64,000 nt of DNA from an uncultured Planctomycetales bacterium (lineage in GTDB: Bacteria > Omnitrophota > Gorgyraeia > Gygaellales > JAHJCI01). The notes under the pieces are model-generated. The model worked only from the letters and a program-made list of their open reading frames with translations. It was not told the DNA's origin and made no database searches. Every line of letters begins with the position of its first letter. The stretch's first letter is position 1. This document shows positions 1 to 64,000 of this stretch, one piece after another. The DNA lies in assembly GCA_964592485.1 (NCBI GenBank), contig CAZQEY010000001.1, positions 456 to 64,455 on the forward strand, in the 5' to 3' direction. The position numbers were made by a program, and so were the translations under genes.

Positions 1-926
1 CTAACAATATTTCTCCATGGATTCTGGATTTGAGCCTCCTCGTTTTTATTTTGCAATAGAGTAACATCGTCTGAAAAACCAAGTTCTGAGACGAGTTTCT
101 GCAGGATAAAAGATGGGTCATCAGAAAAACGTACAATATGCCTATATTCATTTATGTCCCATTCTTGTATTGGCTCGTTGTGAGAGCTTCCTGGAAAAAC
201 GCAGATGTAACAAGGGAAATTATTACTTTTCAAAACATTAATCATGAAAGGAAAGATGTCCTCATCATTACCGCTGTACCCTACAATTAGAACAGGTGAT
301 GATTTAAGTATTTTTTCTAGCAGGTTCTTCTTTTTTTCAGCCAAATGTTGAATCTGATCTAATCTGAATTGCAGAGAATGAGATAAGCTTAAACATCCAT
401 GCGGTTTATAAATAACGAATTTTTTCAAAATCGAACTTATATTATCTGCAATCTCATGCTTACTTCTTATCAATGTAAAAGGCACTGAATATGACGCTAA
501 TGCTTTCTCGAAATATGTATCAAAATTGGTTGTAATGAGTTTGCGTAAAACACCAGCTTTCGCTAAAACGGCGATGCATTCATGATTCAGATTGGGTACG
601 GACTGATTAAGCCCGCCAATGAGTTCCAGGGTACTTCTCAATCCAATGTTACTTGAAAGTACCCACATAAAAGTCTCGGGTCTTAGTGTAATCTCTGTAG
701 TCCTTGATTTTATTGCTTCTAAGAATGGCTTCTTGGGCCAATCTTGTTGAAGAAGTCTATCAATAAAACATTCAAGAATAAATGCCTTCAGACCAATCCA
801 TGTTGGACAACCAGTTGGTGAAGGGACAGAAATACCTGCTCCAGCGAATATAACTAAGCCATGTTTTGCAGCTTGTTTAAATATTTCTTCCCTTATTGAT
901 TCATTATGAGAAAGGTCTGCTGACAT
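1..926 (-). CDS. SIR2-family (sirtuin-like NAD-binding) protein, partial; about 308 aa visible and the C-terminus lies beyond the window start
   Basis: Hand translation of the minus strand from the ATG at 924-926 gives MSADLSHNESIREEIFKQAAKHGLVIFAGAGISVPSPTGCPTWIGLKAF... It stays open down to position 3 with no stop, which is why it is missing from the ORF track. 'GAGIS' is the Sir2 Rossmann signature. Confidence 0.55.
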   Translation of the reverse strand, partial: MSADLSHNESIREEIFKQAAKHGLVIFAGAGISVPSPTGCPTWIGLKAFILECFIDRLLQQDWPKKPFLEAIKSRTTEITLRPETFMWVLSSNIGLRSTLELIGGLNQSVPNLNHECIAVLAKAGVLRKLITTNFDTYFEKALASYSVPFTLIRSKHEIADNISSILKKFVIYKPHGCLSLSHSLQFRLDQIQHLAEKKKNLLEKILKSSPVLIVGYSGNDEDIFPFMINVLKSNNFPCYICVFPGSSHNEPIQEWDINEYRHIVRFSDDPSFILQKLVSELGFSDDVTLLQNKNEEAQIQNPWRNIV

Positions 927-1024
927 TATATTTTCACTCCTAAATTTCAATATATTTAATTCTTAATGTAATTAATCTCCAATAGGATCGGTATGCAACT
1001 AATTGTTTTGAAATACAGCGGTCT

Positions 1025-1245
1025 AACGGCCGAGCTAAGCGAATTGCGTATAATGAGGGTTGCGAACAGAATATTAGCAACCCGGGTTATGCGCAATTTC
1101 GCTTCAGCGAGTTGTTGGCGTGTCGCGAATCAGCGCGCAGGCAACTTATCAGGTCGAGTAGCTATTCACATTCCCGAGTAGTTTTTGGGGTGAAAGCAGC
1201 CAACAACTCGCTGGGAAAGCGACAGCTTAGCTCGGCCGTTGCCGT
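1025..1245. ncRNA. GC-rich, highly structured element with nested long perfect stems; candidate structured RNA, strand and function unknown
   Basis: A 16-bp perfect pairing joins 1025-1040 (aacggccgagctaagc) with 1226-1241 (gcttagctcggccgtt). A 15-bp perfect pairing joins 1106-1120 (cagcgagttgttggc) with 1198-1212 (gccaacaactcgctg). An inner 7-bp stem joins gggttgc and gcaaccc. The GC content is far above the flanking AT-rich DNA. The + ORFs 993..1181 and 1112..1324 lie inside these stems and look spurious. Confidence 0.3.
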
Positions 1246-1270
1246 GGCGCGCAGCGACACGGCAACAATT

Positions 1271-1294
1271 AATAGACGAATGTCGTCTTTTATG
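1271..1294 (+). terminator. Short intrinsic-terminator-like hairpin (agacga-atg-tcgtct followed by ttttatg)
   Basis: A 6-bp stem with a 3-nt loop followed by a T-run. A near-identical copy lies at 1391-1414. Confidence 0.3.
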
Positions 1295-1297
1295 TTA

Positions 1298-1325
1298 TTG
1301 AATACAGCTCTAACATTAGTATAAT
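1298..1325 (+). promoter_or_regulatory. Sigma70-like promoter: TTGAAT, 16-nt spacer, TATAAT
   Basis: TTGAAT at 1298-1303 and TATAAT at 1320-1325. It would drive an ~80-nt + strand transcript ending at the 1391-1414 hairpin. A homologous arrangement (TTGAAATACAGCGGTCTAAC...TATAATG at 1006-1054) lies upstream with a 21-nt insertion in the spacer. Confidence 0.3.
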
Positions 1326-1390
1326 GACTAAATCGCTTATTTCAAGCATAAAAGTCGTCGACCAAGTTCGCATTTTGCCCGTAATAGCAT

Positions 1391-1414
1391 GATAGACGAA
1401 GGTCGTCTTTTCCG
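1391..1414 (+). terminator. Second copy of the agacgaaNgtcgtctttt hairpin
   Basis: gatagacgaaggtcgtcttttcc; a 6-bp stem followed by a T-run. Confidence 0.3.
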
Positions 1415-1507
1415 AAAAACCAATAGCAATTCACCTGTACTTAACTGCATAATTGGCGGAGTGAAAATTAGAGTAAGATACCCAGAAAGGAATCACCATA
1501 AAAAGAT

Positions 1508-1672
1508 TCTCTGTGGACAGGTCTGAGAGGTAACTCCCTTCACCAAGCCCAGAAATATCGCGCAAGGGGACGACCTCTCAAGACACAGCTATTGGGGAAT
1601 TTGAGAGGTATTCCTCGCTTCAAGCCCAGAAATACGGCGCGGCAGAAGAACTCTCTGTATACAGCTACTTAC
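1508..1672. repeat. Two tandem diverged copies of a ~77-80-nt unit, each able to form a hairpin
   Basis: Unit 1 (1508-1590) and unit 2 (1591-1672) share tgagaggta, caagcccagaaata, cgcg, ctctc and acagcta in the same order. Within unit 1, gagaggt pairs with acctctc and ctgtg with cacag. Confidence 0.5.
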
Positions 1673-1711
1673 CAGTTCCAAGTTAGGTGTCAATAAACCA
1701 CAGGATAATAA

Positions 1712-1849
1712 GGTGTGTGGAGATCAATATTAAGATTAAAATTAGGTAAGAAGGTTGAAGGAAAGAACCCGCTTGCTTTAAAGATTGATACTATTGAACG
1801 AATTGCCAAAGCGTTGAAAGTGAAGCCCGCCGAGTTGTTGAAGTTCTAA
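1712..1849 (+). pseudogene. Internally deleted remnant of an XRE-family HTH gene; paralogue of 3619..3834
   Basis: The + frame ending at TAA 1847-1849 reads ...LRLKLGKKVEGKNPLALKIDTIERIAKALKVKPAELLKF. The intact gene reads ...RLKLAKRIKQ[HTH]RIEGKNPPNIKLETIERLAKTLKTTPSRLLDF. The HTH segment is missing and there is an upstream stop at 1709. The 17-mer agttaggtgtcaataaa precedes both copies (1681-1697 and 3576-3592). Confidence 0.5.
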
Positions 1850-1869
1850 TCTTGCCATTAATTCTTCCC

Positions 1870-2742
1870 CTACTGTAACGCTTTCTTCGCTTCTTTGTAT
1901 TTTTCCTTAACAAATTGAGTTATCTTCTCAAGCTGTTCATCTTTACTTAGAGAAAAAAAATGGATATCTTCTAGACTTAAAGAAGCAGAGTAAATCAATT
2001 TGCCTTTTTTACCATAAGCCTCAATTATTATTGAAAGGGGGTTATCATGATATATTCCACAGAAAACTTTACTAGTCTCAATATAGAAACCAGAGTGACC
2101 CCATCCTCCAGATTTTAGTAATTTAAGTGACATCGCCTCAATCGCTACGCCAATCATATTTATAAGATTCTTAAAAGCAGGAAAACCATCAATATATTCC
2201 CACGAAACTTTTTGTACAGTCATGTTTTTCACCTCCAAAAATTTTAAAAACGAGTTTATAAAATACGTGCTAATGGGATTTTTACATTTAAGCTTCAAAA
2301 GCCAGTTTGCAACCTCGAACCAACGTACATGTTTATATGGTTTTTCTTGCTCCTGGTCAAAATCAATAGGAAATCTCGTTAATAAGATAACCTTTTTTAT
2401 AGGTACATTTGATATACTTAAAGCTGTTTTATACCGTTCTATTTGCCTATGTCCTAATCCAGAATCATGCTTAACTTCAATATATATTAACTTATCTGGA
2501 GAAGAGATTTTAATATCTGGCCTGCCCAGTTCTGTTGTTTCTTGTGTTGAAATTACGAGACTTTCATCATTCAAAAAATCAAAATCATTTTCTTTTACAC
2601 ATAGATGCCTCAGAATCTCTATGCAAGCAGAACGATCGCTCTCAAGCAGGGAATTAAGCACGAAAACAAAAGACTCTGTGAGATAGTTCTCGTCTACTGC
2701 TGAATTGTATTTTGATAAACTCGTGAATATATTATTAACCAT
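1870..2742 (-). CDS. PD-(D/E)xK nuclease superfamily protein; the track ORF is 1870..2790 but the start is likely the Met at 2742
   Basis: Motif ELGRPDIKISSPDKLIYIEVKHDSGLGHRQIERY (PD...E-V-K plus QxxxY). The first 16 codons of the track ORF overlap a strong hairpin terminator, so the second Met (MVNNIF...) is the more plausible start. Confidence 0.5.
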   Translation of the reverse strand: MVNNIFTSLSKYNSAVDENYLTESFVFVLNSLLESDRSACIEILRHLCVKENDFDFLNDESLVISTQETTELGRPDIKISSPDKLIYIEVKHDSGLGHRQIERYKTALSISNVPIKKVILLTRFPIDFDQEQEKPYKHVRWFEVANWLLKLKCKNPISTYFINSFLKFLEVKNMTVQKVSWEYIDGFPAFKNLINMIGVAIEAMSLKLLKSGGWGHSGFYIETSKVFCGIYHDNPLSIIIEAYGKKGKLIYSASLSLEDIHFFSLSKDEQLEKITQFVKEKYKEAKKALQ

Positions 2743-2754
2743 TTTTAGTGACCT

Positions 2755-2806
2755 ATAAAAACAAAAAACCTTTGCCTTCTTCGCAGGCAAAGGTTTTGCT
2801 TTTTGT
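2755..2806. terminator. Bidirectional rho-independent terminator
   Basis: An 11-bp perfect stem aacctttgcct / aggcaaaggtt with a 7-nt loop, flanked by an A-run upstream and ttgctttttgt downstream. Confidence 0.5.
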
Positions 2807-3175
2807 AACGTCCAGGTTCACCCTTCAACTCAGGACCCTACTTTCTAGAACCGTTATTAATGTACACCCTTTATAAGCCTTTGTCAACCTTTTCCTTAGC
2901 GCTTTTGGGTCTTAACAAACTGGTTTAAAACTAGCGGAATGCGGCCATTCGTAAAATATAGCTCTACTTCCTGGTAGCGGTCATGGAGATTGCAAGCTTT
3001 GGCAAATTCCTTATGTGATTCCGGAAACTTTTCAGGACCGTTGACCTACCCCCATTTATTGTACCACTAAGAATTGGGACTTTTAGCGTTATTTAATATT
3101 GATACAGCGACACCCGCCGCTGCTATAGATTTCTCCTGCCTGATAAATTTTTCCGGCGTAAGGTTGTTTAAAGAG

Positions 3176-3535
3176 CTAATGCGACCTTTCGGTATTATAA
3201 TCTTCCCCAGAGCATAAATCTATTGCTAATAACCAAATGCTCATTGCTTGACCCGCTAGTCTTACCCTGACTATTCCTTCCCAATACAATTGCTCTTCAA
3301 TGAAAACCTTAGTGCCCTCTTTAACTGAAAATATCTGTCCCTCAATAATTAATTTCGGTAATGCTTCTGCATCTTTAGCGAGAATTACATTAAGTAATTT
3401 TTTAATTCCTTCTTTGGTATAAGCTCCATAAGTATCTTTTTTAACAATATACGCCGATTCAGCAAAGCCTTTTGTTAAAAAATATATAGACAGTAAAAAA
3501 ATCGCAATTATCAATAAAATAATTGATTTCCTCAT
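3176..3535 (-). CDS. Small secreted or membrane-anchored protein of unknown function (119 aa)
   Basis: N-terminal hydrophobic signal or anchor MRKSIILLIIAIFLLSIYFL. No recognisable catalytic motif. Confidence 0.45.
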   Translation of the reverse strand: MRKSIILLIIAIFLLSIYFLTKGFAESAYIVKKDTYGAYTKEGIKKLLNVILAKDAEALPKLIIEGQIFSVKEGTKVFIEEQLYWEGIVRVRLAGQAMSIWLLAIDLCSGEDYNTERSH

Positions 3536-3618
3536 TTTAATCTCCCATCCTTTGTCAATTATACACCTTATTATAGTTAGGTGTCAATAAAACAAACACA
3601 GTGCGATAATACAGTGTT

Positions 3619-3834
3619 ATGAATACCGTAATTAGACTTAAATTAGCTAAAAGAATAAAGCAATTGCGCAAGAATCTTGGACTTACCCAAGAAAAACTTT
3701 CAGAAGTCTCAGGCATAGATTACAAATACATCCAAAGAATCGAAGGTAAAAATCCTCCCAATATAAAGCTTGAGACCATAGAAAGACTCGCCAAAACCTT
3801 AAAAACCACCCCCTCAAGACTGCTCGATTTTTAA
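3619..3834 (+). CDS. XRE-family helix-turn-helix transcriptional regulator (71 aa)
   Basis: LGLTQEKLSEVSGIDYKYIQRIE is a classic XRE HTH. Typical of phage and island control regions. Confidence 0.75.
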   Translation: MNTVIRLKLAKRIKQLRKNLGLTQEKLSEVSGIDYKYIQRIEGKNPPNIKLETIERLAKTLKTTPSRLLDF

Positions 3835-3937
3835 AAGCTTATCCTTCCTTAAATCATATATAAGCCATATATTTTGAGAGATATCAAGGTCGGCTGCAGA
3901 TAGGGATATATAAAAGGGGATTTCCAGTTTTATTGCA

Positions 3938-4579
3938 TCAATCACTCTGAAGCATCTTGAGTTTAATCCTTCTTCTTCGCTCTATAGCCTGGCACCAAGA
4001 TATACGGTGGTGCGGCGAAAGGCCGTTTTTTATGATCTTTTCCTCATGATTCTTAGTAAAAATGCCTTTATTATGTAGCCAATTATATTGCGGATATTTC
4101 TTGTGTAGCTTCAGCATTTCCTGGTCATGGTGGTATTTGGCTATAATCGAGGCTGCTGCTACACAAAGATATTTCTGGTCAGCATCGATTTCGGCCAATT
4201 GCCAACAGTAAATACCGCTTAGATTACGAAAATCTATCAATAGACAATTTGGCTTTAAATTTAGAGCTTTAACTGCCCTCTTCATAGCTTGGTCAATCGC
4301 CCAGGAGGTTCCTTTGGTATCTATCTCTTTTACTGTAGATTTAGCCACTGACCAAGCTCTTGCCTTTTGGATGAGTTCCTGATAGGCCTTCTTAAGCTGG
4401 CAATCATTCAATGTTTTGCAATCGCGGATAAGATGAGAGTATTTAAGGTTATAATCCAGGATTACCGCAGCTGCATAAATCGGCCCTGCATAACAACAAA
4501 CCGCCGCTTCATCAATTCCTGCTATTGGCCAGAATCTCTTGTCTTTGGCTAACACTAATTCTGATTTACTAGGTTTCAT
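3938..4579 (-). CDS. rnhB: Ribonuclease HII
   Basis: GIDEA..AGPIYAAAVIL (RNase HII DEAGRG-like catalytic motif), DCKTLN (DSKKLS-like), AAASIIAK. Confidence 0.75.
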   Translation of the reverse strand: MKPSKSELVLAKDKRFWPIAGIDEAAVCCYAGPIYAAAVILDYNLKYSHLIRDCKTLNDCQLKKAYQELIQKARAWSVAKSTVKEIDTKGTSWAIDQAMKRAVKALNLKPNCLLIDFRNLSGIYCWQLAEIDADQKYLCVAAASIIAKYHHDQEMLKLHKKYPQYNWLHNKGIFTKNHEEKIIKNGLSPHHRISWCQAIERRRRIKLKMLQSD

Positions 4580-4688
4580 ATTTATATCTTCGGTCGATTT
4601 TTCTCTTTAGAACCGATTGAAATTTCTCCTTAATGACTATATAGCCATAAGGGGTACTTATTATCAAGGCTAAATCTCAGAAAGAATT

Positions 4689-4733
4689 TACAAAAATAGG
4701 CCTGTCCGCTAGCTAATAGCGAACAAGCCTATT
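4689..4733 (-). terminator. Rho-independent terminator downstream of the large terminase gene
   Basis: Hairpin aataggc...gcctatt enclosing cgctagctaatagcg, followed on the minus strand by a T-run (tttttg). Confidence 0.45.
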
Positions 4734-4765
4734 ATTTATAAGTCGACTTCTTTTTTCTTTACGGA

Positions 4766-6445
4766 TTAATCATCTTCATCGCAACTATAAATATTATATT
4801 GTTTACCATAATCCCTGACATTGGGGTCTTGCGTAGCTTCCTCGCGAATTGGCTCGTCCTCGTCATCATCGCCGTTTAGATCGATCCATTTCGTTCCTTT
4901 TCTTTCTATATTTTCACGGCAAGCTCTTACAGCCATCTCCAAGGCATCCGGGCCATCATCGTGAGGGCCTTTCGGAAAATATCCCAATTGTACAAGAAGC
5001 TCTGTGTGTCTTTTGGAAAACTGAATCCTTCCGCTTTTAATAAGCACCTGCAGTGATTGAATCCTGGCGAGTTTATCCGTAGTATTGTTCAATTCTTCTA
5101 TAGGAGGATAGACTCCTCCTCTCGCCCCTTCATTTTTGATTGCATCTACCAATATGACTTGGAATTGATTTGACTCAAAGAAAAATTTGTTATAGTTACG
5201 TATCTTGCAGTATTCAAGGATGTCTTCGGTCAGTCTATCAGGCAGTCTTTTTGCAATATCAGCATCAATTACATAGATTATCCCCGTATTCTTATCGCGA
5301 GCTATCGTAATTATTGCGGAATAATCTCCTTGTCTTCCTTGCTTGCCAAGGCTTGGGTCACAGGCTCCAAATACCTCAAGGTCAAGTCCTGATGTCCGCA
5401 GTAATTCATCTACAGATGAATGATCTTTATCCCAATAGTAGAACTCATCTGGATTAAAATGGCGCTCTTTGGAGTTAACGGGTTCGTTCTGTTTCTCGGA
5501 ATCGAAACTCCATTCGCCTTCCTGTTCCCTTATCTCCATTAAAGTATAATAATCTTCTTGTTCAGGCCAAAGCACTCTTGTTCCTTCGAGCATTGCCTCT
5601 TTGTTATCAAGGTAGAAGGCATAGGCGGCTTCCTTTCCGCCTTTATCCTGATAAGTATCCCTGAAATTGAAGACAGCTGACCATTTCTGCCAAAGCTCAG
5701 GATGAGTCGACCAAGAGATAATGGCTTTATATTTCTTCTTACGCCAGCCAGGCATTTCATTATCCCGAAGTAGCTTTGCAAGCAGTGAATCGTAATGCAA
5801 AATTGTGCCAATGACTATGACATTCGTCTTAGGAGAACCCGCTTTAAGCACGGCCTTGGTAAACCAATCGTAAATCTTCTGGCGCATCTCCTGGCGAACC
5901 ACGTGCTCATCTCCTTCTATATCATCTGCGATAATCAATGATGGCCTTCCCTCCTTGTGGCGCCTTCCGCGTATCTTTTGGCCTGAACCGAGACTGGTGA
6001 CTTTAACGCCATTAGGGGTAATGATCTCGTTTTTCTTCCAGCATCTAGGCTTTGGGGAATCGTCTATAACGCATATCTCAGGGAAATCCTCGATTAATTT
6101 TTGATTGTTCTCCAGCTCGTATTTTATATGCGAAAGGTTATCCACTGCCTGATCCCTGGTCTCTGAAAGAAGCAGAATGTATTCTTCCTTCTTAAAGCAT
6201 ATGCACCAGAGAGTGTAAATAACGCTAACAATTGAACTCTTGGCATTGTCCCTGGGCGCTGCAACTGCTACGCGCTCATTACGCTTATTGCTTATCTCAA
6301 ACAGTAATTGATATATCTCCTCATGCATAGAGCAATCCGGCTTCTTACGATAGTGCTCGAAATAGATTTGAGCGAAAAGCCTGGGAGATTTCTCCGCCAG
6401 GTGCTTACGTAAATTTTTAATGCTATTGTTTATCTTCTCTGGCAT
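4766..6445 (-). CDS. Phage terminase large subunit (Terminase_6-like ATPase plus RNase H-fold nuclease)
   Basis: Walker A-like VAVAAPRDNAKSS (compare PRGHGKS), Walker B LIIADDIEGDE, C-terminal nuclease FGACDPSLGK...DYSAIITIARD. Confidence 0.7.
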   Translation of the reverse strand: MPEKINNSIKNLRKHLAEKSPRLFAQIYFEHYRKKPDCSMHEEIYQLLFEISNKRNERVAVAAPRDNAKSSIVSVIYTLWCICFKKEEYILLLSETRDQAVDNLSHIKYELENNQKLIEDFPEICVIDDSPKPRCWKKNEIITPNGVKVTSLGSGQKIRGRRHKEGRPSLIIADDIEGDEHVVRQEMRQKIYDWFTKAVLKAGSPKTNVIVIGTILHYDSLLAKLLRDNEMPGWRKKKYKAIISWSTHPELWQKWSAVFNFRDTYQDKGGKEAAYAFYLDNKEAMLEGTRVLWPEQEDYYTLMEIREQEGEWSFDSEKQNEPVNSKERHFNPDEFYYWDKDHSSVDELLRTSGLDLEVFGACDPSLGKQGRQGDYSAIITIARDKNTGIIYVIDADIAKRLPDRLTEDILEYCKIRNYNKFFFESNQFQVILVDAIKNEGARGGVYPPIEELNNTTDKLARIQSLQVLIKSGRIQFSKRHTELLVQLGYFPKGPHDDGPDALEMAVRACRENIERKGTKWIDLNGDDDEDEPIREEATQDPNVRDYGKQYNIYSCDEDD

Positions 6446-7133
6446 GGTTATCCGCCTCTTTATCGTTTTCGTTTATTTCGTTTGTTTTCTCTTTGGTCAA
6501 TTGTGTAATGTCCTTGGCTATTCCAGCCTGTTCAATGCGCATCTTAAGCGCGTTTATTCTGCCTTTTACTGCCTCATCCAAGACACCATTGTCAGTAGCT
6601 ATTTTCTCTAAAGTAATTAATTCTTCTTTTAACTCAACAAGGGTCTTTTCTTCATCTTGAGAATCATCGTGATGATAGATATTACTGATTATCTTCTGAG
6701 GTGCAGAAGGTAGATATCCTAAATTTTGCAGGCGTTCTACAGTCTGATTTTGAATTTCCCAGGCAAGGCGCTCGGCATTAATTCTTTCCTGCAAAGAGCC
6801 TTCACTTGAACGGGCAACCCGCATAAGATGCGCCACTTGTGACTTTGACTTGGTAATTAACTCGGCAATGAATTGCAAGGCTATTTCAGTAGTGGGTCTT
6901 TTAGAATTTCGCTGCCAGATATCCTCAAGGTCACGCTTGATAGTTTTCTCGCTCCTATCCAGTAACTGGGCAATAGCTGAGACAGAATAGCCTTCAAGAA
7001 TTAAAACTTCCACGCATTCTTGACGAGCCTCTTTGAATAAATCTTTTGCCTGTAGCATGCCATCTTTTATTTGTTTTAAAGTTTTATAGACTGGGATTTC
7101 TTCTTTGTTTGTAATTTGGTTATTATTTTCCAT
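6423..7133 (-). CDS. HTH DNA-binding protein (sigma-70 region 4-like), possibly the terminase small subunit
   Basis: ILEGYSVSAIAQLLDRSEKTIKRDL resembles a sigma70 r4 HTH. It sits immediately upstream of, and overlaps by 23 nt, the large terminase gene. The C-terminus is acidic. Confidence 0.4.
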   Translation of the reverse strand: MENNNQITNKEEIPVYKTLKQIKDGMLQAKDLFKEARQECVEVLILEGYSVSAIAQLLDRSEKTIKRDLEDIWQRNSKRPTTEIALQFIAELITKSKSQVAHLMRVARSSEGSLQERINAERLAWEIQNQTVERLQNLGYLPSAPQKIISNIYHHDDSQDEEKTLVELKEELITLEKIATDNGVLDEAVKGRINALKMRIEQAGIAKDITQLTKEKTNEINENDKEADNHAREDKQ

Positions 7134-7153
7134 ATTTAAATTACCTCTTTTTC

Positions 7154-8458
7154 TTATTTACCTATATATTTTTCAACCAACTCTTTTGAGACCTTATCTT
7201 CACCGACTGCCTTAATGTAGCGTTTGACTATGCCATCACAATAATAAGGATCGATTTCTATGCCAAAGCAAGTGCGGCTTAACATCTCAGCAGCAATCAA
7301 AGTTGTACCTGAGCCTAAGAAGACATCCATGACGATATCTTCTCTTTTTGAGCTATTTTTTATGGCTCTTGCAGCTAAAGCTATGGGCTTCTGAGTTGGA
7401 TGAATATAACTTGCCGTGTGATCACGTTTAACTTGCCAAAGAGTTGTTTCATTTACCGGCCCATACCAATTATGCACACCGTTATCTTCTTTCCAGCCAT
7501 ACATGCAGAATTCCGTCTGCTGATTATAATCGCCATAGCCTAAAGCGAAGCTCTCCTTTGCCCAGATTATTACGCAGGAAACATGATAACCGAGCCCTGT
7601 AAGCATCAGATACATCGGCCCAAATTGCTTATGGCCGTTCCAGAGATAGAAGCTTGAGCCTTTTTCAAGGTAAGGCGTAATATTGGTAAGGATTTGTTTC
7701 AGCCAGACTTCGTATTCTTCCTGAGTTAAGTTATCATTGTAAATTCTTTCCCAATTTTTTCCTCCTGTAGGCCGAGACTCTCTTGGATCAGGTCTATCGC
7801 CACCATAATAGTCAACGTTATAAGGTGGATCCGTAAAAATAAGATTTACTTTATTATTGCCTGTGAGTTTTGCTACGTCTTCAGGTTTTGAAGAATCACC
7901 GCAAAGGAGCTTGTGGCTGCCAAGTTCAATCAAGTCGCCTTTTTGAGTTACTGCTTCATCTTTATTAATCTCATCTTCAATATTGAAATTGTCTTCCTTT
8001 ATTTCTTCAGCCCTATCTAGGATTTGGCTTATTTCAGAAACGTCAAAGCCAGTCAAGACAACATCTAAATCTTGAGTTTTATTCAACTCGTTTAAAAGCA
8101 AAGCTAATTTCTCATCATCCCAATCGCCCCTTATCTTATTCAAAGCTAAATTGAGTGCTTTTTCTTTCTCAAGAGGTAAGTCAACTATGCTTGCCTCAAC
8201 TTCAATTAATCCCTGTCCAATAAGAATTTTCAGCCTCTGATGGCCGCTTACTAAATTGCCGGTTTGCCGATTCCAAACTAGCGGCTCAACATAACCAAAA
8301 GAATCGATACTGTTCTTAAGTTTTTCATATTCAGCGTCACCCGGCTTTAGATTAACTCGCGGGTTATATGCCGCGGGATTGATTTTTGAAATTGATATTT
8401 TTTGAATGTTCATTTTATTTCCCTCCTTATTTGTGAATTTAATCTTGGTCTTTCTCAT
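7154..8458 (-). CDS. ParB-like nuclease domain fused to an N6-adenine/N4-cytosine DNA methyltransferase (beta class)
   Basis: N-terminus ISKINPAAYNPRVN...SGHQRL (ParB-like). C-terminus IFTDPPYNVDY (motif IV DPPY) followed later by FLGSGTT (motif I), which is the beta-class order. This is the usual phage orphan methyltransferase next to terminase genes. Confidence 0.8.
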   Translation of the reverse strand: MRKTKIKFTNKEGNKMNIQKISISKINPAAYNPRVNLKPGDAEYEKLKNSIDSFGYVEPLVWNRQTGNLVSGHQRLKILIGQGLIEVEASIVDLPLEKEKALNLALNKIRGDWDDEKLALLLNELNKTQDLDVVLTGFDVSEISQILDRAEEIKEDNFNIEDEINKDEAVTQKGDLIELGSHKLLCGDSSKPEDVAKLTGNNKVNLIFTDPPYNVDYYGGDRPDPRESRPTGGKNWERIYNDNLTQEEYEVWLKQILTNITPYLEKGSSFYLWNGHKQFGPMYLMLTGLGYHVSCVIIWAKESFALGYGDYNQQTEFCMYGWKEDNGVHNWYGPVNETTLWQVKRDHTASYIHPTQKPIALAARAIKNSSKREDIVMDVFLGSGTTLIAAEMLSRTCFGIEIDPYYCDGIVKRYIKAVGEDKVSKELVEKYIGK

Positions 8459-8597
8459 ATATGCGAACAGTTATTTTTATTAAATCATCGGATGCCAAAA
8501 CATCTCTAAAAAACTCCCGCAATTCTGACATACCATCTCTAATACGGCATTCTTGAAAAATAAATATTTTCTCAACTGCCTTATCTAATTTGACCAT
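8439..8597 (-). CDS. Small ORF (52 aa) with a perfect Shine-Dalgarno; below the track size cutoff
   Basis: AAAGGAGGTGAtaaaaATG lies upstream. Translation: MVKLDKAVEKIFIFQECRIRDGMSELREFFRDVLASDDLIKITVRIYEKDQD. The stop overlaps the start region of the ParB-methyltransferase gene. Confidence 0.4.
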   Translation of the reverse strand: MVKLDKAVEKIFIFQECRIRDGMSELREFFRDVLASDDLIKITVRIYEKDQD

Positions 8598-8711
8598 TTT
8601 TATCACCTCCTTTTGACCACAGGATAGAATGAATGATTAGCCCTCAAAATAAAAACCAAATAAGGTTTTTGAGGGTAAAATATGGATTTTGGATTGTCAA
8701 AGAGCCATAAT

Positions 8712-8756
8712 TAAAAAAAGAAAAAAGGCCAAAAAATTTAATTATTTTTTGGCCTT
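8712..8756 (-). terminator. Rho-independent terminator ending the six-gene DISARM-like operon
   Basis: A 12-bp stem aaggccaaaaaa / ttttttggcctt followed on the minus strand by a long T-run. It lies ~190 nt after the 803-aa ORF stop. Confidence 0.55.
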
Positions 8757-8943
8757 TGGATACTTTATTTAACTTATTTATTTAGAAAGAGTTATGGGAA
8801 GAATAGTTTTCGTTAATTTTAAAAAATATATTGTAGATTTTAATTTCTGTATATTTTTAATATAACCTGTTGTAGAATAATAAGATAGGTATTATTTCTG
8901 GAGGATTTTGCTGTCTAAAGAATTAAATTAGGGAACCCCTTTT

Positions 8944-11355
8944 TTACATTTTTACGGTAAATTTCTTAGAAAGTAGCCGCAAAATTAGCTTCTGCTTTAG
9001 TAAAATGCGGTATTTTATCTCTAATACATTTCTTCCTTCATGAAATCTAATATAGTCTCGCCGTTGCACTTGCGGCAAATATTTTTCATATTTCTTGAAG
9101 ACTTTAATTACAAGTTGTTTTGCAATTCTATTCCACTTCTTCCCCCGTGACGATAAAGTTGCTATCCCATATTTCTCAAGAATAGCCGAAATATCGGCTT
9201 CATACTCTACCAATCTTTCAGAACAAATAACCCTTTCGTAACGTGCCGCATTCTCAATCAAGGAAATTTCCCCGGAACTCAAAATATTCTCAATCGGTTC
9301 CAGGATATTCTTTCCATATCTAAAGGGGTGAATAATGGGCAGAAAATTCTCCTGCTCTATTATAATCTTCGCAAGGTACTCCCATTTTTGCATATGAGTC
9401 TTGTTTTCTATTTTAAAATTACGTCCTATTAGACTTTGCATCTGGAGTAGATTTAAAAAATGGTATCTATAGAAAAATTTTTCATTCGAATGTAGAATTA
9501 ATTCCTCGCTTAAAAGTTTATCGATAACTTCCTTTAAAGGAGGCTCGCCGATTATCCGGCTTGCTAATTTCTGCTCAAGCTCTTTAATAGTCAAATATTG
9601 ATAATATTTAAGTAATGCAATTACAGTGCTTGCTAAAACTTTTTCCTTTCCTGTATCTTTAACTGCTGTTCCTGGAGTCAACTGGAACACTGGAATATTC
9701 TCTTTAAGGCGCATATTTTTAAGGGCGCAACTCTGGGCAAAGAAGGTTTTCCACATTCTCTCAGAAGACAACTCAAAAAGTTTTTGAAGATTTGGGTCGG
9801 TATATGTCTCCCTGTCCCAGCATATAAAAAATTTATTGCCAAAAATATCTTCAAAAAGAGAGGTAGGCTCATCGAATTCCCTAACATCTTTTTGAAGCAA
9901 TCTCCCGCATCCGGAAAAATATCTGCTCAGCTCTAAATGACCCCGCCAAAGATTCTGATCCATATTCAAGAAAAATGAACAAAGTTTAAATTCATCAACT
10001 AACATTTTTTCGCAAGTAGGTATACCTGCAAGGGTAAGTAAGCCTTCTTTAATTTCAGCTCTCTTAGAGCGCGCTATGAGAAATTCTGTGCGTGGAGTAA
10101 GCCTTGCTCTCCCTATATAAGGCATAATTCTCCACTGAGTCAGCAATATACTAGCAGGCCACTTTGCTGAACTCATATCTCTTATAATTGGATAAGTAGT
10201 TTTACAGCCAGCCATTATTTCTATCTCAGGGAATATAATTTTATAGTAATTGCTCCCTTGGTATTGTTTTTTTGCACTTGCTGAGGCATCAATTATGATT
10301 CCAAGCAATTCAGGAGGTAAGCCATTATCTCTTAATTCCTTAAAATCTATAGCCGATGGCAGGCGTGCTTTTAAATAATCTAAAAACTGCATGGGCATAG
10401 CGTTTAATTCATAACTTGCATTGGCAAAATGTACAAGTTTCTCTCTTAAACTCAAATCACTTATAGCTTCCCAGTCGCAAAATTGAATTACTTCAAAAAA
10501 TTTTTTTGTTTTTTCTTGGCTGCGCAAAAATTCTGAGTATATACCTTTAAAAATATCTGACACTGCTCCAGCAAATTGGACAATTTCGATATTTTTTTCA
10601 GCCGTAGGAGAACCTTCAATTAAGTCAATATCTAAACAGCCAAATGCAGATTTAAGCAACTCTATATCTGATTTGTAATAAATTAAAATTTGCCCAAACT
10701 GAGCAAGGGGTAATTCCTTATATATGTAATGGTAGTGAGGTCCTGGCAGCCATATGTTAGTGTGTTTCAGGAAAACAAAATCTCCGCAAACCTGAAACAA
10801 TTCCCTTGCAGGGAATGATCTCCCGTGAGCCTCTACCAAAGCATTTGTTTTATCTTTCACTTCCTCTAACTCACACTCGCCTGCTCTAAATAACATAGTA
10901 GCTAATCCATATTTATAGGCCAAAAGAGAATTTTCCCTGGCAAAAACCTTATGTTTCCCTAGCCTTTCTTTAATTTTGCAGGTTTTCAGCGACCTAGAAA
11001 CTGGAGAAAAGTAATGCCAATTATCCCCGCTGCCATCTGCAGGAATCGGAATTTCATAGAGCCTAAAGGGGCTCGCTTGAACTTCGCCTTTTATTGCTTT
11101 TGGCAAATGATTGGCTTTTTCTTGCAAACTTAAAGTTTTCACTCTAAGCCGCGCAAGTTCTAACGCAGCTTCTTCTGCCTTAGCTCTTGAGATAACTAAC
11201 TCGGGTCCTTTTATATATTTCCTTAAAAGTGGCGGGAGGCAAGAAAGGTCTAAATGGGTATCAAATAGAAACCTACACCTTTTAACTTCTACAGCTTGGT
11301 AATCTTCAAGGATTTTCTCACTATTTGCATTTTGAGATAATGTAGCCATGTTCAA
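8944..11355 (-). CDS. 803-aa protein of unknown function; last gene of the DISARM-like operon, possible DrmE-like accessory component
   Basis: Its start overlaps the upstream PLD gene by 35 nt, which suggests translational coupling. No recognisable catalytic motif and no TM segments. Confidence 0.5.
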   Translation of the reverse strand: MNMATLSQNANSEKILEDYQAVEVKRCRFLFDTHLDLSCLPPLLRKYIKGPELVISRAKAEEAALELARLRVKTLSLQEKANHLPKAIKGEVQASPFRLYEIPIPADGSGDNWHYFSPVSRSLKTCKIKERLGKHKVFARENSLLAYKYGLATMLFRAGECELEEVKDKTNALVEAHGRSFPARELFQVCGDFVFLKHTNIWLPGPHYHYIYKELPLAQFGQILIYYKSDIELLKSAFGCLDIDLIEGSPTAEKNIEIVQFAGAVSDIFKGIYSEFLRSQEKTKKFFEVIQFCDWEAISDLSLREKLVHFANASYELNAMPMQFLDYLKARLPSAIDFKELRDNGLPPELLGIIIDASASAKKQYQGSNYYKIIFPEIEIMAGCKTTYPIIRDMSSAKWPASILLTQWRIMPYIGRARLTPRTEFLIARSKRAEIKEGLLTLAGIPTCEKMLVDEFKLCSFFLNMDQNLWRGHLELSRYFSGCGRLLQKDVREFDEPTSLFEDIFGNKFFICWDRETYTDPNLQKLFELSSERMWKTFFAQSCALKNMRLKENIPVFQLTPGTAVKDTGKEKVLASTVIALLKYYQYLTIKELEQKLASRIIGEPPLKEVIDKLLSEELILHSNEKFFYRYHFLNLLQMQSLIGRNFKIENKTHMQKWEYLAKIIIEQENFLPIIHPFRYGKNILEPIENILSSGEISLIENAARYERVICSERLVEYEADISAILEKYGIATLSSRGKKWNRIAKQLVIKVFKKYEKYLPQVQRRDYIRFHEGRNVLEIKYRILLKQKLILRLLSKKFTVKM

Positions 11356-12160
11356 TCTCAGTAGACTTGTCCCATATAATATTAAATAGCCGCGTAAGTA
11401 CTTTTGCTTTATTTGCGGATTTAATAACCGCCCCTACTTCAAAATTATTGCAGAGCGCATTAAGCCTTATTTCTGCACTGCCAATATATACTTCTTTTAT
11501 TCCGCTTATAATCAGTTTTGCGTGAAGAGCTTCCACAACACTCTTCCTGCCCTTACTACTTTCTGCTATATACGAATAATTGGCGATTGAAATGTTTTTG
11601 CCAAAAAATGAAATAAGGTCATATAAACCTAAAATTTGGCTCACTGAGGGATTATCTATATCATCTATCCTGGTAATTAACCTAACAGAAACTTTTTGAT
11701 TTGCCGCCCGGCTAAATGCCTTTTCTAAATATTGAACTCCTCCCCTGTCCAGAAATGGCGAACAGATAAGCAACTCTGACTTACAGGAAGATATAATCTC
11801 GCTAATTAAATCTCTTATCTTCTGAATATTTAGAGTAGAAAGCGATTGCCTCAAAGAACTATGTAGCGTCGTAGCAATAAAGCAATTTTCAGAAACTTCT
11901 TTCGCATCGAGTGGCTTTATTTTTTTAATTTCTTTAGGAGGATGCGCAATTGTATCAGGGACTTTTGCTGCAATTAAACTCACCTTACTTCTTTCGAAAT
12001 CCGGATTATCTTCAATTATTGCCAAAGCTTCTGAGCCCATAAGTTGAAAAATTAACTCGCGCGCCTCTGGAGGCTTCATGCCTTTAGAAACAAAAAACTC
12101 AGTAAGCTGCCTAATTTCTAGAGGCCATTTCAAGCTAATTAATTCTCTTACGCCAGGCAT
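11321..12160 (-). CDS. Phospholipase D-family (HKD) nuclease; DrmC-like
   Basis: HKD motif LHAKLIISG...GSAEI (HxK...GSxN). 279 aa. It overlaps the upstream gene by 13 nt. Confidence 0.7.
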   Translation of the reverse strand: MPGVRELISLKWPLEIRQLTEFFVSKGMKPPEARELIFQLMGSEALAIIEDNPDFERSKVSLIAAKVPDTIAHPPKEIKKIKPLDAKEVSENCFIATTLHSSLRQSLSTLNIQKIRDLISEIISSCKSELLICSPFLDRGGVQYLEKAFSRAANQKVSVRLITRIDDIDNPSVSQILGLYDLISFFGKNISIANYSYIAESSKGRKSVVEALHAKLIISGIKEVYIGSAEIRLNALCNNFEVGAVIKSANKAKVLTRLFNIIWDKSTEIEHGYIISKCK

Positions 12161-13794
12161 TTATCCCAATATCCTATATTTTTACTTATAGTAACTACTA
12201 ATTTTCTGTCTAAGTTTGCATTGAACATTTCATTACATGACCTCTCAGCAATATATAAACACCCATGACACGCGGACGGTACATGAGCTTCGCATAAAGG
12301 GTCATAGGGGCAATTCTCTGCAGCATGCCTTGTTTTATGGAGCCAATTATACATCTGCGATTCAAAAGTTGACTTTAAAGCGCCTAACTCTGTGCCTTCA
12401 GTGCTGAAAATCACAAAAGACATTGCTGGGGTAAATACCATTTCCCCTAAGTTATCTCTGGATATTCCGCTAAAAATTTCACTCTGCCTGATCATGAGGT
12501 GGCTAATTGTATGAAGGAGAGTTTTTACTGCGGAAGGAATATCTCCTGCACAATCTCCGCTAGAAGTTAGCAAGATTTTCCGCAGTGATTTTTCATCCAA
12601 TTCTTTTCCTGATTTATTCAGCCAATTTACTACTCTTGCAGGTGACAATTCTACAAGGAGCGCCTCACTTTCATAACACCTCGTTAAGACATTATAATTC
12701 CCATACCCGGCATCAAATAATTGTAGTTTGGAATTAGCTTCATCTGTAGAGCCAACAAGGTAGCCATATACCATTGTTACTAGAGGTATACGGTCCAGGT
12801 AAAACAATTTTAACCCAAAATCTTTTTCTACCTTTGATGCCTCTGCCTCACTTAGCTTGCCGTCAAAAGCTATATGTGAGGTAGCGCCTTTATATTCGGA
12901 AAGCAGCCTCCTTACATTGAAAGAAATCTCTCCTATTTCCTCCCGGATAATTTCCTCTCGAGACCTCTCGCTGGGGTGCTTCTCTTTATAATCGGCAATC
13001 ATCTTTTCCTTGAAACTCTCATCAGCTTCCATATTCCGTTGAGCTATTTCTCTCATTGGCTCTGGCAAATCTCCCAGAATTTTCTCTTCAAGAGTGCCGC
13101 CCTCAAATCTAAACCACGAATCTATACACTCTTCCCAGCCCGAACCTACATCTACAGCGTTTATAGACATAGGCTTTATAGCAGAAGCTGCTGGCATAGG
13201 CTTCATTTTAACTCTATCGTCAGTTGAGCAATTACATAAATAGCTAAGGTGAACTTTAGTTTTGCAATTTGGGCAAAGCCATGTTGACTTAGCAAAATTC
13301 TCTTTCACAAGGTAAAGTTCAAAATAACTTTTCTTACATTCGTAACATAGCTTAGGTTTAATTTCCTGAATATTTCCGCATTGAGGGTGAGTAAATATGT
13401 GGACAATTTGCGAGAGCGAACTTTTACAATTTGGGCATATAAAGTCGCTTTCTTTAATATCTTTCTTCTTTTGCAAATCGTACACTTTATTGCACTGCGG
13501 GCATAAGAATGACGCCGGCGCTAACTCGGGGTCAATACTTCTATATTCTCTAAATTGAAATTGCCTCTTTGCAGGTAGCCGCTTACCTTTCCCTTCTGTA
13601 AGTCCCATTTCATGCCTGCATATCCTCTGTGTAATTATCCTTTCAAGCCTTACTTCATCGCGGACTTTTGCATTAGATAGAATTCGCTCATAATTATTCC
13701 CTGCCTTGCACATTATATCCCGAACGAGAAAATAAGCATTCGGGAATGCATAAAACAAAGCAGCAGATATACTCATTTCATTTCTCTTTATCAT
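12148..13794 (-). CDS. Cys-rich zinc-ribbon protein, DUF1998-like; DrmB-like
   Basis: Two N-terminal CxxC...CxxC zinc ribbons (CPQCNKV...CPNCKSS and CYECKKS...CPNCKTK) and a C-terminal CPYDPLCEAH...CHGC cluster. Its ATGA start overlaps the stop of the helicase gene. Confidence 0.55.
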   Translation of the reverse strand: MIKRNEMSISAALFYAFPNAYFLVRDIMCKAGNNYERILSNAKVRDEVRLERIITQRICRHEMGLTEGKGKRLPAKRQFQFREYRSIDPELAPASFLCPQCNKVYDLQKKKDIKESDFICPNCKSSLSQIVHIFTHPQCGNIQEIKPKLCYECKKSYFELYLVKENFAKSTWLCPNCKTKVHLSYLCNCSTDDRVKMKPMPAASAIKPMSINAVDVGSGWEECIDSWFRFEGGTLEEKILGDLPEPMREIAQRNMEADESFKEKMIADYKEKHPSERSREEIIREEIGEISFNVRRLLSEYKGATSHIAFDGKLSEAEASKVEKDFGLKLFYLDRIPLVTMVYGYLVGSTDEANSKLQLFDAGYGNYNVLTRCYESEALLVELSPARVVNWLNKSGKELDEKSLRKILLTSSGDCAGDIPSAVKTLLHTISHLMIRQSEIFSGISRDNLGEMVFTPAMSFVIFSTEGTELGALKSTFESQMYNWLHKTRHAAENCPYDPLCEAHVPSACHGCLYIAERSCNEMFNANLDRKLVVTISKNIGYWDKCLA

Positions 13795-16700
13795 TTCTTC
13801 AGCTCCTCTAAATCTTCATCTTCTCCAGTTTCTTCTCTTTCTACTTCTGTTTCTTCATCTACCGGCGCTTCTTTTACATTAATTTTCGCTAAGCCCGCTC
13901 GCTTTGCTGCTTCTACTGCAGAGTTATACTTTACCTCAACTTGCGGCTGAATATTTCGAAGGCTATAACGAAATTTGCCTTGGCTTTTAAAAGGGTCTGT
14001 TATAAATGAACTTGGATTTTCTTTAACAGCTTCCTTAAAGTATTCCCAAAAATCCTCAATTTTTTCCTCATATGCTCCGCTGCCATCATCTTGAGAGCGG
14101 TAAATGCGTTTAAGAATTCCCAGCATTTCCTTTTCAGGAAAGCCACTTTCTAAAGCATCTCTTACTCTATTGCACCAGCGGAAATCTTGCCCCATCTTTG
14201 GTCCAAAATGGAACAAAAGCAAAGAGACAACAATGTTATTAAATGTTTGGTCTATTGCTGTGCGCGCAAATCTATTCAGAGGAATACCTTCAAGTATTTT
14301 ATCAGCAGTATGTACAAATGGACTCCAATATGTATAATATGAAACATCTCTGTCCTTATTGGGGCCGAGGACTGCTAAACAGAAAGCAGGTTTTCTCCGA
14401 CCTGTCCTGTTAAGAGTCTGGATGAATTCGCTTACATTAGAAGGAAGGCCAAAGAAAAATATGCTATTAAGATTCTCTATATCAATGCCTATAGAGGCGA
14501 TGTTTGTTGCATATATAAGTTCTTGCTGACGATTTTTTATTTTCTCTACAACTGAAGCCACCTTTTCTTCTTCAAAGTGCCTGCCAGAAAGCTCAACATA
14601 GCGCAGTGGAGGCGACCCTCTCTGTACTCTTTTAGGATTTATAGCATTCTTTATCATTTCCTGAAGGGTGTTTATATTTTTGTATGAAGAACAATAAATC
14701 ATAATCTGAGAAATAGAATAAAGTGGGTGGTTTATGTTAACGTGGCTTATATCAAAGCCGTAAATTTCAGCAAGAGTTTCAAAGTAAATATTACATAAGT
14801 CTGGTATAGCCCATGTTAATGGCCTATCTTGCGGCAATAAAGCAAGGGTTATATGTTTTAATTCGCTCTTCTCTATATAATATGCTCGGCTTTCTTTTTG
14901 GGGAGGCAGAATTATAGATTCTCCCTTGCCTACAAATCCAAGCTGGAACATGTGCCTCTTTATATAAGCAATAGTTGCTGTAGAAACAATAGGAATAGGG
15001 TATACACCAGTGTTTGCTTTGAAGATTTCTGCATAATCTGTCTCTATATGTGAATTTAATGTTCCTTCCGGCCCTCTGATTAAATGGCCTTCATCTAAAA
15101 TCAGAATACCAGGCTTTACTACTTGCTTTGAATTAGATAAGTCTCTCTTACAATCTGGGCAGCGGTTTCCAAGCATATAGCCGTGGTTTGGGCAAAAATA
15201 GGCTTCAATACCTAATAGGTTCCTTAACTTTTGCTGCATGGACCTTGCTATGAATTTATCCCACGTTGCAATCAAAAAACTTGGCACCTGAAAAAATATC
15301 TCATCTCCTATACCTAATGTGAGCCTATGCCCTTTTTCGCATATAAGTTGAGACGCGCCTGCGCAAAACTTTTTTTCTTCTTTCCATTCGCTATTGCAAA
15401 CTCCTCTTCCTGAAATAGGCCTTGGACATTTGCTTATAATATCTTTTGGCGACTCATAGGCCCCCTTCTTGCCAACAAAATATCCTATTCCTGCTGGCTC
15501 TCCTAAAATTTCATCCAAAACAATACTATATCCAGCAAGCCTCCGCGCCTGATCACTGCTTAACAGTGTAACAGGGTATTTGATTATATTAATTGACTTA
15601 GAACCTTTTTGTTTCTCAAAAAAGATAGCCCACATAGCCGCCGAAAGGAAACTCTCTGTTTTGCCTCCAGCAGTTGGAATATTTAGCACTATTGGCTGAA
15701 GATCCATTTTTCCCTTTAGGTAACAACTGGCAGCTACAAGCAAAGTAACTAATTGGTGACAATACCAAGGCACCTCTTTTCCAAAACACCGACCGTATAC
15801 TTCTGATACTTTCTTAAACGCACCCATACCTTGTGGAGAACGCTTAATTTCTTCAGCGCACTCCTTAAGAAAAGAAATATGAGCATCACTAGCTCCTGCT
15901 TTTTCTAATATCGAAATAACTGAATCTATGGCTTCTCCAGGAGCTTCTGCGGCTTCCTTAAATGTGGGGCCTTTCCTGGGTTCTTCCATCTGCGTTTTTG
16001 ACTTAGCAATTGGTGTAAAAATTAGTTCTTTTTCTGTACTTAGCTCTTTATCAAAGGAAATATTAGCACTAAATGCTTCTACATTATAGTCATCCAGAAC
16101 GGGGCATTTAAAATCCATTAGCGAATTCTCTTTTAAGCCAATTTTTATTCTTACATCGAACCAGTTTGACTCTCCAGCCGCCCTGCTTTTGCCGCTATAC
16201 GTGTTCGCCAATATTATAGAGACTAGCGAAGCCCCATCTTCCCTTATTTCAGAATTAACAGCAATACTGCCTTGCCAGTTTGGCGAATCTCCTAAAGATT
16301 TATAACTTTCTCTGAAATCTGCAAGGTCTAATTCTACAAAGTTATTTTCAAGACTGAGCCTAAATGTTTTGGCATAACGCTTTCTAATAAATACAGTCTG
16401 ACTTTGCGCTTCTCCTTTCTCTGGAGCCGGCGCGCTCTGACTAGAATGTGTTCCGTTAACCGGTGATTGAGATAGTCTTTCTCTCCAATCTTTCCATATT
16501 TCATCTTCTTTTATCTCATCAGCTAATCCTCTTAAGTCTTGCAAAACTTTACCTTTTAACGGCGCCTTTGCCCGAAAGTACAGCGTAAAAGAGGGAGTAA
16601 TACTTATATCCTTAAGCTCCCCCTGTACTCTAAATTGCACCTTACAAGAGCTAGGTGCAACTTTACTTTTATATTCAAAGTTTCTCCTATTTGAGTCAGA

Positions 16701-16850
16701 TTCTGAGGCTGGAAACAACATCCCTGTATTAAACTTATCAGAAGGCAGTGAATCTGTTACTAATCTTTGGCTATCGCAATTGCCAAGCACTCTTTTAATA
16801 AAACTATCTGAAAAATCAATTACCGCTTTTGAAAGTTGATCTTGAAACAT
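13791..16850 (-). CDS. Large SF2 helicase (1019 aa); DrmA-like
   Basis: Walker A NIPTAGGKTESFL, motif II ILILDEGH (DEGH), motif III STATIA, motif VI QTLNRTGRR. There is an ~350-aa N-terminal domain of unknown function. Confidence 0.7.
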   Translation of the reverse strand: MFQDQLSKAVIDFSDSFIKRVLGNCDSQRLVTDSLPSDKFNTGMLFPASESDSNRRNFEYKSKVAPSSCKVQFRVQGELKDISITPSFTLYFRAKAPLKGKVLQDLRGLADEIKEDEIWKDWRERLSQSPVNGTHSSQSAPAPEKGEAQSQTVFIRKRYAKTFRLSLENNFVELDLADFRESYKSLGDSPNWQGSIAVNSEIREDGASLVSIILANTYSGKSRAAGESNWFDVRIKIGLKENSLMDFKCPVLDDYNVEAFSANISFDKELSTEKELIFTPIAKSKTQMEEPRKGPTFKEAAEAPGEAIDSVISILEKAGASDAHISFLKECAEEIKRSPQGMGAFKKVSEVYGRCFGKEVPWYCHQLVTLLVAASCYLKGKMDLQPIVLNIPTAGGKTESFLSAAMWAIFFEKQKGSKSINIIKYPVTLLSSDQARRLAGYSIVLDEILGEPAGIGYFVGKKGAYESPKDIISKCPRPISGRGVCNSEWKEEKKFCAGASQLICEKGHRLTLGIGDEIFFQVPSFLIATWDKFIARSMQQKLRNLLGIEAYFCPNHGYMLGNRCPDCKRDLSNSKQVVKPGILILDEGHLIRGPEGTLNSHIETDYAEIFKANTGVYPIPIVSTATIAYIKRHMFQLGFVGKGESIILPPQKESRAYYIEKSELKHITLALLPQDRPLTWAIPDLCNIYFETLAEIYGFDISHVNINHPLYSISQIMIYCSSYKNINTLQEMIKNAINPKRVQRGSPPLRYVELSGRHFEEEKVASVVEKIKNRQQELIYATNIASIGIDIENLNSIFFFGLPSNVSEFIQTLNRTGRRKPAFCLAVLGPNKDRDVSYYTYWSPFVHTADKILEGIPLNRFARTAIDQTFNNIVVSLLLFHFGPKMGQDFRWCNRVRDALESGFPEKEMLGILKRIYRSQDDGSGAYEEKIEDFWEYFKEAVKENPSSFITDPFKSQGKFRYSLRNIQPQVEVKYNSAVEAAKRAGLAKINVKEAPVDEETEVEREETGEDEDLEELKK

Positions 16851-17532
16851 TATTCAAACTCCTTTTTCCATAGTTACAAAAATTTTGTAAAACGCACCTT
16901 TGGCATTTCGGAAACTGATTACGGCAGCAGTCGCGCCCAAGACTAATGCAATTAACATGATACGAATATCTTTTCTGAAGAGGTATTAATTTTTCTAACC
17001 TGTGGTGCGCCTCTGCTAAACTAATATGCTGAGGAATCAAACCTAACCTACATGAAATCCTGAAGACGTTAATATCAACTGGCAAAACACCCCTGCTCAA
17101 TGAATACATTAAAATACAGTAGGCCGACTTAATACCAAGCCCCGGCAAACCCATTAAGTAGTCTAATGCCTCCGGAGTTTCTAATTTTTTAAGCCAGGCC
17201 AAACTTACTATTCCTCTATCCTTATAAATCTTTTTTATCAAGTTCTTTATTTGCCCTGCCTTTTGATTTTCAAGACCGCTCGATTTAATTACATTAGCTA
17301 TATTCTTTATTGGCATCTTCAATATATTTTTCCAGACTTTACATTTGCCTTTTAATTTTTTGTACGCCTCGGAAAATCTCTGTCCGTCAGTTTGTTTTGA
17401 TAGTATTATATAAATGGCTTCATCAAGCGGATTACTCTTGTTCCCATGTCTTGAATTTCCATATTTTTCAAGTCTGCGAATTATCTTATAAATGTCTTTC
17501 CGGGAGGATACTTTCTTAATCTTAACTTTCAT
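16816..17532 (-). CDS. HhH-GPD / endonuclease III-family DNA glycosylase with a [4Fe-4S] loop
   Basis: HhH motif LPGLGIKSAYCIL...PVDINVFRI. C-terminal C-x6-C-x2-C-x5-C (CRNQFPKCQRCVLQNFC) is the Nth/MutY iron-sulfur signature. It lies 16 nt after the methyltransferase gene and overlaps the helicase start by 35 nt. Confidence 0.75.
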   Translation of the reverse strand: MKVKIKKVSSRKDIYKIIRRLEKYGNSRHGNKSNPLDEAIYIILSKQTDGQRFSEAYKKLKGKCKVWKNILKMPIKNIANVIKSSGLENQKAGQIKNLIKKIYKDRGIVSLAWLKKLETPEALDYLMGLPGLGIKSAYCILMYSLSRGVLPVDINVFRISCRLGLIPQHISLAEAHHRLEKLIPLQKRYSYHVNCISLGRDCCRNQFPKCQRCVLQNFCNYGKRSLNNVSRSTFKSGN

Positions 17533-17548
17533 AGTCTAACTATAAAAT

Positions 17549-18472
17549 TCATTTGGGAAATGGACTAATAACTGCTTTTGCAACTGATGGGGACACTGCA
17601 TTGCCTATTTGCCAATATTTTGCCTCTAAAGAATCTTCTACCTTAAAATTATCCGGAAAACTCTGAATCCTTGCACATTCTTTCCACGAAAGTCTTCTAT
17701 GCCTAGACCCTTTGGGTAATATCCATTTATCTTCGCTCACATATACCATTGGCTTGCCCATTGGATGAAGAGGTACATGCCTCCAATTTGCCAAAATACA
17801 GTAACTTACTTCATCCCAACCACGTTTTCTATTTCTTGAAAGATAATACCATGGGAAACCTTCATCATAAAACTCACCTTCTGGCCACCTGGGTAAATCC
17901 CATATAGAATCTCGAAGAGTCACGTAATTTTTTAACCCTGGGCCATGAGTTGGTTTAGGGAATGTATATTGAAAGTCTACACTTTTTTTTACTCCGACAA
18001 TAAATATTCTCTTCCTATCCTGCGGAACCCCAAAGTCTTTAGCATCTAATACTTCCCATTTAACTGCATACCCAGCTGCTCTATAAGCTTTTAGCTGGTT
18101 CTTTAAAAATCTTCCATTATAGAGAACTGCCATACCATTTACATTTTCTGCTATGAAAAATTTTGGCTTTATTGTTTTTATACATCTAAGAAACTGCCTG
18201 TAAAGGTAATTTCTTTCATCAAATGATTTTCTATTCCCTCCCACACTGAAACCTTGGCAAGGATAACAACCTACAGCCATATCTGCCTTAGGAAAATTCT
18301 TTACATTATCAATATCGCCACGAAAGAATTCAACCTCTGGAAAGTTTGCTATATAAGATTTTGCTGCGGGAGGATATATATCATTAGCCCATATGATTTT
18401 GTGACCTGCTAGCTTAACCCCGAAATCAAAACCGCCACAACCAGAAAATAAAGATATAACTTTTAAAGGCAT
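17549..18472 (-). CDS. DNA (cytosine-5)-methyltransferase; DrmMII-like
   Basis: Motif I FSGCGGFDFG, motif IV GCYPCQGFS (PCQ), motif VI ENVNG, motif X QIGNAV. Confidence 0.85.
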   Translation of the reverse strand: MPLKVISLFSGCGGFDFGVKLAGHKIIWANDIYPPAAKSYIANFPEVEFFRGDIDNVKNFPKADMAVGCYPCQGFSVGGNRKSFDERNYLYRQFLRCIKTIKPKFFIAENVNGMAVLYNGRFLKNQLKAYRAAGYAVKWEVLDAKDFGVPQDRKRIFIVGVKKSVDFQYTFPKPTHGPGLKNYVTLRDSIWDLPRWPEGEFYDEGFPWYYLSRNRKRGWDEVSYCILANWRHVPLHPMGKPMVYVSEDKWILPKGSRHRRLSWKECARIQSFPDNFKVEDSLEAKYWQIGNAVSPSVAKAVISPFPK

Positions 18473-18790
18473 TATTTATTTCCCTTTATCTGATTTTTCC
18501 GCCACTCATTTATTTCTTTTTTATCGAATCTCCACTGCCCACCAAATTTAAAAGCCGGGATTTTTCTTTCCCGGCTTAATCTTCTTATTGAATAAGGAGC
18601 AATTTAAGGACTTCTGCTATTTCTTTAACTGTATGAACCTCGGATAATTCCCCCATTAAGGCTCCTGTTACATTTTGTTATATATTATATCGCCAATTTA
18701 TTCTCTCCACAATCAAAAAATACCTCTTTAAAATACTCTATTTGCCTTGATATCTCTCGAAATATATGGCTATATATGACCTGAGGTGAG

Positions 18791-19252
18791 ATGACCGTGA
18801 AAGAAAAATTGCAATCCGAGATAGAAAAACTAAATAATGCAACTTTTGAACAAGTTCAAGAAAAATATCATGAGCTTTTTGATGTTAAAGAGATACCTTG
18901 TGGCAATAAAAGTTACTTGCTAAAGAGAATTATTTACAAATTACAAGAAATCGAATATGGCGGTTTATCAAAAGAAGCTAAAAATAAAATTGAAGAATTA
19001 ACTAAAGAATTCGATCCTATTAATAATATTGCTCTCAGGCCAAGCATTCCGAAAGAAAGAGTATTCTTACGAGATAGGCGCCTTCCTATTCCGGGGACAG
19101 TAATCATTAAAGAATATAAAGGCAATAATTTCAAAGTTAAAGTCTTAGAAAGGGGTTTTGAATATAATGGCAAGATTTTTAAATCCCTTACTGCGATAGC
19201 TAAAGAAATAACCGGGGCTCATTGGAACGGATATTTATTTTTTAATCTATGA
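18791..19252 (+). CDS. DUF2924-family protein; the usual partner of large serine recombinases
   Basis: RRLPIPGTVIIKEYKGNNFKVKVLERGFEYNGKIFKSLTAIAKEITGAHWNGYLFF matches the DUF2924 consensus (...ITGtrWNGwrFFgl). Its stop overlaps the recombinase start (ATGA). Confidence 0.5.
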   Translation: MTVKEKLQSEIEKLNNATFEQVQEKYHELFDVKEIPCGNKSYLLKRIIYKLQEIEYGGLSKEAKNKIEELTKEFDPINNIALRPSIPKERVFLRDRRLPIPGTVIIKEYKGNNFKVKVLERGFEYNGKIFKSLTAIAKEITGAHWNGYLFFNL

Positions 19253-20622
19253 AAGACGAAAAGAAAACTAAACAAGAAAAGAAACAAAACTTCTGTGCTA
19301 TTTATACGCGCGTCTCCACTGCTGAAAACTTAGAACAGGAATTTACTTCTTTGGATGCCCAGCGCGAATCTGCTGAAAGCTACATCTTAAGCCAAAAATC
19401 TGAAGGTTGGATCGCTCTAACAGAACATTATAATGACGCCGGTTATACCGGAGCAAATACAGATAGACCTGCCTTGCAAAGGCTTATCCAAGATATCAAA
19501 GATAGAAAAATTAACTGTGTTGTAGTTTATAAAGTAGATAGATTATCTCGTTCTTTGCTTGATTTCAGCCAGCTTTTAGAATTTTTTGAGCAACATAATG
19601 TGGCTTTTGTTTCAGTAACGCAAAATTTTAACACTAACACTTCTATGGGGCGATTAACCTTGAATATCCTACTTTCTTTTGCTCAATTTGAAAGAGAAAT
19701 CATTAGTGAAAGAACGCGTGATAAGATGGGTGCTGCCAAAAAGAAAGGCAAATGGATCGGCGGAAGGCCGCCTTTAGGCTATGATCTTGATAGGGTAAAC
19801 CATAAGCTTGTAATAAATCCAAAGGAAGCTAAGCTCGTGCGTAAAATATTCGACCTATATCTTGAAAAACGCTCGCTTTTGGCTGTAACTATTGCCTTAA
19901 ATGAACAAGGCTTCAAGACAAAGAGCTATATCACGCTTCAAGGTAGAACCTTCGGTGGAATTAAATTTAAAAACACGGGAATTCAACTAATTTTAAAGAA
20001 TATTTATTATACCGGTAAAGTCAAATACAATGGCGAAATCTATCCAGGCGAACAAGAGCGCATAATATCCGATGAAACATTTCAAAGGGCTCAAGAAATC
20101 TTAATCGAAAACAGACCAGAACGAAAAATTACCCAAAATGCCAAAAATATTGGCTTACTTAGCGATATTTTGCGCTGTAAAAACTGCAATTGTTCGATGT
20201 ATTATGCCTACGCTATAAAAGGCAAATATAAATACCACTATTATCTCTGTATGAATGCTCAAAAGCGCGGCTACAAAAGCTGTCCTACGCGCTTAATCAA
20301 CGCTCAGGCTATTGAAAATAAAGTAATCGAATGCCTCAAAAATATTATCAATGATAAGGAAAAACCAAACAAAATTTTAAAAATATTAAATAAGGGGCCC
20401 TCAAAGGAAAAAGCCATAACTATGGAAAAACTTAGAGATGTCATAATGGTAAATTCCCCACTCTGGGGAAATTTCAGCCTTAAAGAAAAGAGGCGAATGC
20501 TTATGTTAATTGTTAAAGGTATGGACTATGATTCCAAAAATGGAGTTTTAGGAATTACCCTGAATGAAAATGGACTAAAATTCTTATGTGCAAATATAGA
20601 TTTCAATCAAAAGGATAGGTAA
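19249..20622 (+). CDS. Large serine recombinase (integrase)
   Basis: N-terminal resolvase domain AIYTRVSTAENLEQ...DAQRE with the catalytic Ser in RVST, a recombinase domain, and a C-terminal zinc ribbon CKNCNC...CMNAQKRGYKSC. Confidence 0.85.
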   Translation: MKDEKKTKQEKKQNFCAIYTRVSTAENLEQEFTSLDAQRESAESYILSQKSEGWIALTEHYNDAGYTGANTDRPALQRLIQDIKDRKINCVVVYKVDRLSRSLLDFSQLLEFFEQHNVAFVSVTQNFNTNTSMGRLTLNILLSFAQFEREIISERTRDKMGAAKKKGKWIGGRPPLGYDLDRVNHKLVINPKEAKLVRKIFDLYLEKRSLLAVTIALNEQGFKTKSYITLQGRTFGGIKFKNTGIQLILKNIYYTGKVKYNGEIYPGEQERIISDETFQRAQEILIENRPERKITQNAKNIGLLSDILRCKNCNCSMYYAYAIKGKYKYHYYLCMNAQKRGYKSCPTRLINAQAIENKVIECLKNIINDKEKPNKILKILNKGPSKEKAITMEKLRDVIMVNSPLWGNFSLKEKRRMLMLIVKGMDYDSKNGVLGITLNENGLKFLCANIDFNQKDR

Positions 20623-20623
20623 A

Positions 20624-20998
20624 ATGGATAGTGCTTTAAGATTTGAATTTAAAGTAGCTTTAAAAGAGCTTAAACATCAAAGGCCAAAATGTAAAGAAGC
20701 TGAAATCAGGAAAGAGCCTCGTCTTCGCCAGACATTAATCTTGGCTTATCATATTCAAGATATTATTAGTGAAAATAGAGCTAAGGATTTTACGCAAATT
20801 GCAAAATGGCTCAATATGACCAAAGCTAGGCTAAGCCAAATTATGAATTTTGTTAATCTGGCACCTTGTATCCAGGAAGAAATTCTCCTCTCTAAAAATA
20901 ACAAAATCCAGGAATTTACTGAATATAAAATCCGAGCAATTACTATAGAGTCCGGTTGGGAAAAACAAAAGAAGCTCTGGAAAGAACTAATTTCATAA
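20624..20998 (+). CDS. Small HTH-containing protein (124 aa); function unknown
   Basis: IAKWLNMTKARLSQIMNFVNLAP is HTH-like. It is co-oriented with the recombinase and starts 2 nt after it. Confidence 0.4.
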   Translation: MDSALRFEFKVALKELKHQRPKCKEAEIRKEPRLRQTLILAYHIQDIISENRAKDFTQIAKWLNMTKARLSQIMNFVNLAPCIQEEILLSKNNKIQEFTEYKIRAITIESGWEKQKKLWKELIS

Positions 20999-21340
20999 AT
21001 CTTACCTCTTATCTCTTCTTTAATCTCGCTGATTTATTGTTAAAATCCATTTAACTCATATTTCTAAAAGAAGAATGCCAACAAAAATACGACAAATATT
21101 AAAAAAATAGCAGTTAAATGGCATCTGTTAAATGCAGAGATAAAATGGTAGATTTTAGAGAAAAATCAGCAGATTACTGGCAGATTCATTTAACAAGTTT
21201 ACTGAATCAGAAAATGTGATTAGATTATCAAGCTTATAATGCCCTAACCTTTTGACAAATCGATACATAAAAATAGCCTTGATTAACGATAATAATCAAG
21301 GCTATTGACCTCTCAAATTGCAAATTGAGAGAGAATTTAT

Positions 21341-21415
21341 TGGGGTGGCTAACGGGATTTGAACCCGCTCTAAGAGAGCCACAGTCTCTCGTGCTGCCAT
21401 TACACCATAGCCACC
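21341..21415 (-). tRNA. tRNA-His (GTG) with encoded G-1 and CCA
   Basis: Reverse complement GGTGGCTATGGTGTAATGGCAGCACGAGAGACTGTGGCTCTCTTAGAGCGGGTTCAAATCCCGTTAGCCACCCCA. Anticodon loop CTGTGGC, extra 5' G pairing with C73, 7-bp acceptor stem, T-loop TTCAAAT. Confidence 0.85.
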
Positions 21416-21427
21416 ATTGACTTTTAT

Positions 21428-22681
21428 TTAATCTTCTGAAAAATTATCCTGTTGAAACTCTGTCTTATCAGTCTTTAAAGCATCCAGGATTGCGTCCTTG
21501 AAGCTCTTGCCCACAGAAAGTGCCCCATCAATAATTGCCTTGGTTGCTCCGGTTGTTCCCTTTGCCACGCCCTCAAGAAGTCTGCCTGGCAGCAAAACCA
21601 CATCTTCAATCTTAACCTTATCGGATGCAACTGCCTTACTGATTGTATCATTTACTGCCTGACTGATACTGTCAAGTTTAAATTCCGGCTTATCCATCTT
21701 CGTTTTTATGGTAAAATTCAATACTATCCTTCCCTGATTAAGTGCACGAAAAATCCCCAGAACCGTAGTAGCAACCTTTTCCGCATTATGTTCGGGCTGG
21801 TCAGGCGGGCGCGGCTTGAATTTAATATCGGTTAATTCCAGACGACACTGCGCCGTAATTTCATTATTCAGTCCCTGAATGTCGCTGCTAAAATTAAGGT
21901 TTGCCTTTTCTATGCGCGAATTCTCCAAATCCACCCAATAAGAATAGTAGGGATACAGCTGTATGCCGTCAATGCCGTCAATCTCCAGCCTTGCCTGCAT
22001 ATCTTTCTTATAAAGGTTAATCCAGCCGGAAGCGTAGACGCTTCCTTCCTCCGAACCTCCCTGCCAGGGTATCTTTGCGGTTAATTGGAAATTTGTAAAT
22101 ACCGACTTAGGAAAAAGATACAGGTTATCTACATCGAGTAAAACCTCTTTTAAGATTATCCGTACGCCTGATTCAGAAACAGTCCGGTCAATAAAACTTA
22201 TTGTTCCTTGTTTAACATTCAAGGATTTTATAACAATTGGGGTTGACCGCCTATTCTCTGTCTTGGATGTATTTACTTTAGATTGATTCGGGGCTTCTTG
22301 GGCTGGGGATAAAGCCTTGCCTGTACTTATTGGCTCATTCTTTGATGGTTCATCGGCAGACAATCTTCTTTCCCAATTAATCTCCGGCCTTACAACCCTG
22401 AGTTCATTGAGAATAATCTTACCGCGAAGCAAACCGGAAAGACTTGGAGATGCATAAATGTAATCAATCTTTGCCAGCTTCTCAATTGTCAGGCCCCTTA
22501 TCTCTAAAGCCAGAATCTTTCTTAATCCCAGATAACCGATGCTTACATCTTTTTTTAATGCATCCTCTAATTTTTGGGTAAGCAACGCCTTGCCTCTAAG
22601 CGCAACAAATATACGTGCTGCGCTAAAGAGCAAAACCAGGATTGCCAATACGATTATTAATATTTTTATAAACAGTTTCAT
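21428..22681 (-). CDS. N-terminally anchored envelope protein with a large extracytoplasmic domain (AsmA/DUF748-like, tentative)
   Basis: One N-terminal TM segment (MKLFIKILIIVLAILVLLF) followed by ~390 soluble residues. Assignment is by architecture only. Confidence 0.35.
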   Translation of the reverse strand: MKLFIKILIIVLAILVLLFSAARIFVALRGKALLTQKLEDALKKDVSIGYLGLRKILALEIRGLTIEKLAKIDYIYASPSLSGLLRGKIILNELRVVRPEINWERRLSADEPSKNEPISTGKALSPAQEAPNQSKVNTSKTENRRSTPIVIKSLNVKQGTISFIDRTVSESGVRIILKEVLLDVDNLYLFPKSVFTNFQLTAKIPWQGGSEEGSVYASGWINLYKKDMQARLEIDGIDGIQLYPYYSYWVDLENSRIEKANLNFSSDIQGLNNEITAQCRLELTDIKFKPRPPDQPEHNAEKVATTVLGIFRALNQGRIVLNFTIKTKMDKPEFKLDSISQAVNDTISKAVASDKVKIEDVVLLPGRLLEGVAKGTTGATKAIIDGALSVGKSFKDAILDALKTDKTEFQQDNFSED

Positions 22682-22751
22682 AACATTTGGGGCACCTGGC
22701 GTGATTCGGAAAACCGACCCATACCGCCCTTTCTTATCTTAATCTTTCCTA

Positions 22752-22825
22752 TGCGCCCGGCCCGAATCGAACGGGCAACCCTCTGCTTAGAAGGCAGATG
22801 CTCTATCCTATTGAGCTACGGGCGC
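22752..22825 (-). tRNA. tRNA-Arg (TCT)
   Basis: Reverse complement GCGCCCGTAGCTCAATAGGATAGAGCATCTGCCTTCTAAGCAGAGGGTTGCCCGTTCGATTCGGGCCGGGCGCA. Anticodon loop CTTCTAA, T-loop TTCGATT, 7-bp acceptor stem. Confidence 0.85.
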
Positions 22826-22933
22826 ATTTTCCAGGATTCTCTTCAAAAATTCTTTATAGAACGTTCACTTAATCATTACTACTTACTACTTAATCCTAAC
22901 CCCTACCTACTACATACTATCTACTAAATCAAT

Positions 22934-23039
22934 CGGGGCGGACGGACTTGCGAGCCGCCCTCACACAAGTTTACGCGGCGAAGTCCCGAGGCTTCCTTAA
23001 TATAAATACGTTAAAAGCCGAGGGAAACCGTCGACCTCT
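22934..23039 (-). pseudogene. Partial tRNA-Pro copy: a 3'-portion fragment interrupted by a ~74-nt insertion
   Basis: tcggggcggacggacttg (22934-22951) and aaccgtcgacctct (23026-23039) are identical to the matching segments of the intact tRNA-Pro 3' half, but are separated by unrelated sequence. Confidence 0.4.
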
Positions 23040-23107
23040 GATTATTCGTCCCTCGCTACTTGCATTAAAACTATTGTCGCTCGGGATCATCCGCCAAAGG
23101 CGGATGG

Positions 23108-23183
23108 TCGGGGCGGACGGACTTGAACCGTCGACCTCTTGGTCCCAAACCAAGCGCTCTAAGCCAAACTGAGCCACGCCCCG
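23108..23183 (-). tRNA. tRNA-Pro (TGG)
   Basis: Reverse complement CGGGGCGTGGCTCAGTTTGGCTTAGAGCGCTTGGTTTGGGACCAAGAGGTCGACGGTTCAAGTCCGTCCGCCCCGA. Anticodon loop TTTGGGA, T-loop TTCAAGT. Confidence 0.85.
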
Positions 23184-23188
23184 CACTG

Positions 23189-23434
23189 TTATTCTCGGTG
23201 GCGAAATAAATTTATTAAAGTGCTTCTACCCCTACCTGTCTTTAAAAACTTTTCTCTTTTTAAAGCTAAAGATTTGCTATCGTACTGCTCAACCTTAACC
23301 AATCCCCATGGAACTTTCGATTTTGTAGATAAACTTTCTCGATGATTATGCTGTTTAAGACGTTTATTTACATCATTTGTAGAACCAATATAAAAACTTC
23401 CGTCTTTGTAACTTCTAATTATATAAACGTACAT
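23189..23434 (-). CDS. Small stand-alone GIY-YIG nuclease-family protein (YhbQ/UPF0213-like, 81 aa)
   Basis: MYVYIIRSYKDGSFYIGSTNDVNKRLKQHN is the GIY-YIG motif (YVYIIR...FYIGST). R and E residues sit downstream. Confidence 0.7.
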   Translation of the reverse strand: MYVYIIRSYKDGSFYIGSTNDVNKRLKQHNHRESLSTKSKVPWGLVKVEQYDSKSLALKREKFLKTGRGRSTLINLFRHRE

Positions 23435-23498
23435 TTAGCCACAAACCAAGCGCCCGCCACTAAAACGTTGGCGGGCGTCCGCCAATCTTTGTGGCGGA

Positions 23499-23527
23499 CG
23501 CTCTAAGCCAAACTGAGCCACGCCCCG
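23499..23527 (-). pseudogene. Second partial tRNA-Pro copy: acceptor plus D-arm (5' part) only
   Basis: The reverse complement CGGGGCGTGGCTCAGTTTGGCTTAGAGCG is identical to the 5' 29 nt of the intact tRNA-Pro. It is followed by two GC hairpins and a degenerate anticodon-arm-like segment GCGCTTGGTTTGTGGC. Confidence 0.4.
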
Positions 23528-23619
23528 GTCGCTCACTAGTGCTTATTCTTAACTGGTCAGTAAACAAATAAAACTTTTAGCTGTATCCTTACTTCAGCTG
23601 TATTCGTTGGACGTTCGCT

Positions 23620-23800
23620 CCTTAGGAGGGGGCACGCCCCCTCCTAACGCTCCACAATATTTAAATCTCGGGTCGCTGTTCTCCCCCCTGCCTGCCGGCA
23701 GGCAGGTAAAGCGTGGGGGACATTCTCCCCCACACCCCCTTTAGGTTTTTGGTAATAAAACAATATTTTTACATAAGCCGTATCCGCTTTCGCGGATAAT
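23620..23800. repeat. Cluster of GC-rich palindromic (REP-like) hairpins
   Basis: ggagggggcacgccccctcc, cctgcctgccggcaggcagg (a perfect 10+10 palindrome), gtgggggacattctcccccac and tatccgctttcgcggata, all in an AT-rich intergenic stretch. The same cctgcctgccggcaggcagg palindrome recurs at about 34133-34152. Confidence 0.5.
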
Positions 23801-23852
23801 TACCAAAAACCTGTCGCTCAGTAGTGGTTATTCAGGTAGGTTAGTATAACAC

Positions 23853-24488
23853 TTAGTGTATTTTTGTCAATCTATCCGAATATTTCCGGATTATCTTTTT
23901 TGCCTCGTTGAGCGCGCGAAAGCGATGGCTCATCTTATGTTTGATTCGTAAACCCAGTTGAGCAAAGGTTTTTTTATACTTAGGGATAATGAACAAAGGG
24001 TCATAACCAAAGCCGGCAGAGCCGCGCATTTTAAATCCGATTAAGCCGGGACAAATCCCCTCGGCAACACCAAGTAAACAGTTCTTATCAGCCAGGGCTA
24101 CGCTGCAAACATAGCGCGCCTTTCGCTTAGGGAGCGGCAGATTTCCCAGAAGGCGTAATAACTTAAGATTATTCTTTAAATCGCTTTTATCCTTCCCGGA
24201 AAAGCGTGAAGAATATATCCCTGGTTTTCCGTCTAAGGCAGCAACCTCAAGCCCAGAATCCTCACCCAGGGTTAATCTTTGCGTAAAACGGGCAATCTTC
24301 ATTGCCTTTCTTATGGCATTTTCTTTAAAGGTTTTACCATTTTCGGCAATATAGGGTGCCCGGGGATAATCACGCAGGGATGATATTTTTAGAGCCTTTA
24401 GTCCTTTTAGTAACTCTTTTATCTCCCTAACCTTTTTTTGATTTCTACTGGCAATTACCAGTTCAATTCGTTGTTTTTTGCTCACCAT
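23853..24488 (-). CDS. rdgB: Non-canonical purine NTP pyrophosphatase (RdgB/Ham1 family)
   Basis: ELVIASRNQKKVREI at the N-terminus and Ham1-family length and motifs (..KPGIYSSRF.., FGYDP). Confidence 0.8.
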   Translation of the reverse strand: MVSKKQRIELVIASRNQKKVREIKELLKGLKALKISSLRDYPRAPYIAENGKTFKENAIRKAMKIARFTQRLTLGEDSGLEVAALDGKPGIYSSRFSGKDKSDLKNNLKLLRLLGNLPLPKRKARYVCSVALADKNCLLGVAEGICPGLIGFKMRGSAGFGYDPLFIIPKYKKTFAQLGLRIKHKMSHRFRALNEAKKIIRKYSDRLTKIH

Positions 24489-24525
24489 CTCGCCCTATTG
24501 GAAGTCTCGCCTTGAAGAAAAATCA

Positions 24526-25257
24526 TTAGAGAGGGCCGTCCCCGTAATTTATTTTTTTCAATAAATTGTGCTGAATATCAATCAGATACAGAATCCCTGT
24601 TTTGGCTAATTCCAGAAGTTTATCCATTTGCTCCTTCTTAAAGGGGAACCTTTCTGCTGTACCCTGAATCTCAATAAATTCATCCTTATCAGTCATTACT
24701 ACATTCATATCAACATCAGCATGAGAATCTTCATCGTAGGTCAAATCTAACAACAGCTCTTTATTGACAATACCTACGCTAATCGCAGCAACAGAATCTT
24801 TAAGGGGAATCGTCTGAATTAATCCGGCTTCATTTAATTTAATCAGGCTATCAGCCAGAGCGATAAAACTTCCTGTAATGCTTGCCGTACGCGTTCCGCC
24901 GTCTGCCTGGATTACATCACAGTCAATCCAGATTGTGCGCTCACCTAAATCTCCCATCTCTGTTACTGCACGCAGGGACCTGCCCACTAATCTCTGTATC
25001 TCATAGGTTCGGCCTGAACTCTTGCTGCGCGGAACCCTCACCTGACAGGAACGGGGAAGCATCCCATACTCAGCGGTAACCCAACCAGTGCCGCTGCCCT
25101 TTAAAAAAGCAGGCACAGACTCCTCAACCGAAGCAGTACAGATAACCCGGGTATTACCCAGCTCAATTAAACAGGAGCCTTCTGCATAATTAATATAATT
25201 GCGCTCAATCTTTACTCTGCGTATCTGGTTAAATTCTCTGCCGTCAGCCCTCGCCAT
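24526..25257 (-). CDS. rph: Ribonuclease PH
   Basis: [46 protein letters not shown] is the classic RNase PH N-terminus. 243 aa. Confidence 0.9.
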
Positions 25258-25259
25258 CT

Positions 25260-26501
25260 TTATAACGCCTCCTTCTGGGTCATCTCCATAATATGGGAAA
25301 CATAGGCCTCTAACTCTGGGGGGAGGCCAAGTATGGAAACATCCTCAAAGCCCTTAACAATCATTGCGATTGCAGCTTCACGGCTCAATCCGCGGCTCAT
25401 CAGATAGCAAATCTCATCTTCATCAATGGGGCCGATTGCTGCTTCATGAGAAAGTGTGCTACCCGGTGCTCCTTCGGAGATTAGCTCAGGTATTGCAAAC
25501 ACCTTACCTTGTTTAGAGAAGAGTATCCCGCGGCAGTCAAGATGCGCGCGCGTATTATCGTGTCGCGCCTGGAGTATCCCCCGGGCATAAATTTGTGCCC
25601 GGTCATAGCAAATTGAACGCATAGTTGATTGACCGCGCGAGCCGTCCCCTTCGAGAATTATTTTTGAGCCGATATCAATATAAGAATCGCCCAGGCCCCA
25701 AAGCAGGGAATTAAAATTGGCAACCGCGTCTTTGCCTTTTAAATAAGCAGAAGGAAACATCTGGATTGAACGCGCTGCTTTAGGCAAAATGTAATTGCTC
25801 TTAAATATTGCTGCCTCCTGGAGTATTCCTGCTGAGCGCGGACGCACATGAAACTCCTCTGCCCAATTGTGAATCATGGTAAAGGTAAGTTTACTCCGCT
25901 TATCTAAATAGAACTCTGAAATCCCGATATGTAAACCCTCCTTAACCTTGGGGGCAATACTGCAGCCGGTAATAATCTGCGCCTCTGCGCCCTCCTCCAT
26001 AATAATAATATTGTGCACATTTTGTAAAGTAGCATTCTCCTGCAGGAGTAGGCATGACTGAATCGGCTGGCTGACCTTGCTCCCCTTTAATACTCGAATA
26101 AAATAACCATGCATAGGATTTAGCTCCGCATAAGAGGTATATTTATCCGTATCCACTGATACTGCCTTCCAGTAATATTTCTTTTTTATCTCTGGATATT
26201 TCTCCAAAGCGTCAGTAATACTCATTATCTCTACCTGGCCGGAATACATATCTTTAACCTTCTGGTATATTACGCTGTGGTCTAACTGGACAAAAGTCCC
26301 TGCGCGAGCCTCTTCCTTGAGCTCAACTCCCACTCCCTCAGCAACCCTCATAAGCTCCGGAGATAAACCGGATAATGACGAAATAGGTGACCTTTCCTGC
26401 GGTTCTTCAAACTTGACAATATCAATATCCGGACCAAAGGCAGCTATTTTGTTCTTACTCGCTTCGGCTTTATTTTCTGTCTCAATTTGCATTCTGCGCA
26501 T
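25260..26501 (-). CDS. sufB: Fe-S cluster assembly scaffold, SufB/SufD family
   Basis: Length and C-terminal beta-helix region are conserved with SufB/D. It is adjacent to sufC with overlap. Only one B/D paralogue is present, a minimal SufBC system. Confidence 0.7.
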
Positions 26502-27280
26502 TTTTCATATCCATGTTTTTTTATCCCCTTGAATAAATCAAGAGGGTGACCTTCGCAAATTATCCTGCCGTTCAACAGCACATATCCTATATCTGTCTCT
26601 ACATACTGTAATATATATCCAGTATGGGTCACGATAATGCCGGCAGGGCTTCCGTTTTTGTCGGGATGAAGAAGCTCATTAATCGTGCGCCCGACTAAAG
26701 AGATATTATCCAAATCCACTCCGGATTCCGGCTCATCCAATAAAACCAGAGCAGGGTCTTGACAAAGCAACTGAAACAGCTCAGACCTCTTTAATTCCCC
26801 TCCGGAAAAGCCGTAATTCAGGTCTCTTTCCAAATGCTCGGTAAGGCCTAATTCCTGGGCAAACTGCTCTGATTTTTTTATTTCTTTGGGAGAAAGAAGG
26901 GTATCCGCCTCCGCCTTCGCTGAAGTATCTATTTCTTGGGCCTTGGCGGATAGTCCTCCGGAACCTTGGCGAAGAAGGACATCGCAGATTTTACGTAACT
27001 TGACTCCCCGCACTTGTGGCGGCTTCTGAAACATTATTCCAATGCCTAACTTTGCGCGCTCGTTCAGAGAAAGACGGGTGATATCTTTGTCTCTAAAAAT
27101 AATTCTGCCGCTGGTTATCTTATATTGAGGCATACCGATGATTGCCATTAGCAGACTGGTCTTGCCGCTGGCATTAGGACCAAGAAGCGCATAGGTCTTG
27201 CCTTTCTCAATCTTAAGATTAATCCCCTTTAAGATTTTCCTGCCCTCAATCTCAACAAATAAATCCTTAATCTCCAACAT
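26444..27280 (-). CDS. sufC: Fe-S cluster assembly ATPase SufC
   Basis: Walker A LLGPNASGKTS, ABC signature FSGGELKRSEL, Walker B LVLLDEPESG. It carries an ~40-aa insertion relative to canonical SufC. Confidence 0.85.
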   Translation of the reverse strand: MLEIKDLFVEIEGRKILKGINLKIEKGKTYALLGPNASGKTSLLMAIIGMPQYKITSGRIIFRDKDITRLSLNERAKLGIGIMFQKPPQVRGVKLRKICDVLLRQGSGGLSAKAQEIDTSAKAEADTLLSPKEIKKSEQFAQELGLTEHLERDLNYGFSGGELKRSELFQLLCQDPALVLLDEPESGVDLDNISLVGRTINELLHPDKNGSPAGIIVTHTGYILQYVETDIGYVLLNGRIICEGHPLDLFKGIKKHGYEKCAECKLRQKIKPKRVRTK

Positions 27281-27283
27281 AGA

Positions 27284-27400
27284 GACATCCTCCTTCGCCC
27301 TTCAGAAACTTAAACAATGGTAAGGCTACATAGGATAGTCCGCCGAAGCTCTACTGTCGTCTTGCTTGTTAAGAGCGAAGGCGGACATCCTTTCCCTAAT
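27284..27400 (-). promoter_or_regulatory. Conserved structured 5' leader, copy 1, upstream of sufCB; includes the Shine-Dalgarno
   Basis: ~80% identical over its conserved blocks to 29833-29950 (acatcctccttcgc ... ttaaacaatggtaaRgctacRtaggatagtccgccgaagc ... agcgaaggcggacatcctttc). On the coding strand its 3' end supplies AAGGAGG, 8 nt before the sufC ATG. Confidence 0.45.
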
Positions 27401-27914
27401 ATATATTCCTTCCCTTGATATCAATTCCGACAATTAGAGGAAAATCCTCAACATATAATTCATAAATTGCCTCCGGCCCCAATTCAGGATAAGCCCTCAA
27501 TTTGACTTTTTTCACATAACCGGCAAGCAAAGCGCCACACCCAGCATAGGTTAAAAAATAAACAGCATGATATTTCTTTATTGCTGCCGCAACCTCAGAT
27601 GAACGCCTGCCCTTGCCAATCATTGCCGCCAGCCCTGCCTTAAGTAAAGCAGGGCTAAATTCATCCATCCTAGAAGCAGTAGTCGGGCCGCAAGAGCCAA
27701 TAATCTTACCCTTTGGCGTAAGGGTTGGGCCGCAATAGTAGATAGCCTGAGCGTTTAGGTCTATGGGTAATCTCCTCTTCTGATTGATACACTCAAGTAA
27801 TCTTCTATGCGCCTGGTCCCGGGCAGTATAGATAATGCCGGTCAAGAGCACTTCATCTCCTCTTTTTAATTTTGTAATCTCTTTTTTCTCTAAAGGAGTG
27901 TTTACTCTCTTCAT
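27396..27914 (-). CDS. fumB: Class I (Fe-S) fumarate hydratase / L(+)-tartrate dehydratase, beta subunit
   Basis: 172 aa, MKRVNTPLEKKEITKLKRGDEVLLTGIIYTARDQAHRRL. Conserved with two-subunit Fe-S hydro-lyase beta chains. Confidence 0.8.
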   Translation of the reverse strand: MKRVNTPLEKKEITKLKRGDEVLLTGIIYTARDQAHRRLLECINQKRRLPIDLNAQAIYYCGPTLTPKGKIIGSCGPTTASRMDEFSPALLKAGLAAMIGKGRRSSEVAAAIKKYHAVYFLTYAGCGALLAGYVKKVKLRAYPELGPEAIYELYVEDFPLIVGIDIKGRNIY

Positions 27915-27920
27915 TTAACC

Positions 27921-28763
27921 CTATAAACTTTTTGTTGCACCTCTTAAGGCATGACAACTAATATTCACTGCCACAGGCAACCCCGCAATGTGCGTGGGAT
28001 GAGTCTCAATATTTACGCCTAAACAAGTGGTTTTTCCTCCCAGCCCCATTGGGCCGATATTTAATCTGTTTATCTGTCTTAATAAATCGTGTTCTAATTT
28101 AGAAACGTAACTCGTAACTGGTAACTCGTAACTCGTAATTTTTTTAAGTAAGGCCTTCTTGGCCATAAAACAGGCATAATCAGCCGTGCCGCCGATACCT
28201 ACTCCAATAATATAAGGCGGACAGGCATCAGGACCTGCCTCTCTTACGCTCTCGATGATGAACTCCTTTATCTGGTCGATATTGGCGGTAGGGAGAAACA
28301 TCTTCAGTCTGCTTTTATTTTCACAACCAAAGCCTTTAGGTAAAACAGCTAACTTTAAATTACTACCCTTAACTAAATCGAGATGAATAATTGCTGGTTT
28401 ATAGTCTGACTTGTTTCTGGATAGGGGATTTCCTACAATCGAATTCCTCAAATATCCTTTTTTATAGCCGGCTTCCACGCCTTTATTAATCGCTCTTTTT
28501 AAATCTCCGATAACCTTCAGATTATCGCCCAACTCTACAAAAACGCAGGGCAAACCTGTATCCTGACATATTGCCAACTTGTTCTTTTTAGCCAAGACAG
28601 CATTTTTGATAATCGCGCCCAAAACAGACTTAGCTATAGCCTTACCCTCTTCCTGATAAGCTTTTTTTAAGGCTGATAGAACATCGGGGCGAAGCGCCGT
28701 ATTAGCTTTAATACAAAGCTCAGCCACTGCTCGCTGGATAACTGAGGAGTTTAAGTTTCTCAT
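27921..28763 (-). CDS. fumA: Class I (Fe-S) fumarate hydratase, alpha subunit
   Basis: 280 aa with Fe-S hydro-lyase alpha-region motifs (CQDTGLP, GIGGTADY). It contains a heptanucleotide tandem repeat at about 28107-28141. Confidence 0.8.
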   Translation of the reverse strand: MRNLNSSVIQRAVAELCIKANTALRPDVLSALKKAYQEEGKAIAKSVLGAIIKNAVLAKKNKLAICQDTGLPCVFVELGDNLKVIGDLKRAINKGVEAGYKKGYLRNSIVGNPLSRNKSDYKPAIIHLDLVKGSNLKLAVLPKGFGCENKSRLKMFLPTANIDQIKEFIIESVREAGPDACPPYIIGVGIGGTADYACFMAKKALLKKITSYELPVTSYVSKLEHDLLRQINRLNIGPMGLGGKTTCLGVNIETHPTHIAGLPVAVNISCHALRGATKSL

Positions 28764-29155
28764 TTTTTATACTCTGCAGTTACTATTGTTTTAATCCCGC
28801 CGCGTACATTAAACTCACCGTTAATCCTAAGCCAGCGGGGCTTGCATACCCTTACTAAATCCTCCAACATCTTATTCACTACATGTTCATGAAATATCCC
28901 GAGATTGCGATAGAAAATCGTGTACATCTTGAATGACTTCAATTCAATGCAGTATTTATCTGGAGAATATTCAATTCTAATTACGGCGAAATCAGGCAGG
29001 TTCGTTTTCGGGCAGATACAGGTAAACTCGGGGATTTCAAGACTTATGGTATATTCCTTATCCGGGTATTTGTTCTGCCAGACCTCAATGGCAGGAGTCT
29101 TTAATTGCCTAACGCTTTCCTGCAGACCCTCATAGCGGCTTTTTCGCTTATTCAT
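28760..29155 (-). CDS. queF: NADPH-dependent 7-cyano-7-deazaguanine (preQ0) reductase QueF, type I
   Basis: Catalytic Cys in TCICPKTNLPDF and the QueF motif ELKSFKMY. Confidence 0.8.
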   Translation of the reverse strand: MNKRKSRYEGLQESVRQLKTPAIEVWQNKYPDKEYTISLEIPEFTCICPKTNLPDFAVIRIEYSPDKYCIELKSFKMYTIFYRNLGIFHEHVVNKMLEDLVRVCKPRWLRINGEFNVRGGIKTIVTAEYKK

Positions 29156-29826
29156 CTTATTCCTGCCAACTTATGCACCTGAGGAATAACCCTTACATCT
29201 GATAGAAACCTAAGAGAATATTCCTTAAATCCCTGAATCTTATCCATAAGCCATCTATTTAATTCAAACGAATTTGGCTGTAGAATAAAAGGGATATTCT
29301 GATTAAAATCGGACAGCAGTTCAACAGCTTTCTTCAGATCCGCTACATCGGTATCATGACAGATAACCGCCTTGACAAACACCTTCCCTCGCGAGGCAAT
29401 ATCTAAAAAGGCTTTATGCTCCTGCCAGAATTCCCGCAATCCGGTCGAAGAGGGAAGTTTAAAATCCATGGCTATAATGTCGGTGTAATCGATTATATCC
29501 TTCAGAGCCGACGGGAGGGTAGCGTTAGTCTCTAAATAAGTCGTTAAGCCCTTTTGCTTAACCAGAGGCAGGAATTCTTTCAGGAAATCCTTCTGCATCA
29601 AAGGCTCACCCCCGGTTAAAGAAACAGAGTGAAAATTATTGGAATACGATTTTAAATGACTGAACAATTCATAAGGCTCGTATTCCTTAAATTCATCTAA
29701 TCGGGTATCGCAAAATTTGCACTGATTCAAATTACAGCCATAGAAGCGGATAAAAATCTGCCTTTCGCCTAAATATACGCCCTCACCCTGAATACTCTCA
29801 AAAACCTCAGCAATCCTTCCCTTCAA
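29152..29826 (-). CDS. queE: 7-carboxy-7-deazaguanine synthase QueE (radical SAM)
   Basis: CNLNQCKFCD cluster motif, QGEGVYLG, 224 aa. It appears to use a TTG start preceded by AAGGAGGA. Confidence 0.8.
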   Translation of the reverse strand: MKGRIAEVFESIQGEGVYLGERQIFIRFYGCNLNQCKFCDTRLDEFKEYEPYELFSHLKSYSNNFHSVSLTGGEPLMQKDFLKEFLPLVKQKGLTTYLETNATLPSALKDIIDYTDIIAMDFKLPSSTGLREFWQEHKAFLDIASRGKVFVKAVICHDTDVADLKKAVELLSDFNQNIPFILQPNSFELNRWLMDKIQGFKEYSLRFLSDVRVIPQVHKLAGIR

Positions 29827-29832
29827 CTTAGG

Positions 29833-29950
29833 AACATCCTCCTTCGCTTTTCAAAAAATTAAACAATGGTAAAGCTACGTAGGATAGTCCGCCGAAGCCC
29901 TATCATAGGCTTACCCTCCGATAGCGAAGGCGGACATCCTTTCTGCCTCA
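29833..29950 (-). promoter_or_regulatory. Conserved structured 5' leader, copy 2, upstream of queE-queF
   Basis: Homologous to 27284-27400. The Shine-Dalgarno AAGGAGGA for queE is contributed by the element's 3' end. Confidence 0.45.
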
Positions 29951-30694
29951 GCCGAAGCTGTTCCCTACCCGTCCGGCAGGCGGGCGCCTTCGGCGGAAAT
30001 CAAGGAGAGGATCAGGAATGCCTGCCTCGGCAAAACCCTTGGCGCGAAAATAGCAGCTGTCACATCTGCCGCAGGGCTTCCCTCTCCCTCGATAACAAGA
30101 CCAGGTCAATTCAAAGGGAACCTTTAGCCTTAAACCTGACTTAATAATCTCTGATTTTCTTTTACTGATTAAAGGGGCCTGAATACTTATCTCTTCTTTC
30201 TCTACCCCTGACCTTGTCCCGGTTTTAATTATTTTCTTAAATGCATTGAAAAAATCTTCACGGCAATCGGGATAGTCGGAATAATCCTGCATATGCGCGC
30301 CGATAAATATCGCACTGGCGCCGACTGCCTCTGCAAAAGAAACAGCAAAGCTTAAGAACACTATATTCCGGCCGGGAACATAAGTTGAGGGGATATTTAC
30401 CCCTTTGCTCTTCCTCGCGGCTATCCTGTGGGGAATCCGTATCTTCCTATCTAATAGACTTGAGCCTTTCCAAGGAAGGTCTATTTTTAGGACCTGACAC
30501 CGGCAGGCCGCTGCTCTAGCAATCCTTTTTGCCGACTCAATTTCTTTTTTATGACGCTGCCCGTAATCAAAAATAAGGCAATGACAAAAGAAGCCTCGAT
30601 GCTTGGCAATATAGAGGGTTACAGCCGAATCTAATCCGCCTGATAAGAGAACAATTGCCTTACGAAGGGCAGAAACGGCCTTCTTATCTTCCAT
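29948..30694 (-). CDS. queC: 7-cyano-7-deazaguanine synthase QueC
   Basis: PP-loop LLSGGLDSAV and a C-terminal zinc site CGRCDSC. Confidence 0.85.
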   Translation of the reverse strand: MEDKKAVSALRKAIVLLSGGLDSAVTLYIAKHRGFFCHCLIFDYGQRHKKEIESAKRIARAAACRCQVLKIDLPWKGSSLLDRKIRIPHRIAARKSKGVNIPSTYVPGRNIVFLSFAVSFAEAVGASAIFIGAHMQDYSDYPDCREDFFNAFKKIIKTGTRSGVEKEEISIQAPLISKRKSEIIKSGLRLKVPFELTWSCYRGRGKPCGRCDSCYFRAKGFAEAGIPDPLLDFRRRRPPAGRVGNSFG

Positions 30695-31043
30695 AATAAG
30701 TAGCCGAACAGCTATCCGATTCCCAGACTGTTACTGATTTAAGACCCAAGACTTGCTTGCTTAGGTTATTATAAATAAACTTAGCGATGTTTTCCGAGCT
30801 GGGGTTTATTCTTTTAAAGTAACTCAGGCTATTAAGATACTTATGGTCCAACTCGTCCAGAAGCTTATTCAAGCAGGATTTTATTTGCTTAAAGTCCAAA
30901 AGTATGCCCTTTTTGTCTAATTTCATTCCGCAAACAAGCACCTCAACCTTCCAGTTATGCCCGTGAAGGCCTTCGCACTTGCCCAGGTATTCCCTTAAAT
31001 TATGTGCCGCGCTAAATTCGCCAGTTACCTTAAGTTCGAACAT
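30684..31043 (-). CDS. queD: 6-carboxy-5,6,7,8-tetrahydropterin synthase QueD
   Basis: CEGLHGHNWKVEV (Cys-x-x-HGH zinc and catalytic motif). 119 aa. Confidence 0.8.
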   Translation of the reverse strand: MFELKVTGEFSAAHNLREYLGKCEGLHGHNWKVEVLVCGMKLDKKGILLDFKQIKSCLNKLLDELDHKYLNSLSYFKRINPSSENIAKFIYNNLSKQVLGLKSVTVWESDSCSATYYGR

Positions 31044-31839
31044 CGCTTATCTTTTTAACTTTCGATAACCTGTATCCTAAAAAGCGGACTGCCTGCCGGG
31101 AAAATCCTTCGGGGTCATCCGTAACATAAAACTTATATTTGCCCTTAGCCCTTGATTTCTTCTTAATTAACCCTCGGCTCTTCAAGGTACTCTCAACTTC
31201 ACTAGCCACCTGTTGGGCAGAATCAATCAGGCAGACTCTTTTACCAAGGACCTTGCTGATTGCTGGCTTAAGCAGCGGATAATGGGTGCAGCCGAGAATA
31301 AGGCTGTCCAGCTTATGATTTTTTTTAACCAGCGGCTCAAGGTATCTCTTGATAATCGTGACTGTCTCTGACTGTTTAAACCATCCTTCCTCAACTAGAG
31401 GTACAAACAGAGGGCATGCCTTACTGATTACCTTAATTGTTGAGTCAATTTTCTTTATCTGTCTCTCGTAAGCCCTGCTCTTTATGGTTGCGCGCGTGCC
31501 GATTACACCTATGCACTTTGTCCTGGTCAGTCTGGCTGCCTTTCTGGCTCCCGGCTGAATGACACCAATAATTGGAACTCGAAAATGCCCCTGAATAGCA
31601 TCTAAAGCAAGACTTGATGCGGTATTACAGGCAATGACAATAAGCTTAACATTTTGTTTTAGCAAGAACAGGATATTATCCAACGTAAATCTGATTATTG
31701 TACCGGCAGATTTTGTGCCGTAAGGAAGCCGGGCAGTATCCCCCAGGTAAATTATATCTTCTGCGGGTAGATGCCGTATTAATTCTTTAACTACAGTAAG
31801 ACCGCCGATTCCTGAATCAAACACTCCAATTGGTCTCAT
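31030..31839 (-). CDS. murI: Glutamate racemase
   Basis: IGVFDSGIGGLTV, ACNTAS and GCTHYP motifs. Confidence 0.85.
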   Translation of the reverse strand: MRPIGVFDSGIGGLTVVKELIRHLPAEDIIYLGDTARLPYGTKSAGTIIRFTLDNILFLLKQNVKLIVIACNTASSLALDAIQGHFRVPIIGVIQPGARKAARLTRTKCIGVIGTRATIKSRAYERQIKKIDSTIKVISKACPLFVPLVEEGWFKQSETVTIIKRYLEPLVKKNHKLDSLILGCTHYPLLKPAISKVLGKRVCLIDSAQQVASEVESTLKSRGLIKKKSRAKGKYKFYVTDDPEGFSRQAVRFLGYRLSKVKKISDVRT

Positions 31840-31889
31840 TTATGGCTAAGGGCACCCTTTAATCTAACCAGAAGGCTCCCCTGAATTAA

Positions 31890-32062
31890 TGGTGGGGTGC
31901 GGGGAATCGAACCCGTCGTCGCTTACGCTCCTCCTCATAGGGGCTTTATCACACTTATGCCTTAGCTGAAATCTTCTTTTAAGTCAAACTTCAGCCAAGG
32001 CTAAAACTTTGATAAAGCTTATTGCCCCTCTGACGCTTCACTTCGTTCCGCTGTCACCCCGC
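31890..32062 (-). ncRNA. Truncated tmRNA-like relic (~173 nt): tRNA-like ends without a tag reading frame or pseudoknots
   Basis: 3' end GGGTTCGATTCCCCGCACCCCACCA differs at a single position from the tmRNA 3' end. 5' end GGGGTGACAGCGGAACGAAG resembles the tmRNA 5' consensus (GGGG..G...GG.TCGAC). T-stem and acceptor pairing are imperfect. Confidence 0.35.
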
Positions 32063-32137
32063 AGCGTAGCTAAAGTAAGTTATTCATTGAGGGGAAAATC
32101 TTTCCCCTCAAACTCCCCTTTCGGGTTCGTTTCAATT

Positions 32138-32545
32138 TGGTGGAGGTGCGGGGAATCGAACCCCGGTCCTTCAGCAATCAGATAAAAATCGCTACATGTT
32201 TAGTCAGTCTATTGAGCTTAACCCCGAAAAACTCCGACAGACAGGATTCTCTCAGGGCGCAGCCTTTTAGAATCTCGCTCCGGCACCAAAGGCTAATTTA
32301 CCGAAGCCAGCCTACTAACCGCTCTATTTCATCCCGCAGGCTGAATGAATAGAGGCTTCGGGCTTAATTAAGCCCGAAGACTGGGAGGAACATTGGTCCA
32401 GCCATTACTGGTGACTGAAGCGTTGTTCCTAAACGTGACACTTGTGTGTTCGCGTTTGTATTGTGCAAGGTGTTTTTCGAGGCCTCCTTGCAACCTCGAC
32501 ATGCTACTTTTATCCGATTTGCTCAAGTCGAGCCCTTTCACCCCC
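32138..32545 (-). ncRNA. ssrA: tmRNA (SsrA)
   Basis: 5' GGGGGTGAAAGGGCTCGACTTG and 3' GGGGTTCGATTCCCCGCACCTCCACCA. The 7-bp acceptor stem carries the G3·U70 tRNA-Ala identity wobble. The T-loop TTCGATT and CCA are encoded. A 12-bp perfect palindrome CTTCGGGCTTAA/TTAAGCCCGAAG carries the TAA stop expected for helix 5. smpB is adjacent. Confidence 0.7.
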
Positions 32546-32682
32546 GAATTTTCTTTCGTTTTACTGCCGGAAAATTCATCCCGAGTAACCTTATGATTAG
32601 TCTATCAGTTACGAGGGACAAATTCTCTATCATTTTAGTATCTCAAAATTTAATCCCGGCAACATACTGATTACGAGAAACA

Positions 32683-33138
32683 TTATTGCCTTCTGCTTCT
32701 TAAAACCCGACGTAATTGACGCTCTGCCTCGCGGCGTTTAATCGTTTCTCTACGGTCGTATAGCTTCTTTCCTTTACAGAGAGCAAGTTCTATTTTTACG
32801 TATCCGCGTTCATTAAAATAAAGCCGCAAGGGAATTAAGGTGAAGCCGCGCTGGAGAACCTCTCCCGCAATCTTCCTGATTTGATTCTTATGTAAAAGCA
32901 GGCGGCGTACCCGGACAGGGTCAACATTAAAGAAGCTGGCCTGAGCATAAGGGGTAATGTGTATATTATACAGCAAAACCTGACCATTTTCAACCCGGGC
33001 AAAGCTATCACTAAGATTTGCACGACCGGCTCTAATTGATTTTACCTCGCTGCCCATTAGCTGAATCCCGGCTTCCCAAACCTTAAGGATTTTATAATCC
33101 CGGCCCGCCTTACGATTCCTAATCTCTACCTTGTCCAT
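32683..33138 (-). CDS. smpB: SsrA-binding protein SmpB
   Basis: KSIRAGRANLSDSFARVENGQVLLYNIHITPY and a basic C-terminal tail. Confidence 0.9.
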   Translation of the reverse strand: MDKVEIRNRKAGRDYKILKVWEAGIQLMGSEVKSIRAGRANLSDSFARVENGQVLLYNIHITPYAQASFFNVDPVRVRRLLLHKNQIRKIAGEVLQRGFTLIPLRLYFNERGYVKIELALCKGKKLYDRRETIKRREAERQLRRVLRSRRQ

Positions 33139-34070
33139 ATTAAACTTAAAAACAGGGGTATACTAACTAAACTAAACAGGTGAGTAAACAGTACCCCTTG
33201 ACTGATTAACAAATCCTCTCTTTTATAATAAGTAATAATTAATGAGAGTGAAGTAGCAGAGGGCATAGCTAACTGTATTATAAACAATAAACCAAATAGC
33301 CGGGGAGGAGAGAATTTCCAGATAAACAACAAACCCAGAAAGGGTAAGATTAAAAGCTTAACCAGAATCAATAGGAAGACGAGCTTAAACCGAACCCTCC
33401 TGATCTGAATTAAACCAAGACTGCCCCCCACTACAAACATTGCCAGAGGCAGAGTAGAATCACCAAGCATCTTTATGGGTTTTAATATAATCTCGGGAAT
33501 AAATTTATTCCCACCGACGCCCACCAGCAGCATAGTGATTACTGTTGTTAATACGGGCGGACTAAACAGGCTGGCTAATTCAAATCTCTTATTTCTCTGG
33601 TGAGATAGAAAATGAACCCCCAAAGACCACATCACCAGATTAAATCCCAACAAGAACAAGAAGATATAAATAAACATCAAGCCCGCCTCTTCAGGGCTTA
33701 ATAATGCGGCAACCAGAGCAAGAGGAAGATAACCGGAGTTCTGAAACGAGGTTAGGCTTAAGAATTGCCTTCTTGCTTCGCCCTGTTTAATAAGACCGGC
33801 AAAAACCGCTCCCACCAAGAAGCCTAAAAGCGTAATTGCGAAACTGGTCAAAGGGAAAATCCACCAGGCAGGCTTTAAACCAAAACTGAATCCCCGGATT
33901 AATTGAGAAAAAATCATTGCCGGCAGGGTTACTGTAATAACCAGACGACTAATAAGATCCATCCCCTGCCTGGTTAAAATATTTTTCTTTACCAGGAAAT
34001 AGCCAATTACTCCCAAAATAAAGATTTGTCCTATCGCCCCGGAAACCAAACCAAAGGATTTTAAAAACAT
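33126..34070 (-). CDS. Auxin-efflux-carrier (AEC) family membrane transporter
   Basis: Ten predicted TM segments arranged in two halves. 314 aa. Confidence 0.65.
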   Translation of the reverse strand: MFLKSFGLVSGAIGQIFILGVIGYFLVKKNILTRQGMDLISRLVITVTLPAMIFSQLIRGFSFGLKPAWWIFPLTSFAITLLGFLVGAVFAGLIKQGEARRQFLSLTSFQNSGYLPLALVAALLSPEEAGLMFIYIFLFLLGFNLVMWSLGVHFLSHQRNKRFELASLFSPPVLTTVITMLLVGVGGNKFIPEIILKPIKMLGDSTLPLAMFVVGGSLGLIQIRRVRFKLVFLLILVKLLILPFLGLLFIWKFSPPRLFGLLFIIQLAMPSATSLSLIITYYKREDLLISQGVLFTHLFSLVSIPLFLSLIWTR

Positions 34071-34242
34071 AAGTTAATTATATACTAAAATCAGCTCCTC
34101 GCAATTCTTTTTAGGGACACCCTGCCGATTGGCTCAAAGCCTGCCTGCCGGCAGGCAGGGGTGTCCCCCAATTGGCAGAAAGGATGCCCCTAAATTAATT
34201 GACAAGTTCTTTAGTCTAATATATACTTAAAAATTGCTTCTT

Positions 34243-34330
34243 GCCGAGATGGCGGAATTTGGTATACGCGTATGCTTCAGGAGCATATGGGCTTATGCCC
34301 TTGGGGGTTCGACTCCCCCTCTCGGCACCA
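34243..34330 (+). tRNA. tRNA-Leu (CAG), class II with a long variable arm; CCA encoded
   Basis: GCCGAGATGGCGGAATTTGGTATACGCGTATGCTTCAGGAGCATATGGGCTTATGCCCTTGGGGGTTCGACTCCCCCTCTCGGCACCA. Anticodon loop TTCAGGA, variable arm TGGGCTTATGCCC. Confidence 0.85.
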
Positions 34331-34389
34331 GAATTATCTCTACACCAATTGGAGCATAACCTAAATAATTTTTAAATTGGCGTGGGGAT

Positions 34390-35763
34390 TTAATCACCGT
34401 GGGGCTTCTGTTCAATATTGATGTAATCATCAAAGGTAAGAGGCTTGCCTAATTCTTGCTTTACCACGCGGATTCTATCCGGGACGTATGGGTGGGTTCG
34501 AATATAGGATTTTGGACGCAAGGGTTCGCGCCGACTAATCTCCTGCAGTTTCTCCAGAAAACTAATCATCCCTTCGGGATTAAAACCAGCGCGCTTTGCA
34601 TAGCGGGCGGCCAACTGATCAGCCAAAAGCTCATCCTCGCGAGAATATCCAGAAATTATCTCAGTAAATGCAATATCTGCTCCGGTAACCAGCTTTCCGC
34701 TTTCCGGCGCTTGAGCCATTAAAATTCTTAAAAAATTATATCCCATCATTGCCTGGAGTTTCTTGACACTGTGCCGGGCAACAATATGACCAACCTCATG
34801 AGCCAAGACGCAGGCTAATTCATCATCATTATCTACCTTATCGATTAGACCGCTGTTAACATAAATAAAACCGCCGGGTAGAGCAAACGCATTTACTTCC
34901 TCCTCCTGAATTACCTTAAAATGATAATCAATCTCCTGCCGGTCACAAACCTGAACAATTAACTTGCCGATATCTTCAACCCGCTTCTGAACTAAAGGGT
35001 CATTAACTAACTTATACTCCTTCTCAACTGCCCCGGCAATCGATTTCCCCATCCTGACTTCCTTTTCAACGCTATAAAAAATCCACTCCTCTTGCTCGGT
35101 AGCTAAATTATATTCTGTAGCACAACCACTTAACCCAATAACCCAACAACCCAATAACCCAACAACCAATAAATGAATCCCGATTTTCTTAAGCATCTGA
35201 TAAAGTTTAGCCAGGGGAAGCCCAATGACATTATAAAAACAGCCCTCAATTCGAGGAATAAACAAAGCGCCCCTGCCTTGGATATCAAAACTACCGGCTT
35301 TATCCAGAGGCGAAACGCAGGAAAAATAACGGGTAATCTCTTTATCGGTTAACTTGCTCATATAGACCTTGGTCTTGTCATAATCAACCAAGGTCTCGTT
35401 TTTATCTAAATCAATTACTGCCACACCCGTAAAAACCCAGGCAGCTTGGCCGGATAATCCCTTTAAAGTTCGCCTTGCCTGTTTGAGGCTTTTCGGCTTG
35501 CCGAATATCGTTTTTCCTTGCACCGTAATTGTATCCGCACCAATAATTATGCCGTGCTTACCTCGCCTGGCAACCTGCCTTGCCTTCTTTAAAGCATTAT
35601 CTTTTACTAATTTACTGAATGAACCAGTGGGGCTTCTCTTTTCAACTATCCTGCTGGGTATAACCTTAACCAACAGCCCGAAAGATTCAAGCAACCGCCT
35701 CCTGGCTACAGACGCCGACGCTAAATATATTCTTCTCCTCATTTCAGGGATACCCTCTCGCAT
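34390..35763 (-). CDS. Fusion ORF: Maf-like nucleotide pyrophosphatase (N-terminal ~190 aa) joined to an M48-family zinc metallopeptidase with an internal lipoprotein-type signal
   Basis: Maf: YLASASVARRRLLES...NVIGLPLAKLYQML. Then MLKKIGIHLLVVGLLGCWVIGLSGC (signal plus lipobox) and HEVGH (HExxH) within AFALPGGFIYV...LAHEVGHIVARH. There is no stop between the two domains. Confidence 0.7.
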   Translation of the reverse strand: MREGIPEMRRRIYLASASVARRRLLESFGLLVKVIPSRIVEKRSPTGSFSKLVKDNALKKARQVARRGKHGIIIGADTITVQGKTIFGKPKSLKQARRTLKGLSGQAAWVFTGVAVIDLDKNETLVDYDKTKVYMSKLTDKEITRYFSCVSPLDKAGSFDIQGRGALFIPRIEGCFYNVIGLPLAKLYQMLKKIGIHLLVVGLLGCWVIGLSGCATEYNLATEQEEWIFYSVEKEVRMGKSIAGAVEKEYKLVNDPLVQKRVEDIGKLIVQVCDRQEIDYHFKVIQEEEVNAFALPGGFIYVNSGLIDKVDNDDELACVLAHEVGHIVARHSVKKLQAMMGYNFLRILMAQAPESGKLVTGADIAFTEIISGYSREDELLADQLAARYAKRAGFNPEGMISFLEKLQEISRREPLRPKSYIRTHPYVPDRIRVVKQELGKPLTFDDYINIEQKPHGD

Positions 35764-35773
35764 AAGATAACTC

Positions 35774-36634
35774 CTATTTGCTCTTCTGAACCTCTATTTC
35801 TAACTTCTGGCCTTCGGATTGATAAATACTTAAGATAATATCTCCGTCTCTATCCGTACGATATAGCTCTGCTATTGCTTTTTTTAGCCTGCTTACTGCC
35901 TCCTCTGAGGGATGTCCACACATATTCTCTGCGTTTACACTTATAATGGCTACCCGGGGAGAAACCGCCCCTAAAAACTCCCGGCAGCTTGCATCACCGG
36001 CACCGTGATGCCCTACCTTCAATACATCTGCTTTTAAATCTATCCCCTGCTCGAGGAGTTTTCTTTCAGCCACAGAGGTCAAGTCTCCGGTAAGAAGACA
36101 GCGAAATTTCCTGTAGTTAAGCATAATTACCAAAGAATTGGAATTAAAATCTGAAAATATAGGTGGTTGCAGCGGCCAGAGCACACTCAGGGTTATATCG
36201 CCAAGCAGGAGATTATCCCCGGCTTTTAGAGCCTTATAATTACTGCTGCTTCTTGCTAACTCCTCATACCAGCGATATATACCAATGGATTTTGCTATAT
36301 TAGTTAAATCATGTCCATTATCATAAATATTTCCGACATCTATCATCTGCAAAACAAAGAATGCTCCACCTATGTGGTCGAGGTCCGGATGGGTAAAGAT
36401 AAGATAGTCTAAGTTTTGGATATTCCTTTTTTTTAAATATTCAACTACTCTAAACCCCGTGATGAGATTGCCCGCATCCACAAGGACAGCCCTGCCGTCA
36501 GAAGCCTGAATAAGGATAGAATCCCCTTCTCCCACATCAATGAAATGTATCTTTAAATCCGGCTCTTGAGCAGATATACGGACAACAAGAGAAATAAAAA
36601 ATAAAAATATTGCAAAAATCCTAAACCTTTTCAT
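35774..36634 (-). CDS. Secreted MBL-fold metallo-hydrolase (ComEC C-terminal-domain-like)
   Basis: Signal peptide MKRFRIFAIFLFFISLVVRISAQ and the metallo-beta-lactamase motif THPDLDHIGG. Confidence 0.65.
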   Translation of the reverse strand: MKRFRIFAIFLFFISLVVRISAQEPDLKIHFIDVGEGDSILIQASDGRAVLVDAGNLITGFRVVEYLKKRNIQNLDYLIFTHPDLDHIGGAFFVLQMIDVGNIYDNGHDLTNIAKSIGIYRWYEELARSSSNYKALKAGDNLLLGDITLSVLWPLQPPIFSDFNSNSLVIMLNYRKFRCLLTGDLTSVAERKLLEQGIDLKADVLKVGHHGAGDASCREFLGAVSPRVAIISVNAENMCGHPSEEAVSRLKKAIAELYRTDRDGDIILSIYQSEGQKLEIEVQKSK

Positions 36635-37145
36635 TTTTTAACAAGGGAGCAACCCCCAACAAATATATAACCGCCCCCAAACCACCGCCTAAACTATTAA
36701 ATACAATATCCCGTAAATCAAAAACACGATAAGGCAATACTGCCTGAAATAACTCATCAAGAATCCCCACCGTTACAGCAAACATGCATACCAAAGCAAT
36801 TCCCCTGATTCTTCTGTTTCTCCTAATTAAATCCCTGCCGGCAAACCAACCCAAAACCCCATATTCCAAAATATGAATTCTCTCTTCCGGGATTCTTATC
36901 TGCCAGGCAAGGGTTAAGCCCCCAATCAATATCAGCATAATCGCCAGGCTCTTTATTAAACCGGGTTTATTTCTTATTTCAAAAATCAAAAGGGCTAATC
37001 CTACCGCTGCCAAGATTAACCCAATCAAAATCATAAAACCGGCTTCTCCAATATGGGCCTTGAGAAAGCTCATCAACTGCCTCACAAAGGAAGCTGAGAC
37101 AATTATAAACAACCCGATAAAGATTGTAATTTTTGAAATTTTCAA
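36621..37145 (-). CDS. VanZ-like small membrane protein
   Basis: Four TM helices and 174 aa, typical of VanZ-family topology. Confidence 0.45.
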   Translation of the reverse strand: MKISKITIFIGLFIIVSASFVRQLMSFLKAHIGEAGFMILIGLILAAVGLALLIFEIRNKPGLIKSLAIMLILIGGLTLAWQIRIPEERIHILEYGVLGWFAGRDLIRRNRRIRGIALVCMFAVTVGILDELFQAVLPYRVFDLRDIVFNSLGGGLGAVIYLLGVAPLLKNEKV

Positions 37146-37189
37146 GAAAATATGATTAATAAGATTTCTCTTTTAATCACCGTCAGACA

Positions 37190-37340
37190 TCGCTATTGCT
37201 TATTCTCAAAATCAAGAAGGCTAATCTTGCTGTTGCCAAGATTAGCCCAGTGAAAAATTTTTCCAATATGGGCTCTGCCGATTGTCTCGTAAAATGAGTC
37301 GAGGCAACTATAAACAATCCAATAAACCTCGTCAGATACT
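37190..37340 (-). pseudogene. Degenerate duplicate of the 5' end of the VanZ-like gene
   Basis: 37190-37340 aligns with 36960-37145 (ttcaaaaatcaa..ggctaatc..gccaagatta..cc...ccaatatgggc...ataaacaa.c..ataaa). The reading frame is broken. Confidence 0.4.
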
Positions 37341-37349
37341 AAAGATTAT

Positions 37350-38570
37350 CTAAGGGGTTGGAGATTGTTGTTTTTGAAATCCGTCTCGATCAAACCTTGC
37401 CACCACCCCTAAAAGAAACCAAAACAAAACGGATAATTGTAAGGAATAAAGTTGCGTATCGAAGAAGCTATGTACGAGAAAGCCGAAGATTGCACAAATA
37501 AACCCAAGCAACAATATCGAGGATTGCCGATTATCCTTAAATGTTCTTATTCCTTTATACAAAATTGAGCCCACAAATAAAAGAAAACTCAACAAGGCAA
37601 ATATCCCTGTCTCAGCCCACATTTGTAGATAGCAATTGTGCGCATATTGAACCAGTAAACCCTTGTTGGCATACTGGGGGAAATATTGCATAAATGTGCC
37701 CAAGCCTTTACCCAAAAAGGGATTCTCTTTGACTATTACCCAAGCGCCCTGCCAGATGACAAATCTATCTCTATCTCCACCGGCTTGAAAGGTAAACATT
37801 GCTCTTTCTCTCACCTCTGGTATCACAATTAGCATAAGTATAAAAATAGAAATTGCTAACAGAACAACCTTACTTTTACGTAATAAAAATAGCATTAATA
37901 ATCCAGCTGCCAAAAATCCTACCCAACCTCCACGAGAAAAGGTAAACAAAAGACATAAAGCCAATAAAGTTATTATAAAAAATAAGCCAACGCGATAAAT
38001 TATTCTTTTAATCATTGCTGATGAAAATAGAGTAATTGCTAAAGGTAAAACACAGATTAAATAAGCAGCAAAATCATTATAATGCTTAAAAGGGCCAGTA
38101 ATTGCATACAACACCCCCCTTACCTCAATTATCTGTCTTCCTCGTAAAAACTCAATCCCCAAGAATCGCTGAGAAAAAGCATCTATCCCGACAATTGCTC
38201 CTACAACTAAAAGAATAACTACAGCGTTTATTAGACGCTTGCGATTAGCCAAGATATCCTCGGCCATCAGAAAAATAAAAATATACTCTAACCATTTAAA
38301 AAATAATGCTTCTAAACTCTTCTTAAGATAAGGCCAGCTATTGAATAAAGAAAGCCCGCTAAAGACAACAAAGAGCAAGAGAAATAGATGGGTATAATTT
38401 TTAATAAATCTAAACTCTGGCTGAAGAATCTTCTTAACAACAAAAGCCAGAATCGCCAGACTAGCAAATACTTCGATTACTGCACTAGAAATAGGTATAA
38501 AGAATATTAACCCATACAAACAATACTCAAGCACTCTGTCAGTAATTAATATTATCCTCTCTTTTTTCAT
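37350..38570 (-). CDS. O-antigen ligase / Wzy_C-family polymerase-ligase membrane protein
   Basis: 10-12 TM segments with a periplasmic loop carrying the conserved Wzy_C-type region. 406 aa. Confidence 0.6.
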   Translation of the reverse strand: MKKERIILITDRVLEYCLYGLIFFIPISSAVIEVFASLAILAFVVKKILQPEFRFIKNYTHLFLLLFVVFSGLSLFNSWPYLKKSLEALFFKWLEYIFIFLMAEDILANRKRLINAVVILLVVGAIVGIDAFSQRFLGIEFLRGRQIIEVRGVLYAITGPFKHYNDFAAYLICVLPLAITLFSSAMIKRIIYRVGLFFIITLLALCLLFTFSRGGWVGFLAAGLLMLFLLRKSKVVLLAISIFILMLIVIPEVRERAMFTFQAGGDRDRFVIWQGAWVIVKENPFLGKGLGTFMQYFPQYANKGLLVQYAHNCYLQMWAETGIFALLSFLLFVGSILYKGIRTFKDNRQSSILLLGFICAIFGFLVHSFFDTQLYSLQLSVLFWFLLGVVARFDRDGFQKQQSPTP

Positions 38571-38578
38571 TCCTTCTC

Positions 38579-40021
38579 TTAATAAGCTCCTTTTCTTTTA
38601 AGCACTGCTGGTATTGTCCACAATAATATCCGGAGGTCAAGCCCGAAGGACCAATTATCAATATACCATAAATCCCATCTCATCCACTTATAGAAGCTCA
38701 AGTCGCTCCTTCCTCTTATTTGCCAAAGACAGGTAATTCCGGGTCTTACATTCAGCCGCCGCATCTGCCAGATATCGTATTTATCTACTTCATCAGGAGT
38801 TGGTGGCCGGGGCCCCACCAGACTCATATCCCCTTTTAAAACATTAATTAGTTGAGGTAATTCATCTAAGCTGTACCTTCGCAACCAGCGACCCAAGCGA
38901 GTAACACGCGGGTCATTTTTCATCTTAAATATCGGTCCCTTAACTTCGGACCTATGACGTAAAGCCTCCTTATGATTATCTGCGTCCCTAACCATTGAGC
39001 GAAACTTATAGAAATTAAATATCTTGCCTTTTTTACCACAGCGCAAACACTTATAAAACACCGGTCCGCGGCTGTCCAATTTAATTAAAAAGGCAGTAAT
39101 TACAAGCAAGGGCGTAAGTAATATCAAACTTATACCTGCCACCAACACATCCAACAATCTCTTAACAAACAACTCAGTTCCATGTAAGCCTGCATCAATA
39201 TAGCCAATCAAAGGAGCCATTCCAATATAGTCCAACTTCATCCTCCTAAAAGGAAACCCATTTGTTATAGATATCGTGCCCCATTTAGTCTCTAAAGAGG
39301 TAAAATTGTCTGCTAAAATTCGCACTGTTTTATTCAATTTTCTTCCCTTCGTCAAAATATCAGAAACTAACCTCCGCTCAGAAGGAATACTAACATATAT
39401 CTCATCAACAAAGTGCCTCTGAACCAAAGACTCTAAATCCTTAATCTCTCCTAGGATGTTATAACCTAACACCTTGCCATTTTTATTATCATCTAAAAAG
39501 CCAACGATTTTAAAACCTAAATAATGATTATTTATTATTTCTTCGGCTAAAGCACATCCTGCCTTACCCGCACCAACAATTAAAACATTAATATTGTAAT
39601 GGCCTTTAGCAATACGATATCTAATAATGATTCTTTTAATCATGCGCCAGAAAGACAAACTTAAAATCAAAAGCATTCCTGCCCAGATAAATACAAGGCG
39701 AGAAAAGAATTTCATCTGTAAGAAAAATATAGCCAATGCAGCCAAAATAGTTGCAAAAACCACACTCTTAATTACTCTCCCTATCTCTTTTGGTATAGTT
39801 AAAGAACGGTCTGTTGAATAAAGACGGTGATTGTTCAGGAAAAAGATAAGGCTTAATCCCCACAAAAAAAATAAAAGCCAGTAGTCATTAAAATATGGAA
39901 GATTATTTGGGATAAGGCCGCGGTTATATCTTAAGCAATAAGGCAGATAAAATGAAAGGCTAATCAAGAAGATGTCTATAACCAAATAGGCAAAATGTAA
40001 GTATCTTCTGTCCTGATACAT
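38579..40021 (-). CDS. Undecaprenyl-phosphate sugar phosphotransferase (WbaP/EpsL-like initiating transferase) with a CoA-binding domain
   Basis: Bacterial sugar-transferase C-terminus DELPQLINVLKGDMSLVGPRP, a Rossmann GAGKAG, and N-terminal TM segments. Confidence 0.85.
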   Translation of the reverse strand: MYQDRRYLHFAYLVIDIFLISLSFYLPYCLRYNRGLIPNNLPYFNDYWLLFFLWGLSLIFFLNNHRLYSTDRSLTIPKEIGRVIKSVVFATILAALAIFFLQMKFFSRLVFIWAGMLLILSLSFWRMIKRIIIRYRIAKGHYNINVLIVGAGKAGCALAEEIINNHYLGFKIVGFLDDNKNGKVLGYNILGEIKDLESLVQRHFVDEIYVSIPSERRLVSDILTKGRKLNKTVRILADNFTSLETKWGTISITNGFPFRRMKLDYIGMAPLIGYIDAGLHGTELFVKRLLDVLVAGISLILLTPLLVITAFLIKLDSRGPVFYKCLRCGKKGKIFNFYKFRSMVRDADNHKEALRHRSEVKGPIFKMKNDPRVTRLGRWLRRYSLDELPQLINVLKGDMSLVGPRPPTPDEVDKYDIWQMRRLNVRPGITCLWQIRGRSDLSFYKWMRWDLWYIDNWSFGLDLRILLWTIPAVLKRKGAY

Positions 40022-40188
40022 AAACTGAATTATATCATAACAATCTATTTCTCAGCAAGTAATAAAAATAGACTAAACCTTAACAAGTCACATCCTGCCA
40101 AAAGGCCTAGCCTCCTCTGATGGAATTTCTTTAGAAAGAATTAGGATTAATCTGCTAAAAATAAAAAGGATAAAATTTGCAATAGACC

Positions 40189-41340
40189 TTAATTATAAAG
40201 TTTTAAATAAGTTAAAAAGGCATTCAAACTACATACAATAAGGAAAGCGAGATAAAAAGCATTAAAGCTTAAATATAATGGTTTATTCTTCTTTAAAAAA
40301 CTTATACCCTTTACAATCATAAAAAAAACAAAAGGAGCAAAAAATAAGGTTATTCTCTCTCCTGTAAAGGGATACTTCTTTACTATTCCCAGGATGAACA
40401 ACTCTAAGAAGATAATTAGGGCCAAGGCATCTATATCCCACAGTCTAAATTTATTTTTTCTGATAGATTTAATTCCATAACCAAAAAGGGAGAATATAAA
40501 GAATGGAATTAAAAAAGAGGCAACCCTTCTAAAAAAGGCACTATTTCCAAACCACCACACCGATAGTCTTCTTAACCCCTCTGTAAAGGATTTTATGAAG
40601 CAGTAAAACGAATTTGTACATAGAAAGTAATCCTTCCAATATGAAAAAAGAGCCTGGTCAGATAAAGTGTACTTTAAGTCAAAAGAAAAAACAAAAATAA
40701 TGAATAAAAGGCACATGAAAGCATAGATAATCAGCAGAGTAAAAACTTTAGGGTTCTTCTTAACAATAAATAAAAAGTTATAAATGACTATCCAGAAAAT
40801 AAAAAAACTGCTATATGAAAAGAAAATAGTAAACGGCAATAGAAGCGTTGTGATAATAAAAAATTTTGATAGCCTTTTATCCAAATATTGTTTCTGATAA
40901 GCTAAATACAGGCAAAAAATTCCTATAACCAAAACATCCATAGAATAATGTTTCAATTCTGATGCATAATAACTCAAGTAATAACTACTGGCAAAGGAAA
41001 ATAAAGCAAGTAGAGAATGCCATTTATAAGGAAGCTCTCTTTTGTATATTTTTGCCCAAATAAAGAATGCAGAAAGCATACTTATCAAAGCAAAAAATCT
41101 TAAGGAAAGGGTATTGTAGTTAAATTTTTGTGAAAGATATTTTATCACAATAAGATAAATTCGTGGGAATGCCTGGCAATTTTTAAGAGGACCCAAAGTC
41201 TCACCAAGATTAAGACTCTTTATATTTTCTAAAATAAAATTCTCATCAAGCCAGAGCGGCCTTTGAGAAAAATAATGCAAAAGACATAAAAAGATAAACC
41301 AACTTATACAAGCAACAACTAAAAATTTATATATTTTCAT
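40189..41340 (-). CDS. Polytopic membrane protein (putative polymerase or GT-C-like)
   Basis: About 11 TM segments and no soluble catalytic motif. Set among glycan genes. Confidence 0.4.
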   Translation of the reverse strand: MKIYKFLVVACISWFIFLCLLHYFSQRPLWLDENFILENIKSLNLGETLGPLKNCQAFPRIYLIVIKYLSQKFNYNTLSLRFFALISMLSAFFIWAKIYKRELPYKWHSLLALFSFASSYYLSYYASELKHYSMDVLVIGIFCLYLAYQKQYLDKRLSKFFIITTLLLPFTIFFSYSSFFIFWIVIYNFLFIVKKNPKVFTLLIIYAFMCLLFIIFVFSFDLKYTLSDQALFSYWKDYFLCTNSFYCFIKSFTEGLRRLSVWWFGNSAFFRRVASFLIPFFIFSLFGYGIKSIRKNKFRLWDIDALALIIFLELFILGIVKKYPFTGERITLFFAPFVFFMIVKGISFLKKNKPLYLSFNAFYLAFLIVCSLNAFLTYLKLYN

Positions 41341-41378
41341 TTAGAGAAACTCGTAGACGTCCTATCCTCAATCAATGT

Positions 41379-42950
41379 TTAAAACATATTTATAATAAGC
41401 AAAATTATAAGGGCGAAAATAAGAGGAAATCTTATACTCCTGTATCGTTTCTGTTTATCTATTGCTATTGCCTTAACTACTCTGCGAAACCCGACTGCTC
41501 CTAAATAGAATAATGCTAATGCTTGAGGCATCATATAACGCATAGAGCTTCCGGAATCTGCGCCACCATATATATATCCATAATATAAAAAAACAGAAAA
41601 TACCAAACAAACGATAGGAACCAAATGAATAAATTCTATTTTTCTAAACGCCATCAAGATAAACGCCAAAGACAAAATGCTAAAGTAAATAGCATCGGGG
41701 CAATTAGCAGATAAATCTGAGATTACATTTTTCAACATAGTAAAATTAATTTGAAAAAAATTATGTTGAACCACAGCAGCATATATAGCATTATAAAAGG
41801 GATTTAGATTAATATTATAAACAAAAGTAAATAATTTCCATATAAAAAATGGCACGACAGATATAATTAAAGCCAATAAAGAAAGAGAGAGTCTGTTAGG
41901 TCTCATTTTATATTTAAGATTAAATAAAACAATAAAAATAATTGAAAATAAAAAAGTAAAATAACTAAGAGGAGACTTACTCAATGATAAAAGTCCGATG
42001 CAAAAACTCATGAGTATTAGGTCTATTGTTCTGATGTTGGGTTGATCAGTGAGCTTTTTGATTTCATAAGTAACTAACAAAAAGAAAACCATACAGATAC
42101 CTTCGCCATATATTACTCTATAGCACAATTGGCCGATCCAACTTAGATTATTAAAAGCGCCGAATAAGGCAAGATAAAAGAACAAAAAACACCATCGCTT
42201 AGACCTTATTTGGCACAGAAATAGGAATAAGGTAATGATGATAACGATGGGCATAAAAAAAATAGTCTCAGTAAAATGGGTGCCAGAAAGTTTAGCAGGC
42301 AAAACAGATATAAAAGGTATGCCTAATGAGTGAACTTCTCCTCCAGGATAACCCGCAAGATGACCTTTTAGAACATTTAACATAACCATATTTTTGGAGG
42401 CTATAAACCATAGACCAGTTTCATCACCATAGGCAATTCTTTGCAGATTAAAATTGTATTCAAAAAAATAGAAGAAGCTATGAACAAGCCAGGCAAAGAT
42501 TAAAATATCCACCATCGTAAACCTGTAATTTTTTATAGGCAATAATTTTACTTTTGATTTATTAGTTATAACTCTATACACGATTGGAATTAATAAAATA
42601 ACTACACAAAATTGAATGAAGAAAGTATCTGCGATTTTAAAAACAAGTAAATTTAATAGTGTTAAAAAATAAAGCAGGAAAAGAAACCCGATGTATAATA
42701 TTGGGGCTGATAAAATTTTAAATAACTTTGAGTAGGCCAAAGATAGAAAAAGAATTATAAGATAGGTTACCAAGCTAATAATAAAACATTTCCATAAGTA
42801 AGTGCTCTGGAGATTTTGCAATTCAAGCCTCATTAGGATTTGGACAAAGCGTTTGCAAATCTTTGCAGCTATAATAATGGAAACTAAATTAAATATTATT
42901 CCTTGCCACTTAATGCCAGATAATCTTTGCTTTAACCCTAAATCTTTCAT
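41379..42950 (-). CDS. Polytopic membrane protein (putative GT-C fold glycosyltransferase / ArnT-PMT-like)
   Basis: 523 aa with more than 12 TM segments. Assignment is by locus context only. Confidence 0.4.
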   Translation of the reverse strand: MKDLGLKQRLSGIKWQGIIFNLVSIIIAAKICKRFVQILMRLELQNLQSTYLWKCFIISLVTYLIILFLSLAYSKLFKILSAPILYIGFLFLLYFLTLLNLLVFKIADTFFIQFCVVILLIPIVYRVITNKSKVKLLPIKNYRFTMVDILIFAWLVHSFFYFFEYNFNLQRIAYGDETGLWFIASKNMVMLNVLKGHLAGYPGGEVHSLGIPFISVLPAKLSGTHFTETIFFMPIVIIITLFLFLCQIRSKRWCFLFFYLALFGAFNNLSWIGQLCYRVIYGEGICMVFFLLVTYEIKKLTDQPNIRTIDLILMSFCIGLLSLSKSPLSYFTFLFSIIFIVLFNLKYKMRPNRLSLSLLALIISVVPFFIWKLFTFVYNINLNPFYNAIYAAVVQHNFFQINFTMLKNVISDLSANCPDAIYFSILSLAFILMAFRKIEFIHLVPIVCLVFSVFLYYGYIYGGADSGSSMRYMMPQALALFYLGAVGFRRVVKAIAIDKQKRYRSIRFPLIFALIILLIINMF

Positions 42951-43244
42951 TAGAAAGTTTTTCTGAACAAAGGTTCCTTTTTAAAAATGACATCTTGCTC
43001 AAAGTGCCACATAATTAGACGATTTATATTATCGCCAAAAATTTTGTAAAGCAATGACATTTATAAAACCTGTGAAAAATTCAGAGGTCATACTTAATTA
43101 TTAAGGAGGGGGAAATCACAAAAAAAATACTCTAGTCTAATTTTGAGAAAAATAATCGGATACGATAAGGTAAATTCTGGGAAAAGCTTAACTATCTTGG
43201 GTAGTTTTAAGACTTTTTTCTTCTATAAGTTATCATCGCATAAA

Positions 43245-44699
43245 TCAATATGCTCCTTTACCCTTTAATACAGCAGGAAATGTCCTTAAAATTATACTCA
43301 AATCCAACCAGAATGACCAATTATTGATATACCAAATATCCCACTCCACCAATTGATGAAATGAGGTATCGCCTCTACCTCTAATCTGCCAGAGCCCAGT
43401 TAATCCTGGCTTTATCTCGAGTCTTTTTAGTTGAGCAAAGTCATGTTTTTCTACTTGATCCAGAGGAAGGGGCCGAGGTCCCACAACGCTCATATCCCCC
43501 TTTAACACATTCCAAAGCTGCAGCAGTTCATCAATACTATACTTTCTCATAAATCTACCCAACTTACTACTAATCCGGGGGTCATTTTTTATCTTGAATA
43601 TAGGGCCGCTCTTTTCATTTTTATTTCTTAAACTTTCCAACATGCTATCGGCATTAAGTACCATACTTCTAAACTTATAGAATTTGAATGGCCTTCCTTT
43701 CCTGCCATATCTCTGAGAAATATAAAGAACAGGACCGCCATCACTTATCTTTATGGCAATGCTCAAAATGATAAATAGAGGTAAAAACAAAACTAAACAT
43801 AATCCAGATAAGATGATATCCATAACCCTCTTGCCAAATAAATCTGCACCGTGAAGTTCTTTGACTGAATAATCCAAAACCGGCAGATTTCCTATACTAT
43901 AAACATTGAGGGCCTCTATAGACAGCTCAAATGGGTCGGGTATAACTCTTATGCTGACATTTAATTCCCTGCCTAACTGTAATAAATTAGTTATTTTCCT
44001 TCTTTCATGTGGAATAGTAATTAAAACCTCATCAACAAAATTCTGGCGGACAATTCTTTCAAAGTCAGTTGTTTTACCCAATACTGTGTAATTGGCAACT
44101 GATGTTCCTTTTTCTTTATCGTCATCTAGAAATCCCACTATATTCAATCCCAAATAGGGGTTCCTCTGAATTTCACTAAGCAACTCTTCAGCCACCTTTC
44201 CGGAACCAATGATTAAAACATTAAAATTCTTATACCCCTTTAAGATAATTCGTCTCAATATTAACTTTTTTATTCCTCTCCATAGGCTAAGTGTAATACA
44301 CAAAGAGACAAAATTACCGATAAACACCAAGCGTGATATATAAATTGCCTTTATAAAGAAAACAACTAACCCTGCAATCAGGGTCGAATATAATACTGCC
44401 CTGAGAACTGACTTTGTCTCCTGAGCAATAGAAAACAGTCTGTTGGTTCTATATAAATGCTGGGTATGCAAAAATAATATTGTGATTATTCCCCAAAAGA
44501 TATAAAGTCTATAATACTGCTCAAAAGAAGGAAACAATATCCCCCGCCAACTAAATATATAAGAGGCATCACCTCCCCAATTAAAGAAAATATTCCATCT
44601 GATTATATAGGGCAGGTAAAAAGATAAAAATACGAAGGCTATATCCGTAATAAGGTACAACCCATAAATAACTACGCCTAAACGCTCTTGTTTAAACAT
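43245..44699 (-). CDS. Second WbaP-like undecaprenyl-phosphate sugar phosphotransferase (paralogue of 38579..40021)
   Basis: DELLQLWNVLKGDMSVVGPRP, the same domain order and a Rossmann GSGKVA. Confidence 0.85.
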   Translation of the reverse strand: MFKQERLGVVIYGLYLITDIAFVFLSFYLPYIIRWNIFFNWGGDASYIFSWRGILFPSFEQYYRLYIFWGIITILFLHTQHLYRTNRLFSIAQETKSVLRAVLYSTLIAGLVVFFIKAIYISRLVFIGNFVSLCITLSLWRGIKKLILRRIILKGYKNFNVLIIGSGKVAEELLSEIQRNPYLGLNIVGFLDDDKEKGTSVANYTVLGKTTDFERIVRQNFVDEVLITIPHERRKITNLLQLGRELNVSIRVIPDPFELSIEALNVYSIGNLPVLDYSVKELHGADLFGKRVMDIILSGLCLVLFLPLFIILSIAIKISDGGPVLYISQRYGRKGRPFKFYKFRSMVLNADSMLESLRNKNEKSGPIFKIKNDPRISSKLGRFMRKYSIDELLQLWNVLKGDMSVVGPRPLPLDQVEKHDFAQLKRLEIKPGLTGLWQIRGRGDTSFHQLVEWDIWYINNWSFWLDLSIILRTFPAVLKGKGAY

Positions 44700-44764
44700 C
44701 TTTACTCTTTATTTTATTAATTATAATATATAAAACAAATCTATTCAACTAAAATGAAATAAAT

Positions 44765-45544
44765 CTACTTTAAAATTCGCTCTTTTATAAACTCCTTAAA
44801 AAATAATCCTATAAAAAGTGTATTGCCTATTAAATATCTCTTCCATAACCTCTTAGGTTCGCTAACCAAACGGAATAACCACTCAAAGCCGCTATCCCTA
44901 ATCCAGGCAGGAGCCTGAATCTTGGTCCCTGCTACAAAATCAAAGGCAGCTCCAACTCCTACCATTACAGGAACCTTTAATTTGTCCTTATGATTATACA
45001 TCCAAAGTTGTTGTTTTGGACAACCTAAACCTACCCATAGAACATCGGGAGAGGCCTTATTAATTTTCTCACTTATTTCTTTATCCTCCTGCTCGGTTAT
45101 TTCTCTAAAGGGCGGTGAATATGTACCTGCAATCTTTAGCCGAGGGAATTGCCTTTTTAAATTATTGAGTAATGAATTAAGGGTTTCCTGCGTGGAGCCG
45201 TAGAAAAAATTAGAATAACCATTTTTTTCTGCCAATCTTAAGAATTCTAACATCAAAGCCTGCCCGTATACTCTCTCTTTTAAATTATAGCCGTATAACT
45301 TCGCAAGAAACACCAATGAAATACCGTCCGGCACCGACAAGCTGCTGTTGTTTATTGCCTCCCTGACGTTACTTTCCCTTCTGCTTGTAACTGCATCATT
45401 AGCATTAGCTATTACAATATAGTTACCTAAATCCTTTTTCTTTATCCAATTCTCCATATTGTCTATGACCTCAGGGATCTGAACAGCGTCTATGCGCATT
45501 TCCCAGGCCTTAAAAGATTTGTTGGTATAGTTAGCGGTAACCAT
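44765..45544 (-). CDS. WecB/TagA/CpsF-family glycosyltransferase
   Basis: 259 aa with Glyco_tran_WecB features (..LWVGLGCPKQQLWM..). Confidence 0.75.
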   Translation of the reverse strand: MVTANYTNKSFKAWEMRIDAVQIPEVIDNMENWIKKKDLGNYIVIANANDAVTSRRESNVREAINNSSLSVPDGISLVFLAKLYGYNLKERVYGQALMLEFLRLAEKNGYSNFFYGSTQETLNSLLNNLKRQFPRLKIAGTYSPPFREITEQEDKEISEKINKASPDVLWVGLGCPKQQLWMYNHKDKLKVPVMVGVGAAFDFVAGTKIQAPAWIRDSGFEWLFRLVSEPKRLWKRYLIGNTLFIGLFFKEFIKERILK

Positions 45545-45551
45545 TTTAACG

Positions 45552-46526
45552 TTAGCTTACCTTCTGCAACCAAAGAGATGAAGGAAAATGTTTTTTCGGA
45601 TTATATATATTAAACGCTGACTGCAAACTTTTAGGTCTTTTGTAATGTAGATAACTAGAACAAAGTAACATTTTAAAAACAGCGTTATAAATAAGAAATG
45701 CCTGAACTAAATCTGACTCTGTCCAAAATCTGTGCTCTCCAAACATCCAAAGCTCAGAATTAAAACTAGGATAGGGAAAAAATATATCGTGGATATGTAT
45801 TATAATACCCTTATTTAGATTAGGAAGTACTTCTAAATATAAATAATTTACATCGCTACCTGCTTTAACAACATGGCTTGAATCGATAAATAAAATATCT
45901 CCTTCCTTTAATGTTTTAAAAAATTCTATATCTACTTCTTGTACTGGCTTAGCAATAATCTCTAAAATACCATTACCTGACATATCTTTTAACTTTTGCC
46001 AAGGATAAGGCTCTATACAAATAATTTTTGAATCTATTAAATCCCGACTTTTATTAAAAGATAAGGCATTTGCAGAAAAAAATGTTGATATGCCAGAACC
46101 AACTTCTATAATTGTATGAGGTTTAAAATAACGAATCATGGCATACAAAATATGAGCTTCTACCTCACCATAACCTTCTCCTAAACGTTGTTTAACCACC
46201 TCATCGTAAGGAGTCAGTGCATCATATTCATTTTTATATTTTTTTAATTTATCGAGAAAGTCCAGCTGTTCTTTAATATTGAAATTAACGCCGGTAAAAC
46301 TACCCTCTTTATACCAATATTCTACATTTTTACGCAAATCCCGCATACACGGAACAGGGCTATAGTAGTGAACAGGCAATACGTGTAATCCAAACCTCTC
46401 AAAAAATGTGATTCCCCTTCCAAGCAAAATTTTTTTTATTCCTCTCTTTATTATCTCTTTAGGTCCTTTCGCCCATAATTTTCGTAATGTTTTAATGAGC
46501 CGCATATTCTGATATACTATTAACAA
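45552..46526 (-). CDS. Putative class I SAM-dependent methyltransferase (TylF/Methyltransf_24-like)
   Basis: IIEVGSGISTFF (GxGxG-like) and a following acidic residue (ICIEPYP). Assignment is moderate. Confidence 0.4.
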   Translation of the reverse strand: MLIVYQNMRLIKTLRKLWAKGPKEIIKRGIKKILLGRGITFFERFGLHVLPVHYYSPVPCMRDLRKNVEYWYKEGSFTGVNFNIKEQLDFLDKLKKYKNEYDALTPYDEVVKQRLGEGYGEVEAHILYAMIRYFKPHTIIEVGSGISTFFSANALSFNKSRDLIDSKIICIEPYPWQKLKDMSGNGILEIIAKPVQEVDIEFFKTLKEGDILFIDSSHVVKAGSDVNYLYLEVLPNLNKGIIIHIHDIFFPYPSFNSELWMFGEHRFWTESDLVQAFLIYNAVFKMLLCSSYLHYKRPKSLQSAFNIYNPKKHFPSSLWLQKVS

Positions 46527-46623
46527 ACTACTCTTTTTAATTTAATCCTTGGTAAAATTATTATAGTGAATTTAATAATTATTGCAACTTTTAACGTTCA
46601 GAAATGCTTGATTTTTGGTCATC

Positions 46624-48639
46624 TTAAGAGTTGCTTTTTTTAATTTGATATGCGAATTCCGAATAGACAACCTCTAAAGATTTTTCGATTGCTAATCGTT
46701 TAAATTTGTTAAACTCATATTTTCTCAAAAGCTCTTTTAAGAAAACTACATCTTGCTGATTCTTATATAAGTTTATATATACATATATTTCGCTATTATC
46801 CAATTTCCCATTCAGAAAGAACTCAGCTATCTCCTGTTTAATTTTTATGGTTTTTTCTAAAATATTGCCATCGTAAAACAACTTATTTACGTCAACTATT
46901 AATTCTTTAATCAAAACGCAAAGAATATCTGGAATCTTTCCAACCGCAAGGCTTCCTGCTACCTCATGAATCAAATCACAGAATTCTATATATAACTGCT
47001 TATCCAAGATAAATAATGCTGCAAATTTAAAATTCAGTTTAGAAAAACTGCCTCTTAATAACTCCTCGAATTCACCTTTTTGAGAATAATGTTTACGTAA
47101 TTCTTCGGGCGAATCAAATTTTTCTTTTTTTGCCTCGAGACAAAATTGTTCAAACAATCTTTCTACCCGCGGATAGTTATTTTTATCGTATTTAATTATG
47201 TTCATAATTAATTCCATGGTATTAATTTTATGATAAATTTTAAGATAGCGGAGTGCTGATCTTAAAAAACCTGTATTCCAACAGAACCAGATTAACCAAT
47301 GGATCAATCTGAATTCTAACATCTCCTCTTCAGTCATGGTTGAGGTAGCAACGATGATTTCTTCACATTCAATTGCGGTTATCCCATGATAAATACCGTA
47401 TGAACCCTGCCGCAAGCGAAATTTAGTCCTCAGGGAAAATCTTTCCCTTGAACTATCACTTTCCAACTCAGTACCTGGTAACAATATGGTATTACCGACA
47501 TCGATAGCATCAAAATCAATATCAAAGCATTTACGTAAAGTCTGAATATGGCTTTTGGCGGTTTCTAATGACAAACCACAAAGAATATCAGTTGATACCA
47601 AAAGTCCCTTAAGTCTTAACTCTCTGACTAAACTTGACACTTTCCCCTGAATAATATTAGCTCGACCAATGGCTCTCTGAACCTTGGGGTCAAACGTTTG
47701 CACTGCAATTAGTTGTTTATCCTTACTGCCCAACATCTCAGAAATTTTCTTATTGTGTTCTAATCTATTTTTACTCGCCCAAATATCGATTCTTCTTAAA
47801 GCGGGTGTTCGCTTTTTTATTGTTTTTATTTTTTGGGCTATCTGGATATCTCTTTTCAATATACCAAAATTTGCGTCTGCAATAATCCAATAGGGGATTT
47901 CGGGGTTCTTTCTTGCAACATATTCCATCTCGCTACATATTCGTTCCAAAGGAAATATTCTGACTTTTCTCAAAGCTGAAACTCCCCAATTACAAAAACT
48001 GCAAGAGAAAGGACACCCCCGATTAGATTCAAATAATGGAATGTATTCCTTCTTAAGGAACCCATCCAGCCAGCCAGTTAAATATGGTGAAGGGAATATA
48101 TCAAGATTGGAAAGTATATCACATTGCGAGTATACCATAATATCGCCCATTAGATAGGTACAACCTTTAATAATCTCTCCATCTGCAAAGCACTTTTTTA
48201 GTCCTTTATTCCTATGAATGCTTCTGCTCAATATTTTTTTTATAAAATTAACAAAAGGCTGCTCTCCCTCAAATAGTGTATAAATATCAACATAGCTGTT
48301 TTGCTTTAAAAATTTCTTAATCCCTGGTTTATCAGTACGAACGCCAGGCCCCCCCATAACAATGACAATATCAGTGAAATCTTTCTTAACCTGTTTTGCG
48401 ATTTGTGCACTTAAATGTTGATTCCACATATAATTAGATAATGCTAATATGTGCGGCGAGTCTTTCTTTATCGAAGTTAATAAACCTGATGGCGACTTAA
48501 ATAATTCAATTTTTATATCCTTGCCAAAAAATTTTTTTACGTAAACTGCAATATTAGAGATATTCAAAGGAACAACATAATTACCTGGCAGAATATCGTG
48601 AACTAAATCTGCCATATAAATTTTAATCGGATTCTTCAT
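46624..48639 (-). CDS. B12-binding-domain radical SAM enzyme (class B)
   Basis: CPFSCSFCNW (CxxxCxxC) after an N-terminal Rossmann-like B12-binding region. 671 aa. Confidence 0.7.
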   Translation of the reverse strand: MKNPIKIYMADLVHDILPGNYVVPLNISNIAVYVKKFFGKDIKIELFKSPSGLLTSIKKDSPHILALSNYMWNQHLSAQIAKQVKKDFTDIVIVMGGPGVRTDKPGIKKFLKQNSYVDIYTLFEGEQPFVNFIKKILSRSIHRNKGLKKCFADGEIIKGCTYLMGDIMVYSQCDILSNLDIFPSPYLTGWLDGFLKKEYIPLFESNRGCPFSCSFCNWGVSALRKVRIFPLERICSEMEYVARKNPEIPYWIIADANFGILKRDIQIAQKIKTIKKRTPALRRIDIWASKNRLEHNKKISEMLGSKDKQLIAVQTFDPKVQRAIGRANIIQGKVSSLVRELRLKGLLVSTDILCGLSLETAKSHIQTLRKCFDIDFDAIDVGNTILLPGTELESDSSRERFSLRTKFRLRQGSYGIYHGITAIECEEIIVATSTMTEEEMLEFRLIHWLIWFCWNTGFLRSALRYLKIYHKINTMELIMNIIKYDKNNYPRVERLFEQFCLEAKKEKFDSPEELRKHYSQKGEFEELLRGSFSKLNFKFAALFILDKQLYIEFCDLIHEVAGSLAVGKIPDILCVLIKELIVDVNKLFYDGNILEKTIKIKQEIAEFFLNGKLDNSEIYVYINLYKNQQDVVFLKELLRKYEFNKFKRLAIEKSLEVVYSEFAYQIKKSNS

Positions 48640-48773
48640 ACTCTATCCTCTACTTAATAGCTTTAGCAAATCTAATTTCTAATTATTTTTTAAAAAAATC
48701 AAATGCTTACGACTTTTATACCTTTACCCAATTTTTTTGATTTTTACGGAAAGGTATTGCTCGGAAATAATCA

Positions 48774-50021
48774 TCATAATTTATTCAAAGTATCTATAAA
48801 CTGCTGCGCAGGAGATTGATAAAAAATATCATCTATCAAATCCCTCATATTTCTTCTTATTCTTTTGCATAATTCCTTGTCATTGATTATTCTGGCTATT
48901 TGTTCAGCAAAGGAATCCGGCTCCTTTGGTTTTGCAAAAGAGATAACATCAGTACAAGGTTCAAATTCTTTTTTAATATTCACAATTTCCGAAGCAATAA
49001 CAGGTAAACCCTGACTCATCGCTTCCCAAATAACACGGGGGAAGCCCTCAGCAATAGAAGATATAACAAATATATCTGACTTTCTGTATTTTGCTATTAA
49101 TTCTTTTCGATTACCTATATATCCGTTGAAGGATATACAATCTCCTAAATTATATTGACTTATTAAATCTCGCAGTTTAACTTCATAGTCATCCCCTTGC
49201 AGTCCTCCCACAATAGATAGCTGTATTGGAATACTAGTCTGGCTCTTCAATATTCTCATAGCTTTAATCAAATATTCATAACCTTTACGAGGAATAACTG
49301 TCCCCACAGAAAGTATCTGCACAGGTAACTCATTACATATCTCTTCTCTGAAGTAAAAATCATTTTTCTCTATATGTACTAAAGGAATGGTTTTCACTGT
49401 AAACCCTGACAATGGCTGATACTTTTTAATCAAGTCGTATCCATTCAGAATCCTTAAAGGGCAATGCGCCATCGTCCATTTCTCTAAATAGCGGCAAAGT
49501 TGAGCATAGGGCTTTTTTCCAAATTTTACTAACCCTTTATTCCATCGATATAAATTCAAGGTATCTTCCCTCCAGCCACTGCCAGCATACAAAATCACTT
49601 TCTTACTCATTTTTCTTGCAAGATAAATTCCCATAACAGCTCTAAATATCGGCATAAAAACAAAAACAACCTCAGCTTTTTTTAGTAAAGATTTTATCTG
49701 ATTGTATTGCCTGATGAGTTTCCATATATTAAAGACAATGCCCCTATTTCGGTTTTTATCTTCAAATAAAGATACAAGTTCAATATTATTGCAAATAAAC
49801 TTATAGCTATATCCTTTTAAAGCATTAAAACACCTGTCATTCTCGGTCACAATTGGACATAGTATCCTGACTTTCAGAAAGCTTTTAGCAATATCATCAA
49901 TATATTTTCCATCCAAATATTGAAAAAAGTATTCTTCCTTTTTTAATATTGCAGAAGCTCGCGATATAATCAGTAAACTGCTATTTTTAAAACTGTTCTG
50001 TTTAGCTGTAGCTTGATGCAT
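48774..50021 (-). CDS. Glycosyltransferase family 4
   Basis: C-terminal EGFPRVIWEAMSQGLPVIASE (E-x7-E GT4 motif). Confidence 0.75.
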   Translation of the reverse strand: MHQATAKQNSFKNSSLLIISRASAILKKEEYFFQYLDGKYIDDIAKSFLKVRILCPIVTENDRCFNALKGYSYKFICNNIELVSLFEDKNRNRGIVFNIWKLIRQYNQIKSLLKKAEVVFVFMPIFRAVMGIYLARKMSKKVILYAGSGWREDTLNLYRWNKGLVKFGKKPYAQLCRYLEKWTMAHCPLRILNGYDLIKKYQPLSGFTVKTIPLVHIEKNDFYFREEICNELPVQILSVGTVIPRKGYEYLIKAMRILKSQTSIPIQLSIVGGLQGDDYEVKLRDLISQYNLGDCISFNGYIGNRKELIAKYRKSDIFVISSIAEGFPRVIWEAMSQGLPVIASEIVNIKKEFEPCTDVISFAKPKEPDSFAEQIARIINDKELCKRIRRNMRDLIDDIFYQSPAQQFIDTLNKL

Positions 50022-50041
50022 TATCCAATAATCTTTCTAAT

Positions 50042-51274
50042 CTAATTACATATAGATAAATTTCTATTTTTAAGTAAATTCTCATATATCATAATATACC
50101 TTTTTGCTACTACATCCCAATCATAATTTTCTTTCACATCTTTCAAGGCATTTCTTACAAGTTTTTCCCTGAAATCTACATCTTCAATAATTTTATTAAT
50201 TGCTTCTGCCATAGCTTTAGCATCCTCAGGAGAGACGCATAATCCATTATATCCATTCTTAATAATATCCCTACTTCCTGGCACATCAAAAGTAACAACT
50301 GGAAGACGCGCCGCCATTGCCTCTATTAAAACTATACCAAAGCTTTCTAACAAAGACGGAAAAACAAATATATCTGCGGCATTATAGTATTCAATTAGTT
50401 CTGTGGGTGGCAGATTCTCTATTGCTTGTAAGTTATTAAAAACTTTCTCTAAACCAATCTGGCCTTTAAGAAAAATATACCTGTTTAACAAATTGTATCT
50501 ATCGTGCATAAAAAGTTTTTCTGTAGCCTTACCAATCACCAACCATATAAAGTCATCCCTTAAGTCTAATAATGATTTTGTAATTTCAAAGATATATTTA
50601 TAGTTCTTTTTAGGATGATTCCGTCCTATAGTAATTATTACTTTTTTATTCAATGGTATTCCCAATTTCTTCCTCAAAGTAAGCTTATCTTTATCTAAAT
50701 TAAATTTTAAAATACCAATACCATTAGGGATGATTCTTATCTTATTGTCTTTTGTAATAACTTTGATATATTCTTCCCTAACGCTCTGGCTTGTAGCAAT
50801 TAAGATATCAACTTTTCTTAACACGGACACTACTCTACTATTAATCAATGAATCTTTTCTCATCCCATAATTTAAGGCATCATCCATCTGCACATCAACA
50901 CCCGGACATCTAAGTACTGTGGGCACATCTTTGGTAAAAGAGGCAATATATCCTGCAGGATAGGCAAAGGTTGAATGCCATATTTCATACCTATTTACCT
51001 GCTGTTCTTTTGAAATAAAAATCTTAGCTAAACAATCAGCCAATATTGGGCTAATAAAACACATCTTATTTAATAAAGGGGGTAAAGTTTTAACCCTGTA
51101 AATCAATTGTCTTATTATCTTTTTTCTTGATAAATACCTAAACGATTTATAAGGAATATATAAAGTTGCGTCTATCTTATATTTTTTTACTAGACTCATC
51201 AATAAATTATGGAGCATTATTTCTGCTCCTCCGATGTTAGGAAAATATGTTGAGATAATATAAGCTATTTTCAT
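50042..51274 (-). CDS. Glycosyltransferase family 4
   Basis: ESFGIVLIEAMAARLPVVTFD (E-x7-E) and an N-terminal GT-B domain. Confidence 0.8.
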   Translation of the reverse strand: MKIAYIISTYFPNIGGAEIMLHNLLMSLVKKYKIDATLYIPYKSFRYLSRKKIIRQLIYRVKTLPPLLNKMCFISPILADCLAKIFISKEQQVNRYEIWHSTFAYPAGYIASFTKDVPTVLRCPGVDVQMDDALNYGMRKDSLINSRVVSVLRKVDILIATSQSVREEYIKVITKDNKIRIIPNGIGILKFNLDKDKLTLRKKLGIPLNKKVIITIGRNHPKKNYKYIFEITKSLLDLRDDFIWLVIGKATEKLFMHDRYNLLNRYIFLKGQIGLEKVFNNLQAIENLPPTELIEYYNAADIFVFPSLLESFGIVLIEAMAARLPVVTFDVPGSRDIIKNGYNGLCVSPEDAKAMAEAINKIIEDVDFREKLVRNALKDVKENYDWDVVAKRYIMIYENLLKNRNLSICN

Positions 51275-53253
51275 TTTAAAATGTTCTCAATTACATTCAA
51301 GGCCCTGTATCCTGAACCACTATCAAGAAAGGCAAAATTGTAAATAAAAAAACTTTCCAAGTGTTTGCTATTATCCGAGATAACTAAGTTGTAAAAATCG
51401 CCTATTTTATTAAAATCTACAGGATCGGTTATATGCATTGCTACATCATGATTGGAATTGAAAAATGGACTCATATCAGGAATACGGGCAGACCTAATTA
51501 TAATTACCGGTAAGCCAAAAGCTAAGGCCTCAACCCCTGTTGAGGAATAAGTTGTAATAAGAATATCTACTTGTTTAAACCAATCATAAATATTTCCAGA
51601 AACTATTTCGTAATGAACATCGCTAATGCAAATTCTTTCGCTGATAGCCTTAACGTGCTTCAAAGGAACTTTCGGATGTGACTTTATGAAAATTCTTAGT
51701 TTATTATTTTTATTTATACCATTCAATACAAACCTCAATACAAAATCTGTATCATGTAACCCGGGGGCAATAAGTATTTTTATCTTCCCCTGCCCTCTTC
51801 TCTTATGGGTCAGCAGAGAAGCATTATTCCATAGACCATCAAATCTGACTGGTCCACAAATAAAGATTTTTTGTTCAGGATACCCCCTCTCTATCAAAAT
51901 TTTCTTTGCAAGTTGGCCATCAACAATTAAGTAATCCGGCATAGGCATAGGTAAATGAAATGCATTAAGAGAACAAAGCTCCTCCTTGAGACCAGCATAT
52001 AAAAATTTCATATACGTAATAGGGCCGTGCTGTAAAGCCACTATTGGCATATTCGAAACAGAACGTGTACCCCTCGTTATAGCCTTTCCGTAAATAAATT
52101 CAAAACAATATAGCCCAGTTAATCTGGGTTGGGTAACTTCTGCCACTCTCTTTGCTGCTCTCTCAAGCAATTGCATTAAAGGCCAAGAGATGAGTATAGA
52201 CCTACGTATAAGAGGAATAAAGAGTTGCGCCAAGTCAATATTATCAAACAAAAAAAGTCTCTGAGATTCTTTTTTCTTTAACAATTTTGAATACAAAAAT
52301 AGCGATCTAAAATCAAAAAAAATAAGAAATATATCAAAAAACATTAAAAAGCCTTCGAGAACCGCACAGTCTTTTAATGCATTTCGGTCTCTGGTTAATC
52401 TTCTAAATTTACTTATAATAACACCTGGCTTAATGAAACATTTTTGATCATAAAACCTCAATATATATCTTACGCAATGCTTCTTCTCTCGCATAAGCTC
52501 TATTAATTTACCATAGTACATATCTTGCCAACGATTATTTCTCAAGCGCCATACCCTAGGATACCAAGTATAAAAGTTTATTCCACCCGCTCCTGATTTA
52601 TATAACTTGCCATGCCCCTGGATATATTTCGCAATACAAACTGTAAAAAACATAGAGAAACATACCAAAAGCCGATGCATGAAGGTTTTTAAGAAGCCGG
52701 TAATGCCAGATGCCATTTCCTTTATAGTAAATATAGAATAATAGTGAATACTATTGTTTTTACAAAATTGAGAGAGTAATTTACCCATTCTCTTATTGCC
52801 TATATAATAGATTCTCCCAATTTTATCTTTGTTTAGTTCTTTTGTTATTATGTAGAAATGGAACCATAACCACCATACATCGTCAGCAAGGCTATTCTTT
52901 TCAGAAATCTCTGAATACCACCACATTCCTGAGAAAAACTTACCTACTTTATCATCTATGCTATATGCCAATTTTAGCCATTTATCATAGGTAGCGTAAA
53001 TGAAATTACTGACCTTATCTCTAAACTCTATTGAAAACTCATCCATTAATTCTGTGGGATTGAGTATTTCTATGTTCACAGAAGATAAATTTATATTTAG
53101 CCATTTTACTATTTTACCTTCAACATCATCAACAAATCCCAAGTATAATACCTTATCAGCTGAGCCAAAAGGATAATGCTCAATTTTTCTAATAATTTTT
53201 TTTAGTTCGTTATCTCGAAGTTCTCGTATATCAATAATTAGGAATGATTTCAT
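51271..53253 (-). CDS. Large protein of unknown function with a GT-B-like C-terminal region (possibly TagF/capsule-polymerase-like)
   Basis: ILITTYSSTGVEALAFGLPVI resembles a GT-B nucleotide-sugar binding segment. 660 aa. Confidence 0.35.
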   Translation of the reverse strand: MKSFLIIDIRELRDNELKKIIRKIEHYPFGSADKVLYLGFVDDVEGKIVKWLNINLSSVNIEILNPTELMDEFSIEFRDKVSNFIYATYDKWLKLAYSIDDKVGKFFSGMWWYSEISEKNSLADDVWWLWFHFYIITKELNKDKIGRIYYIGNKRMGKLLSQFCKNNSIHYYSIFTIKEMASGITGFLKTFMHRLLVCFSMFFTVCIAKYIQGHGKLYKSGAGGINFYTWYPRVWRLRNNRWQDMYYGKLIELMREKKHCVRYILRFYDQKCFIKPGVIISKFRRLTRDRNALKDCAVLEGFLMFFDIFLIFFDFRSLFLYSKLLKKKESQRLFLFDNIDLAQLFIPLIRRSILISWPLMQLLERAAKRVAEVTQPRLTGLYCFEFIYGKAITRGTRSVSNMPIVALQHGPITYMKFLYAGLKEELCSLNAFHLPMPMPDYLIVDGQLAKKILIERGYPEQKIFICGPVRFDGLWNNASLLTHKRRGQGKIKILIAPGLHDTDFVLRFVLNGINKNNKLRIFIKSHPKVPLKHVKAISERICISDVHYEIVSGNIYDWFKQVDILITTYSSTGVEALAFGLPVIIIRSARIPDMSPFFNSNHDVAMHITDPVDFNKIGDFYNLVISDNSKHLESFFIYNFAFLDSGSGYRALNVIENILK

Positions 53254-53258
53254 GATAT

Positions 53259-54053
53259 TTATCTATGGCAAACAAAGATATATCTTGTCTCTCGAGGATC
53301 TTTTATGAATAGCTTATACAATAAATAAGTTACCATTCTTAAGTGTGGTTTTTGTGGCATAGATTCTGTTTTTCTAAATGTTGTGCTTACAAATTTTCGC
53401 AAATTCCCCAATAAACCATTAAAACCTAAAGGGTTAATAACTTCCACTTTCCTAAACTCAGTGCTATTAAGCCAATTTTTAAGTATCCAGTTTTGCGGCT
53501 CCATTCCCATGATGTTTAATTTGGTACTCCAGTTAAATGGTTCTCCGTTCTGTCCACTCTCAAAAAATAATAAATTTGTTTTTTTGCTAATTTCTGAGAG
53601 TATCTGTCTACAGAATGAGATTGGATCGATAATCTTACGAGCAAAAAAATGATGAATAACTGAACAAAATATTGCTATGTCGCATTCTTTCATTCTCTCT
53701 CTATAGAAATCAATATCAGATAGATCATCTTCGATAAATTCAATATCTAATTCGTAGTATTTTGCTATCAATTTATTTAATTCCAACACTTCTTTATTCT
53801 TATCCACCCCTATAACCCTTGCTCCCCTCTTGGCAAACTCATAGCAAAAATATCCATTGCTGCATCCTAAATCATATACCAGTTTATCTTTAACATCTAA
53901 ATCAAACAATTGCATTCGCAAATCCGGCCTTTTTCTCTTCCTTTCTTTTAGCTTTCCTTTTAATTCAAAGTCCGAAAACTTTATTGTTTGATATACTTTT
54001 ACTCCTTTGGCCTTTTTCTTTATTTCTCTTAGCAATAAAGTCTTATCACTCAT
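53259..54053 (-). CDS. Class I SAM-dependent methyltransferase
   Basis: Motif I DLGCSNGYFCYEFAKRGARVIGVD. Confidence 0.65.
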   Translation of the reverse strand: MSDKTLLLREIKKKAKGVKVYQTIKFSDFELKGKLKERKRKRPDLRMQLFDLDVKDKLVYDLGCSNGYFCYEFAKRGARVIGVDKNKEVLELNKLIAKYYELDIEFIEDDLSDIDFYRERMKECDIAIFCSVIHHFFARKIIDPISFCRQILSEISKKTNLLFFESGQNGEPFNWSTKLNIMGMEPQNWILKNWLNSTEFRKVEVINPLGFNGLLGNLRKFVSTTFRKTESMPQKPHLRMVTYLLYKLFIKDPRETRYIFVCHR

Positions 54054-54355
54054 AGTTTTCTTATAATAATACTTAATCTCTGTTTATATTTATATACGAA
54101 AATTACCTCAAAACCCTACAGTTTCACAAATCTATAAAAATCTTTTTCAAGAAAAATGAATATCTCCCTTAGTTTTATCGCGAAATAAATCAAGATAGCT
54201 GATGAAAAGATTATTATTTTTTCCTGTAACTTCTTGAATTACCATACCTTAGCAGATGCTTTATATATCATTTTTATACTACTTCAAATCAAAAATGCTC
54301 TATCCAATTCGTTCAAACATATTATCTATCATTATTCTTAAGCTAACAATAGATT

Positions 54356-56413
54356 TTAGTCAATTTTATATAATACGAATATTTCGTTTTTATAAATTGC
54401 AGCGAAACTTAGTTTATGCGCTCTTTCGGTTAATATATATTCATATGCAGGATAATCATTCTTTATTTGTTGAAAATCTTGTTCAGATAAATTAAGATAA
54501 AATTCTCTTCCCTGCGGGCCAACATCTCCAAAGGTAAAACCAGGATTAGTCTCAATGGCATATTTACCTGCTACAGCATAAAGACGCCTCAGACCTAAAG
54601 GATAATAATTAGGTATCATATACATTGAATGTTGGTCAATCTTACTATCCCAAAATCCAATATGATTGGATAGCATATTGAAAGCAGGTAAATACGGAGG
54701 CTGAATGATACCAATATTCTTTGATAAATTATTGTTTATCCATGCACAAATTTCTTCATAATCTCCTAATGGGATTCTTATTTTTACCTGATGAATTGAA
54801 TCATTTACTGAACCAGATTTCCATACAACTTTTTTTTCTTTAAATAAATTATCTGCCATTTTTAAGATATGGAAGGCTTGCGAATATTTGCCTTCTCTAA
54901 ACTTACTTAGTGCACGAATATTCCAGACCTCAGGATTAGAATAGTCTTTTTGATTTTCTTTTTTTCCAAGAACCGGGAAATAAATATCCTCTAAGCTTAC
55001 CAGATTTTTATCAAGAGATTCAGGGTCATTTAATAGAAGTGATTGTAATGCCTTATTAAATGCTTGTTTGTGTGTTGCAACAAGATTTGCTTCGCTAACC
55101 TGAATATAATCAGATTCATAAATAATACCCGACGAAGCAATTGTACCCTTTTGTGCAATAACCCAATCATTTCTTTGAATTTTATGAAGAGTAAGTCCAG
55201 CAAACAATATAACAACAACAAATGTTACCCATTGTATAAATGAGTTATAAGACCATTTCATACCTATTCTATTAATGCCGCTTTTCAACCACCTAAAAGT
55301 TAAGAAGGATACGCCAAAACCAAATGCAGTTACAACAACCCAGATTAAATCCCAAAAACGAGTTAGAATAATAGTAAGAGCAATATTGGGATTTAGCCAA
55401 TTTATTAACCATTTTTCAAAGACTAAACCAGATATAAAGAACAACAAGCTGGTAATAGTTCCAAGCATCATAACACTAGCTACAATACGGCTATTAGGCT
55501 TATCTCTAGAGGATGTCCGGCGTATAAATTCCCAGAGCACTAAAGTTAGGGCAGAAAAAAATATAAACAAAATAATCTTAATAGGGTTAAAAAAATACAC
55601 CAACCAATCATCAGGTTCATTTTTCATTAGCCAGGCTAAAGGTGATATGATTGACCCTACACGTGGTGCTATAATCTGGCGAAAATAATCTCGTGCAATA
55701 AATAGTGTATTATATAATGGAAAGGACACCGTTAGAATAAACATTACTAACATTGAAACAATCTTTCTAAAAGAAATTCGCTGGTAGTCTAAATATGATA
55801 ATTTTTTACCAAAAATATTCCAAAGAAGAATAAGTATACTGATAAAAGCAAAAAAACGTATGCCAAATTTGGGATGCAATATAAAATTTAGTCCAAGCAG
55901 AATTCCTGCAAAGAAAAGCTTTTGTTTTGTAATTAGATAAATTGCAATTCCAACCAGAGGAAAGACAAATGAACGAAAATCATAAAAGCCTGGAATAAAA
56001 AATGGGTTTGGCCTTAGTATTTGTAGCAACCCAAAATAATAATAACAGTGGCGTGTAACCAAGGTAATAATATAAACCAATATAGATTCATAATTAGAAA
56101 GGCCAACAACATATTTGCAAATTAAGAAAAAGAGGATAACAATTAAAAACTTAAAAAAAAAGGCAGAAAAGATATGAAAAGATGAATTGAAGAGTAAATC
56201 AGTTGGAATAATTTTTAATAAAAAAGGGATATAATATAGTGGGGAATAAAAGGGGTGGATATTCGATTGTTCTGTTATTTGCGTAATTTGAATTAGAGCA
56301 CTCTCCATATACTGTTGTGATGTATATGGTTGTAATATAATACCTTGGCGAATAACCATAATAAGAGTTATAAACATCAATAAAAATGTAAGCTTTAATT
56401 TAGACAATGACAT
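54356..56413 (-). CDS. Large membrane protein: N-terminal polytopic domain plus a ~250-aa C-terminal soluble domain (putative GT-C-like)
   Basis: More than 12 TM segments followed by a hydrophilic C-terminus. 685 aa. Confidence 0.4.
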   Translation of the reverse strand: MSLSKLKLTFLLMFITLIMVIRQGIILQPYTSQQYMESALIQITQITEQSNIHPFYSPLYYIPFLLKIIPTDLLFNSSFHIFSAFFFKFLIVILFFLICKYVVGLSNYESILVYIITLVTRHCYYYFGLLQILRPNPFFIPGFYDFRSFVFPLVGIAIYLITKQKLFFAGILLGLNFILHPKFGIRFFAFISILILLWNIFGKKLSYLDYQRISFRKIVSMLVMFILTVSFPLYNTLFIARDYFRQIIAPRVGSIISPLAWLMKNEPDDWLVYFFNPIKIILFIFFSALTLVLWEFIRRTSSRDKPNSRIVASVMMLGTITSLLFFISGLVFEKWLINWLNPNIALTIILTRFWDLIWVVVTAFGFGVSFLTFRWLKSGINRIGMKWSYNSFIQWVTFVVVILFAGLTLHKIQRNDWVIAQKGTIASSGIIYESDYIQVSEANLVATHKQAFNKALQSLLLNDPESLDKNLVSLEDIYFPVLGKKENQKDYSNPEVWNIRALSKFREGKYSQAFHILKMADNLFKEKKVVWKSGSVNDSIHQVKIRIPLGDYEEICAWINNNLSKNIGIIQPPYLPAFNMLSNHIGFWDSKIDQHSMYMIPNYYPLGLRRLYAVAGKYAIETNPGFTFGDVGPQGREFYLNLSEQDFQQIKNDYPAYEYILTERAHKLSFAAIYKNEIFVLYKID

Positions 56414-56442
56414 AATTTTATAAGAAAATTAGGCCCCAATTG

Positions 56443-57240
56443 CTACTCCTTGGAAACTACAAAGAAAAGGCATCCTCCTTCTTCACTCTCCTTATCATAG
56501 TATCGCCTGATAAAATTCATAAATACTTTGGGCCTGTTAAATTTAGGGAATAATTTCCATCTATTTATAGTTCTCTTGTATATAAAGGAACTCAGAGAAG
56601 AAACCAAAAAAAAACCCATTATATGAAGCAATTGGGGGGACAAATAAGGGTATACTTCCTTTATTGTCAAACCTGCCTTGGTTATCCTCATTTTCCATTC
56701 ATCTGCAGATAAAACATAATTATGACAAAAAAGATAATCAAGTAATTTACTGCTCAGCTTTAGCTTAATCCCCAGTTTATTAAGCATAATATCACTTAAG
56801 GACATCGCTTCCGAGAATAAGGAAGTTACCACACTTAAATATGCTCGCCCACCAGGAGTCAATACCCTGCGTATCTCACTCAAAGTACGATCCAGATCCT
56901 GAACATGCTCCAGAACACAATTGGAAATAACTGTTCTAAAATAAGATGAGCTGAAGGGAAGATCCTCTGCTTCTCTACAATAGACTTCTTTGTAAGCCCT
57001 AAGCTTTCTTGCCTTATATACATTCTTCAGATCAATATCAACCCCAACATCAATCTGTCCCTCAAAAAGGGTGCTGGCAAAAATACCTTCTCCAGAACCA
57101 ATATCTAAAATTGGCCTTTCATACACATAACGAGAAAACAATTCACACTCTTTAGCACGAATTATGAACAACGAAACTGGAGCAAGCCTGCCATAAGTGT
57201 TGAAGAAATCCTCATTTTTTGGATATAGGCAATCTGTCAT
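56443..57240 (-). CDS. Class I SAM-dependent methyltransferase
   Basis: ILDIGSGEGIFASTL (motif I) and VISNCVLEHV (motif II-III region). Confidence 0.65.
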   Translation of the reverse strand: MTDCLYPKNEDFFNTYGRLAPVSLFIIRAKECELFSRYVYERPILDIGSGEGIFASTLFEGQIDVGVDIDLKNVYKARKLRAYKEVYCREAEDLPFSSSYFRTVISNCVLEHVQDLDRTLSEIRRVLTPGGRAYLSVVTSLFSEAMSLSDIMLNKLGIKLKLSSKLLDYLFCHNYVLSADEWKMRITKAGLTIKEVYPYLSPQLLHIMGFFLVSSLSSFIYKRTINRWKLFPKFNRPKVFMNFIRRYYDKESEEGGCLFFVVSKE

Positions 57241-57245
57241 TTAGT

Positions 57246-58577
57246 TTAGAGATTGCATCTGAAACGCCCCTCTTCTTTTCTCCTAGCCATATACAACTTC
57301 ATAAGCTCTTTTCTCTTTTCAGGGTCTTCCCACTCCCTAACCAGATTGTTGTTATAACGATCAGGATGACGGGATTTATCATAAACCTCAGGTGATGCTG
57401 CTTTTATTTCGTTAATGATTTTAATCACTTCATTATATCTAAGAGGAATAATTCCCTGCCTTTTTACATTCATGAATAGTTTCAACCGTTCAAAGATGAC
57501 TCTTGGACTACGAACAGAAAGAGTCATTTCCGGGTAACTGCCATATTGACAACCGCTGCAAATCCTAGTTACAGTATACACGCGTTCTTTAAATACTTTA
57601 CTGCGGTAAATTCTCGGAAAATCAGGGTCCATAAGTGAGACCTGCTCACCAGGCAACTGATGGTCGGCGCATATCGCAAAATCACCGTTAGGACGTATTT
57701 TAAAATATAGGTCAGGGCTATCACAAACATCCTTCCTTCGCCAGGTAACCTTTTTATACTTCATAAAATTCAGAGCGCTTTCTAAATAAGGAATTGAATC
57801 AAACAACTTGTATCCAGATTTTTTCATTTCAATAAGTTTCTTAAACACACTGTCTAATTCAGAATGGTCTTCCTGTTGTATTTCAAAAGTTGTATCATAA
57901 CTTCGGTAGGGCATTGGTTTTTCCTGACTGGTTATGTGAACAGGAACAAGAGACACATACCAGCCAATCCGGTTTGCTAACTTCAATATACTCGATATTT
58001 CCGGATAGTTATACCTAGAGATAACCGTACCAAAACTGGTAACTGCCTCGTTTTTTGGAAAAAATTGCGAAATAGAAGCAATGGTTTTAATAACTTCATC
58101 CCAAGAACCAGCGACACTATTAATAAAATCTTGCTTCGATGCATCAAGAGAATCTAATGAAACATTAATATCTCGTGCGCCTGCTTTAACACAGGCTTCA
58201 AGCATTTGTGGTGTGGCCACTTTCATGCCGGCAGTCTGGAGCCTGACATTAATCCCATGCTTAACAAAAATCTCGATTATCTCAGGATAGTCTTTACGTA
58301 AAAAAGGTTCGCCCCCCATCAGCACAACTACACCAGTACCAATTTTAACCAAATTATCGGCAACCTTTTCTATGTCGTCCAATTCAATCTCTCTAACATC
58401 TGAATTAGATTCAACCACATTACAGTATTTACAGAATAAGTTGCATTGAGAATTAATGTAATACTGAACATAGAAAGGAGCATTCTTTTTTAATAATACT
58501 GCCTTTGCCATAGATAGTTTTGTGCGCCAGGTAAACACCTCCAAGCCTCCTTTAATTATGACTTTTGGGCAAGACAA
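57246..58577 (-). CDS. Radical SAM enzyme with a SPASM-like C-terminal Cys cluster
   Basis: QCNLFCKYCN (CxxxCxxC) and C-terminal CSGCQYG. Confidence 0.7.
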   Translation of the reverse strand: MSCPKVIIKGGLEVFTWRTKLSMAKAVLLKKNAPFYVQYYINSQCNLFCKYCNVVESNSDVREIELDDIEKVADNLVKIGTGVVVLMGGEPFLRKDYPEIIEIFVKHGINVRLQTAGMKVATPQMLEACVKAGARDINVSLDSLDASKQDFINSVAGSWDEVIKTIASISQFFPKNEAVTSFGTVISRYNYPEISSILKLANRIGWYVSLVPVHITSQEKPMPYRSYDTTFEIQQEDHSELDSVFKKLIEMKKSGYKLFDSIPYLESALNFMKYKKVTWRRKDVCDSPDLYFKIRPNGDFAICADHQLPGEQVSLMDPDFPRIYRSKVFKERVYTVTRICSGCQYGSYPEMTLSVRSPRVIFERLKLFMNVKRQGIIPLRYNEVIKIINEIKAASPEVYDKSRHPDRYNNNLVREWEDPEKRKELMKLYMARRKEEGRFRCNL

Positions 58578-59284
58578 GCCAATGTAGTGCCAAAGGGAAA
58601 ATCAAATCTTCTTAAAAAATATTTTTCCATACAGAGAATCTTATTAAGAACCGCGTTGATTGGTTTTGCTAATTTAAAGAAATCATCGCTCTGGGAACTG
58701 CACACAAGTATCTTTCGTTTAAACCACAACGGCAAGACAAAAGCCGGTTGAAAATAAGTAGCTCGCAGCACTCTAAAACCTGCTTTCTCTAATATAGTTG
58801 TTAACCTTTTTCGATTATAACGGCGTTTATGGCCATATAATTCATCATGCTTGCCGTATAATGCATTGTAAGCCGGAACAGATACCAATAACCATCCCGC
58901 AGAGTTAAGAATACTCTTTATACCAACGATAAGACCGTCCTCATCATCCACGTGCTCAAGTACATCGAGTAAAGTAACAAGGTCAAAAGAGTTCTCTTTA
59001 AACGGTAATTTTATAGCGTCAGCAACTACTGCTTTAACATCTTGATTGCGTTTGCAAAGAATATTTAATATATCGTGATTCAAATCAATTCCAAAAATAT
59101 CAATCTTAAACTGTTTTACATAGCCAAGAAACACCCCGCTGCCACAACCAATATCCAACATTCTCTTAGCAAATAATCCAGCGCAAGATTGTTCTAATAA
59201 ATCACTCAGAACAACATACTTGCTCCTCAGCCACCAATAATTGTGGCCTAAGCGGTCATATTTAAGCAATTTCTCAATTTCCAT
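58556..59284 (-). CDS. Class I SAM-dependent methyltransferase
   Basis: MLDIGCGSGVFLGY (motif I) and LLDVLEHV. Confidence 0.7.
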   Translation of the reverse strand: MEIEKLLKYDRLGHNYWWLRSKYVVLSDLLEQSCAGLFAKRMLDIGCGSGVFLGYVKQFKIDIFGIDLNHDILNILCKRNQDVKAVVADAIKLPFKENSFDLVTLLDVLEHVDDEDGLIVGIKSILNSAGWLLVSVPAYNALYGKHDELYGHKRRYNRKRLTTILEKAGFRVLRATYFQPAFVLPLWFKRKILVCSSQSDDFFKLAKPINAVLNKILCMEKYFLRRFDFPFGTTLACLAQKS

Positions 59285-60263
59285 AATTACTATTTTCTCT
59301 GGGGAATTCTACGAACTCCCTATCTATACCTATAACTTCATCAATAACATAAACAGGGCGATTCTTTATCTCATCAAAAATGGACCCGATATATTCGCCT
59401 ATCATTCCCAACATAATCAACTGCATTCCGCCAAGAAAACTTATAATCACTACTATTGTTGCAAAACCACTAAAAGGGGTATCAAAAATTATGTAACGTA
59501 AAATATTTATAATGCCAAAGGCAAAACTTAACATGGATATAACAATACCAACAAATATAGAAACCCTCAAAGGCACTTTTGAAAAAGATATAAAACCAGA
59601 GAGCGCAAGTTTCAGGAGTCTGAACAAGCTGTATTTCGGGTCCCCTTTCTCACGTGCAGGACGGCTATACTCTATTCCAATAAATTTTCCCCCTGCCCAA
59701 CAACGCAGTCCCCTTATAAAGGGATTGTGCTCTTTGAACGATATAAGTAAATCAACAGTATTTCGATTTATTACTGAAAAATCTCCTGTATCAAGAGGAA
59801 TTTCAAAGGAGGCCATTTTATTCAACATTCGGTAAAAAGTAAAGTATGCTAACCTTTTGAAAAAGTTTTCTTTACGCCTTTTGCGTATGGCATATACAAC
59901 ATCATAACCTTGCTCACACTTTTTAAAGAATTCTGGAAGAAGTTCTGGGGGGTCCTGACCATCAGCATCTAAAACCGCAACCATTCTTCCTGATGACCCT
60001 CTCAATCCTGCTATAATAGCTATTTGATGACCGAAGTTGCGCGAAAATCTAATACCCTTAATATTTGGATTGCGTCTATTGCATTCTAGAATAATCTGCC
60101 AACTGCCATCATTGCTGCCATCATTAACCAGGATGATCTCATATGTCTCTCCTAGCGCAGATAATACCCTTTCAGTCCTATTTATAATCTCAAGTAATGT
60201 CTCTTGCTCATTAAATACCGGAATCACAACTGAATAAACAATCTCACTCTTTGCCGAAATCAT
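59274..60263 (-). CDS. Glycosyltransferase family 2: polyprenyl-phosphate sugar synthase (ArnC/GtrB/DPM1-like) with C-terminal TM helices
   Basis: SVVIPVFNE...VNDGSNDGS, DAD at LDADGQD, and two C-terminal TM segments. Confidence 0.8.
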   Translation of the reverse strand: MISAKSEIVYSVVIPVFNEQETLLEIINRTERVLSALGETYEIILVNDGSNDGSWQIILECNRRNPNIKGIRFSRNFGHQIAIIAGLRGSSGRMVAVLDADGQDPPELLPEFFKKCEQGYDVVYAIRKRRKENFFKRLAYFTFYRMLNKMASFEIPLDTGDFSVINRNTVDLLISFKEHNPFIRGLRCWAGGKFIGIEYSRPAREKGDPKYSLFRLLKLALSGFISFSKVPLRVSIFVGIVISMLSFAFGIINILRYIIFDTPFSGFATIVVIISFLGGMQLIMLGMIGEYIGSIFDEIKNRPVYVIDEVIGIDREFVEFPRENSNYGN

Positions 60264-60298
60264 GCTCCTTTTCTCCTTGAGATATACTTAACTTCAGA

Positions 60299-61351
60299 TT
60301 AATAAAAACTCACATGGATAAGTCTTTTTTCTTTAGCAAAGGAGTCCCTGAAACCAATTGAGTTATCACAATATGCACAACCACCAAGCCCTTTTCTGCT
60401 GTTGAGCATACTTTTACGGAATTTATTAAATTTCTCTCCCTTCCATATTGCATCAAAACTGCTTTCACTTATATTCCCAAAAGTAGGTACTCCTAATTGA
60501 TTAAGACAGCAAGGAAGCACCGCTCCATTGCTCTGAACCGCCGGAGACAACCATAATCCCAAACAATGGTTTCTTATCTTGCCTGGTTGTTTTGAAGAAT
60601 ATACATGGATTCTGGTTTTATTTGGATCATCCAGCCCCTCAAAAATGTAATTAAGACGCACATAACGCGGGTGTAGCCCTATCCCCAGTTGTTTAGTAAA
60701 TTTTCTAACATTTTTTATAGACAAACTACTTTTGTCAGTTATTAACAATCGTGAACAAATATAAGGCGTTTTGGAATGCAATTTCTTTTTAGCGTTCTGT
60801 ATCTTTTTAATATTATCGATTACATATGAAAAGTTTCCTTTTCGGTGATATTTTTCGTAATCCTCCTGGTTTATTCCCGAGATAGAAAAATACAATGTAT
60901 CAATACCGGTTTTTACAATTTTTTCTCCCCAGTCATCAGGTGTAGGGAAACTACCGTTCGTACTTGTCCATATAATTATTTTTTTTTCATTGGCATAGGA
61001 CATCATCTCAAGTATATTCTTATTCAAAAATGACTCTCCACTCATCTGAAGCATTATCATTATTGCGCTGTCACTTATTTGGTCAACTAACCTCTTGTAC
61101 ATTTCAATATCCATTGCCTTGGGAATTAATTTCTTAGACAAAGACGGCACCCAGCAACCTTCACAAGCAAGATTACAAAAATTGGCTGCCTCCACCCACA
61201 TGGCTACAGGACCATACTTTACTTGCGTTATCTTCAACTTAGCAAATAATAAATTAACCAAAAGAGCCCTTATCTTTTTAAATGATATTTTACCGCTGAA
61301 GATATTCCGGTAAAATAGTTTAGTAAAAAATAAGGCACTTCTTACATCCAT
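60299..61351 (-). CDS. Radical SAM enzyme with a SPASM/twitch-like C-terminus
   Basis: FCNLACEGCW (CxxxCxxC) and C-terminal CCLNQ...CAYCDN. Confidence 0.7.
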   Translation of the reverse strand: MDVRSALFFTKLFYRNIFSGKISFKKIRALLVNLLFAKLKITQVKYGPVAMWVEAANFCNLACEGCWVPSLSKKLIPKAMDIEMYKRLVDQISDSAIMIMLQMSGESFLNKNILEMMSYANEKKIIIWTSTNGSFPTPDDWGEKIVKTGIDTLYFSISGINQEDYEKYHRKGNFSYVIDNIKKIQNAKKKLHSKTPYICSRLLITDKSSLSIKNVRKFTKQLGIGLHPRYVRLNYIFEGLDDPNKTRIHVYSSKQPGKIRNHCLGLWLSPAVQSNGAVLPCCLNQLGVPTFGNISESSFDAIWKGEKFNKFRKSMLNSRKGLGGCAYCDNSIGFRDSFAKEKRLIHVSFY

Positions 61352-61355
61352 CCCC

Positions 61356-62816
61356 TCAACCCTTCTTGCGCGAAGACCTATTTAAAAAATATCCTTTGAA
61401 AATTGTGTATTTCATAAAGGACAGGCCTCCTCGAAATACCTTTATAAATAATTTTTTGCTCTTCATCATTTTAAAAATATAGTAAATGATTATACGTAGC
61501 CGTAAGTAAAATACCCTGTAAGCTTTTTTATGGTAATATAATAATTCATCATAGGTTAATCCATAAGGGACGAAATTATGCGGAGATGTCATAACCGCCT
61601 TTCTCCAATCAGGATCGAATTCACCATATTGTTTGGCTAATTTAGAAGCCAGAGTGCCTGGAAGCGGAGTAAAACCATTAATATGAAAATCATCCATCGG
61701 GACATTCTTAATAAACTTAAGTGTCTCTTCAATTGTCTCTTTGGTTTCACCAAAATTACCAAGCATAAAAAGCCCCTTTATTTTTAATCCAGCTTGATGG
61801 GTAATCTTAAGAGCCCGCTCAATCTGTTCAACCTTTATCCCTTTATTGATGCTATCCAGTATTTTCTGAGAACCACTCTCACAACCATAACCTACCTGCC
61901 AGCACCCTGCCTCTTTAAGTATCTTTAACATCTCTGGGTCAACCATATCAACTCGACCCATTATAGAAAAAGTAATATCTATATTTTTTTCTTTTAGTAT
62001 CCGGCAAAAGTCCTTAACCCTCTTCTTAAATGCGGGAAAGTTATCATCCTCAAAGAAGATATCTTTTATTCCATAATTCACGGTTAGATGCTCAATCATG
62101 CCTATTATGTATTCAGCACTATAACCCCTGATTTTATTTCCAAACATACTCTTTTCGCAAAAGACACACTTCCCCGGGCATCCCCTTGAGGTTACTAACA
62201 GTGTTGCGGGCGAACGGTGTAGGCTATCTGCTGCAGGTTGATAATATTTCACTAAATCGGGTAGAAGATCCCATGCAGGAAATGGAAGTTTATCAAGGTC
62301 TTCTATAAATGCCCTTCTGCCAGTAAAAACAATCCTGCCATTATTTCTAAATATTATACCTTTGCAATTATTTAAATCAGAATCATTCTCAAAACATTTA
62401 AGTAATTCTAGAATAGTAATTTCCCCCTCGCCCACAACCCCTACATCAAACTCAGGAAAGACAGACATGGTTTCATAGGGACATGATGTAACATGGGCAC
62501 CACCAATAACTATCTTTATCCTGCTACCCTTTTGCCTTAGCATCCTGGCAATGTAAGCCGCATTGTAAATGGTGGTAGTTGTGGAAGTTATGCCAAGTAT
62601 GTCAGGAGATTCGCCTATTATTTTCTCAAGCGTTGAATCATGGCTTAACCTTAAAGCAGCAGCATCAAGAATCGTTGTCAGATAACCATTTTCCCGGGTT
62701 ATAGCAGCCAATAAAGCAATTCCCAGTGGAGGCAACTCACTGCCTCCTTCTGATAAGTCACCATATAATTCTTCCGCTGAAAACGGAGGATTTAAAAACA
62801 TTATTTTACTTTTCAT
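61356..62816 (-). CDS. B12-binding-domain radical SAM enzyme (class B)
   Basis: N-terminal B12-binding-like Rossmann (ILGITSTTTTIYNAAYIARML) then RGCPGKCVFCE. Confidence 0.75.
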   Translation of the reverse strand: MKSKIMFLNPPFSAEELYGDLSEGGSELPPLGIALLAAITRENGYLTTILDAAALRLSHDSTLEKIIGESPDILGITSTTTTIYNAAYIARMLRQKGSRIKIVIGGAHVTSCPYETMSVFPEFDVGVVGEGEITILELLKCFENDSDLNNCKGIIFRNNGRIVFTGRRAFIEDLDKLPFPAWDLLPDLVKYYQPAADSLHRSPATLLVTSRGCPGKCVFCEKSMFGNKIRGYSAEYIIGMIEHLTVNYGIKDIFFEDDNFPAFKKRVKDFCRILKEKNIDITFSIMGRVDMVDPEMLKILKEAGCWQVGYGCESGSQKILDSINKGIKVEQIERALKITHQAGLKIKGLFMLGNFGETKETIEETLKFIKNVPMDDFHINGFTPLPGTLASKLAKQYGEFDPDWRKAVMTSPHNFVPYGLTYDELLYYHKKAYRVFYLRLRIIIYYIFKMMKSKKLFIKVFRGGLSFMKYTIFKGYFLNRSSRKKG

Positions 62817-63669
62817 TTTCTACTTTTGACCTCAGATTTAGAAATGACTTATTAATCAGATTTTGATACCTTTGTCTCATTACAATAGTTTTAATTGGAA
62901 ACATGGATGAACTTTTGTTTATCCAAAAAAACTGCAAAGGCTTTTTTATCCTTAGGAGGTAAACAAATTTCAATATTTCAAAAGTTAAAAGATCAAAATT
63001 ACCGCATTCTGCATATCCTTTCAGGAAATTATCTTCTAAGGATTCAACTATTTTATTATCTCCACCCAACATTCCCGAAATGATTATTCTAGAACAGAAA
63101 CGAGACAAATCATCAATCTGATAAGCAAAACACGAATGTTCAAAATCGATAAAACATATACGACCCTCATTGTAAAGAATATTTTGGTAACAAAAATCAC
63201 CGTGTATGAAACCATAATTAGATTTGAATTTAATCTGTTGCGAAAATGCCTTAAACCATTGATAAATATTTTTAATTTGTCTTCTGCTGAGATAAATTCC
63301 TCCCCACTCCTGCAGATGTTTGTCTAATTTAGTGGTTATAAAGTCTTTCAAAGAACAACTAATTCTAGGGATGTGCTCAGATATATGGCTAAAATCTATA
63401 TAATGTAACTTGGCTAAGGCCTGACCAATCTCCTGCATCAGTTTTAACAATACATCATCATCTGTCTTCAAAAAATTAATATTATCCCCTTGTAGCCTTT
63501 TTAACTTTAATAGATTATTCTTCCAAGAAACAGCTTCTAGAACATTTATTGTACTATTATTTTTCAAATATTTAATAATCTCGTATTCCCTGTGCGCATA
63601 AACAGTATGTTTGTAAAAATATTCATTACTAGTCTGAATCTTAGTGAAATTTTCTGTATTTTTATTCAT
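62806..63669 (-). CDS. Aminoglycoside/choline-kinase-like phosphotransferase
   Basis: Brenner motif FIHGDFCYQNILY and the downstream IDFE metal-binding motif. Confidence 0.55.
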   Translation of the reverse strand: MNKNTENFTKIQTSNEYFYKHTVYAHREYEIIKYLKNNSTINVLEAVSWKNNLLKLKRLQGDNINFLKTDDDVLLKLMQEIGQALAKLHYIDFSHISEHIPRISCSLKDFITTKLDKHLQEWGGIYLSRRQIKNIYQWFKAFSQQIKFKSNYGFIHGDFCYQNILYNEGRICFIDFEHSCFAYQIDDLSRFCSRIIISGMLGGDNKIVESLEDNFLKGYAECGNFDLLTFEILKFVYLLRIKKPLQFFWINKSSSMFPIKTIVMRQRYQNLINKSFLNLRSKVENEK

Positions 63670-64000
63670 ACTGGAATCTTGTCTATTTGGGCGTTTCTAT
63701 AACCAAGGGGATTTATTCTTTTTCCTTTACGTTTTTCTAATTTCCTGACTTGGCTATAAGATGGATATGAGTATACCCTGCCAAGAGAAAACTCTACCGG
63801 GATTGTTCTGATATTGCCACTGCAAAACATATCTAATGCTTCCTCTACTAATTTGTAATCGATAGAAAGTGCCTTCTCAAAGAGTGTCTTTGTATCGTCG
63901 TGTTCTCCAATTCTAACTTGCTCTTGAGTCAATAAAGCTCCGTGGTCAATCTTAGAATCAATTCGGTGGACTGAAACTCCCATATAATCCTCATCGTTAT
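63666..64000 (-). CDS. Formyltransferase-family protein (sugar N-formyltransferase / Fmt-like), partial; N-terminus lies beyond the window end
   Basis: GVSVHRIDSKIDHGALL matches the formyl-transferase catalytic region (H...D). The frame stays open upstream of the track's Met to position 64000. Confidence 0.5.
   Translation of the reverse strand, partial: NDEDYMGVSVHRIDSKIDHGALLTQEQVRIGEHDDTKTLFEKALSIDYKLVEEALDMFCSGNIRTIPVEFSLGRVYSYPSYSQVRKLEKRKGKRINPLGYRNAQIDKIPV

What the first reader, a model, noticed from the sequence alone, without database searches (positions are those of the whole stretch)
1..21420. tRNA-His-flanked island with a serine recombinase, defence cargo and an orphan phage packaging module
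A serine recombinase with DUF2924 and a small HTH gene abuts tRNA-His. Leftward lie the DISARM-like operon, a ParB-methyltransferase, a putative small and a large terminase, RNase HII, XRE regulators, a PD-(D/E)xK nuclease and SIR2. No capsid, portal or tail genes are present. That makes it a phage satellite or degraded prophage carrying defence cargo. The left end is outside the window.
Basis: inference. Interest (0 to 1): 0.55.

Follow-up and report, generated by a model that had tools for sequence, protein, structure and literature searches.

The report
Serine-recombinase defence island with orphan terminase
This is a mobile island inserted next to a tRNA-His gene in an uncultured Omnitrophota bacterium; it belongs to a widespread, apparently undescribed family that keeps a phage DNA-packaging motor but no capsid genes and swaps anti-phage defence systems in and out, so it is most likely a phage-hijacking satellite.

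Summary
The listed genes are all present. Three details need correcting: the palindrome is 10/11 pairs at 21310-21331; the 124-aa ORF is a split recombinase C-terminus, not an HTH gene; the PD-(D/E)xK call is weak.

Comparison with about 260 related loci shows the region is not a one-off decayed prophage. It belongs to a family with a fixed backbone:
- an HTH_17 gene;
- DUF2924 plus a large serine recombinase (LSR);
- a small ORF, ParB-methyltransferase, HTH "TerS-like" gene and large terminase (TerL);
- an XRE regulator.

Members sit at the 3' end of tRNA genes, tRNA-His in this clade. Nine members carry unrelated defence cargo between the LSR module and ParB-MT. Here the cargo is a divergent DISARM-like operon with an EndoIII-type glycosylase.

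None of six sequences that continue past a family TerL (five loci) has a portal or head gene. In phage contigs with the nearest TerL relatives, 41 of 62 have a Mu-like portal just downstream. TerL catalytic motifs are intact.

The LSR module and the spacer up to tRNA-His are 82% identical in DNA to those of a distant host, which indicates horizontal transfer.

Best reading is a satellite-like, LSR-mobilised defence island (confidence 0.5). The left end was not found, and the Xis-like HTH_17 gene is frameshifted here.

The parts
1..935 (-). SIR2_2-family gene, C-terminus cut by the window edge. Whether it lies inside the island is unresolved.
   Evidence: Translation carries the GAGIS motif. 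Seven homologues were found, mostly PF13289 and about 384 aa. PADLOC matches SIR2, Dsr1 and ThsA models.
1000..1291 (+). Highly structured non-coding element ending in a hairpin plus T-run. It is divergent from SIR2 and its function is unknown.
   Evidence: MFE -141 kcal/mol, z=-9.5. No Rfam match at E<=1.
1524..1664 (-). Family-conserved 68-nt non-coding motif: full copy at 1599-1664, partial copy at 1524-1563. Candidate regulatory, pac or att-related site.
   Evidence: nhmmer finds it also in L171, L172 and twice in L174, always on the TerL-distal side. RNA structure support is weak.
1700..1848 (+). Remnant of a second XRE gene, with a duplicated 20-nt leader (1681-1700 and 3575-3594).
   Evidence: Sequence reading. 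Repeat D19.
1870..2742 (-). 290-aa protein, weakly PD-(D/E)xK-like.
   Evidence: PF14281 E=0.002, below cut-off. PADLOC PDC-S26 1e-4. The gene was called as 290 aa in an independent assembly.
3176..3535 (-). 119-aa protein of unknown function.
   Evidence: Only a weak phrog_25409 hit.
3619..3834 (+). XRE/Cro-C1-type HTH regulator. A backbone gene of the family.
   Evidence: HTH_3 1.5e-11. Homologues in L010 and L102; XRE-type genes annotated in the same family in L171 and L174.
3854..3890 (-). Inverted second copy of the DUF2924 promoter-like sequence (CCTTGATA..ATGGCTATATA).
   Evidence: 35/37 identical to 18745-18781. Found only in this island, not in other family members. A third, looser copy precedes RNase HII.
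3938..4579 (-). RNase HII, cargo beyond TerL.
   Evidence: PF01351 3e-27.
4766..6445 (-). Large terminase, intact, Mu-like lineage.
   Evidence: phrog_38 4e-110. 39-41% identical to Mushu and DMS3 TerL. Walker A and B and the nuclease Asp residues are conserved in >=95% of 120 homologues.
6423..7133 (-). TerS-like HTH protein whose gene overlaps the TerL start.
   Evidence: HTH_38 2.8e-6, phrog_7067 1.3e-4. A gene of 217-236 aa sits directly upstream of TerL in L098, L171, L172, L174, L176, L178 and L260; only the L098 one was confirmed by sequence (37% aa). No hit in phage records.
7154..8458 (-). ParB-N plus N6/N4 DNA methyltransferase.
   Evidence: PF01555 8e-34, ParB_N, phrog_498 2e-131. 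Relatives 50-66% identical lie in L010, L094, L098 and L100.
8439..8597 (-). Small 52-aa ORF preceding ParB-MT, recurring in the family.
   Evidence: Called in L170. Counterparts in L171, L172 and L178.
8944..11355 (-). 803-aa protein of unknown function, last gene of the DISARM-like operon. It sits in the DrmE position but is not DrmE-like by sequence.
   Evidence: No hit in Pfam, PADLOC (E<=1), NCBIfam or PDB.
11321..12160 (-). DrmC-like PLD nuclease.
   Evidence: PLDc_2 9e-11. PADLOC DrmC 2e-12. NF038319 is far below its cut-off.
12148..13794 (-). DrmB-like protein.
   Evidence: PADLOC DrmB 4e-28. Best PDB hit is 7S9V_B, DrmB.
13791..16850 (-). DrmA-like helicase.
   Evidence: PADLOC DrmA 4e-35. 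Best PDB hit is 7S9V_A, DrmA, 2e-19.
16816..17532 (-). HhH-GPD (EndoIII-type) DNA glycosylase, inserted between the methyltransferase and DrmA.
   Evidence: PF00730. PDB hits are EndoIII, ROS1 and Mig 1KEA. PADLOC 'type II nicking endonuclease' 4e-14.
17549..18472 (-). C5 cytosine DNA methyltransferase (DrmMII-like).
   Evidence: PF00145 2e-70. PADLOC DrmMII 1.6e-58.
18472..18656 (-). HTH_17 (excisionase/MerR-like) backbone gene, frameshifted here.
   Evidence: The two reading frames together match the intact 59-aa L005 protein. The sequence is identical in an independent Logan contig.
18745..18781 (+). Promoter-like sequence upstream of DUF2924-LSR.
   Evidence: Conserved in L005. Repeated at 3854-3890.
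18791..19252 (+). DUF2924 (RAMA-like DNA-binding) protein, the obligate partner gene of this LSR clade.
   Evidence: PF11149 1.3e-38. Found in 79 of 89 loci then held. The RAMA relationship is stated in PMC11342252.
19249..20622 (+). Large serine recombinase.
   Evidence: Three Pfam domains. Catalytic S23 is invariant in 27 homologues.
20624..20998 (+). Split C-terminal segment of the LSR.
   Evidence: Aligns inside the 545-aa LSR ORF of L010. The same split occurs in L005 and L098.
20999..21340 (.). Conserved island end: spacer with TTAAATG repeats, GGTTAGGGCATTAT motif (21236-21249), terminator hairpin (21272-21306) and CTCTC/GAGAG hairpin (21310-21331).
   Evidence: About 85% identical to L005. 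The same order of elements lies beside tRNA-Glu, -Met and -Gln islands and after TerL in L260.
21341..21414 (-). tRNA-His (GTG), with its 3' end facing the island.
   Evidence: ARAGORN and Rfam. 71/74 identical to the L005 tRNA-His, yet unlike that of the closer host L001.

Best explanation
Window 1-21340 is the tRNA-proximal part, at least 21 kb, of a site-specific integrative island. The island belongs to a family common in Omnitrophota.

Proposed life cycle (all inferred):
- A large serine recombinase acts with its DUF2924 DNA-binding partner and a small HTH_17 Xis-like protein. Together they insert and excise the element at the 3' end of tRNA-His.
- The element brings its own short post-tRNA hairpin and transcription terminator.
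- The backbone keeps a phage-derived packaging unit (ParB-methyltransferase, an HTH TerS-like protein and an intact Mu-lineage large terminase) but no portal, capsid, tail or lysis genes.
- The island therefore most likely behaves as a phage satellite. On infection or induction of a helper phage it excises, and its own terminase pair loads island DNA into the helper's procapsids. The ParB-methyltransferase pre-methylates that DNA.
- Between the recombinase module and the packaging unit, and again beyond TerL, lie slots where defence systems are exchanged.

Cargo in this copy:
- a divergent DISARM-like operon: C5-methyltransferase, EndoIII-type glycosylase, DrmA, DrmB, DrmC and an unknown 803-aa protein;
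- RNase HII, a nuclease-like gene and possibly SIR2.

The glycosylase probably repairs T:G mismatches produced by 5mC deamination, the role Vsr plays next to Dcm in a sister island.

What is shown: gene content, family conservation, site specificity, cargo turnover and horizontal transfer.
What is inferred: excision, helper dependence, packaging and the roles of DUF2924 and HTH_17.

This copy may be partly disabled, because its HTH_17 gene is frameshifted.
For: 1. Same site, different cargo.
- L005-L008 hold the HTH_17 | DUF2924-LSR-orf124 | spacer | tRNA-His | AsmA block. It is 82% identical in DNA over window 18676-21420, but the cargo is a PLD-helicase plus an MmeI-like enzyme.
- L094, L100, L174, L010, L172, L176 and L098 have other cargo or none.

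2. Site specificity.
- tRNA-His lies 660-1090 nt downstream of the LSR in 9 further loci.
- Other LSR clades sit at tRNA-Asn (18 loci), Met, Glu, Gln and Lys.
- The tRNA 3' end faces the element in all but two of the tRNAs found near the LSR.

3. Horizontal transfer. Against L005, LSR-module proteins are 84-86% identical, versus RNase PH 69%, Ham1 64% and AsmA 32%.

4. Packaging unit kept without a head module.
- Six sequences continuing past a family TerL (five loci) show no portal or head gene: window, L172, L174, L176 and two units in L178. L260 has a 710-nt gap and then a Na+/H+ exchanger.
- In 62 phage contigs with TerL 36-43% identical, 41 have a Mu-like portal 70-770 nt downstream. None of them has the ParB-MT or TerS-like genes.
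- TerL motifs are conserved in at least 95% of 120 homologues of 430-578 aa.
- No TerL above 45% identity exists among 2.9 M viral contigs, whereas more than 100 at 47-78% lie in metagenome or MAG contigs.

5. Island-borne end. The CTCTC hairpin, terminator and GGTTAGGGCATTAT motif occur in the same order beside four different tRNA species. They are absent from the four tRNA-His sites that lack the recombinase module.

6. L174 has Vsr plus Dcm in the slot where this island has its C5-MTase plus glycosylase.
Against: - No replication module (primase, Rep or helicase) was found in the backbone, unlike PICIs, P4 and tycheposons.
- No helper phage is known, and there is no evidence of excision or encapsidation.
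- TerS identity rests on gene position and an HTH.
- The distal end and the att sites were not defined.
- Beyond TerL the content is a patchwork (XRE remnant, duplicated promoter), which shows some decay.
- HTH_17 is frameshifted in this copy.
- A satellite that supplies its own TerL must fit a foreign portal, which is unusual.
Confidence: 0.5

Rival explanations
1. This is a serine-recombinase-mobilised defence island that is not transduced. The ParB-methyltransferase, HTH protein and TerL unit has been domesticated as an anti-phage or interference module. It might cut or sequester phage concatemers, or poison the phage packaging motor, with self DNA protected by the methyltransferase. The island would spread by other routes.
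For: The three-gene unit always sits among defence systems. The family has no replication genes. The ParB-MT and TerS-like genes are absent from the 80 phage contigs with the nearest TerL. TerL retains its nuclease residues.
Against: No defence model in PADLOC matches TerL or the HTH protein. Full-length conservation of both the ATPase and nuclease domains, plus an overlapping upstream HTH gene, is the canonical terminase layout. The LSR-ParB-MT pairing also occurs in contigs predicted to be viral.
Confidence: 0.2
2. This is a degraded prophage. An LSR-integrating, Mu-lineage-terminase phage lost its head, tail and lysis genes, and defence genes accumulated in the remnant.
For: TerL is 39-41% identical to that of real phages. 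Related LSRs occur in predicted viral contigs. This copy shows decay marks: the HTH_17 frameshift, an XRE remnant and a duplicated promoter fragment.
Against: The same capsid-less architecture, with an intact TerL of conserved length, recurs in independent hosts with LSR identities of 59-84%. No structural pseudogenes are detectable. Random decay would not repeatedly stop at exactly TerL.
Confidence: 0.15
3. This is the packaging part of a dispersed GTA-like system. The terminase pair serves particles whose structural genes lie elsewhere in the host chromosome.
For: It has an orphan but intact TerS-like/TerL pair. The DUF2924-recombinase pairing was noted beside WO-type or GTA-like loci in Wolbachia.
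Against: The unit is carried on a horizontally moving, site-specific element with variable cargo. That is not expected for a host-domesticated GTA. Nothing structural lies within the 64-kb window near the island.
Confidence: 0.05

Closest known systems
Phage-inducible chromosomal islands (PICIs) and PICI-like tycheposons
   Same: These are site-specific integrative islands of about 10-20 kb, often next to tRNA genes. They have regulators, a packaging-redirecting terminase gene, no tail genes, and accessory or defence cargo. Tycheposon features are taken from bioRxiv 10.1101/2020.12.28.424599.
   Different: This island uses a large serine recombinase with a DUF2924 partner, whereas those elements mostly use tyrosine recombinases. 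It carries TerL as well as a TerS-like gene. It has no primase or replication module. It has a ParB-methyltransferase. Its host phylum is Omnitrophota.
Capsid-forming PICIs (cf-PICIs)
   Same: Satellites that encode their own small and large terminases (my own knowledge of the cf-PICI literature).
   Different: cf-PICIs also encode capsid, portal, protease and connector proteins. None of these is present here or in family members.
Class 2 DISARM (DrmMII-DrmE-DrmA-DrmB-DrmC)
   Same: A C5-methyltransferase plus a DrmA-like helicase, a DrmB-like protein and a DrmC-like PLD nuclease in one tightly packed operon. The best PDB hits are DrmA and DrmB of 7S9V.
   Different: Scores are far below the NCBIfam curated cut-offs. 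No DrmE homologue is present; an unrelated 803-aa protein takes its place. An EndoIII-type glycosylase is inserted in the operon.
LSR-integrating temperate phages with a DUF2924 gene (for example the phage WO region of Wolbachia)
   Same: The DUF2924 gene lies immediately upstream of a large serine recombinase. The LSR has the resolvase, recombinase and zinc-ribbon architecture.
   Different: Those are full prophages with portal, head and tail genes. I am not aware of tRNA 3'-end targeting by an LSR being a described norm, and two targeted literature searches returned no description of one.
Mig.MthI / Vsr repair partners of C5-methyltransferases
   Same: A repair enzyme is encoded next to a C5-MTase. 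The glycosylase here matches 1KEA (Mig) at 2e-12, and a sister island carries Vsr plus Dcm.
   Different: The closest matches are EndoIII-1-type monofunctional glycosylases and ROS1. Specificity was not tested, so a defensive role against modified phage DNA is not excluded.

Membership tests
Large serine recombinase (integrase) | N-terminal resolvase domain with a catalytic serine | tested here: met
   PF00239 3.8e-40. S23 in the YxRVS motif is invariant in 27 homologues.
Large serine recombinase (integrase) | Recombinase domain, zinc ribbon and C-terminal extension | tested here: met
   PF07508 and PF13408. The C-terminal extension is in a separate 124-aa ORF. The same split is seen in L005 and L098.
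Large serine recombinase (integrase) | Defined attL/attR pair around the element | tested here: inconclusive
   The tRNA-side end is mapped to the tRNA 3' end plus the hairpin block. No distal site was found in the window.
Class 2 DISARM | DrmA helicase, DrmB and DrmC core | tested here: inconclusive
   PADLOC hits at 4e-35, 4e-28 and 2e-12, and PDB 7S9V as top hit. All three are far below the NCBIfam cut-offs: 120 vs 950, 54 vs 240, 38 vs 133 bits.
Class 2 DISARM | DrmMII C5 methyltransferase | tested here: met
   PF00145 2e-70; PADLOC DrmMII 1.6e-58.
Class 2 DISARM | DrmE | tested here: not met
   The 803-aa neighbour has no PADLOC hit at E<=1 and no Pfam, NCBIfam or PDB hit.
Phage satellite (PICI-like) | Integrase plus regulator, and absence of virion structural genes | tested here: met
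Phage satellite (PICI-like) | Own replication module (primase/Rep plus ori) | tested here: not met
   No such domain in any island ORF or in the backbone genes of relatives.
Phage satellite (PICI-like) | Packaging-redirecting gene(s) | tested here: met
   TerS-like gene plus intact TerL.
Phage satellite (PICI-like) | Helper-dependent induction and encapsidation | not testable with these tools
   This needs reads, VLP data or experiments.
Capsid-forming PICI | Own capsid, portal and protease genes | tested here: not met
   No hits in the window or in the five other family loci that extend past TerL.
Intact prophage | Portal, head, tail and lysis modules following the terminase | tested here: not met
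   In phage relatives the portal follows TerL in 41/62 loci.
Terminase large subunit | Walker A/B ATPase plus RNase-H-like nuclease residues | tested here: met
   AAPRDNAKSS (62-71), D174 D175 E177, D363, D496 D497 are conserved. phrog_38 4e-110.
Terminase small subunit | Sequence homology to known TerS families | tested here: inconclusive
   Only phrog_7067 at 1.3e-4 over 30 residues and Terminase_5 at 0.009. No tblastn hit in phage records. Position and HTH fit.
Tycheposon | tRNA-adjacent, with a tRNA-specific tyrosine recombinase and replication hallmark genes | tested here: not met
   It is tRNA-adjacent, but it has an LSR and no replication genes.

The most novel reading that the evidence does not exclude
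These elements would be a previously undescribed, phylum-wide class of phage satellites in Omnitrophota and neighbouring lineages. Four traits would define them:
- they are mobilised by DUF2924-partnered large serine recombinases that target the 3' ends of specific tRNA genes;
- they bring their own post-tRNA hairpin and terminator;
- they carry both terminase subunits but no capsid genes, so their motor must dock on a foreign portal;
- they act as exchangeable platforms for DNA-modification-based defence systems.
Probability: 0.35. Interest if true: 0.75.

Novelty: new variant of a known kind. Interest (0 to 1): 0.6.

Why it matters
- Satellite diversity. If these are satellites, they extend phage-satellite biology to an uncultured, often host-dependent phylum. 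They also add a new design, a satellite that brings the whole terminase but no capsid.
- Recombinase tools. They would show a serine-recombinase clade with systematic tRNA targeting. That would give a set of natural LSR/att pairs with predictable targets, which is of interest for genome engineering.
- Defence discovery. The fixed backbone with a swappable cargo slot is a practical bait for finding new defence systems. The 803-aa DISARM partner, the glycosylase-containing DISARM variant and several unannotated cargo genes are candidates.

Tried and rejected
1. Walking left of the window by exact-protein look-ups.
- AsmA and the 306-aa ORF are not on record.
- The 290-aa ORF, TerL and LSR returned only Logan unitigs covering window 1684-13547 and 13579-21522.
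- The partial SIR2 found no exact record.
- The 240,875-bp NCBI contig could not be reached.

2. The 27/37-nt inverted repeat (3854-3890 and 18745-18781) as att or inversion sites. Rejected.
- It is a promoter-like sequence with an RBS.
- It is shared in looser form by the RNase HII promoter.
- The recombinase gene would lie outside the segment it bounds.
- No other family member has a second copy.

3. A displaced tRNA-His fragment, or a second GGTTAGGGCATTAT motif, as a marker of the left end. None was found in 1-21340.

4. The 68-nt conserved motif (1599-1664) as the distal att site. Unresolved.
- It ends in a 12-mer that is inverted relative to the tRNA-side hairpin arm, and an assembly breaks 20 nt away.
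- However, it occurs twice in L174 flanking a gene, and it precedes ORFs like a regulatory site.

5. An RNA fold of that motif. Weak, at -6.7 kcal/mol with one covarying pair.

6. Rfam for the structured 1000-1291 element. No match.

7. Single-protein scans of viral contigs with LSR and TerL found nothing. Alignment-based scans worked.

8. Synteny with L001's post-tRNA genes. No orthologues lie in the island part of the window.

9. An island-borne complete tRNA-His. Suggestive but unproven.
- The window, L005 and L100 share a 74-nt tRNA type unlike that of the closer host L001.
- Other islands sit beside ordinary 77-78-nt tRNA-His genes.

Full report
**1. What is in the sequence**

tRNA-His (GTG) lies at 21341-21414 on the minus strand, so its 3' end faces lower coordinates.

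To its left, on the plus strand, are three ORFs:
- DUF2924 (18791-19252);
- a large serine recombinase, LSR (19249-20622; Resolvase, Recombinase and Zn_ribbon_recom domains);
- a 124-aa ORF (20624-20998).

The 124-aa ORF is not an HTH protein. It aligns inside the C-terminal part of longer LSR homologues, for example the 545-aa ORF of L010. The same two-ORF split occurs in L005 and L098, so it is a stable feature of this sub-clade.

Divergent from DUF2924 is a small HTH_17 (excisionase/MerR-like) gene at 18472-18656. It is intact in L005 (59 aa) but frameshifted here. An independent Logan assembly of the same sample has the identical sequence.

That gene leads a tightly overlapping minus-strand operon:
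- C5-methyltransferase;
- HhH-GPD/EndoIII-type glycosylase;
- DrmA-like helicase;
- DrmB-like protein;
- DrmC-like PLD nuclease;
- an 803-aa protein with no detectable relatives in any library.

Next on the minus strand come a 52-aa ORF, the ParB-N/N6-N4 methyltransferase, a 236-aa HTH protein overlapping the start of TerL, and TerL itself.

Beyond TerL the order is as follows:
- RNase HII;
- an XRE gene on the opposite strand;
- a 119-aa ORF;
- a weakly PD-(D/E)xK-like 290-aa ORF;
- an XRE remnant;
- about 900 nt of non-coding sequence;
- a SIR2_2-family gene that runs off the window.

No portal, capsid, tail or lysis gene is detectable.

It lies at 21310-21331 and has 10 of 11 pairs.

**2. 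Host and insertion site**

The nearest flanking-gene relatives are uncultured 'Planctomycetales' and Omnitrophota MAGs. The tRNA-Pro / tRNA-Arg / AsmA-like / tRNA-His order is conserved in them.

- In L001 (AsmA 65% aa, tRNA-Pro 100% identical) tRNA-His is followed by two cold-shock genes and a radical-SAM gene. This relative has no island at the site.
- In L003 a different small restriction-modification island follows the tRNA.

**3. A family, not a one-off**

*Same module, other cargo.* The LSR has thousands of relatives, many named Omnitrophota. Its 84%-identical relative (L005-L008; GCA_016783325.1) sits in the same block: HTH_17 | DUF2924-LSR-124aa | about 350 nt | tRNA-His | AsmA-like. 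DNA identity over window 18676-21420 is 82% and stops 6 nt past the tRNA. The cargo, however, is a PLD-SNF2 helicase plus an MmeI-like methyltransferase-nuclease.

*Transfer between hosts.* Between these two genomes the LSR-module proteins are 84-86% identical. RNase PH is 69%, Ham1 64% and AsmA 32% identical. The module has therefore moved between hosts.

*tRNA targeting.* Alignment-based scans of viral and metagenome contigs gave 160 further loci.
- tRNA-His lies 660-1090 nt downstream of the LSR in nine of them.
- Other LSR clades lie at tRNA-Asn (18 loci), Met, Glu, Gln and Lys.
- The tRNA 3' end faces the recombinase module in all but two of the tRNAs found near the LSR.

*Backbone and cargo.* Backbone genes recur. 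ParB-MT is 50-66% identical in L010, L094, L098 and L100. TerS-like and TerL genes are present in L098. L098 shows the bare backbone, with only a 193-aa ORF between ParB-MT and DUF2924.

Cargo between the LSR module and ParB-MT in other members:

| Locus | Cargo |
|---|---|
| L094 | type III RM, an OLD-family nuclease and RmuC |
| L100 | type III RM and an AAA_13 ATPase |
| L010 | KAP NTPase and a BsuBI/PstI RM system |
| L174 | Vsr and Dcm |
| L172 | type I RM, ThsB-TIR and a lipase |
| L176 | DUF1156 and DUF499 |

The window's DISARM-like operon occupies this slot.

**4. The orphan packaging unit is a conserved trait**

TerL is closest, at 39-41%, to Mu-lineage phage terminases such as Mushuvirus and DMS3. 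In those phages TerS, TerL, portal and head genes follow one another.

More than 100 homologues at 47-78% identity exist in metagenome and MAG contigs. Among 2.9 million viral contigs the best match is only 45% identical.

What follows TerL in family contexts that continue past it:

| Locus | Genes after TerL |
|---|---|
| window | RNase HII, XRE |
| L172 | PTS-EIIA-like gene |
| L174 | XRE, GIY-YIG, PD-(D/E)xK, an OLD plus UvrD (Gabija-like) pair |
| L176 | DUF2130, HEPN, AAA_13 |
| L178, unit A | the LSR of a second, tandem unit after 620 nt |
| L178, unit B | ArsR and metal-resistance genes |
| L260 (78% TerL) | 710 nt, then a Na+/H+ exchanger |

None of the six sequences tested (five loci: window, L172, L174, L176 and both L178 units) matches a Mu-like portal, minor head protein or protease. 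By contrast, 41 of 62 viral contigs with enough sequence have the portal 70-770 nt downstream. None of the 80 viral loci has the family's ParB-MT or TerS-like genes.

TerL keeps its catalytic residues: Walker A (AAPRDNAKSS), Walker B (DD..E) and the nuclease aspartates. These residues are at least 95% conserved across 120 homologues of 430-578 aa.

Repeated, independent retention of an intact terminase pair without a head module argues against random prophage decay.

**5. The tRNA-side end**

Downstream of the tRNA's CCA, all tRNA-His islands show the same order of elements. So do islands at tRNA-Glu (L099), tRNA-Met (L104) and tRNA-Gln (L106). The order is:
- 4-9 nt;
- a hairpin with a CTCTC/GAGAG stem whose arms co-vary between loci;
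- a second hairpin with a T-run, which is a terminator for the tRNA;
- about 20 nt;
- the motif (C)AAAGAGTTAGGGCATTAT;
- a 240-310-nt spacer running to the LSR.

tRNA-His sites without the recombinase module (L001-L004) lack this block. In L260 the whole block follows TerL, preceded by a T-arm-like sequence plus CCA. In L178 a tRNA-like 3' end lies between the two tandem units.

The simplest reading has three parts. The block is island-borne. Recombination occurs at or within the tRNA 3' end. Tandem insertions leave a displaced tRNA 3' fragment at the distal junction.

No such fragment, and no second copy of the motif, exists in window 1-21340. The left end is therefore probably outside the window.

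It should not be expected at an empty site.

**6. Other repeats**

*The 37-nt inverted repeat (3854-3890 and 18745-18781).* It contains TTGATA...TATATA, an RBS and the DUF2924 start region. A looser version precedes RNase HII here and the first gene after TerL in L172. No other member has a second copy. I read it as a duplicated promoter/operator, not an att site.

*The 68-nt motif (1599-1664, partial copy 1524-1563).* It is shared at about 90% identity with L171, L172 and L174 (two copies), always distal to TerL. Its function is open. It could be a regulatory site, a pac site or a cassette boundary.

**7. DISARM-like operon**

DrmA, DrmB and DrmC are the best matches in PADLOC, NCBIfam and the PDB (7S9V). 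The scores are far below the curated cut-offs, and DrmE is absent. This makes the operon a divergent relative, not a certified member.

The glycosylase matches EndoIII-1, ROS1 and the T:G glycosylase Mig. L174 carries Vsr plus Dcm in the same slot. A role in repairing 5mC-deamination mismatches is therefore the most economical inference. A defensive base-excision role is not excluded.

**8. Verdict**

The island interpretation is supported.

Several points remain open:
- there is no replication module;
- no helper phage is known;
- the distal end is undefined;
- there is no direct evidence of excision or packaging;
- a domesticated, defence-type role for the terminase unit remains a serious rival.

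Literature searches found nothing describing this architecture. DUF2924 appears in three papers, all on Wolbachia; one notes it immediately upstream of a recombinase and one as a partial match to the RAMA DNA-binding domain.

Noticed in passing
window 23105-23527: An intact tRNA-Pro (23105-23183) is followed by an 81-aa GIY-YIG ORF (23189-23434). After that comes an exact 29-nt copy of the tRNA-Pro 5' end (23499-23527). This looks like a homing-endonuclease-type insertion that rebuilt the tRNA.
   Followed up: partly
L094 11900-12540: The layout is the same as at tRNA-Pro in the window. A tRNA-His 5' half truncated at the anticodon loop is followed by an HNH endonuclease ORF and then an intact tRNA-His of different sequence, next to an LSR island.
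   Followed up: partly
window 1000-1291 (+): A stretch of about 290 nt has an exceptionally stable multi-branched fold (-141 kcal/mol, z=-9.5). It ends in a hairpin plus T-run and is divergent from the SIR2 start codon. There is no Rfam match. A second similar terminator hairpin lies at 1392-1411.
   Followed up: partly
window 1524-1664; L171 11712-11776; L172 12301-12368; L174 18695-18761 and 20311-20375: A conserved 68-nt non-coding motif lies distal to TerL in several family members, with about 90% identity over its 42-43-nt core between islands whose TerL proteins are 54-75% identical to the window's. Its function is unknown.
   Followed up: partly
L178 990-11695: Two ParB-MT/TerS-like/TerL units lie in tandem, with one LSR module between them. 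There is no tRNA at the junction, only a tRNA-like 3' end.
   Followed up: partly
L260 2386-3097: The closest TerL relative (78%) is followed by a T-arm-like sequence plus CCA, the CTCTC hairpin, the GGTTAGGGCATTAT motif and the spacer. A Na+/H+ exchanger then takes the place of an LSR. This may be an attP-like or decayed tandem junction.
   Followed up: partly
L148 2381-2683: Five 33-nt direct repeats occur with a 67-nt period next to an LSR relative. The array looks CRISPR-like.
   Followed up: no
window 1684, 13548-13578, 21522: Independent Logan unitigs of the same sample break at these three points. Two of them lie near a candidate island feature or the island-host junction. Strain heterogeneity is possible.
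   Followed up: no
window 32138-32545: The tmRNA has an unusually long predicted tag of 29 aa. The relative L004 also has a long tag.
   Followed up: no
window 36000-64000: GC content falls to 0.29-0.38 (lowest at 40-43 kb), against 0.40-0.49 in 22-36 kb. This may be another variable region.
   Followed up: no

What the first reader, a model, noticed from the sequence alone, without database searches (positions are those of the whole stretch)
927..1869. 940-bp non-coding, GC-rich, highly structured region between a PD-(D/E)xK nuclease gene and a SIR2 gene
Two defence-associated genes on the same strand (nuclease 1870..2742 and SIR2 1..926) are separated by nearly 1 kb with no credible ORF. The stretch instead holds nested perfect stems of 15-16 bp, paired promoter/terminator units and tandem structured repeats. 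This has the look of an RNA component, such as a guide, scaffold or antitoxin-like RNA, linked to a SIR2/nuclease module. Retron and type III TA analogies were considered and rejected (see noticed_but_rejected).
Basis: seen in the sequence. Interest (0 to 1): 0.65.

Follow-up and report, generated by a model that had tools for sequence, protein, structure and literature searches.

The report
Orphan structured element in defence-island junction
The 940-base gap between the nuclease and SIR2 genes is a patchwork junction inside a bacterial defence island; one 250-base piece folds exceptionally strongly and may be a small RNA gene, but nothing ties it to either neighbouring gene.

Summary
The structure is real. 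Window 1020-1270 (here U1) is 54% G+C in a 37% genome. It carries nested perfect stems of 16 and 15 bp and folds far better than shuffles (z about -10 as RNA on either strand, -11 as ssDNA). No Rfam family matches.

The gap is not one unit. It is a mosaic:
- an AT-rich SIR2 start region;
- U1 plus a terminator;
- a small promoter-terminator unit (U2) sharing U1's end modules;
- a spacer;
- 2.3 copies of a ~77-nt repeat;
- a decayed HTH gene.

The repeats belong to a dispersed family. I found it beside unrelated genes in three other contigs, two of them clearly related islands (the family is probably Omnitrophota). The units are not significantly structured. In 3 of 5 arrays they sit 13-17 nt upstream of near-consensus promoters.

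The nuclease is a conserved backbone gene of an island family (ParB-methylase, terminase-like genes, nuclease) with variable downstream cargo. SIR2 is one such cargo. Neither nuclease-homologue loci nor SIR2-homologue loci carry U1.

Best reading: U1 is an orphan small structured RNA on the + strand, possibly regulating SIR2. A guide, scaffold or antitoxin role for a SIR2/nuclease pair is unsupported. Interest is modest.

The parts
3..926 (-). SIR2-family gene, first 308 codons (runs off the window start). It is a cargo gene of the island. The RBS AGGAG lies 9 nt before the ATG at 926.
   Evidence: PF13289 SIR2_2, E 2.7e-15. PADLOC SIR2-type hits. Only 7 homologues found, none above 59%. P0124 suggests a further C-terminal helical domain beyond the window.
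927..1019 (.). AT-rich (24.7% GC) region upstream of SIR2. Presumably holds the SIR2 promoter/5' UTR. No + strand promoter reaches 9/12 here.
1004..1056 (+). U1 copy of the promoter-like module (TTGAAA...TCTAAC...ATTGCGTATAATGA). Relative to the intact U2 copy, the spacer carries a 19-nt insertion that is the 5' arm of stem P1. The -35/-10 spacing is therefore 35 nt.
   Evidence: Direct repeat D4; pairwise alignment; sequence.
1020..1270 (+). U1: an orphan, GC-rich (53.8%), multi-stem structured element. Its parts are P1 1025-1040/1225-1240 (16 bp perfect), hairpin A 1042-1098, P2 1105-1119/1199-1213 (15 bp perfect) enclosing a multi-branch loop, and hairpin C 1238-1266. The strand is uncertain; + is favoured.
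   Evidence: G-U pairs 9 on + versus 2 on -, and MFE -133 versus -119 kcal/mol. No Rfam hit.
1272..1291 (+). T1: terminator module ATAGACGAATGTCGTCTTTT (6-bp stem, 3-nt loop, T run) directly after U1.
   Evidence: (D2).
1298..1345 (.). Back-to-back promoter-like sites. On the + strand, TTGAAT-16-TATAAT (1298-1325, 10/12) drives U2. On the - strand, TTGAAA-16-TATACT (1345->1318, 10/12) could drive a SIR2 mRNA with U1 as a ~385-nt leader.
   Evidence: consensus matches only.
1326..1411 (+). U2: a short (~80 nt) promoter-to-terminator unit ending in T2 (1392-1411, 19/20 identical to T1). Weakly structured (z -2.65).
1412..1501 (.). Spacer with no homologue. It contains GGAGTGAAAAT (1458-1468), identical to the SIR2 RBS region on the other strand. 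The breakpoint with the repeat array is at about 1501.
   Evidence: I12.
1502..1675 (-). Array of a dispersed ~77-nt repeat: a truncated third unit (1502-1521), unit A (1522-1599) and unit B (1600-1675). The conserved core on the gene-sense (minus) strand is CTGTATACAGAGAG...TTCTGCCGCGCCGTATTTCTGGGCTT...CCTCTC. Conservation is at sequence level; the units are not significantly structured.
   Evidence: nhmmer hits to L136 (E 3e-14) and to L172 and L157. Unit HMM finds 11 units. Z-scores. Truncation.
1715..1849 (+). Remnant (C-terminal 33 residues) of an XRE/C-protein-type HTH gene, a paralogue of the intact 71-aa gene at 3619-3834. The same scar follows the nuclease in L135.
   Evidence: HTH_26 hit; 55% identity; L135 2149-2259, 77%.
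1870..2742 (-). PD-(D/E)xK-like nuclease, a conserved backbone gene of the island family. It is not specifically linked to SIR2.

Best explanation
The 943-bp gap is a mosaic junction between the conserved backbone of an integrated defence island and a separately acquired SIR2 cargo module. It is not one RNA locus.

**Layout, read in the direction of the genes (minus strand)**
1. The backbone nuclease gene.
2. The scar of an HTH gene.
3. An array of a dispersed ~77-nt repeat. In related loci this array sits just upstream of cargo promoters. Here it is cut off at about 1501.
4. The SIR2 module, about 1500 down to 1, with its own upstream region.

**What the SIR2 upstream region holds**
- It carries two tandem, paralogous promoter/terminator-type units on the opposite (+) strand.
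- The larger unit, U1 (about 1020-1291), is most likely an orphan structured small RNA of ~250-270 nt ended by an intrinsic terminator.
- U2 (about 1332-1411) is a short sibling.

**Likely mode of action (inferred)**
- U1 and U2 lie antisense to, or divergent from, the SIR2 5' region.
- Their most plausible role is local control of SIR2 expression. This would be cis-antisense or sRNA-type control of a potentially toxic NADase.
- A guide or scaffold role for a SIR2-nuclease pair is not what the evidence suggests.

**Shown:** the structure, the mosaic composition, the repeat family, and the lack of conservation with either gene.

**Inferred:** transcription, strand, and regulatory role.
For: **Structure of U1**
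- z is -9.8 and -10.2 as RNA and -11.1 as ssDNA.
- P1 and P2 pairing probabilities are >0.93.
- Its GC content is in the top 0.4% of 250-nt windows in the 64 kb. The P1 and P2 arms are the only two long-range perfect inverted repeats of >=15 bp there.

**Evidence for the + strand**
- 9 G-U pairs on + versus 2 on -, and about 14 kcal/mol better folding.
- A stem-plus-T-run terminator lies immediately 3' of U1 on +.
- That terminator is repeated 19/20 after U2. U2 also has a 10/12 promoter on +.
- U1 and U2 share their 5' and 3' modules.

**Mosaic composition**
- The HTH remnant is 55% identical to the C-terminus of the intact HTH gene, and the same scar is present in L135.
- 11 repeat units occur in the window, L136, L157 and L172, beside unrelated genes: ClpP-like/STAND, SurE/ParA-RelA, Na-H antiporter/TetR.
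- 11/12 promoters lie 13-17 nt after three of the arrays.
- The array in the window is truncated at about 1501.

**Island backbone**
- Large serine recombinase next to a tRNA, DISARM genes, ParB-methylase, and TerS/TerL-like genes.
- The same ParB-methylase/terminase-like backbone, with the nuclease further on, recurs in L131 and L133; L136 shares the nuclease and its downstream cargo. Cargo differs in each.
Against: - No recognisable promoter feeds U1 on the + strand. Its copy of the promoter module is split (35-nt spacer), and a start after its TATAAT would exclude the 5' arm of P1.
- 31 of 31 pairs in P1 and P2 are Watson-Crick. That is more typical of DNA-level inverted repeats, or of a very young structure, than of an old RNA.
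- No homologue exists in any collection scanned, so there is no covariation test.
- There are no expression data.
- A - strand promoter (1345->1318) could equally make U1 the SIR2 leader.
- An independent assembly of the same locus (Logan contig L001) stops at window 1684. The part to its left therefore rests on a single assembly.
Confidence: 0.42

Rival explanations
1. U1 is a cis-acting 5' leader of the SIR2 mRNA. Transcription would start at the minus-strand promoter TTGAAA-16-TATACT (1345->1318). It would run through T1, which does not terminate in this direction, then through the structured domain and into SIR2. The leader would be ~385 nt and would control SIR2 expression (riboswitch- or attenuator-like, or a stability element).
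For: - The promoter matches 10/12 on the gene-sense strand.
- The leader-plus-start region folds with z -7.4, and P1 and P2 are equally probable on this strand.
- Related cargo modules have a promoter following the repeat array in the same orientation.
- P1's 5' arm lies inside the defunct + strand promoter copy. This fits a transcript that covers the whole region.
- A distant SIR2 homologue (L174) has a GC-rich hairpin in its upstream region.
Against: - The G-U asymmetry (2 versus 9) and the 14 kcal/mol difference favour the other strand.
- There is no terminator or anti-RBS logic next to the SIR2 start.
- Other SIR2 homologues have unstructured upstream regions.
- Promoter-like hits are only slightly above the shuffle expectation (10 versus 6.2).
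Confidence: 0.2
2. U1 acts, or merely exists, at the DNA level. It could be a palindromic or MITE-like insertion. It could be a quasi-palindrome perfected by template switching. It could be a cruciform or ssDNA signal (recombination site, single-strand origin or single-strand promoter) of the mobile island. In each case it would have no dedicated RNA product.
For: - Both long stems are perfect Watson-Crick, 31/31.
- ssDNA folding gives z -11.1.
- The P1 arms look like 16-bp terminal inverted repeats around 184 bp.
- The 5' arm is an insertion into a pre-existing promoter spacer.
- The location is a recombination-prone cargo junction next to a truncated repeat array.
- The element is an orphan, which fits a young or selfish element.
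- A TATAAT box sits in hairpin A opposite two T-G mismatches.
Against: - There is no target-site duplication.
- There is no second copy in 64 kb, in viral contigs or in species-representative genomes.
- The nested stems have unrelated sequences, so they are not sites for one recombinase.
- The structure has several distinct branches rather than one long palindrome.
- The strand asymmetry in G-U content suggests selection on one single strand.
Confidence: 0.2
3. The region encodes an RNA partner (guide, scaffold or antitoxin) of a two-gene SIR2 + PD-(D/E)xK nuclease defence system.
For: A strong structure lies between two defence-type genes on one strand. SIR2 effectors are toxic and need control (established knowledge of SIR2 NADase effectors).
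Against: - The nuclease and SIR2 are not co-conserved.
- U1 is absent from all homologous loci of both genes.
- The tandem repeats belong to a dispersed family next to unrelated genes.
- An HTH pseudogene and a truncated repeat array between the genes show that the junction is a recombination scar.
- No target complementarity was found.
Confidence: 0.06
4. Assembly artefact. The segment left of about 1684 was mis-joined through the repeat array, or U1 is a chimeric construct of metagenome assembly.
For: - The Logan contig of the same locus ends at window 1684, 9 nt beyond the array.
- The SIR2 protein is absent from the protein collection although the nuclease is present. This would fit the source contig ending inside SIR2.
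- The repeat is multi-copy in relatives.
Against: - Assembly artefacts give long simple fold-backs, not nested short perfect stems with distinct loops, terminators and duplicated modules.
- A mis-join would explain adjacency but not the existence of U1.
- A truncated third repeat unit grading into unique sequence looks like a biological breakpoint.
Confidence: 0.06

Closest known systems
Intrinsically terminated bacterial small RNA genes / cis-antisense regulators of toxic genes (for example type I toxin-antitoxin antisense RNAs, or RNA regulators of Abi systems such as the AbiF-associated RNA listed, seen in the search listing only and not read)
   Same: - A compact, GC-rich, highly structured non-coding unit that ends in a stem plus T-run terminator.
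- It lies divergent from, or antisense to, the 5' region of a potentially toxic effector gene on a mobile element.
   Different: - No promoter is identified for U1.
- No homologues and no covariation are available.
- Its ~250-nt size and multi-branch fold are larger than typical antisense RNAs.
- No demonstrated overlap with the SIR2 transcript.
REP/BIME-type dispersed intergenic repeats
   Same: - The ~77-nt units are multi-copy and strictly intergenic.
- They occur in short tandem arrays.
- Their orientation relative to flanking genes is fixed.
- They lie after gene 3' ends and beside unrelated genes.
   Different: - The units are not significantly palindromic or structured.
- Conservation is strongest in a 26-nt core.
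- Arrays sit 13-17 nt upstream of strong promoters in 3 of 5 cases. This looks more like a protein-binding or promoter-upstream module.
- No RAYT-type transposase was seen.
Retron msr-msd non-coding RNA
   Same: Flanking inverted repeats (P1, like a1/a2) enclose stem-loops and a long near-perfect stem. The context is a defence island.
   Different: - No reverse transcriptase was found among the island ORFs examined.
- A terminator, not an RT gene, follows the element.
- There is no Rfam match.
Type III toxin-antitoxin (ToxIN-like) repeat arrays
   Same: Tandem direct repeats lie near a defence gene.
   Different: - The units are 77 nt rather than about 36-45 nt.
- There is no ToxN/AbiQ-type toxin.
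- In relatives the arrays lie upstream of the next gene's promoter, so they are not co-transcribed with it.
- The same repeats flank housekeeping-type genes.
Integron attC sites / MITEs
   Same: Imperfectly to perfectly palindromic non-coding DNA at cassette junctions. The left end GTCTAAC fits the attC R'' consensus RYYYAAC.
   Different: - The right end GTTGCCG does not fit GTTRRRY.
- There are no extrahelical bases.
- It is 216 bp long, against 57-141 bp for attC.
- There is no integron integrase, no target-site duplication and no further copies.

Membership tests
Any curated RNA family (Rfam 15) | Covariance-model match at or near the gathering score | tested here: not met
   The window at gathering threshold gives only tmRNA and 4 tRNAs. 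For 800-2000 at E<=10, the best hits are 15-20 bits against cut-offs of 50-112. Related loci give nothing at E<=0.1.
Retron | Reverse transcriptase gene adjacent to and co-oriented with the ncRNA | tested here: not met
   Pfam/PADLOC scans of island ORFs from 3 to 22681 show no RT. Downstream of U1 on the + strand are a terminator, U2 and repeats.
Retron | a1/a2 inverted repeats flanking msr/msd stem-loops | tested here: inconclusive
   P1 (16 bp) encloses hairpin A and the P2 domain. This topology is not specific to retrons.
Type III toxin-antitoxin | Tandem ~34-45-nt repeats, then a terminator, then a ToxN/AbiQ/CptN-type endoribonuclease gene on the same strand | tested here: not met
   The units are 76-82 nt. 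No such toxin appears in Pfam/PADLOC scans. In related loci the arrays are followed by promoters and unrelated genes.
Two-gene SIR2 + nuclease defence system | Co-occurrence of the two genes across genomes | tested here: not met
   21 genome loci and 8 contig loci with nuclease homologues have other neighbours. SIR2 homologue loci lack the nuclease.
sRNA gene with own promoter and intrinsic terminator | Intrinsic terminator at the 3' end | tested here: met
   T1 at 1274-1288 plus a T run, and T2 at 1394-1408 plus a T run, both on the + strand.
sRNA gene with own promoter and intrinsic terminator | Promoter at the 5' end | tested here: inconclusive
   U2 has TTGAAT-16-TATAAT (10/12). U1's homologous module has a 35-nt spacer, and no other + strand promoter reaches 9/12 in 927-1060.
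sRNA gene / structured RNA | Structure conserved through compensatory changes in relatives | not testable with these tools
   No homologue of U1 was found in phage or plasmid records, viral contigs, species-representative genomes or about 45 anchored loci.
REP/BIME-like dispersed repeat (for units 1502-1675) | Multiple intergenic copies beside unrelated genes | tested here: met
   11 units in 4 loci; flanking genes are unrelated.
REP/BIME-like dispersed repeat (for units 1502-1675) | Each unit is a stable imperfect palindrome | tested here: not met
   Unit z-scores are -1.7 to +0.8 on both strands. RNAalifold finds no consensus hairpin.
Integron attC site | R''/R' core sites RYYYAAC...GTTRRRY, extrahelical bases, 57-141 bp, integron integrase or attC cluster | tested here: not met
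   Only the left core fits (sequence). The stem is perfect. The element is 216 bp. No tyrosine integrase was seen; the only recombinase is a large serine recombinase 18 kb away.
Invertible promoter switch (inverton) | Inverted repeats flanking a promoter, with both orientations present in the population | not testable with these tools
   The 16-bp perfect inverted repeats flank 184 bp that contain a TATAAT. Reads from the sample are needed to look for the flipped orientation.

The most novel reading that the evidence does not exclude
U1, perhaps together with U2, is a dedicated RNA regulator of the SIR2(-TPR-like) effector. It could be an RNA antitoxin or antisense brake. It could be a structured sensor RNA whose loss or cleavage during infection releases the NADase. 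Either would be an RNA-controlled SIR2 defence module of a kind not yet described.
Probability: 0.08. Interest if true: 0.75.

Novelty: new member of a known kind. Interest (0 to 1): 0.33.

Why it matters
- If U1 is a real RNA, it adds an uncatalogued structured RNA from a barely studied phylum, probably Omnitrophota, sitting beside a toxic NADase gene. Such orphan RNAs in defence islands are candidates for RNA-based control of immune effectors.
- The more solid result is negative but useful. A long, GC-rich, highly structured 'spacer' between two defence genes need not be a system component. Here it is a recombination junction in a modular island.
- The by-products may help delimit cargo modules in these poorly known genomes. 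One is a dispersed ~77-nt repeat that sits just upstream of cargo promoters. The other is a conserved backbone: ParB-methylase, terminase-like genes and nuclease.

Tried and rejected
**Searches for a known family or a relative of the region**
- Rfam, at both gathering and E-value thresholds: nothing. ARAGORN: no tRNA-like gene.
- blastn of the region against phage and plasmid records: nothing.
- Exact-pattern scans:
  - the P1 16-mer and the repeat-core 14-mer in viral contigs gave only chance hits;
  - the terminator module and the repeat core in viral contigs gave none;
  - the two-arm P1 pattern in species-representative genomes gave none, so the source genome is not in that collection.
- The metagenome scan with the repeat core gave 17 loci, of which 15 were chance matches in coding DNA, for example IspD-like.

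**Tests of specific hypotheses**
- Small ORFs in U1/U2 as peptides: no Pfam hit, and the ORFs arise from palindromic DNA.
- Guide-like complementarity of U1/U2 to the rest of the window: only chance 10-13-mers.
- Comparable inverted repeats in related islands: none.
- A conserved hairpin for the repeat units: not supported.
- A conserved structured region upstream of SIR2 homologues:
  - L005 and L176 have none;
  - L174 has an unrelated GC-rich hairpin with no sequence similarity.
- The N-terminal half of the HTH gene elsewhere in the gap (a split-gene or intron idea): not found in any frame.
- CRISPR-like reading of the two GTTG...GCAAC palindromes (1114-1145, 1238-1266): rejected, because they are 92 nt apart and there are only two copies.
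Full report
**Context**

Window 1 to about 21000 is an integrated mobile island in a 37% G+C genome. The nearest nuclease homologues come from Candidatus Omnitrophota MAGs.
- A large serine recombinase with a DUF2924 partner (18791-20622) lies next to a tRNA at 21344.
- A DISARM-type system follows: DrmA 13791-16850, DrmB 12148-13794, DrmC 11321-12160, and a C5 methylase 17549-18472.
- Then come a ParB-N6/N4 methylase (7154-8458), a small HTH protein (6423-7133) and a terminase-large-subunit-like protein (4766-6445). After these are an RNase HII-like gene, an intact 71-aa XRE/C-protein HTH gene (3619-3834, + strand), a 119-aa ORF, the PD-(D/E)xK-like gene (2742->1870) and the SIR2 gene (926->off the window).

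The same ParB-methylase, HTH and TerL-like genes, with the nuclease further on, recur in L131 and L133/L139. L136 shares the nuclease and its downstream cargo. In each case different genes lie before and after the nuclease: KAP NTPase, FRG, SEC-C, TPR, HD, SurE, TIR, ClpP-like and STAND proteins. The closest nuclease homologue (75%; L002-L004) lies among Type I restriction and PIF1 helicase genes. It is followed after 53 nt by another gene. The nuclease is therefore a backbone or frequent gene with variable neighbours. The position downstream of it is a cargo site.

**Check of the observation**

The coordinates and the lack of credible ORFs hold. The one exception is a 44-aa ORF at 1715-1849. 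It is the C-terminal remnant of an HTH gene, 55% identical to residues 39-71 of the intact paralogue. The same remnant follows the nuclease in L135 (77% DNA identity).

The structured core is 1020-1270.
- It has stems of 16 and 15 perfect base pairs, nested, plus two further hairpins.
- MFE is -141 kcal/mol for 1000-1295. The z-score is -9.8 (+), -10.2 (-) and -11.1 as ssDNA.
- Pairing probabilities of both long stems exceed 0.93 on either strand. The longest perfect inverted repeat in 300 shuffles was 11 bp, against 16 observed.
- These two are the only long-range perfect inverted repeats of >=15 bp in 64 kb.
- GC content is 53.8%, which only 0.4% of 250-nt windows reach.

The rest of the gap is not GC-rich, apart from 1522-1675 (50.6%). 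Region 1412-1715 is not significantly structured.

**Anatomy of the gap**

1. **927-1019.** 25% GC. It carries the SIR2 RBS.
2. **U1, 1020-1270.** It is followed by T1 (1272-1291), a 6-bp stem with a T run on the + strand.
3. **Back-to-back promoter-like sites at 1298-1345.** There is one on each strand, both 10/12.
4. **U2.** About 80 nt on the + strand, ending in T2 (1392-1411), which is 19/20 identical to T1.
   - U1 and U2 also share a 5' module. In U2 it reads TTGAAT-ACAGCTCTAAC-ATTAG-TATAATGA.
   - In U1 the same module carries a 19-nt insertion that is exactly the 5' arm of stem P1. Its -35 and -10 are therefore 35 nt apart.
5. **Spacer, 1412-1501.** No homologue found.
6. **Repeat units.** A truncated unit (1502-1521) and two full units (1522-1599, 1600-1675) of a ~77-nt repeat.
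7. **The HTH remnant.**

**The repeats**

nhmmer found 1535-1666 in L136 (E 3e-14), 5 kb from a 70%-identical nuclease. The match includes an invariant 26-mer.

Scanning metagenome contigs with that core recovered two true relatives:
- L172, a contig syntenic with L136, with six units in three arrays;
- L157, with one unit.

An HMM finds 11 units in all, and none elsewhere in the 64-kb window.

Arrays always have the same orientation relative to the flanking genes, and they always follow a gene's 3' end. The flanking genes are unrelated:
- ClpP-like and DUF4062-NACHT-TPR;
- SurE and a 184-aa/ParA-like/RelA-SpoT operon;
- that same operon and a Na+/H+ antiporter;
- the antiporter and TetR.

In three of five arrays the only strong promoter of the region (11/12) begins 13-17 nt beyond the array and points at the next gene.

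The units themselves are not significantly structured on either strand (z -1.7 to +0.8). RNAalifold finds no shared hairpin. They are therefore best read as a dispersed, sequence-conserved, promoter-upstream DNA module, or a REP-like repeat. They are not a structured RNA of a SIR2 system.

In the window the array is broken inside its third unit at about 1501, and no promoter follows. This marks the point where the SIR2 module, with U1 and U2, was joined.

An independent assembly of this locus (Logan contig L001) ends at window 1684, 9 nt beyond the array. That fits a repeat or strain-variable boundary. It also means the segment to its left rests on one assembly.

**Is U1 tied to SIR2 or to the nuclease?**

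U1, U2 and the spacer have no detectable relative in any of the following:
- about 30 nuclease-anchored loci;
- the loci recovered by the repeat scan;
- SIR2-anchored loci;
- phage or plasmid records;
- pattern scans of viral contigs and representative genomes.

The SIR2 family is rare: 7 hits, of at most 59% identity over a part. Three homologues have usable upstream DNA.
- L005 is unstructured (z +0.58).
- L176, a viral contig with a 640-nt AT-rich gap, is unstructured (z -0.65 and -0.02).
- L174 has a 135-nt GC-rich hairpin (z about -4) with no sequence similarity to U1.

So there is no conserved RNA partner of this SIR2 family.

No guide-like complementarity to the rest of the window exists. 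No RT, ToxN-type or Cas-type gene is nearby.

**What U1 most likely is**

Three readings remain.

*(a) A + strand small RNA.*
- For: 9 versus 2 G-U pairs and about 14 kcal/mol better folding on +. A terminator lies directly 3' on +. The paralogous unit U2 has a good promoter and the same terminator.
- Against: no intact promoter, and a start after U1's own TATAAT would exclude the P1 5' arm.

*(b) The 5' leader of SIR2.* It would come from the minus-strand promoter at 1345->1318. This fits the array-promoter-gene pattern of sister modules, and it includes both P1 arms. The G-U asymmetry disfavours it.

*(c) A DNA-level palindromic element or signal.*
- For: the 31/31 Watson-Crick pairs of P1 and P2, the fact that one arm is an insertion into an older promoter module, and its orphan status.
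- Against: no target duplication, no further copies, and a multi-branch rather than simple palindromic shape.

I rank (a) first at about 0.4, with (b) and (c) at about 0.2 each. In (a) and (b) the likely function is local control of the SIR2 cargo gene. That step is inference only.

**Novelty and interest**

Nothing here matches a described RNA family. However, an orphan structured element without homologues, expression data or covariation cannot be called a new class. The link to a SIR2/nuclease system, which gave the finding its appeal, is not supported.

What remains:
- a candidate small RNA or leader next to a SIR2 effector in an understudied phylum (probably Omnitrophota);
- a new dispersed promoter-upstream repeat family;
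- a clear picture of a modular defence island.

Noticed in passing
window 8944-18472: A DISARM-type defence system on the same island: DrmA-like helicase (13791-16850), DrmB (12148-13794), PLD DrmC (11321-12160) and a C5 cytosine methylase (17549-18472). It also holds an 803-aa protein with no family hit (8944-11355) and an HhH-GPD glycosylase-like gene (16816-17532).
   Followed up: partly
window 4766-8458; L131 1-2965; L133 1-3388: A recurrent backbone, apparently in Omnitrophota: ParB-N6/N4 methylase, a small HTH (TerS-like?) protein and a TerL-like protein. It has no capsid genes and is followed by variable defence cargo. It looks like a satellite-like or terminase-bearing island family.
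   Followed up: partly
window 18791-21414: A DUF2924 protein and a large serine recombinase lie next to a tRNA gene (21344-21414). This is the likely integration end of the island.
   Followed up: no
window 1458-1468 versus 930-940: An 11-nt perfect match: GGAGTGAAAAT on the + strand equals the SIR2 RBS region on the - strand. On a long minus-strand transcript this would be an anti-RBS 520 nt upstream. It may be chance or a relic of an inverted duplication.
   Followed up: no
L001 end = window 1684: The independent Logan assembly of this locus stops 9 nt beyond the repeat array. The SIR2 protein is missing from the protein collection although the neighbouring nuclease is present. Possible causes are strain-level cargo variation, a repeat-induced break, or the source contig ending inside SIR2.
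   Followed up: partly
L174 340-480: A distant SIR2 homologue (34% identity, soil contig) has a 135-nt GC-rich long hairpin (53% GC, z about -4) in its upstream region. On the antisense strand it ends in a T run, just before an 11/12 promoter for the divergent gene. It is not similar in sequence to U1.
   Followed up: partly
window 2758-2804; L136 1663-1712; L172 9476-9521: A conserved bidirectional terminator-like hairpin (AAAACCTTTGCC...GGCAAAGGTTTT) lies just upstream of the nuclease gene in the window and in L136, and at a matching position in L172. This suggests the nuclease cassette moves with its flanks.
   Followed up: no
L135 1178-1245 and 2149-2259: HTH-gene fragments lie on both sides of the nuclease gene in L135. 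The window likewise has an intact HTH at 3619-3834 and a remnant at 1715-1849. This suggests cassette exchange by recombination within HTH genes.
   Followed up: partly
window 32138-32545: The tmRNA gene (181 bits) has an insertion of about 50 nt relative to the Rfam model in the region after the resume codon. This may mean an unusually long tag-coding stretch.
   Followed up: no
window 3-926 versus P0124: The best partial SIR2 homologue (59% over the C-terminal third) continues into a ~250-residue helical, TPR-like domain. The window's SIR2 is therefore probably a longer SIR2-plus-sensor protein cut by the window edge.
   Followed up: no

What the first reader, a model, noticed from the sequence alone, without database searches (positions are those of the whole stretch)
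8712..18472. Six-gene DISARM-like operon with a non-canonical gene set
The six coupled genes are: a C5-cytosine methyltransferase, an EndoIII-like [4Fe-4S] glycosylase, a 1019-aa SF2 helicase, a 548-aa Cys-rich DUF1998-like protein, a PLD/HKD nuclease and an 803-aa unknown. The methyltransferase + helicase + DUF1998 + PLD core matches class-2 DISARM (DrmMII, DrmA, DrmB, DrmC). The glycosylase between the methyltransferase and helicase, and the long unknown protein at the 3' end, are not in the published gene set. Overlaps of 35, 4, 13 and 35 nt argue for a single translationally coupled unit ending at a strong terminator. This may be an undescribed DISARM subtype or a related restriction-like system.
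Basis: partly seen in the sequence, partly recalled or inferred. Interest (0 to 1): 0.8.

Follow-up and report, generated by a model that had tools for sequence, protein, structure and literature searches.

The report
Rare DISARM-like defence operon variant
This operon on a mobile island is a rare, divergent relative of the DISARM anti-phage system: the usual helicase, zinc protein and nuclease are joined by an uncatalogued DNA-binding protein, and by a cytosine methylase that was always seen with a repair-type DNA glycosylase.

Summary
The six minus-strand genes, their overlaps and the terminator are real. Domain calls hold: M.HaeIII-like C5 methyltransferase, EndoIII-type [4Fe-4S] glycosylase, DrmA-like helicase, DrmB-like DUF1998 protein and DrmC-like PLD. 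All DISARM matches fall far below curated cut-offs, so this is a deep DISARM-like branch.

The 803-aa protein ("X") is not detectably DrmE. None of 27 family members hits a DrmE model, and hhalign gives probability 0.2%. X belongs to a very small uncurated family (33 representatives among 1.84 billion). A confident model (pLDDT 87.5) shows OB folds, a winged helix and a C-terminal Alba domain, with no enzyme fold.

X lies next to DrmABC-like genes in all 11 systems examined, so the conserved core is DrmA-DrmB-DrmC-X. The modification module varies: C5 methylase plus glycosylase (4 loci, shuffled gene order), a BrxP-like PAPS reductase (1), or neighbouring 7-deazaguanine genes (1). The glycosylase was seen only with the C5 methylase. 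That fits best with repair of 5-methylcytosine damage, but it carries Lys where Mig has Tyr and resembles ROS1, so an effector role is not excluded.

Verdict: new variant of a known kind, of moderate to good interest.

The parts
18472..18656 (-). Frameshifted small excisionase/MerR-type HTH gene, the first gene of the operon. Its stop (TAA) overlaps the methylase ATG. A TATAAT hexamer lies at 18689-18684.
   Evidence: Three-frame translation. The N-terminal part is MGELSEVHTVKEIAEVLK. The C-terminal part is IAPYSIRRLSRERKIPAFKFGGQWRFDKKEINEWRKNQIKGNK. The two lie in different frames and could be joined by adding one A to an A-run. The same frameshift is present in Logan contig L001. An intact 59-aa orthologue sits directly upstream of the methylase in L002. 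Sequence read.
17549..18472 (-). C5-cytosine DNA methyltransferase (DrmMII role), M.HaeIII-like over its full length.
   Evidence: Pfam PF00145 2.4e-70. PADLOC DruM 6e-114, MTase_II 4.5e-86 and DrmMII 1.6e-58. PDB M.HaeIII 1dct 4.2e-54 over residues 4-300. Orthologues in L002, L006 and L007 are 80, 60 and 50% identical.
16816..17532 (-). HhH-GPD [4Fe-4S] DNA glycosylase of the EndoIII-1/ROS1-like lineage. It keeps the lyase Lys (GIKS), the catalytic Asp (VDIN) and the C-X6-C-X2-C-X5-C cluster.
   Evidence: Pfam PF00730 8.5e-11. NCBIfam DR2438-type 1.1e-40, below cut-off. PDB D. radiodurans EndoIII-1 7e-31, ROS1 2e-19 and Mig 1kea 2e-12, with residue alignments. Alignment with orthologues, the L011 Mig-type enzyme and E. 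coli Nth.
13791..16850 (-). DrmA-like SF2 (YprA-family) helicase. Motifs I (PTAGGKTE), II (DEGH), III (STAT) and VI (QxxNRxGR) are intact. It has Cys-rich insertions and a variable low-complexity loop at about residues 100-165.
   Evidence: Pfam Helicase_C 6.9e-12. PADLOC DrmA 4.2e-35. NCBIfam DrmAS 1e-34, but 119.7 bits against a cut-off of 950. PDB DrmA 7s9v_A 2e-19. Alignment A4.
12148..13794 (-). DrmB-like protein: N-terminal zinc ribbons plus a C-terminal DUF1998/MZB domain.
   Evidence: PADLOC DrmB 3.9e-28. NCBIfam DrmB_fam 1e-14, 54 bits against a cut-off of 240. PDB DrmB 7s9v_B 4e-7 with all four Zn cysteines aligned. The L004 orthologue hits Pfam PF09369 at 24.4 bits against a gathering score of 24.2. 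The window copy gives no PF09369 hit at E<=10.
11321..12160 (-). DrmC-like PLD-family nuclease with an N-terminal extension of about 110 aa. The H and K of the HKD motif are kept. The D is replaced by G in the window and in L002.
   Evidence: Pfam PLDc_2 9e-11. PADLOC DrmC 2.3e-12. NCBIfam DrmC_I 1.5e-9, below cut-off. HKD alignment.
8944..11355 (-). Protein X (803 aa; 801 aa from ATG 11349). It is a non-enzymatic multi-domain nucleic-acid-binding protein with OB folds, a winged helix (about residues 570-630) and a C-terminal Alba-like domain (about residues 707-800). It is the signature fourth core component.
8724..8757 (-). Intrinsic terminator that closes the operon.
   Evidence: 14-bp stem plus U-run. 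Folding energy -16.8 kcal/mol, z -4.55.

Best explanation
This is a member of a rare, so far unclassified DISARM-like class, closest to class 2.

Shown:
- The conserved core has four genes: a DrmA-like helicase, a separately encoded DrmB-like DUF1998 zinc protein, a DrmC-like PLD nuclease and protein X. X is a family-specific protein of about 800 aa built from OB folds, a winged helix and an Alba domain.
- In the window's sub-clade the core is coupled to an M.HaeIII-like C5 methyltransferase and an EndoIII-1/ROS1-like glycosylase. These two genes always occur together.
- A small HTH gene heads the operon. It is frameshifted here.

Inferred mechanism, by analogy with characterised DISARM:
- The methylase marks host DNA at a short site, possibly GGCC-like.
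- DrmA-DrmB loads on exposed single-stranded or 5'-overhang DNA of invaders, translocates using ATP, and is restrained by methylated self DNA.
- X has RPA/CST-like OB and winged-helix modules and no catalytic fold. It probably acts as the DNA-binding or sensing accessory subunit, in the place that DrmE or DrmD holds in the known classes.
- DrmC is an accessory nuclease.
- The glycosylase most likely serves the methylase rather than the restriction core. It would remove T (or other damaged 5-methylpyrimidines) arising from 5-methylcytosine, as Vsr does for Dcm and Mig does for M.MthTI.

The whole unit rides on an integrative element.
For: DISARM-likeness:
- PADLOC, NCBIfam and PDB best hits are DrmA, DrmB and DrmC.
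- The four Zn cysteines of DUF1998 align with Serratia DrmB.
- The orthologue passes Pfam PF09369.
- Helicase and DUF1998 are encoded by separate genes followed by a PLD gene. Bell et al. 2025 call this arrangement DISARM-specific.
- The helicase motifs are intact.

X as a core component:
- The X HMM hits only 12 of about 170 loci sampled, and each has adjacent DrmABC-like genes.
- X is 24-84% identical across these loci.
- dN/dS is 0.14.
- 79 canonical DISARM loci have no X.

X fold.

X is not DrmE:
- 0 of 27 family members hit the PADLOC DrmE models. Those models do detect the DrmE of L009 at 1.8e-14.
- hhalign probability is 0.2%.

Modular modification:
- C5 methylase + glycosylase occur in the window, L002, L006 and L007, in three different gene orders.
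- L170 has a BrxP-like PAPS reductase instead.
- L172 has 7-deazaguanine genes nearby.
- L008 and L089 have neither within the contig.
- A rough neighbour-joining tree of DrmB separates the methylase+glycosylase sub-clade from the others and places the whole group nearer a DrmE-bearing class-2-like locus than the class-1-like loci.

Glycosylase tied to the methylase:
- It was seen only with a C5 methylase.
- An unrelated, Mig-type HhH-GPD enzyme (Tyr at the Lys position, PADLOC PDLC03398 4.8e-40) sits next to the C5 methylase of a canonical DISARM locus, L011.

Mobile context: DUF2924 protein plus large serine recombinase, and tRNA-His.

Mechanistic analogy: Bravo et al. 2022 and Aparicio-Maldonado et al. 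2021.
Against: - No experiment exists for any member. Anti-phage activity is inferred only.
- All DISARM HMM matches are partial and far below curated cut-offs (for example DrmA 120 bits against 950). Functional equivalence with characterised DrmAB is therefore an extrapolation.
- The window's PLD has lost the Asp of HKD.
- The leading HTH gene is frameshifted.
- The glycosylase has Lys at the position where Mig has Tyr126, and MIG Y126K loses T:G glycosylase activity. Its nearest characterised relatives are D. radiodurans EndoIII-1 and plant ROS1. A Vsr-like T:G role therefore rests on context, not on active-site similarity to Mig.
- The absence of methylase and glycosylase in L008 and L089 is limited by short contigs.
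- Only 11 systems were examined.
- The DrmB tree is a rough neighbour-joining tree without support values.
Confidence: 0.7

Rival explanations
1. This is an ordinary class 2 DISARM. X would be a highly diverged DrmE, and the glycosylase an incidental Vsr-like passenger of the methylase. Nothing would be new beyond sequence divergence.
For: Class 2 is defined as DrmABC + DrmMII +/- DrmE, a protein of unknown function. The PADLOC DrmE models are 790 and 821 positions long, similar to X at 745-840 aa. In L172, X lies directly upstream of DrmA, the position the DrmE-like gene holds in L009. The DrmB tree puts the group next to the DrmE-bearing locus L009.
Against: None of 27 X-family members hits any DrmE model at E<=0.01, and three of them give no hit at E<=10. 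NCBIfam gives no hit. hhalign of the X profile against the DrmE-like protein of L009 gives probability 0.2%. That test used a single DrmE sequence and no structure, so remote homology is not excluded.
Confidence: 0.2
2. The glycosylase/AP-lyase is part of the restriction machinery, not a repair accessory. It would excise a base from invader DNA, for example a modified pyrimidine or 5mC in a foreign sequence context. It would then nick the DNA, creating the ends or single-stranded entry sites on which DrmAB loads.
For: The enzyme keeps the Schiff-base Lys and catalytic Asp of bifunctional enzymes. It is closer to ROS1, which excises 5mC and T, than to Mig. In L006 it is encoded at the opposite end of the operon from the methylase, directly after X, and in L007 also directly after X, overlapping it. 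It is under purifying selection. DrmAB needs single-stranded or 5'-overhang DNA.
Against: It is absent from X-type systems that use other modification modules or none (L170, L089, L008). That would be unexpected for an effector of the conserved core. An unrelated Mig-type glycosylase accompanies the C5 methylase in a canonical DISARM locus (L011), which points to a need linked to 5mC. A 5mC-excising enzyme beside a C5 methylase would risk self-damage.
Confidence: 0.2
3. The locus is a chance juxtaposition of independent modules in a defence island, not one system. The modules would be an orphan methylase with its repair glycosylase, a DrmABC cassette, and an unrelated 803-aa gene.
For: The methylase-glycosylase pair is dispensable in some relatives. 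Defence islands do pile up unrelated systems. Another Type II methylase module lies immediately downstream.
Against: The same six families co-occur at 27-92% identity in four loci with three gene orders. The genes overlap or abut and share one terminator. X is adjacent to DrmABC-like genes in 11 of 11 systems and was never found elsewhere in the loci sampled.
Confidence: 0.05

Closest known systems
DISARM class 2 (Bacillus paralicheniformis type: DrmE, DrmA, DrmB, DrmC, DrmMII)
   Same: Both have a split helicase and DUF1998 gene pair followed by a PLD nuclease. Both use a C5-cytosine methyltransferase as the modification enzyme and carry one extra protein of about 800 aa with no recognisable enzymatic domain. 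Both sit in a mobile or defence-island context.
   Different: The extra protein X is not detectably DrmE. An EndoIII-type glycosylase and a small HTH gene are added. DrmA, DrmB and DrmC score far below curated thresholds. DrmA is shorter (1019 aa against about 1165-1330) and DrmB carries additional N-terminal zinc ribbons. Gene order differs: methylase first and X last.
DISARM class 1 (Serratia sp. SCBI: DrmD, DrmMI, DrmA, DrmB, DrmC; structures 7s9v and 7s9w)
   Same: These are the nearest solved structures for the helicase and the DUF1998 protein, and the zinc cysteines are conserved. This is the probable source of the mechanistic analogy: loading on single-stranded DNA, autoinhibition and sensitivity to methylation.
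   Different: The window has no SNF2 DrmD and no N6-adenine DrmMI. None of 79 canonical (mostly class-1-like) loci has X, this glycosylase or a C5 methylase matching the subtype models. They form a separate branch in the DrmB tree.
Mig.MthI with M.MthTI, and Vsr with Dcm (repair enzymes encoded beside C5 methylases)
   Same: A DNA repair enzyme is genetically coupled to a C5 methylase. Mig is also an HhH-GPD [4Fe-4S] enzyme. The PADLOC/REBASE-derived model PDLC03398 ('Type II nicking endonuclease', 221 positions) matches the window enzyme at 3.9e-14 and the L011 enzyme at 4.8e-40. The pairing of Mig with M.MthTI is cited from my own knowledge (Horst and Fritz 1996), not from a tool result.
   Different: The window enzyme has Lys where Mig has Tyr126 and belongs to the EndoIII-1/ROS1-like lineage with a 9-residue insertion. 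Its substrate is unknown.
Plant ROS1/DEMETER 5-methylcytosine glycosylases and D. radiodurans EndoIII-1
   Same: These are the closest characterised sequence relatives of the glycosylase (7e-31 and 2e-19). They share the Lys, the Asp, the FeS cluster and the insertion before the HhH motif. ROS1 excises 5mC and, less well, T.
   Different: The window enzyme has no ROS1-type extra domains. It sits in a prokaryotic defence operon, and no activity data exist.
[quoted passage not shown] 2025)
   Same: All have a YprA-family helicase plus a PLD nuclease plus a variable DNA-modification module. An Alba-like domain is reported fused to the Dpd helicase. One X-family locus (L172) lies beside 7-deazaguanine genes. 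The paper acknowledges many uncharacterised DISARM-like classes.
   Different: In the window the Alba domain is on a separate OB / winged-helix protein. The helicase and DUF1998 are split as in DISARM. The window has no deazaguanine genes. The paper's text mentions no glycosylase, PAPS reductase or DrmE.

Membership tests
DISARM (core definition) | DrmA: SF2 helicase with pfam00271 | tested here: met
   PF00271 6.9e-12. PADLOC DrmA 4.2e-35. Best PDB hit DrmA 7s9v_A 2e-19. Motifs I, II, III and VI are intact.
DISARM (core definition) | DrmB: DUF1998 (pfam09369) protein encoded as a separate gene directly after the helicase | tested here: met
   PADLOC DrmB 3.9e-28. All four Zn cysteines align with Serratia DrmB. 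The 61%-identical orthologue passes PF09369 at 24.4 bits against 24.2. Caveat: the window copy itself gives no PF09369 hit at E<=10. The split arrangement is read.
DISARM (core definition) | DrmC: PLD (pfam13091) nuclease after DrmB | tested here: met
   PF13091 9e-11. PADLOC DrmC 2.3e-12. H and K are conserved, and the Asp of HKD is replaced by Gly in the window and L002.
DISARM (core definition) | DNA methyltransferase in the operon | tested here: met
   PF00145 2.4e-70. The gene heads the same overlapping gene string.
DISARM (core definition) | Proteins reach the curated family thresholds (NCBIfam DrmAS/DrmAL, DrmB_fam, DrmC_I) | tested here: not met
   DrmA 119.7 bits against 950. DrmB 54.3 against 240. 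DrmC 37.7 against 133. For comparison, canonical loci score 532-1370 bits on the PADLOC DrmA models, against 119 for the window protein.
DISARM class 2 | C5-cytosine methyltransferase DrmMII (pfam00145) | tested here: met
   PADLOC DrmMII 1.6e-58, although the DruM and MTase_II models score higher.
DISARM class 2 | DrmE (required by the PADLOC type II definition; 'on occasion' present according to Aparicio-Maldonado et al.) | tested here: not met
   No DrmE hit for X or for 26 relatives. The DrmE models work on L009. hhalign probability 0.2%. Fold-level homology was not tested.
DISARM class 1 | SNF2 helicase DrmD and N6-adenine methylase DrmMI | tested here: not met
   No such genes in or next to the operon.
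DISARM (function) | Protection against phage or plasmid; methylation-dependent self-protection | not testable with these tools
   No experimental data exist for any member of this group.
Mig-type T:G mismatch glycosylase (companion of C5 methylases) | HhH-GPD fold with a [4Fe-4S] cluster, encoded beside a C5 methylase | tested here: met
   PF00730 and the C-X6-C-X2-C-X5-C cluster. It co-occurs with a C5 methylase in all 4 loci where it was seen, and is adjacent to it in 3 of them.
Mig-type T:G mismatch glycosylase (companion of C5 methylases) | Tyr (Mig Y126) at the position of EndoIII Lys120, making a monofunctional enzyme | tested here: not met
   Lys in the window, L002, L006 and L007. Tyr in the L011 enzyme. 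MIG Y126K loses glycosylase activity.
Housekeeping endonuclease III (Nth) | Reaches the nth equivalog threshold | tested here: not met
   TIGR01083 73.9 bits against 211.7. PRK10702 60.4 against 405.
Dpd / BRIGADE | 7-deazaguanine biosynthesis and insertion genes with an unsplit YprA helicase | tested here: not met
   None in the window. Such genes were seen only near the distant X-family locus L172.

The most novel reading that the evidence does not exclude
DrmABC-X would be a distinct class of DISARM-like immunity. An RPA/CST-like OB / winged-helix / Alba protein would be the invader-DNA sensor, and the self-marking chemistry would be freely exchangeable: 5mC, BrxP-type modification or 7-deazaguanine. 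In the 5mC branch, the ROS1-like glycosylase/lyase would be an active player. It could be the nicking effector that creates DrmAB entry sites. Alternatively it could be a prokaryotic 5-methylpyrimidine glycosylase related to the ancestors of plant DEMETER/ROS1.
Probability: 0.15. Interest if true: 0.8.

Novelty: new variant of a known kind. Interest (0 to 1): 0.6.

Why it matters
DISARM is one of the least understood widespread defence systems. The roles of its class-specific accessory proteins, DrmD and DrmE, are still open.

This lineage keeps the DrmABC core but replaces the accessory with a protein whose confident model is purely DNA-binding (OB, winged helix, Alba). It also swaps modification modules between relatives. 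That gives a natural experiment for asking what the accessory subunit and the modification each contribute.

The strict pairing of a C5 methylase with an EndoIII-1/ROS1-like glycosylase is a second, independent example, besides Mig and Vsr, of repair enzymes recruited to 5mC-based self-marking. It also offers a bacterial relative of the plant 5mC glycosylases for biochemical study.

In practice, these systems score far below the curated NCBIfam DISARM thresholds, and X matches no PADLOC model. Adding profiles for X and for this DrmA/DrmB clade would let defence annotation find them.

Tried and rejected
1. X as DrmE. PADLOC at E<=10 on three X proteins, PADLOC, NCBIfam and Pfam on 27 family members, and hhalign against the DrmE-like protein of L009 were all negative.

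2. Word-indexed homologue searches for X and DrmB found only near-identical copies. The exhaustive HMMER search was needed to find the family.

3. The genome-contig scan with the X alignment found nothing. Wider X alignments had no stretch conserved enough for pattern search.

4. The metagenome scan with the DrmA alignment returned mainly unrelated helicases, because the pattern used was the Walker A motif. Only L009-L012 were informative.

5. The viral-contig scan with DrmB found no relative, so there is no evidence that the system is carried by phages.

7. Host taxonomy could not be determined. Cluster look-ups carry no names. tmRNA and an AsmA/DUF748 protein only indicate a diderm bacterium.

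8. The 'terminator-like' hairpin at 18552-18577 upstream of the methylase was rejected as a terminator. It lies inside the coding sequence of the frameshifted HTH gene.

9. GGCC specificity of the methylase remains a hint only. It rests on full-length similarity to M.HaeIII and a GGCC observed/expected ratio of 0.62, while GATC (0.28) and CTAG (0.47) are more depleted.

Full report
**Observation**

The window carries six minus-strand ORFs exactly as described:

| Coordinates | Length |
|---|---|
| 17549-18472 | 307 aa |
| 16816-17532 | 238 aa |
| 13791-16850 | 1019 aa |
| 12148-13794 | 548 aa |
| 11321-12160 | 279 aa |
| 8944-11355 | 803 aa |

- The overlaps are 35, 4, 13 and 35 nt, with a 16-nt gap after the first gene.
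- The overlap lengths depend on start choice. Gene callers use ATG 11349 for the last gene (801 aa, 29-nt overlap).
- The orthologous locus L002 shows overlaps of 0, 14, 4, 13 and 29 nt.
- The operon ends at a genuine intrinsic terminator at 8757-8724. It has a 14-bp stem plus U-run, -16.8 kcal/mol, z = -4.55.
- Between the window and L002 all six genes have dN/dS of 0.05-0.17.

**Domain identities**

- *Gene 1* is a C5 methyltransferase (PF00145, 2.4e-70). Its nearest solved relative over the full length, target-recognition region included, is M.HaeIII (4.2e-54).
- *Gene 2* is an HhH-GPD enzyme with a C-X6-C-X2-C-X5-C cluster.
  - Its best solved relatives are D. radiodurans EndoIII-1 (7e-31), plant ROS1 (2e-19) and, more distantly, Mig (1kea, 2e-12).
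  - It keeps the Schiff-base Lys (GIKS) and the catalytic Asp (VDIN).
- *Gene 3* hits DrmA models (PADLOC 4.2e-35; NCBIfam DrmAS 1e-34; PDB 7s9v_A 2e-19) and has intact helicase motifs.
- *Gene 4* hits DrmB (PADLOC 3.9e-28; PDB 7s9v_B 4e-7). The four DUF1998 zinc cysteines align.
  - The window copy does not hit Pfam PF09369.
  - Its 61%-identical orthologue does, at 24.4 bits against a gathering score of 24.2.
- *Gene 5* is a PLD protein with DrmC as its best family. H and K of the HKD motif are kept, but the Asp is Gly here and in L002.
- *Gene 6*, protein X, has no Pfam, PADLOC or NCBIfam match.

All the DISARM matches are partial and far below NCBIfam cut-offs (120 against 950 bits, 54 against 240, 38 against 133). 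This is therefore a deep DISARM-like branch, not a canonical member.

Published class 2 DISARM is DrmA, DrmB, DrmC and DrmMII plus DrmE, a large protein of unknown function. DrmE is required by PADLOC's type II definition and is 'on occasion' present according to Aparicio-Maldonado et al.. The real question is therefore whether X is DrmE. By sequence it is not.

- The PADLOC DrmE models (790 and 821 positions) detect the DrmE-like protein upstream of a canonical class-2-type DrmA in L009 (1.8e-14).
- Those models hit none of 27 X-family members. Three X proteins give no hit even at E<=10.
- hhalign of the X family profile against the L009 protein gives probability 0.2%.
- Fold-level homology could not be tested.

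**Protein X**

- Word-indexed searches found only a copy identical but for the two-residue start difference and an 84%-identical copy.
- An exhaustive HMMER scan of 1.84 billion representatives found 33 relatives (25 below 1e-10), mostly 650-840 aa long.
- With 27 of them as an alignment, AlphaFold2 gave a confident model (pLDDT 87.5, pTM 0.86).
- Foldseek finds HIN-200-type tandem OB folds (7e-5).
- The family profile also reaches Alba sequences in the PDB (7e-4), and 4 of 27 members weakly hit Pfam Alba.
- No catalytic fold was detected.

X therefore looks like a multi-domain DNA-binding subunit. The binding itself is an inference from the fold.

**Gene neighbourhoods**

Eleven distinct X-bearing systems were examined.

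| Locus | Gene order or content |
|---|---|
| window | HTH*-MT-GLY-A-B-C-X |
| L002 | HTH-MT-GLY-A-B-C-X |
| L004 | (contig cut) A-B-C-X |
| L005 | (contig cut) C-X |
| L006 | MT-A-B-C-X-GLY |
| L007 | A-B-C-X-GLY-MT |
| L008 | A-B-C-X |
| L089 (Anaerolineales MAG) | AbiEii ... A-B-C-X |
| L169 | (contig cut) C-X-integrase |
| L170/L171 | PAPS reductase-A-B-C-X |
| L172 | X-A-B-C, beside QueC, GCHY-1, PTPS and Q_salvage genes |

HTH* marks the frameshifted copy.

- All six window proteins have clear orthologues in L002, L006 and L007: methylase 50-80%, glycosylase 39-82%, DrmA 38-86%, DrmB 35-92%, PLD 25-80% and X 27-84% identical.
- The X HMM hit nothing else among about 170 loci.
- None of 79 canonical DISARM loci from representative genomes has X, this glycosylase or a matching C5 methylase.
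- The conserved core is therefore DrmA-DrmB-DrmC-X, and the modification module is exchangeable.
- The L170 enzyme is BrxP-like (1.4e-15).
- A rough neighbour-joining tree of DrmB groups all X-associated DrmBs except the L172 one. It separates the methylase+glycosylase sub-clade from the L008/L089/L170 sub-clade. It places the group nearer the DrmE-bearing L009 than the class-1-like loci.

**The glycosylase**

- It was seen only where a C5 methylase is present (4 loci). It was not seen in four X-type loci that lack one, within the limits of those contigs.
- A canonical DISARM locus (L011; DrmA 1370 bits on PDLC02571) carries a C5 methylase next to an HhH-GPD enzyme of a different lineage.
  - That enzyme has Tyr at the EndoIII-Lys120 position, as Mig does, and matches the REBASE-derived PADLOC model PDLC03398 at 4.8e-40.
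- Two lineages of HhH-GPD enzymes recruited beside DISARM C5 methylases argue for a need linked to 5mC. The classic such need is removal of T from T:G after deamination of 5mC, as done by Vsr and Mig.
- Against a simple Mig analogy, the window enzyme has Lys at that position, and MIG Y126K loses T:G glycosylase activity.
- Its relatives include ROS1, which excises 5mC and, less well, T.
- In L006 and L007 it follows X rather than the methylase.

I therefore rate the repair role most likely, at roughly 0.55-0.6. An effector or nicking role gets about 0.2.

**Mechanism**

Shown:
- the gene content;
- conservation of the gene set;
- the modularity of the modification genes;
- intact catalytic motifs of the helicase, methylase and glycosylase;
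- the non-enzymatic DNA-binding fold of X;
- the mobile context.

Inferred by analogy with Serratia and Bacillus DISARM:
- Methylation marks self DNA.
- DrmAB loads on single-stranded or 5'-overhang invader DNA and translocates.
- X supplies DNA binding or sensing, in the place of DrmE or DrmD.
- DrmC is an accessory nuclease.
- The variable, low-complexity loop at DrmA residues of about 100-165 may correspond to the trigger loop. This was not tested.

**Literature**

- No paper in the held library combines DISARM/DrmA with a glycosylase.
- Bell et al. [quoted passage not shown]
  - They describe the split helicase/DUF1998 genes plus PLD as DISARM-specific.
  - They report an Alba-like domain fused to the Dpd helicase.
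  - Their text mentions no glycosylase, PAPS reductase or DrmE.
- The present system is best seen as one of those uncharacterised classes.

**Context**

- The operon lies on an integrative element. A DUF2924 protein and a large serine recombinase are encoded divergently upstream (18791-20622), near tRNA-His (21341-21414).
- G+C content is lower at 8-22 kb than at 22-36 kb.
- Relatives also sit beside recombinases or integrases.
- The system is rare. Only one of 185,579 species-representative genomes has a subtype DrmB, and none was found in the viral contigs.

**Verdict**

- This is a new variant of a known kind: a DISARM-like class defined by DrmABC plus an OB / winged-helix / Alba protein, here with a C5 methylase and glycosylase module.
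- Interest is 0.6.

Noticed in passing
window 18472-18656 (-): A small excisionase/MerR-type HTH gene directly upstream of the methylase is split by a 1-nt frameshift in an A-run, and its stop overlaps the methylase ATG. The same frameshift is in Logan contig L001. L002 has an intact 59-aa orthologue. It could be a controller-type regulator that has been inactivated here, or a homopolymer sequencing error.
   Followed up: partly
window 4766-8458 (-): Immediately downstream of the terminator lies a second module. It consists of a ParB_N + N6/N4 methyltransferase (434 aa; PADLOC MTase_II PDLC03229 1e-113), a 236-aa HTH protein and a 559-aa protein with no family hit. This may be another restriction-modification-like unit. 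The same arrangement is seen in L003.
   Followed up: partly
window 18791-21414: A DUF2924 protein, a large serine recombinase and a 124-aa ORF are encoded divergently from the operon, next to tRNA-His. G+C is 0.34-0.40 at 8-22 kb and 0.43-0.46 at 22-36 kb. This is a likely boundary of an integrative element. The att sites were not mapped.
   Followed up: no
window, whole: Palindromic 4-mers are under-represented: GATC (observed/expected 0.28), CTAG (0.47) and GGCC (0.62). The GGCC depletion is compatible with, but not proof of, a GGCC-type methylase or restriction history.
   Followed up: partly
L170 457-9336: A distant relative of the system has a BrxP/DndC/SspD-like PAPS-reductase gene in place of the C5 methylase and has no glycosylase.
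   Followed up: partly
L172 1-20891: A 1017-aa X-family member lies upstream of DrmA-, DrmB- and PLD-like genes. Nearby are 7-deazaguanine genes (QueC/radical-SAM, GCHY-1, PTPS, Q_salvage), an Ogg-HhH protein and a UvrD + PD-(D/E)XK pair. This suggests a link between this family and Dpd-like systems.
   Followed up: no
L011 2237-12062: A canonical DISARM locus (full-length PADLOC DrmA, plus DrmB and DrmC) has a divergently encoded C5 methylase paired with a Mig-type HhH-GPD glycosylase, which has Tyr at the Lys120 position. A 538-aa unknown gene lies between them.
   Followed up: partly
L002 9892-11367: In the closest relative, the operon is followed by a DUF4062 + HATPase_c_4 protein. It matches PADLOC pAgo-associated and SIR2-PNTD models (7e-23), so it is a different neighbouring defence gene.
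   Followed up: no
window 32138-32545 (-): A tmRNA gene (Rfam 181 bits). ARAGORN predicts an unusually long tag peptide (ANTQVSRLGTTLQSPVMAGPMFLPVFGLN). The tag prediction may be wrong.
   Followed up: no
L008 1-282: The truncated gene upstream of this relative's DrmA contains a JAB/MPN-like motif (EWHSHVESPD). It probably belongs to a neighbouring system.
   Followed up: no
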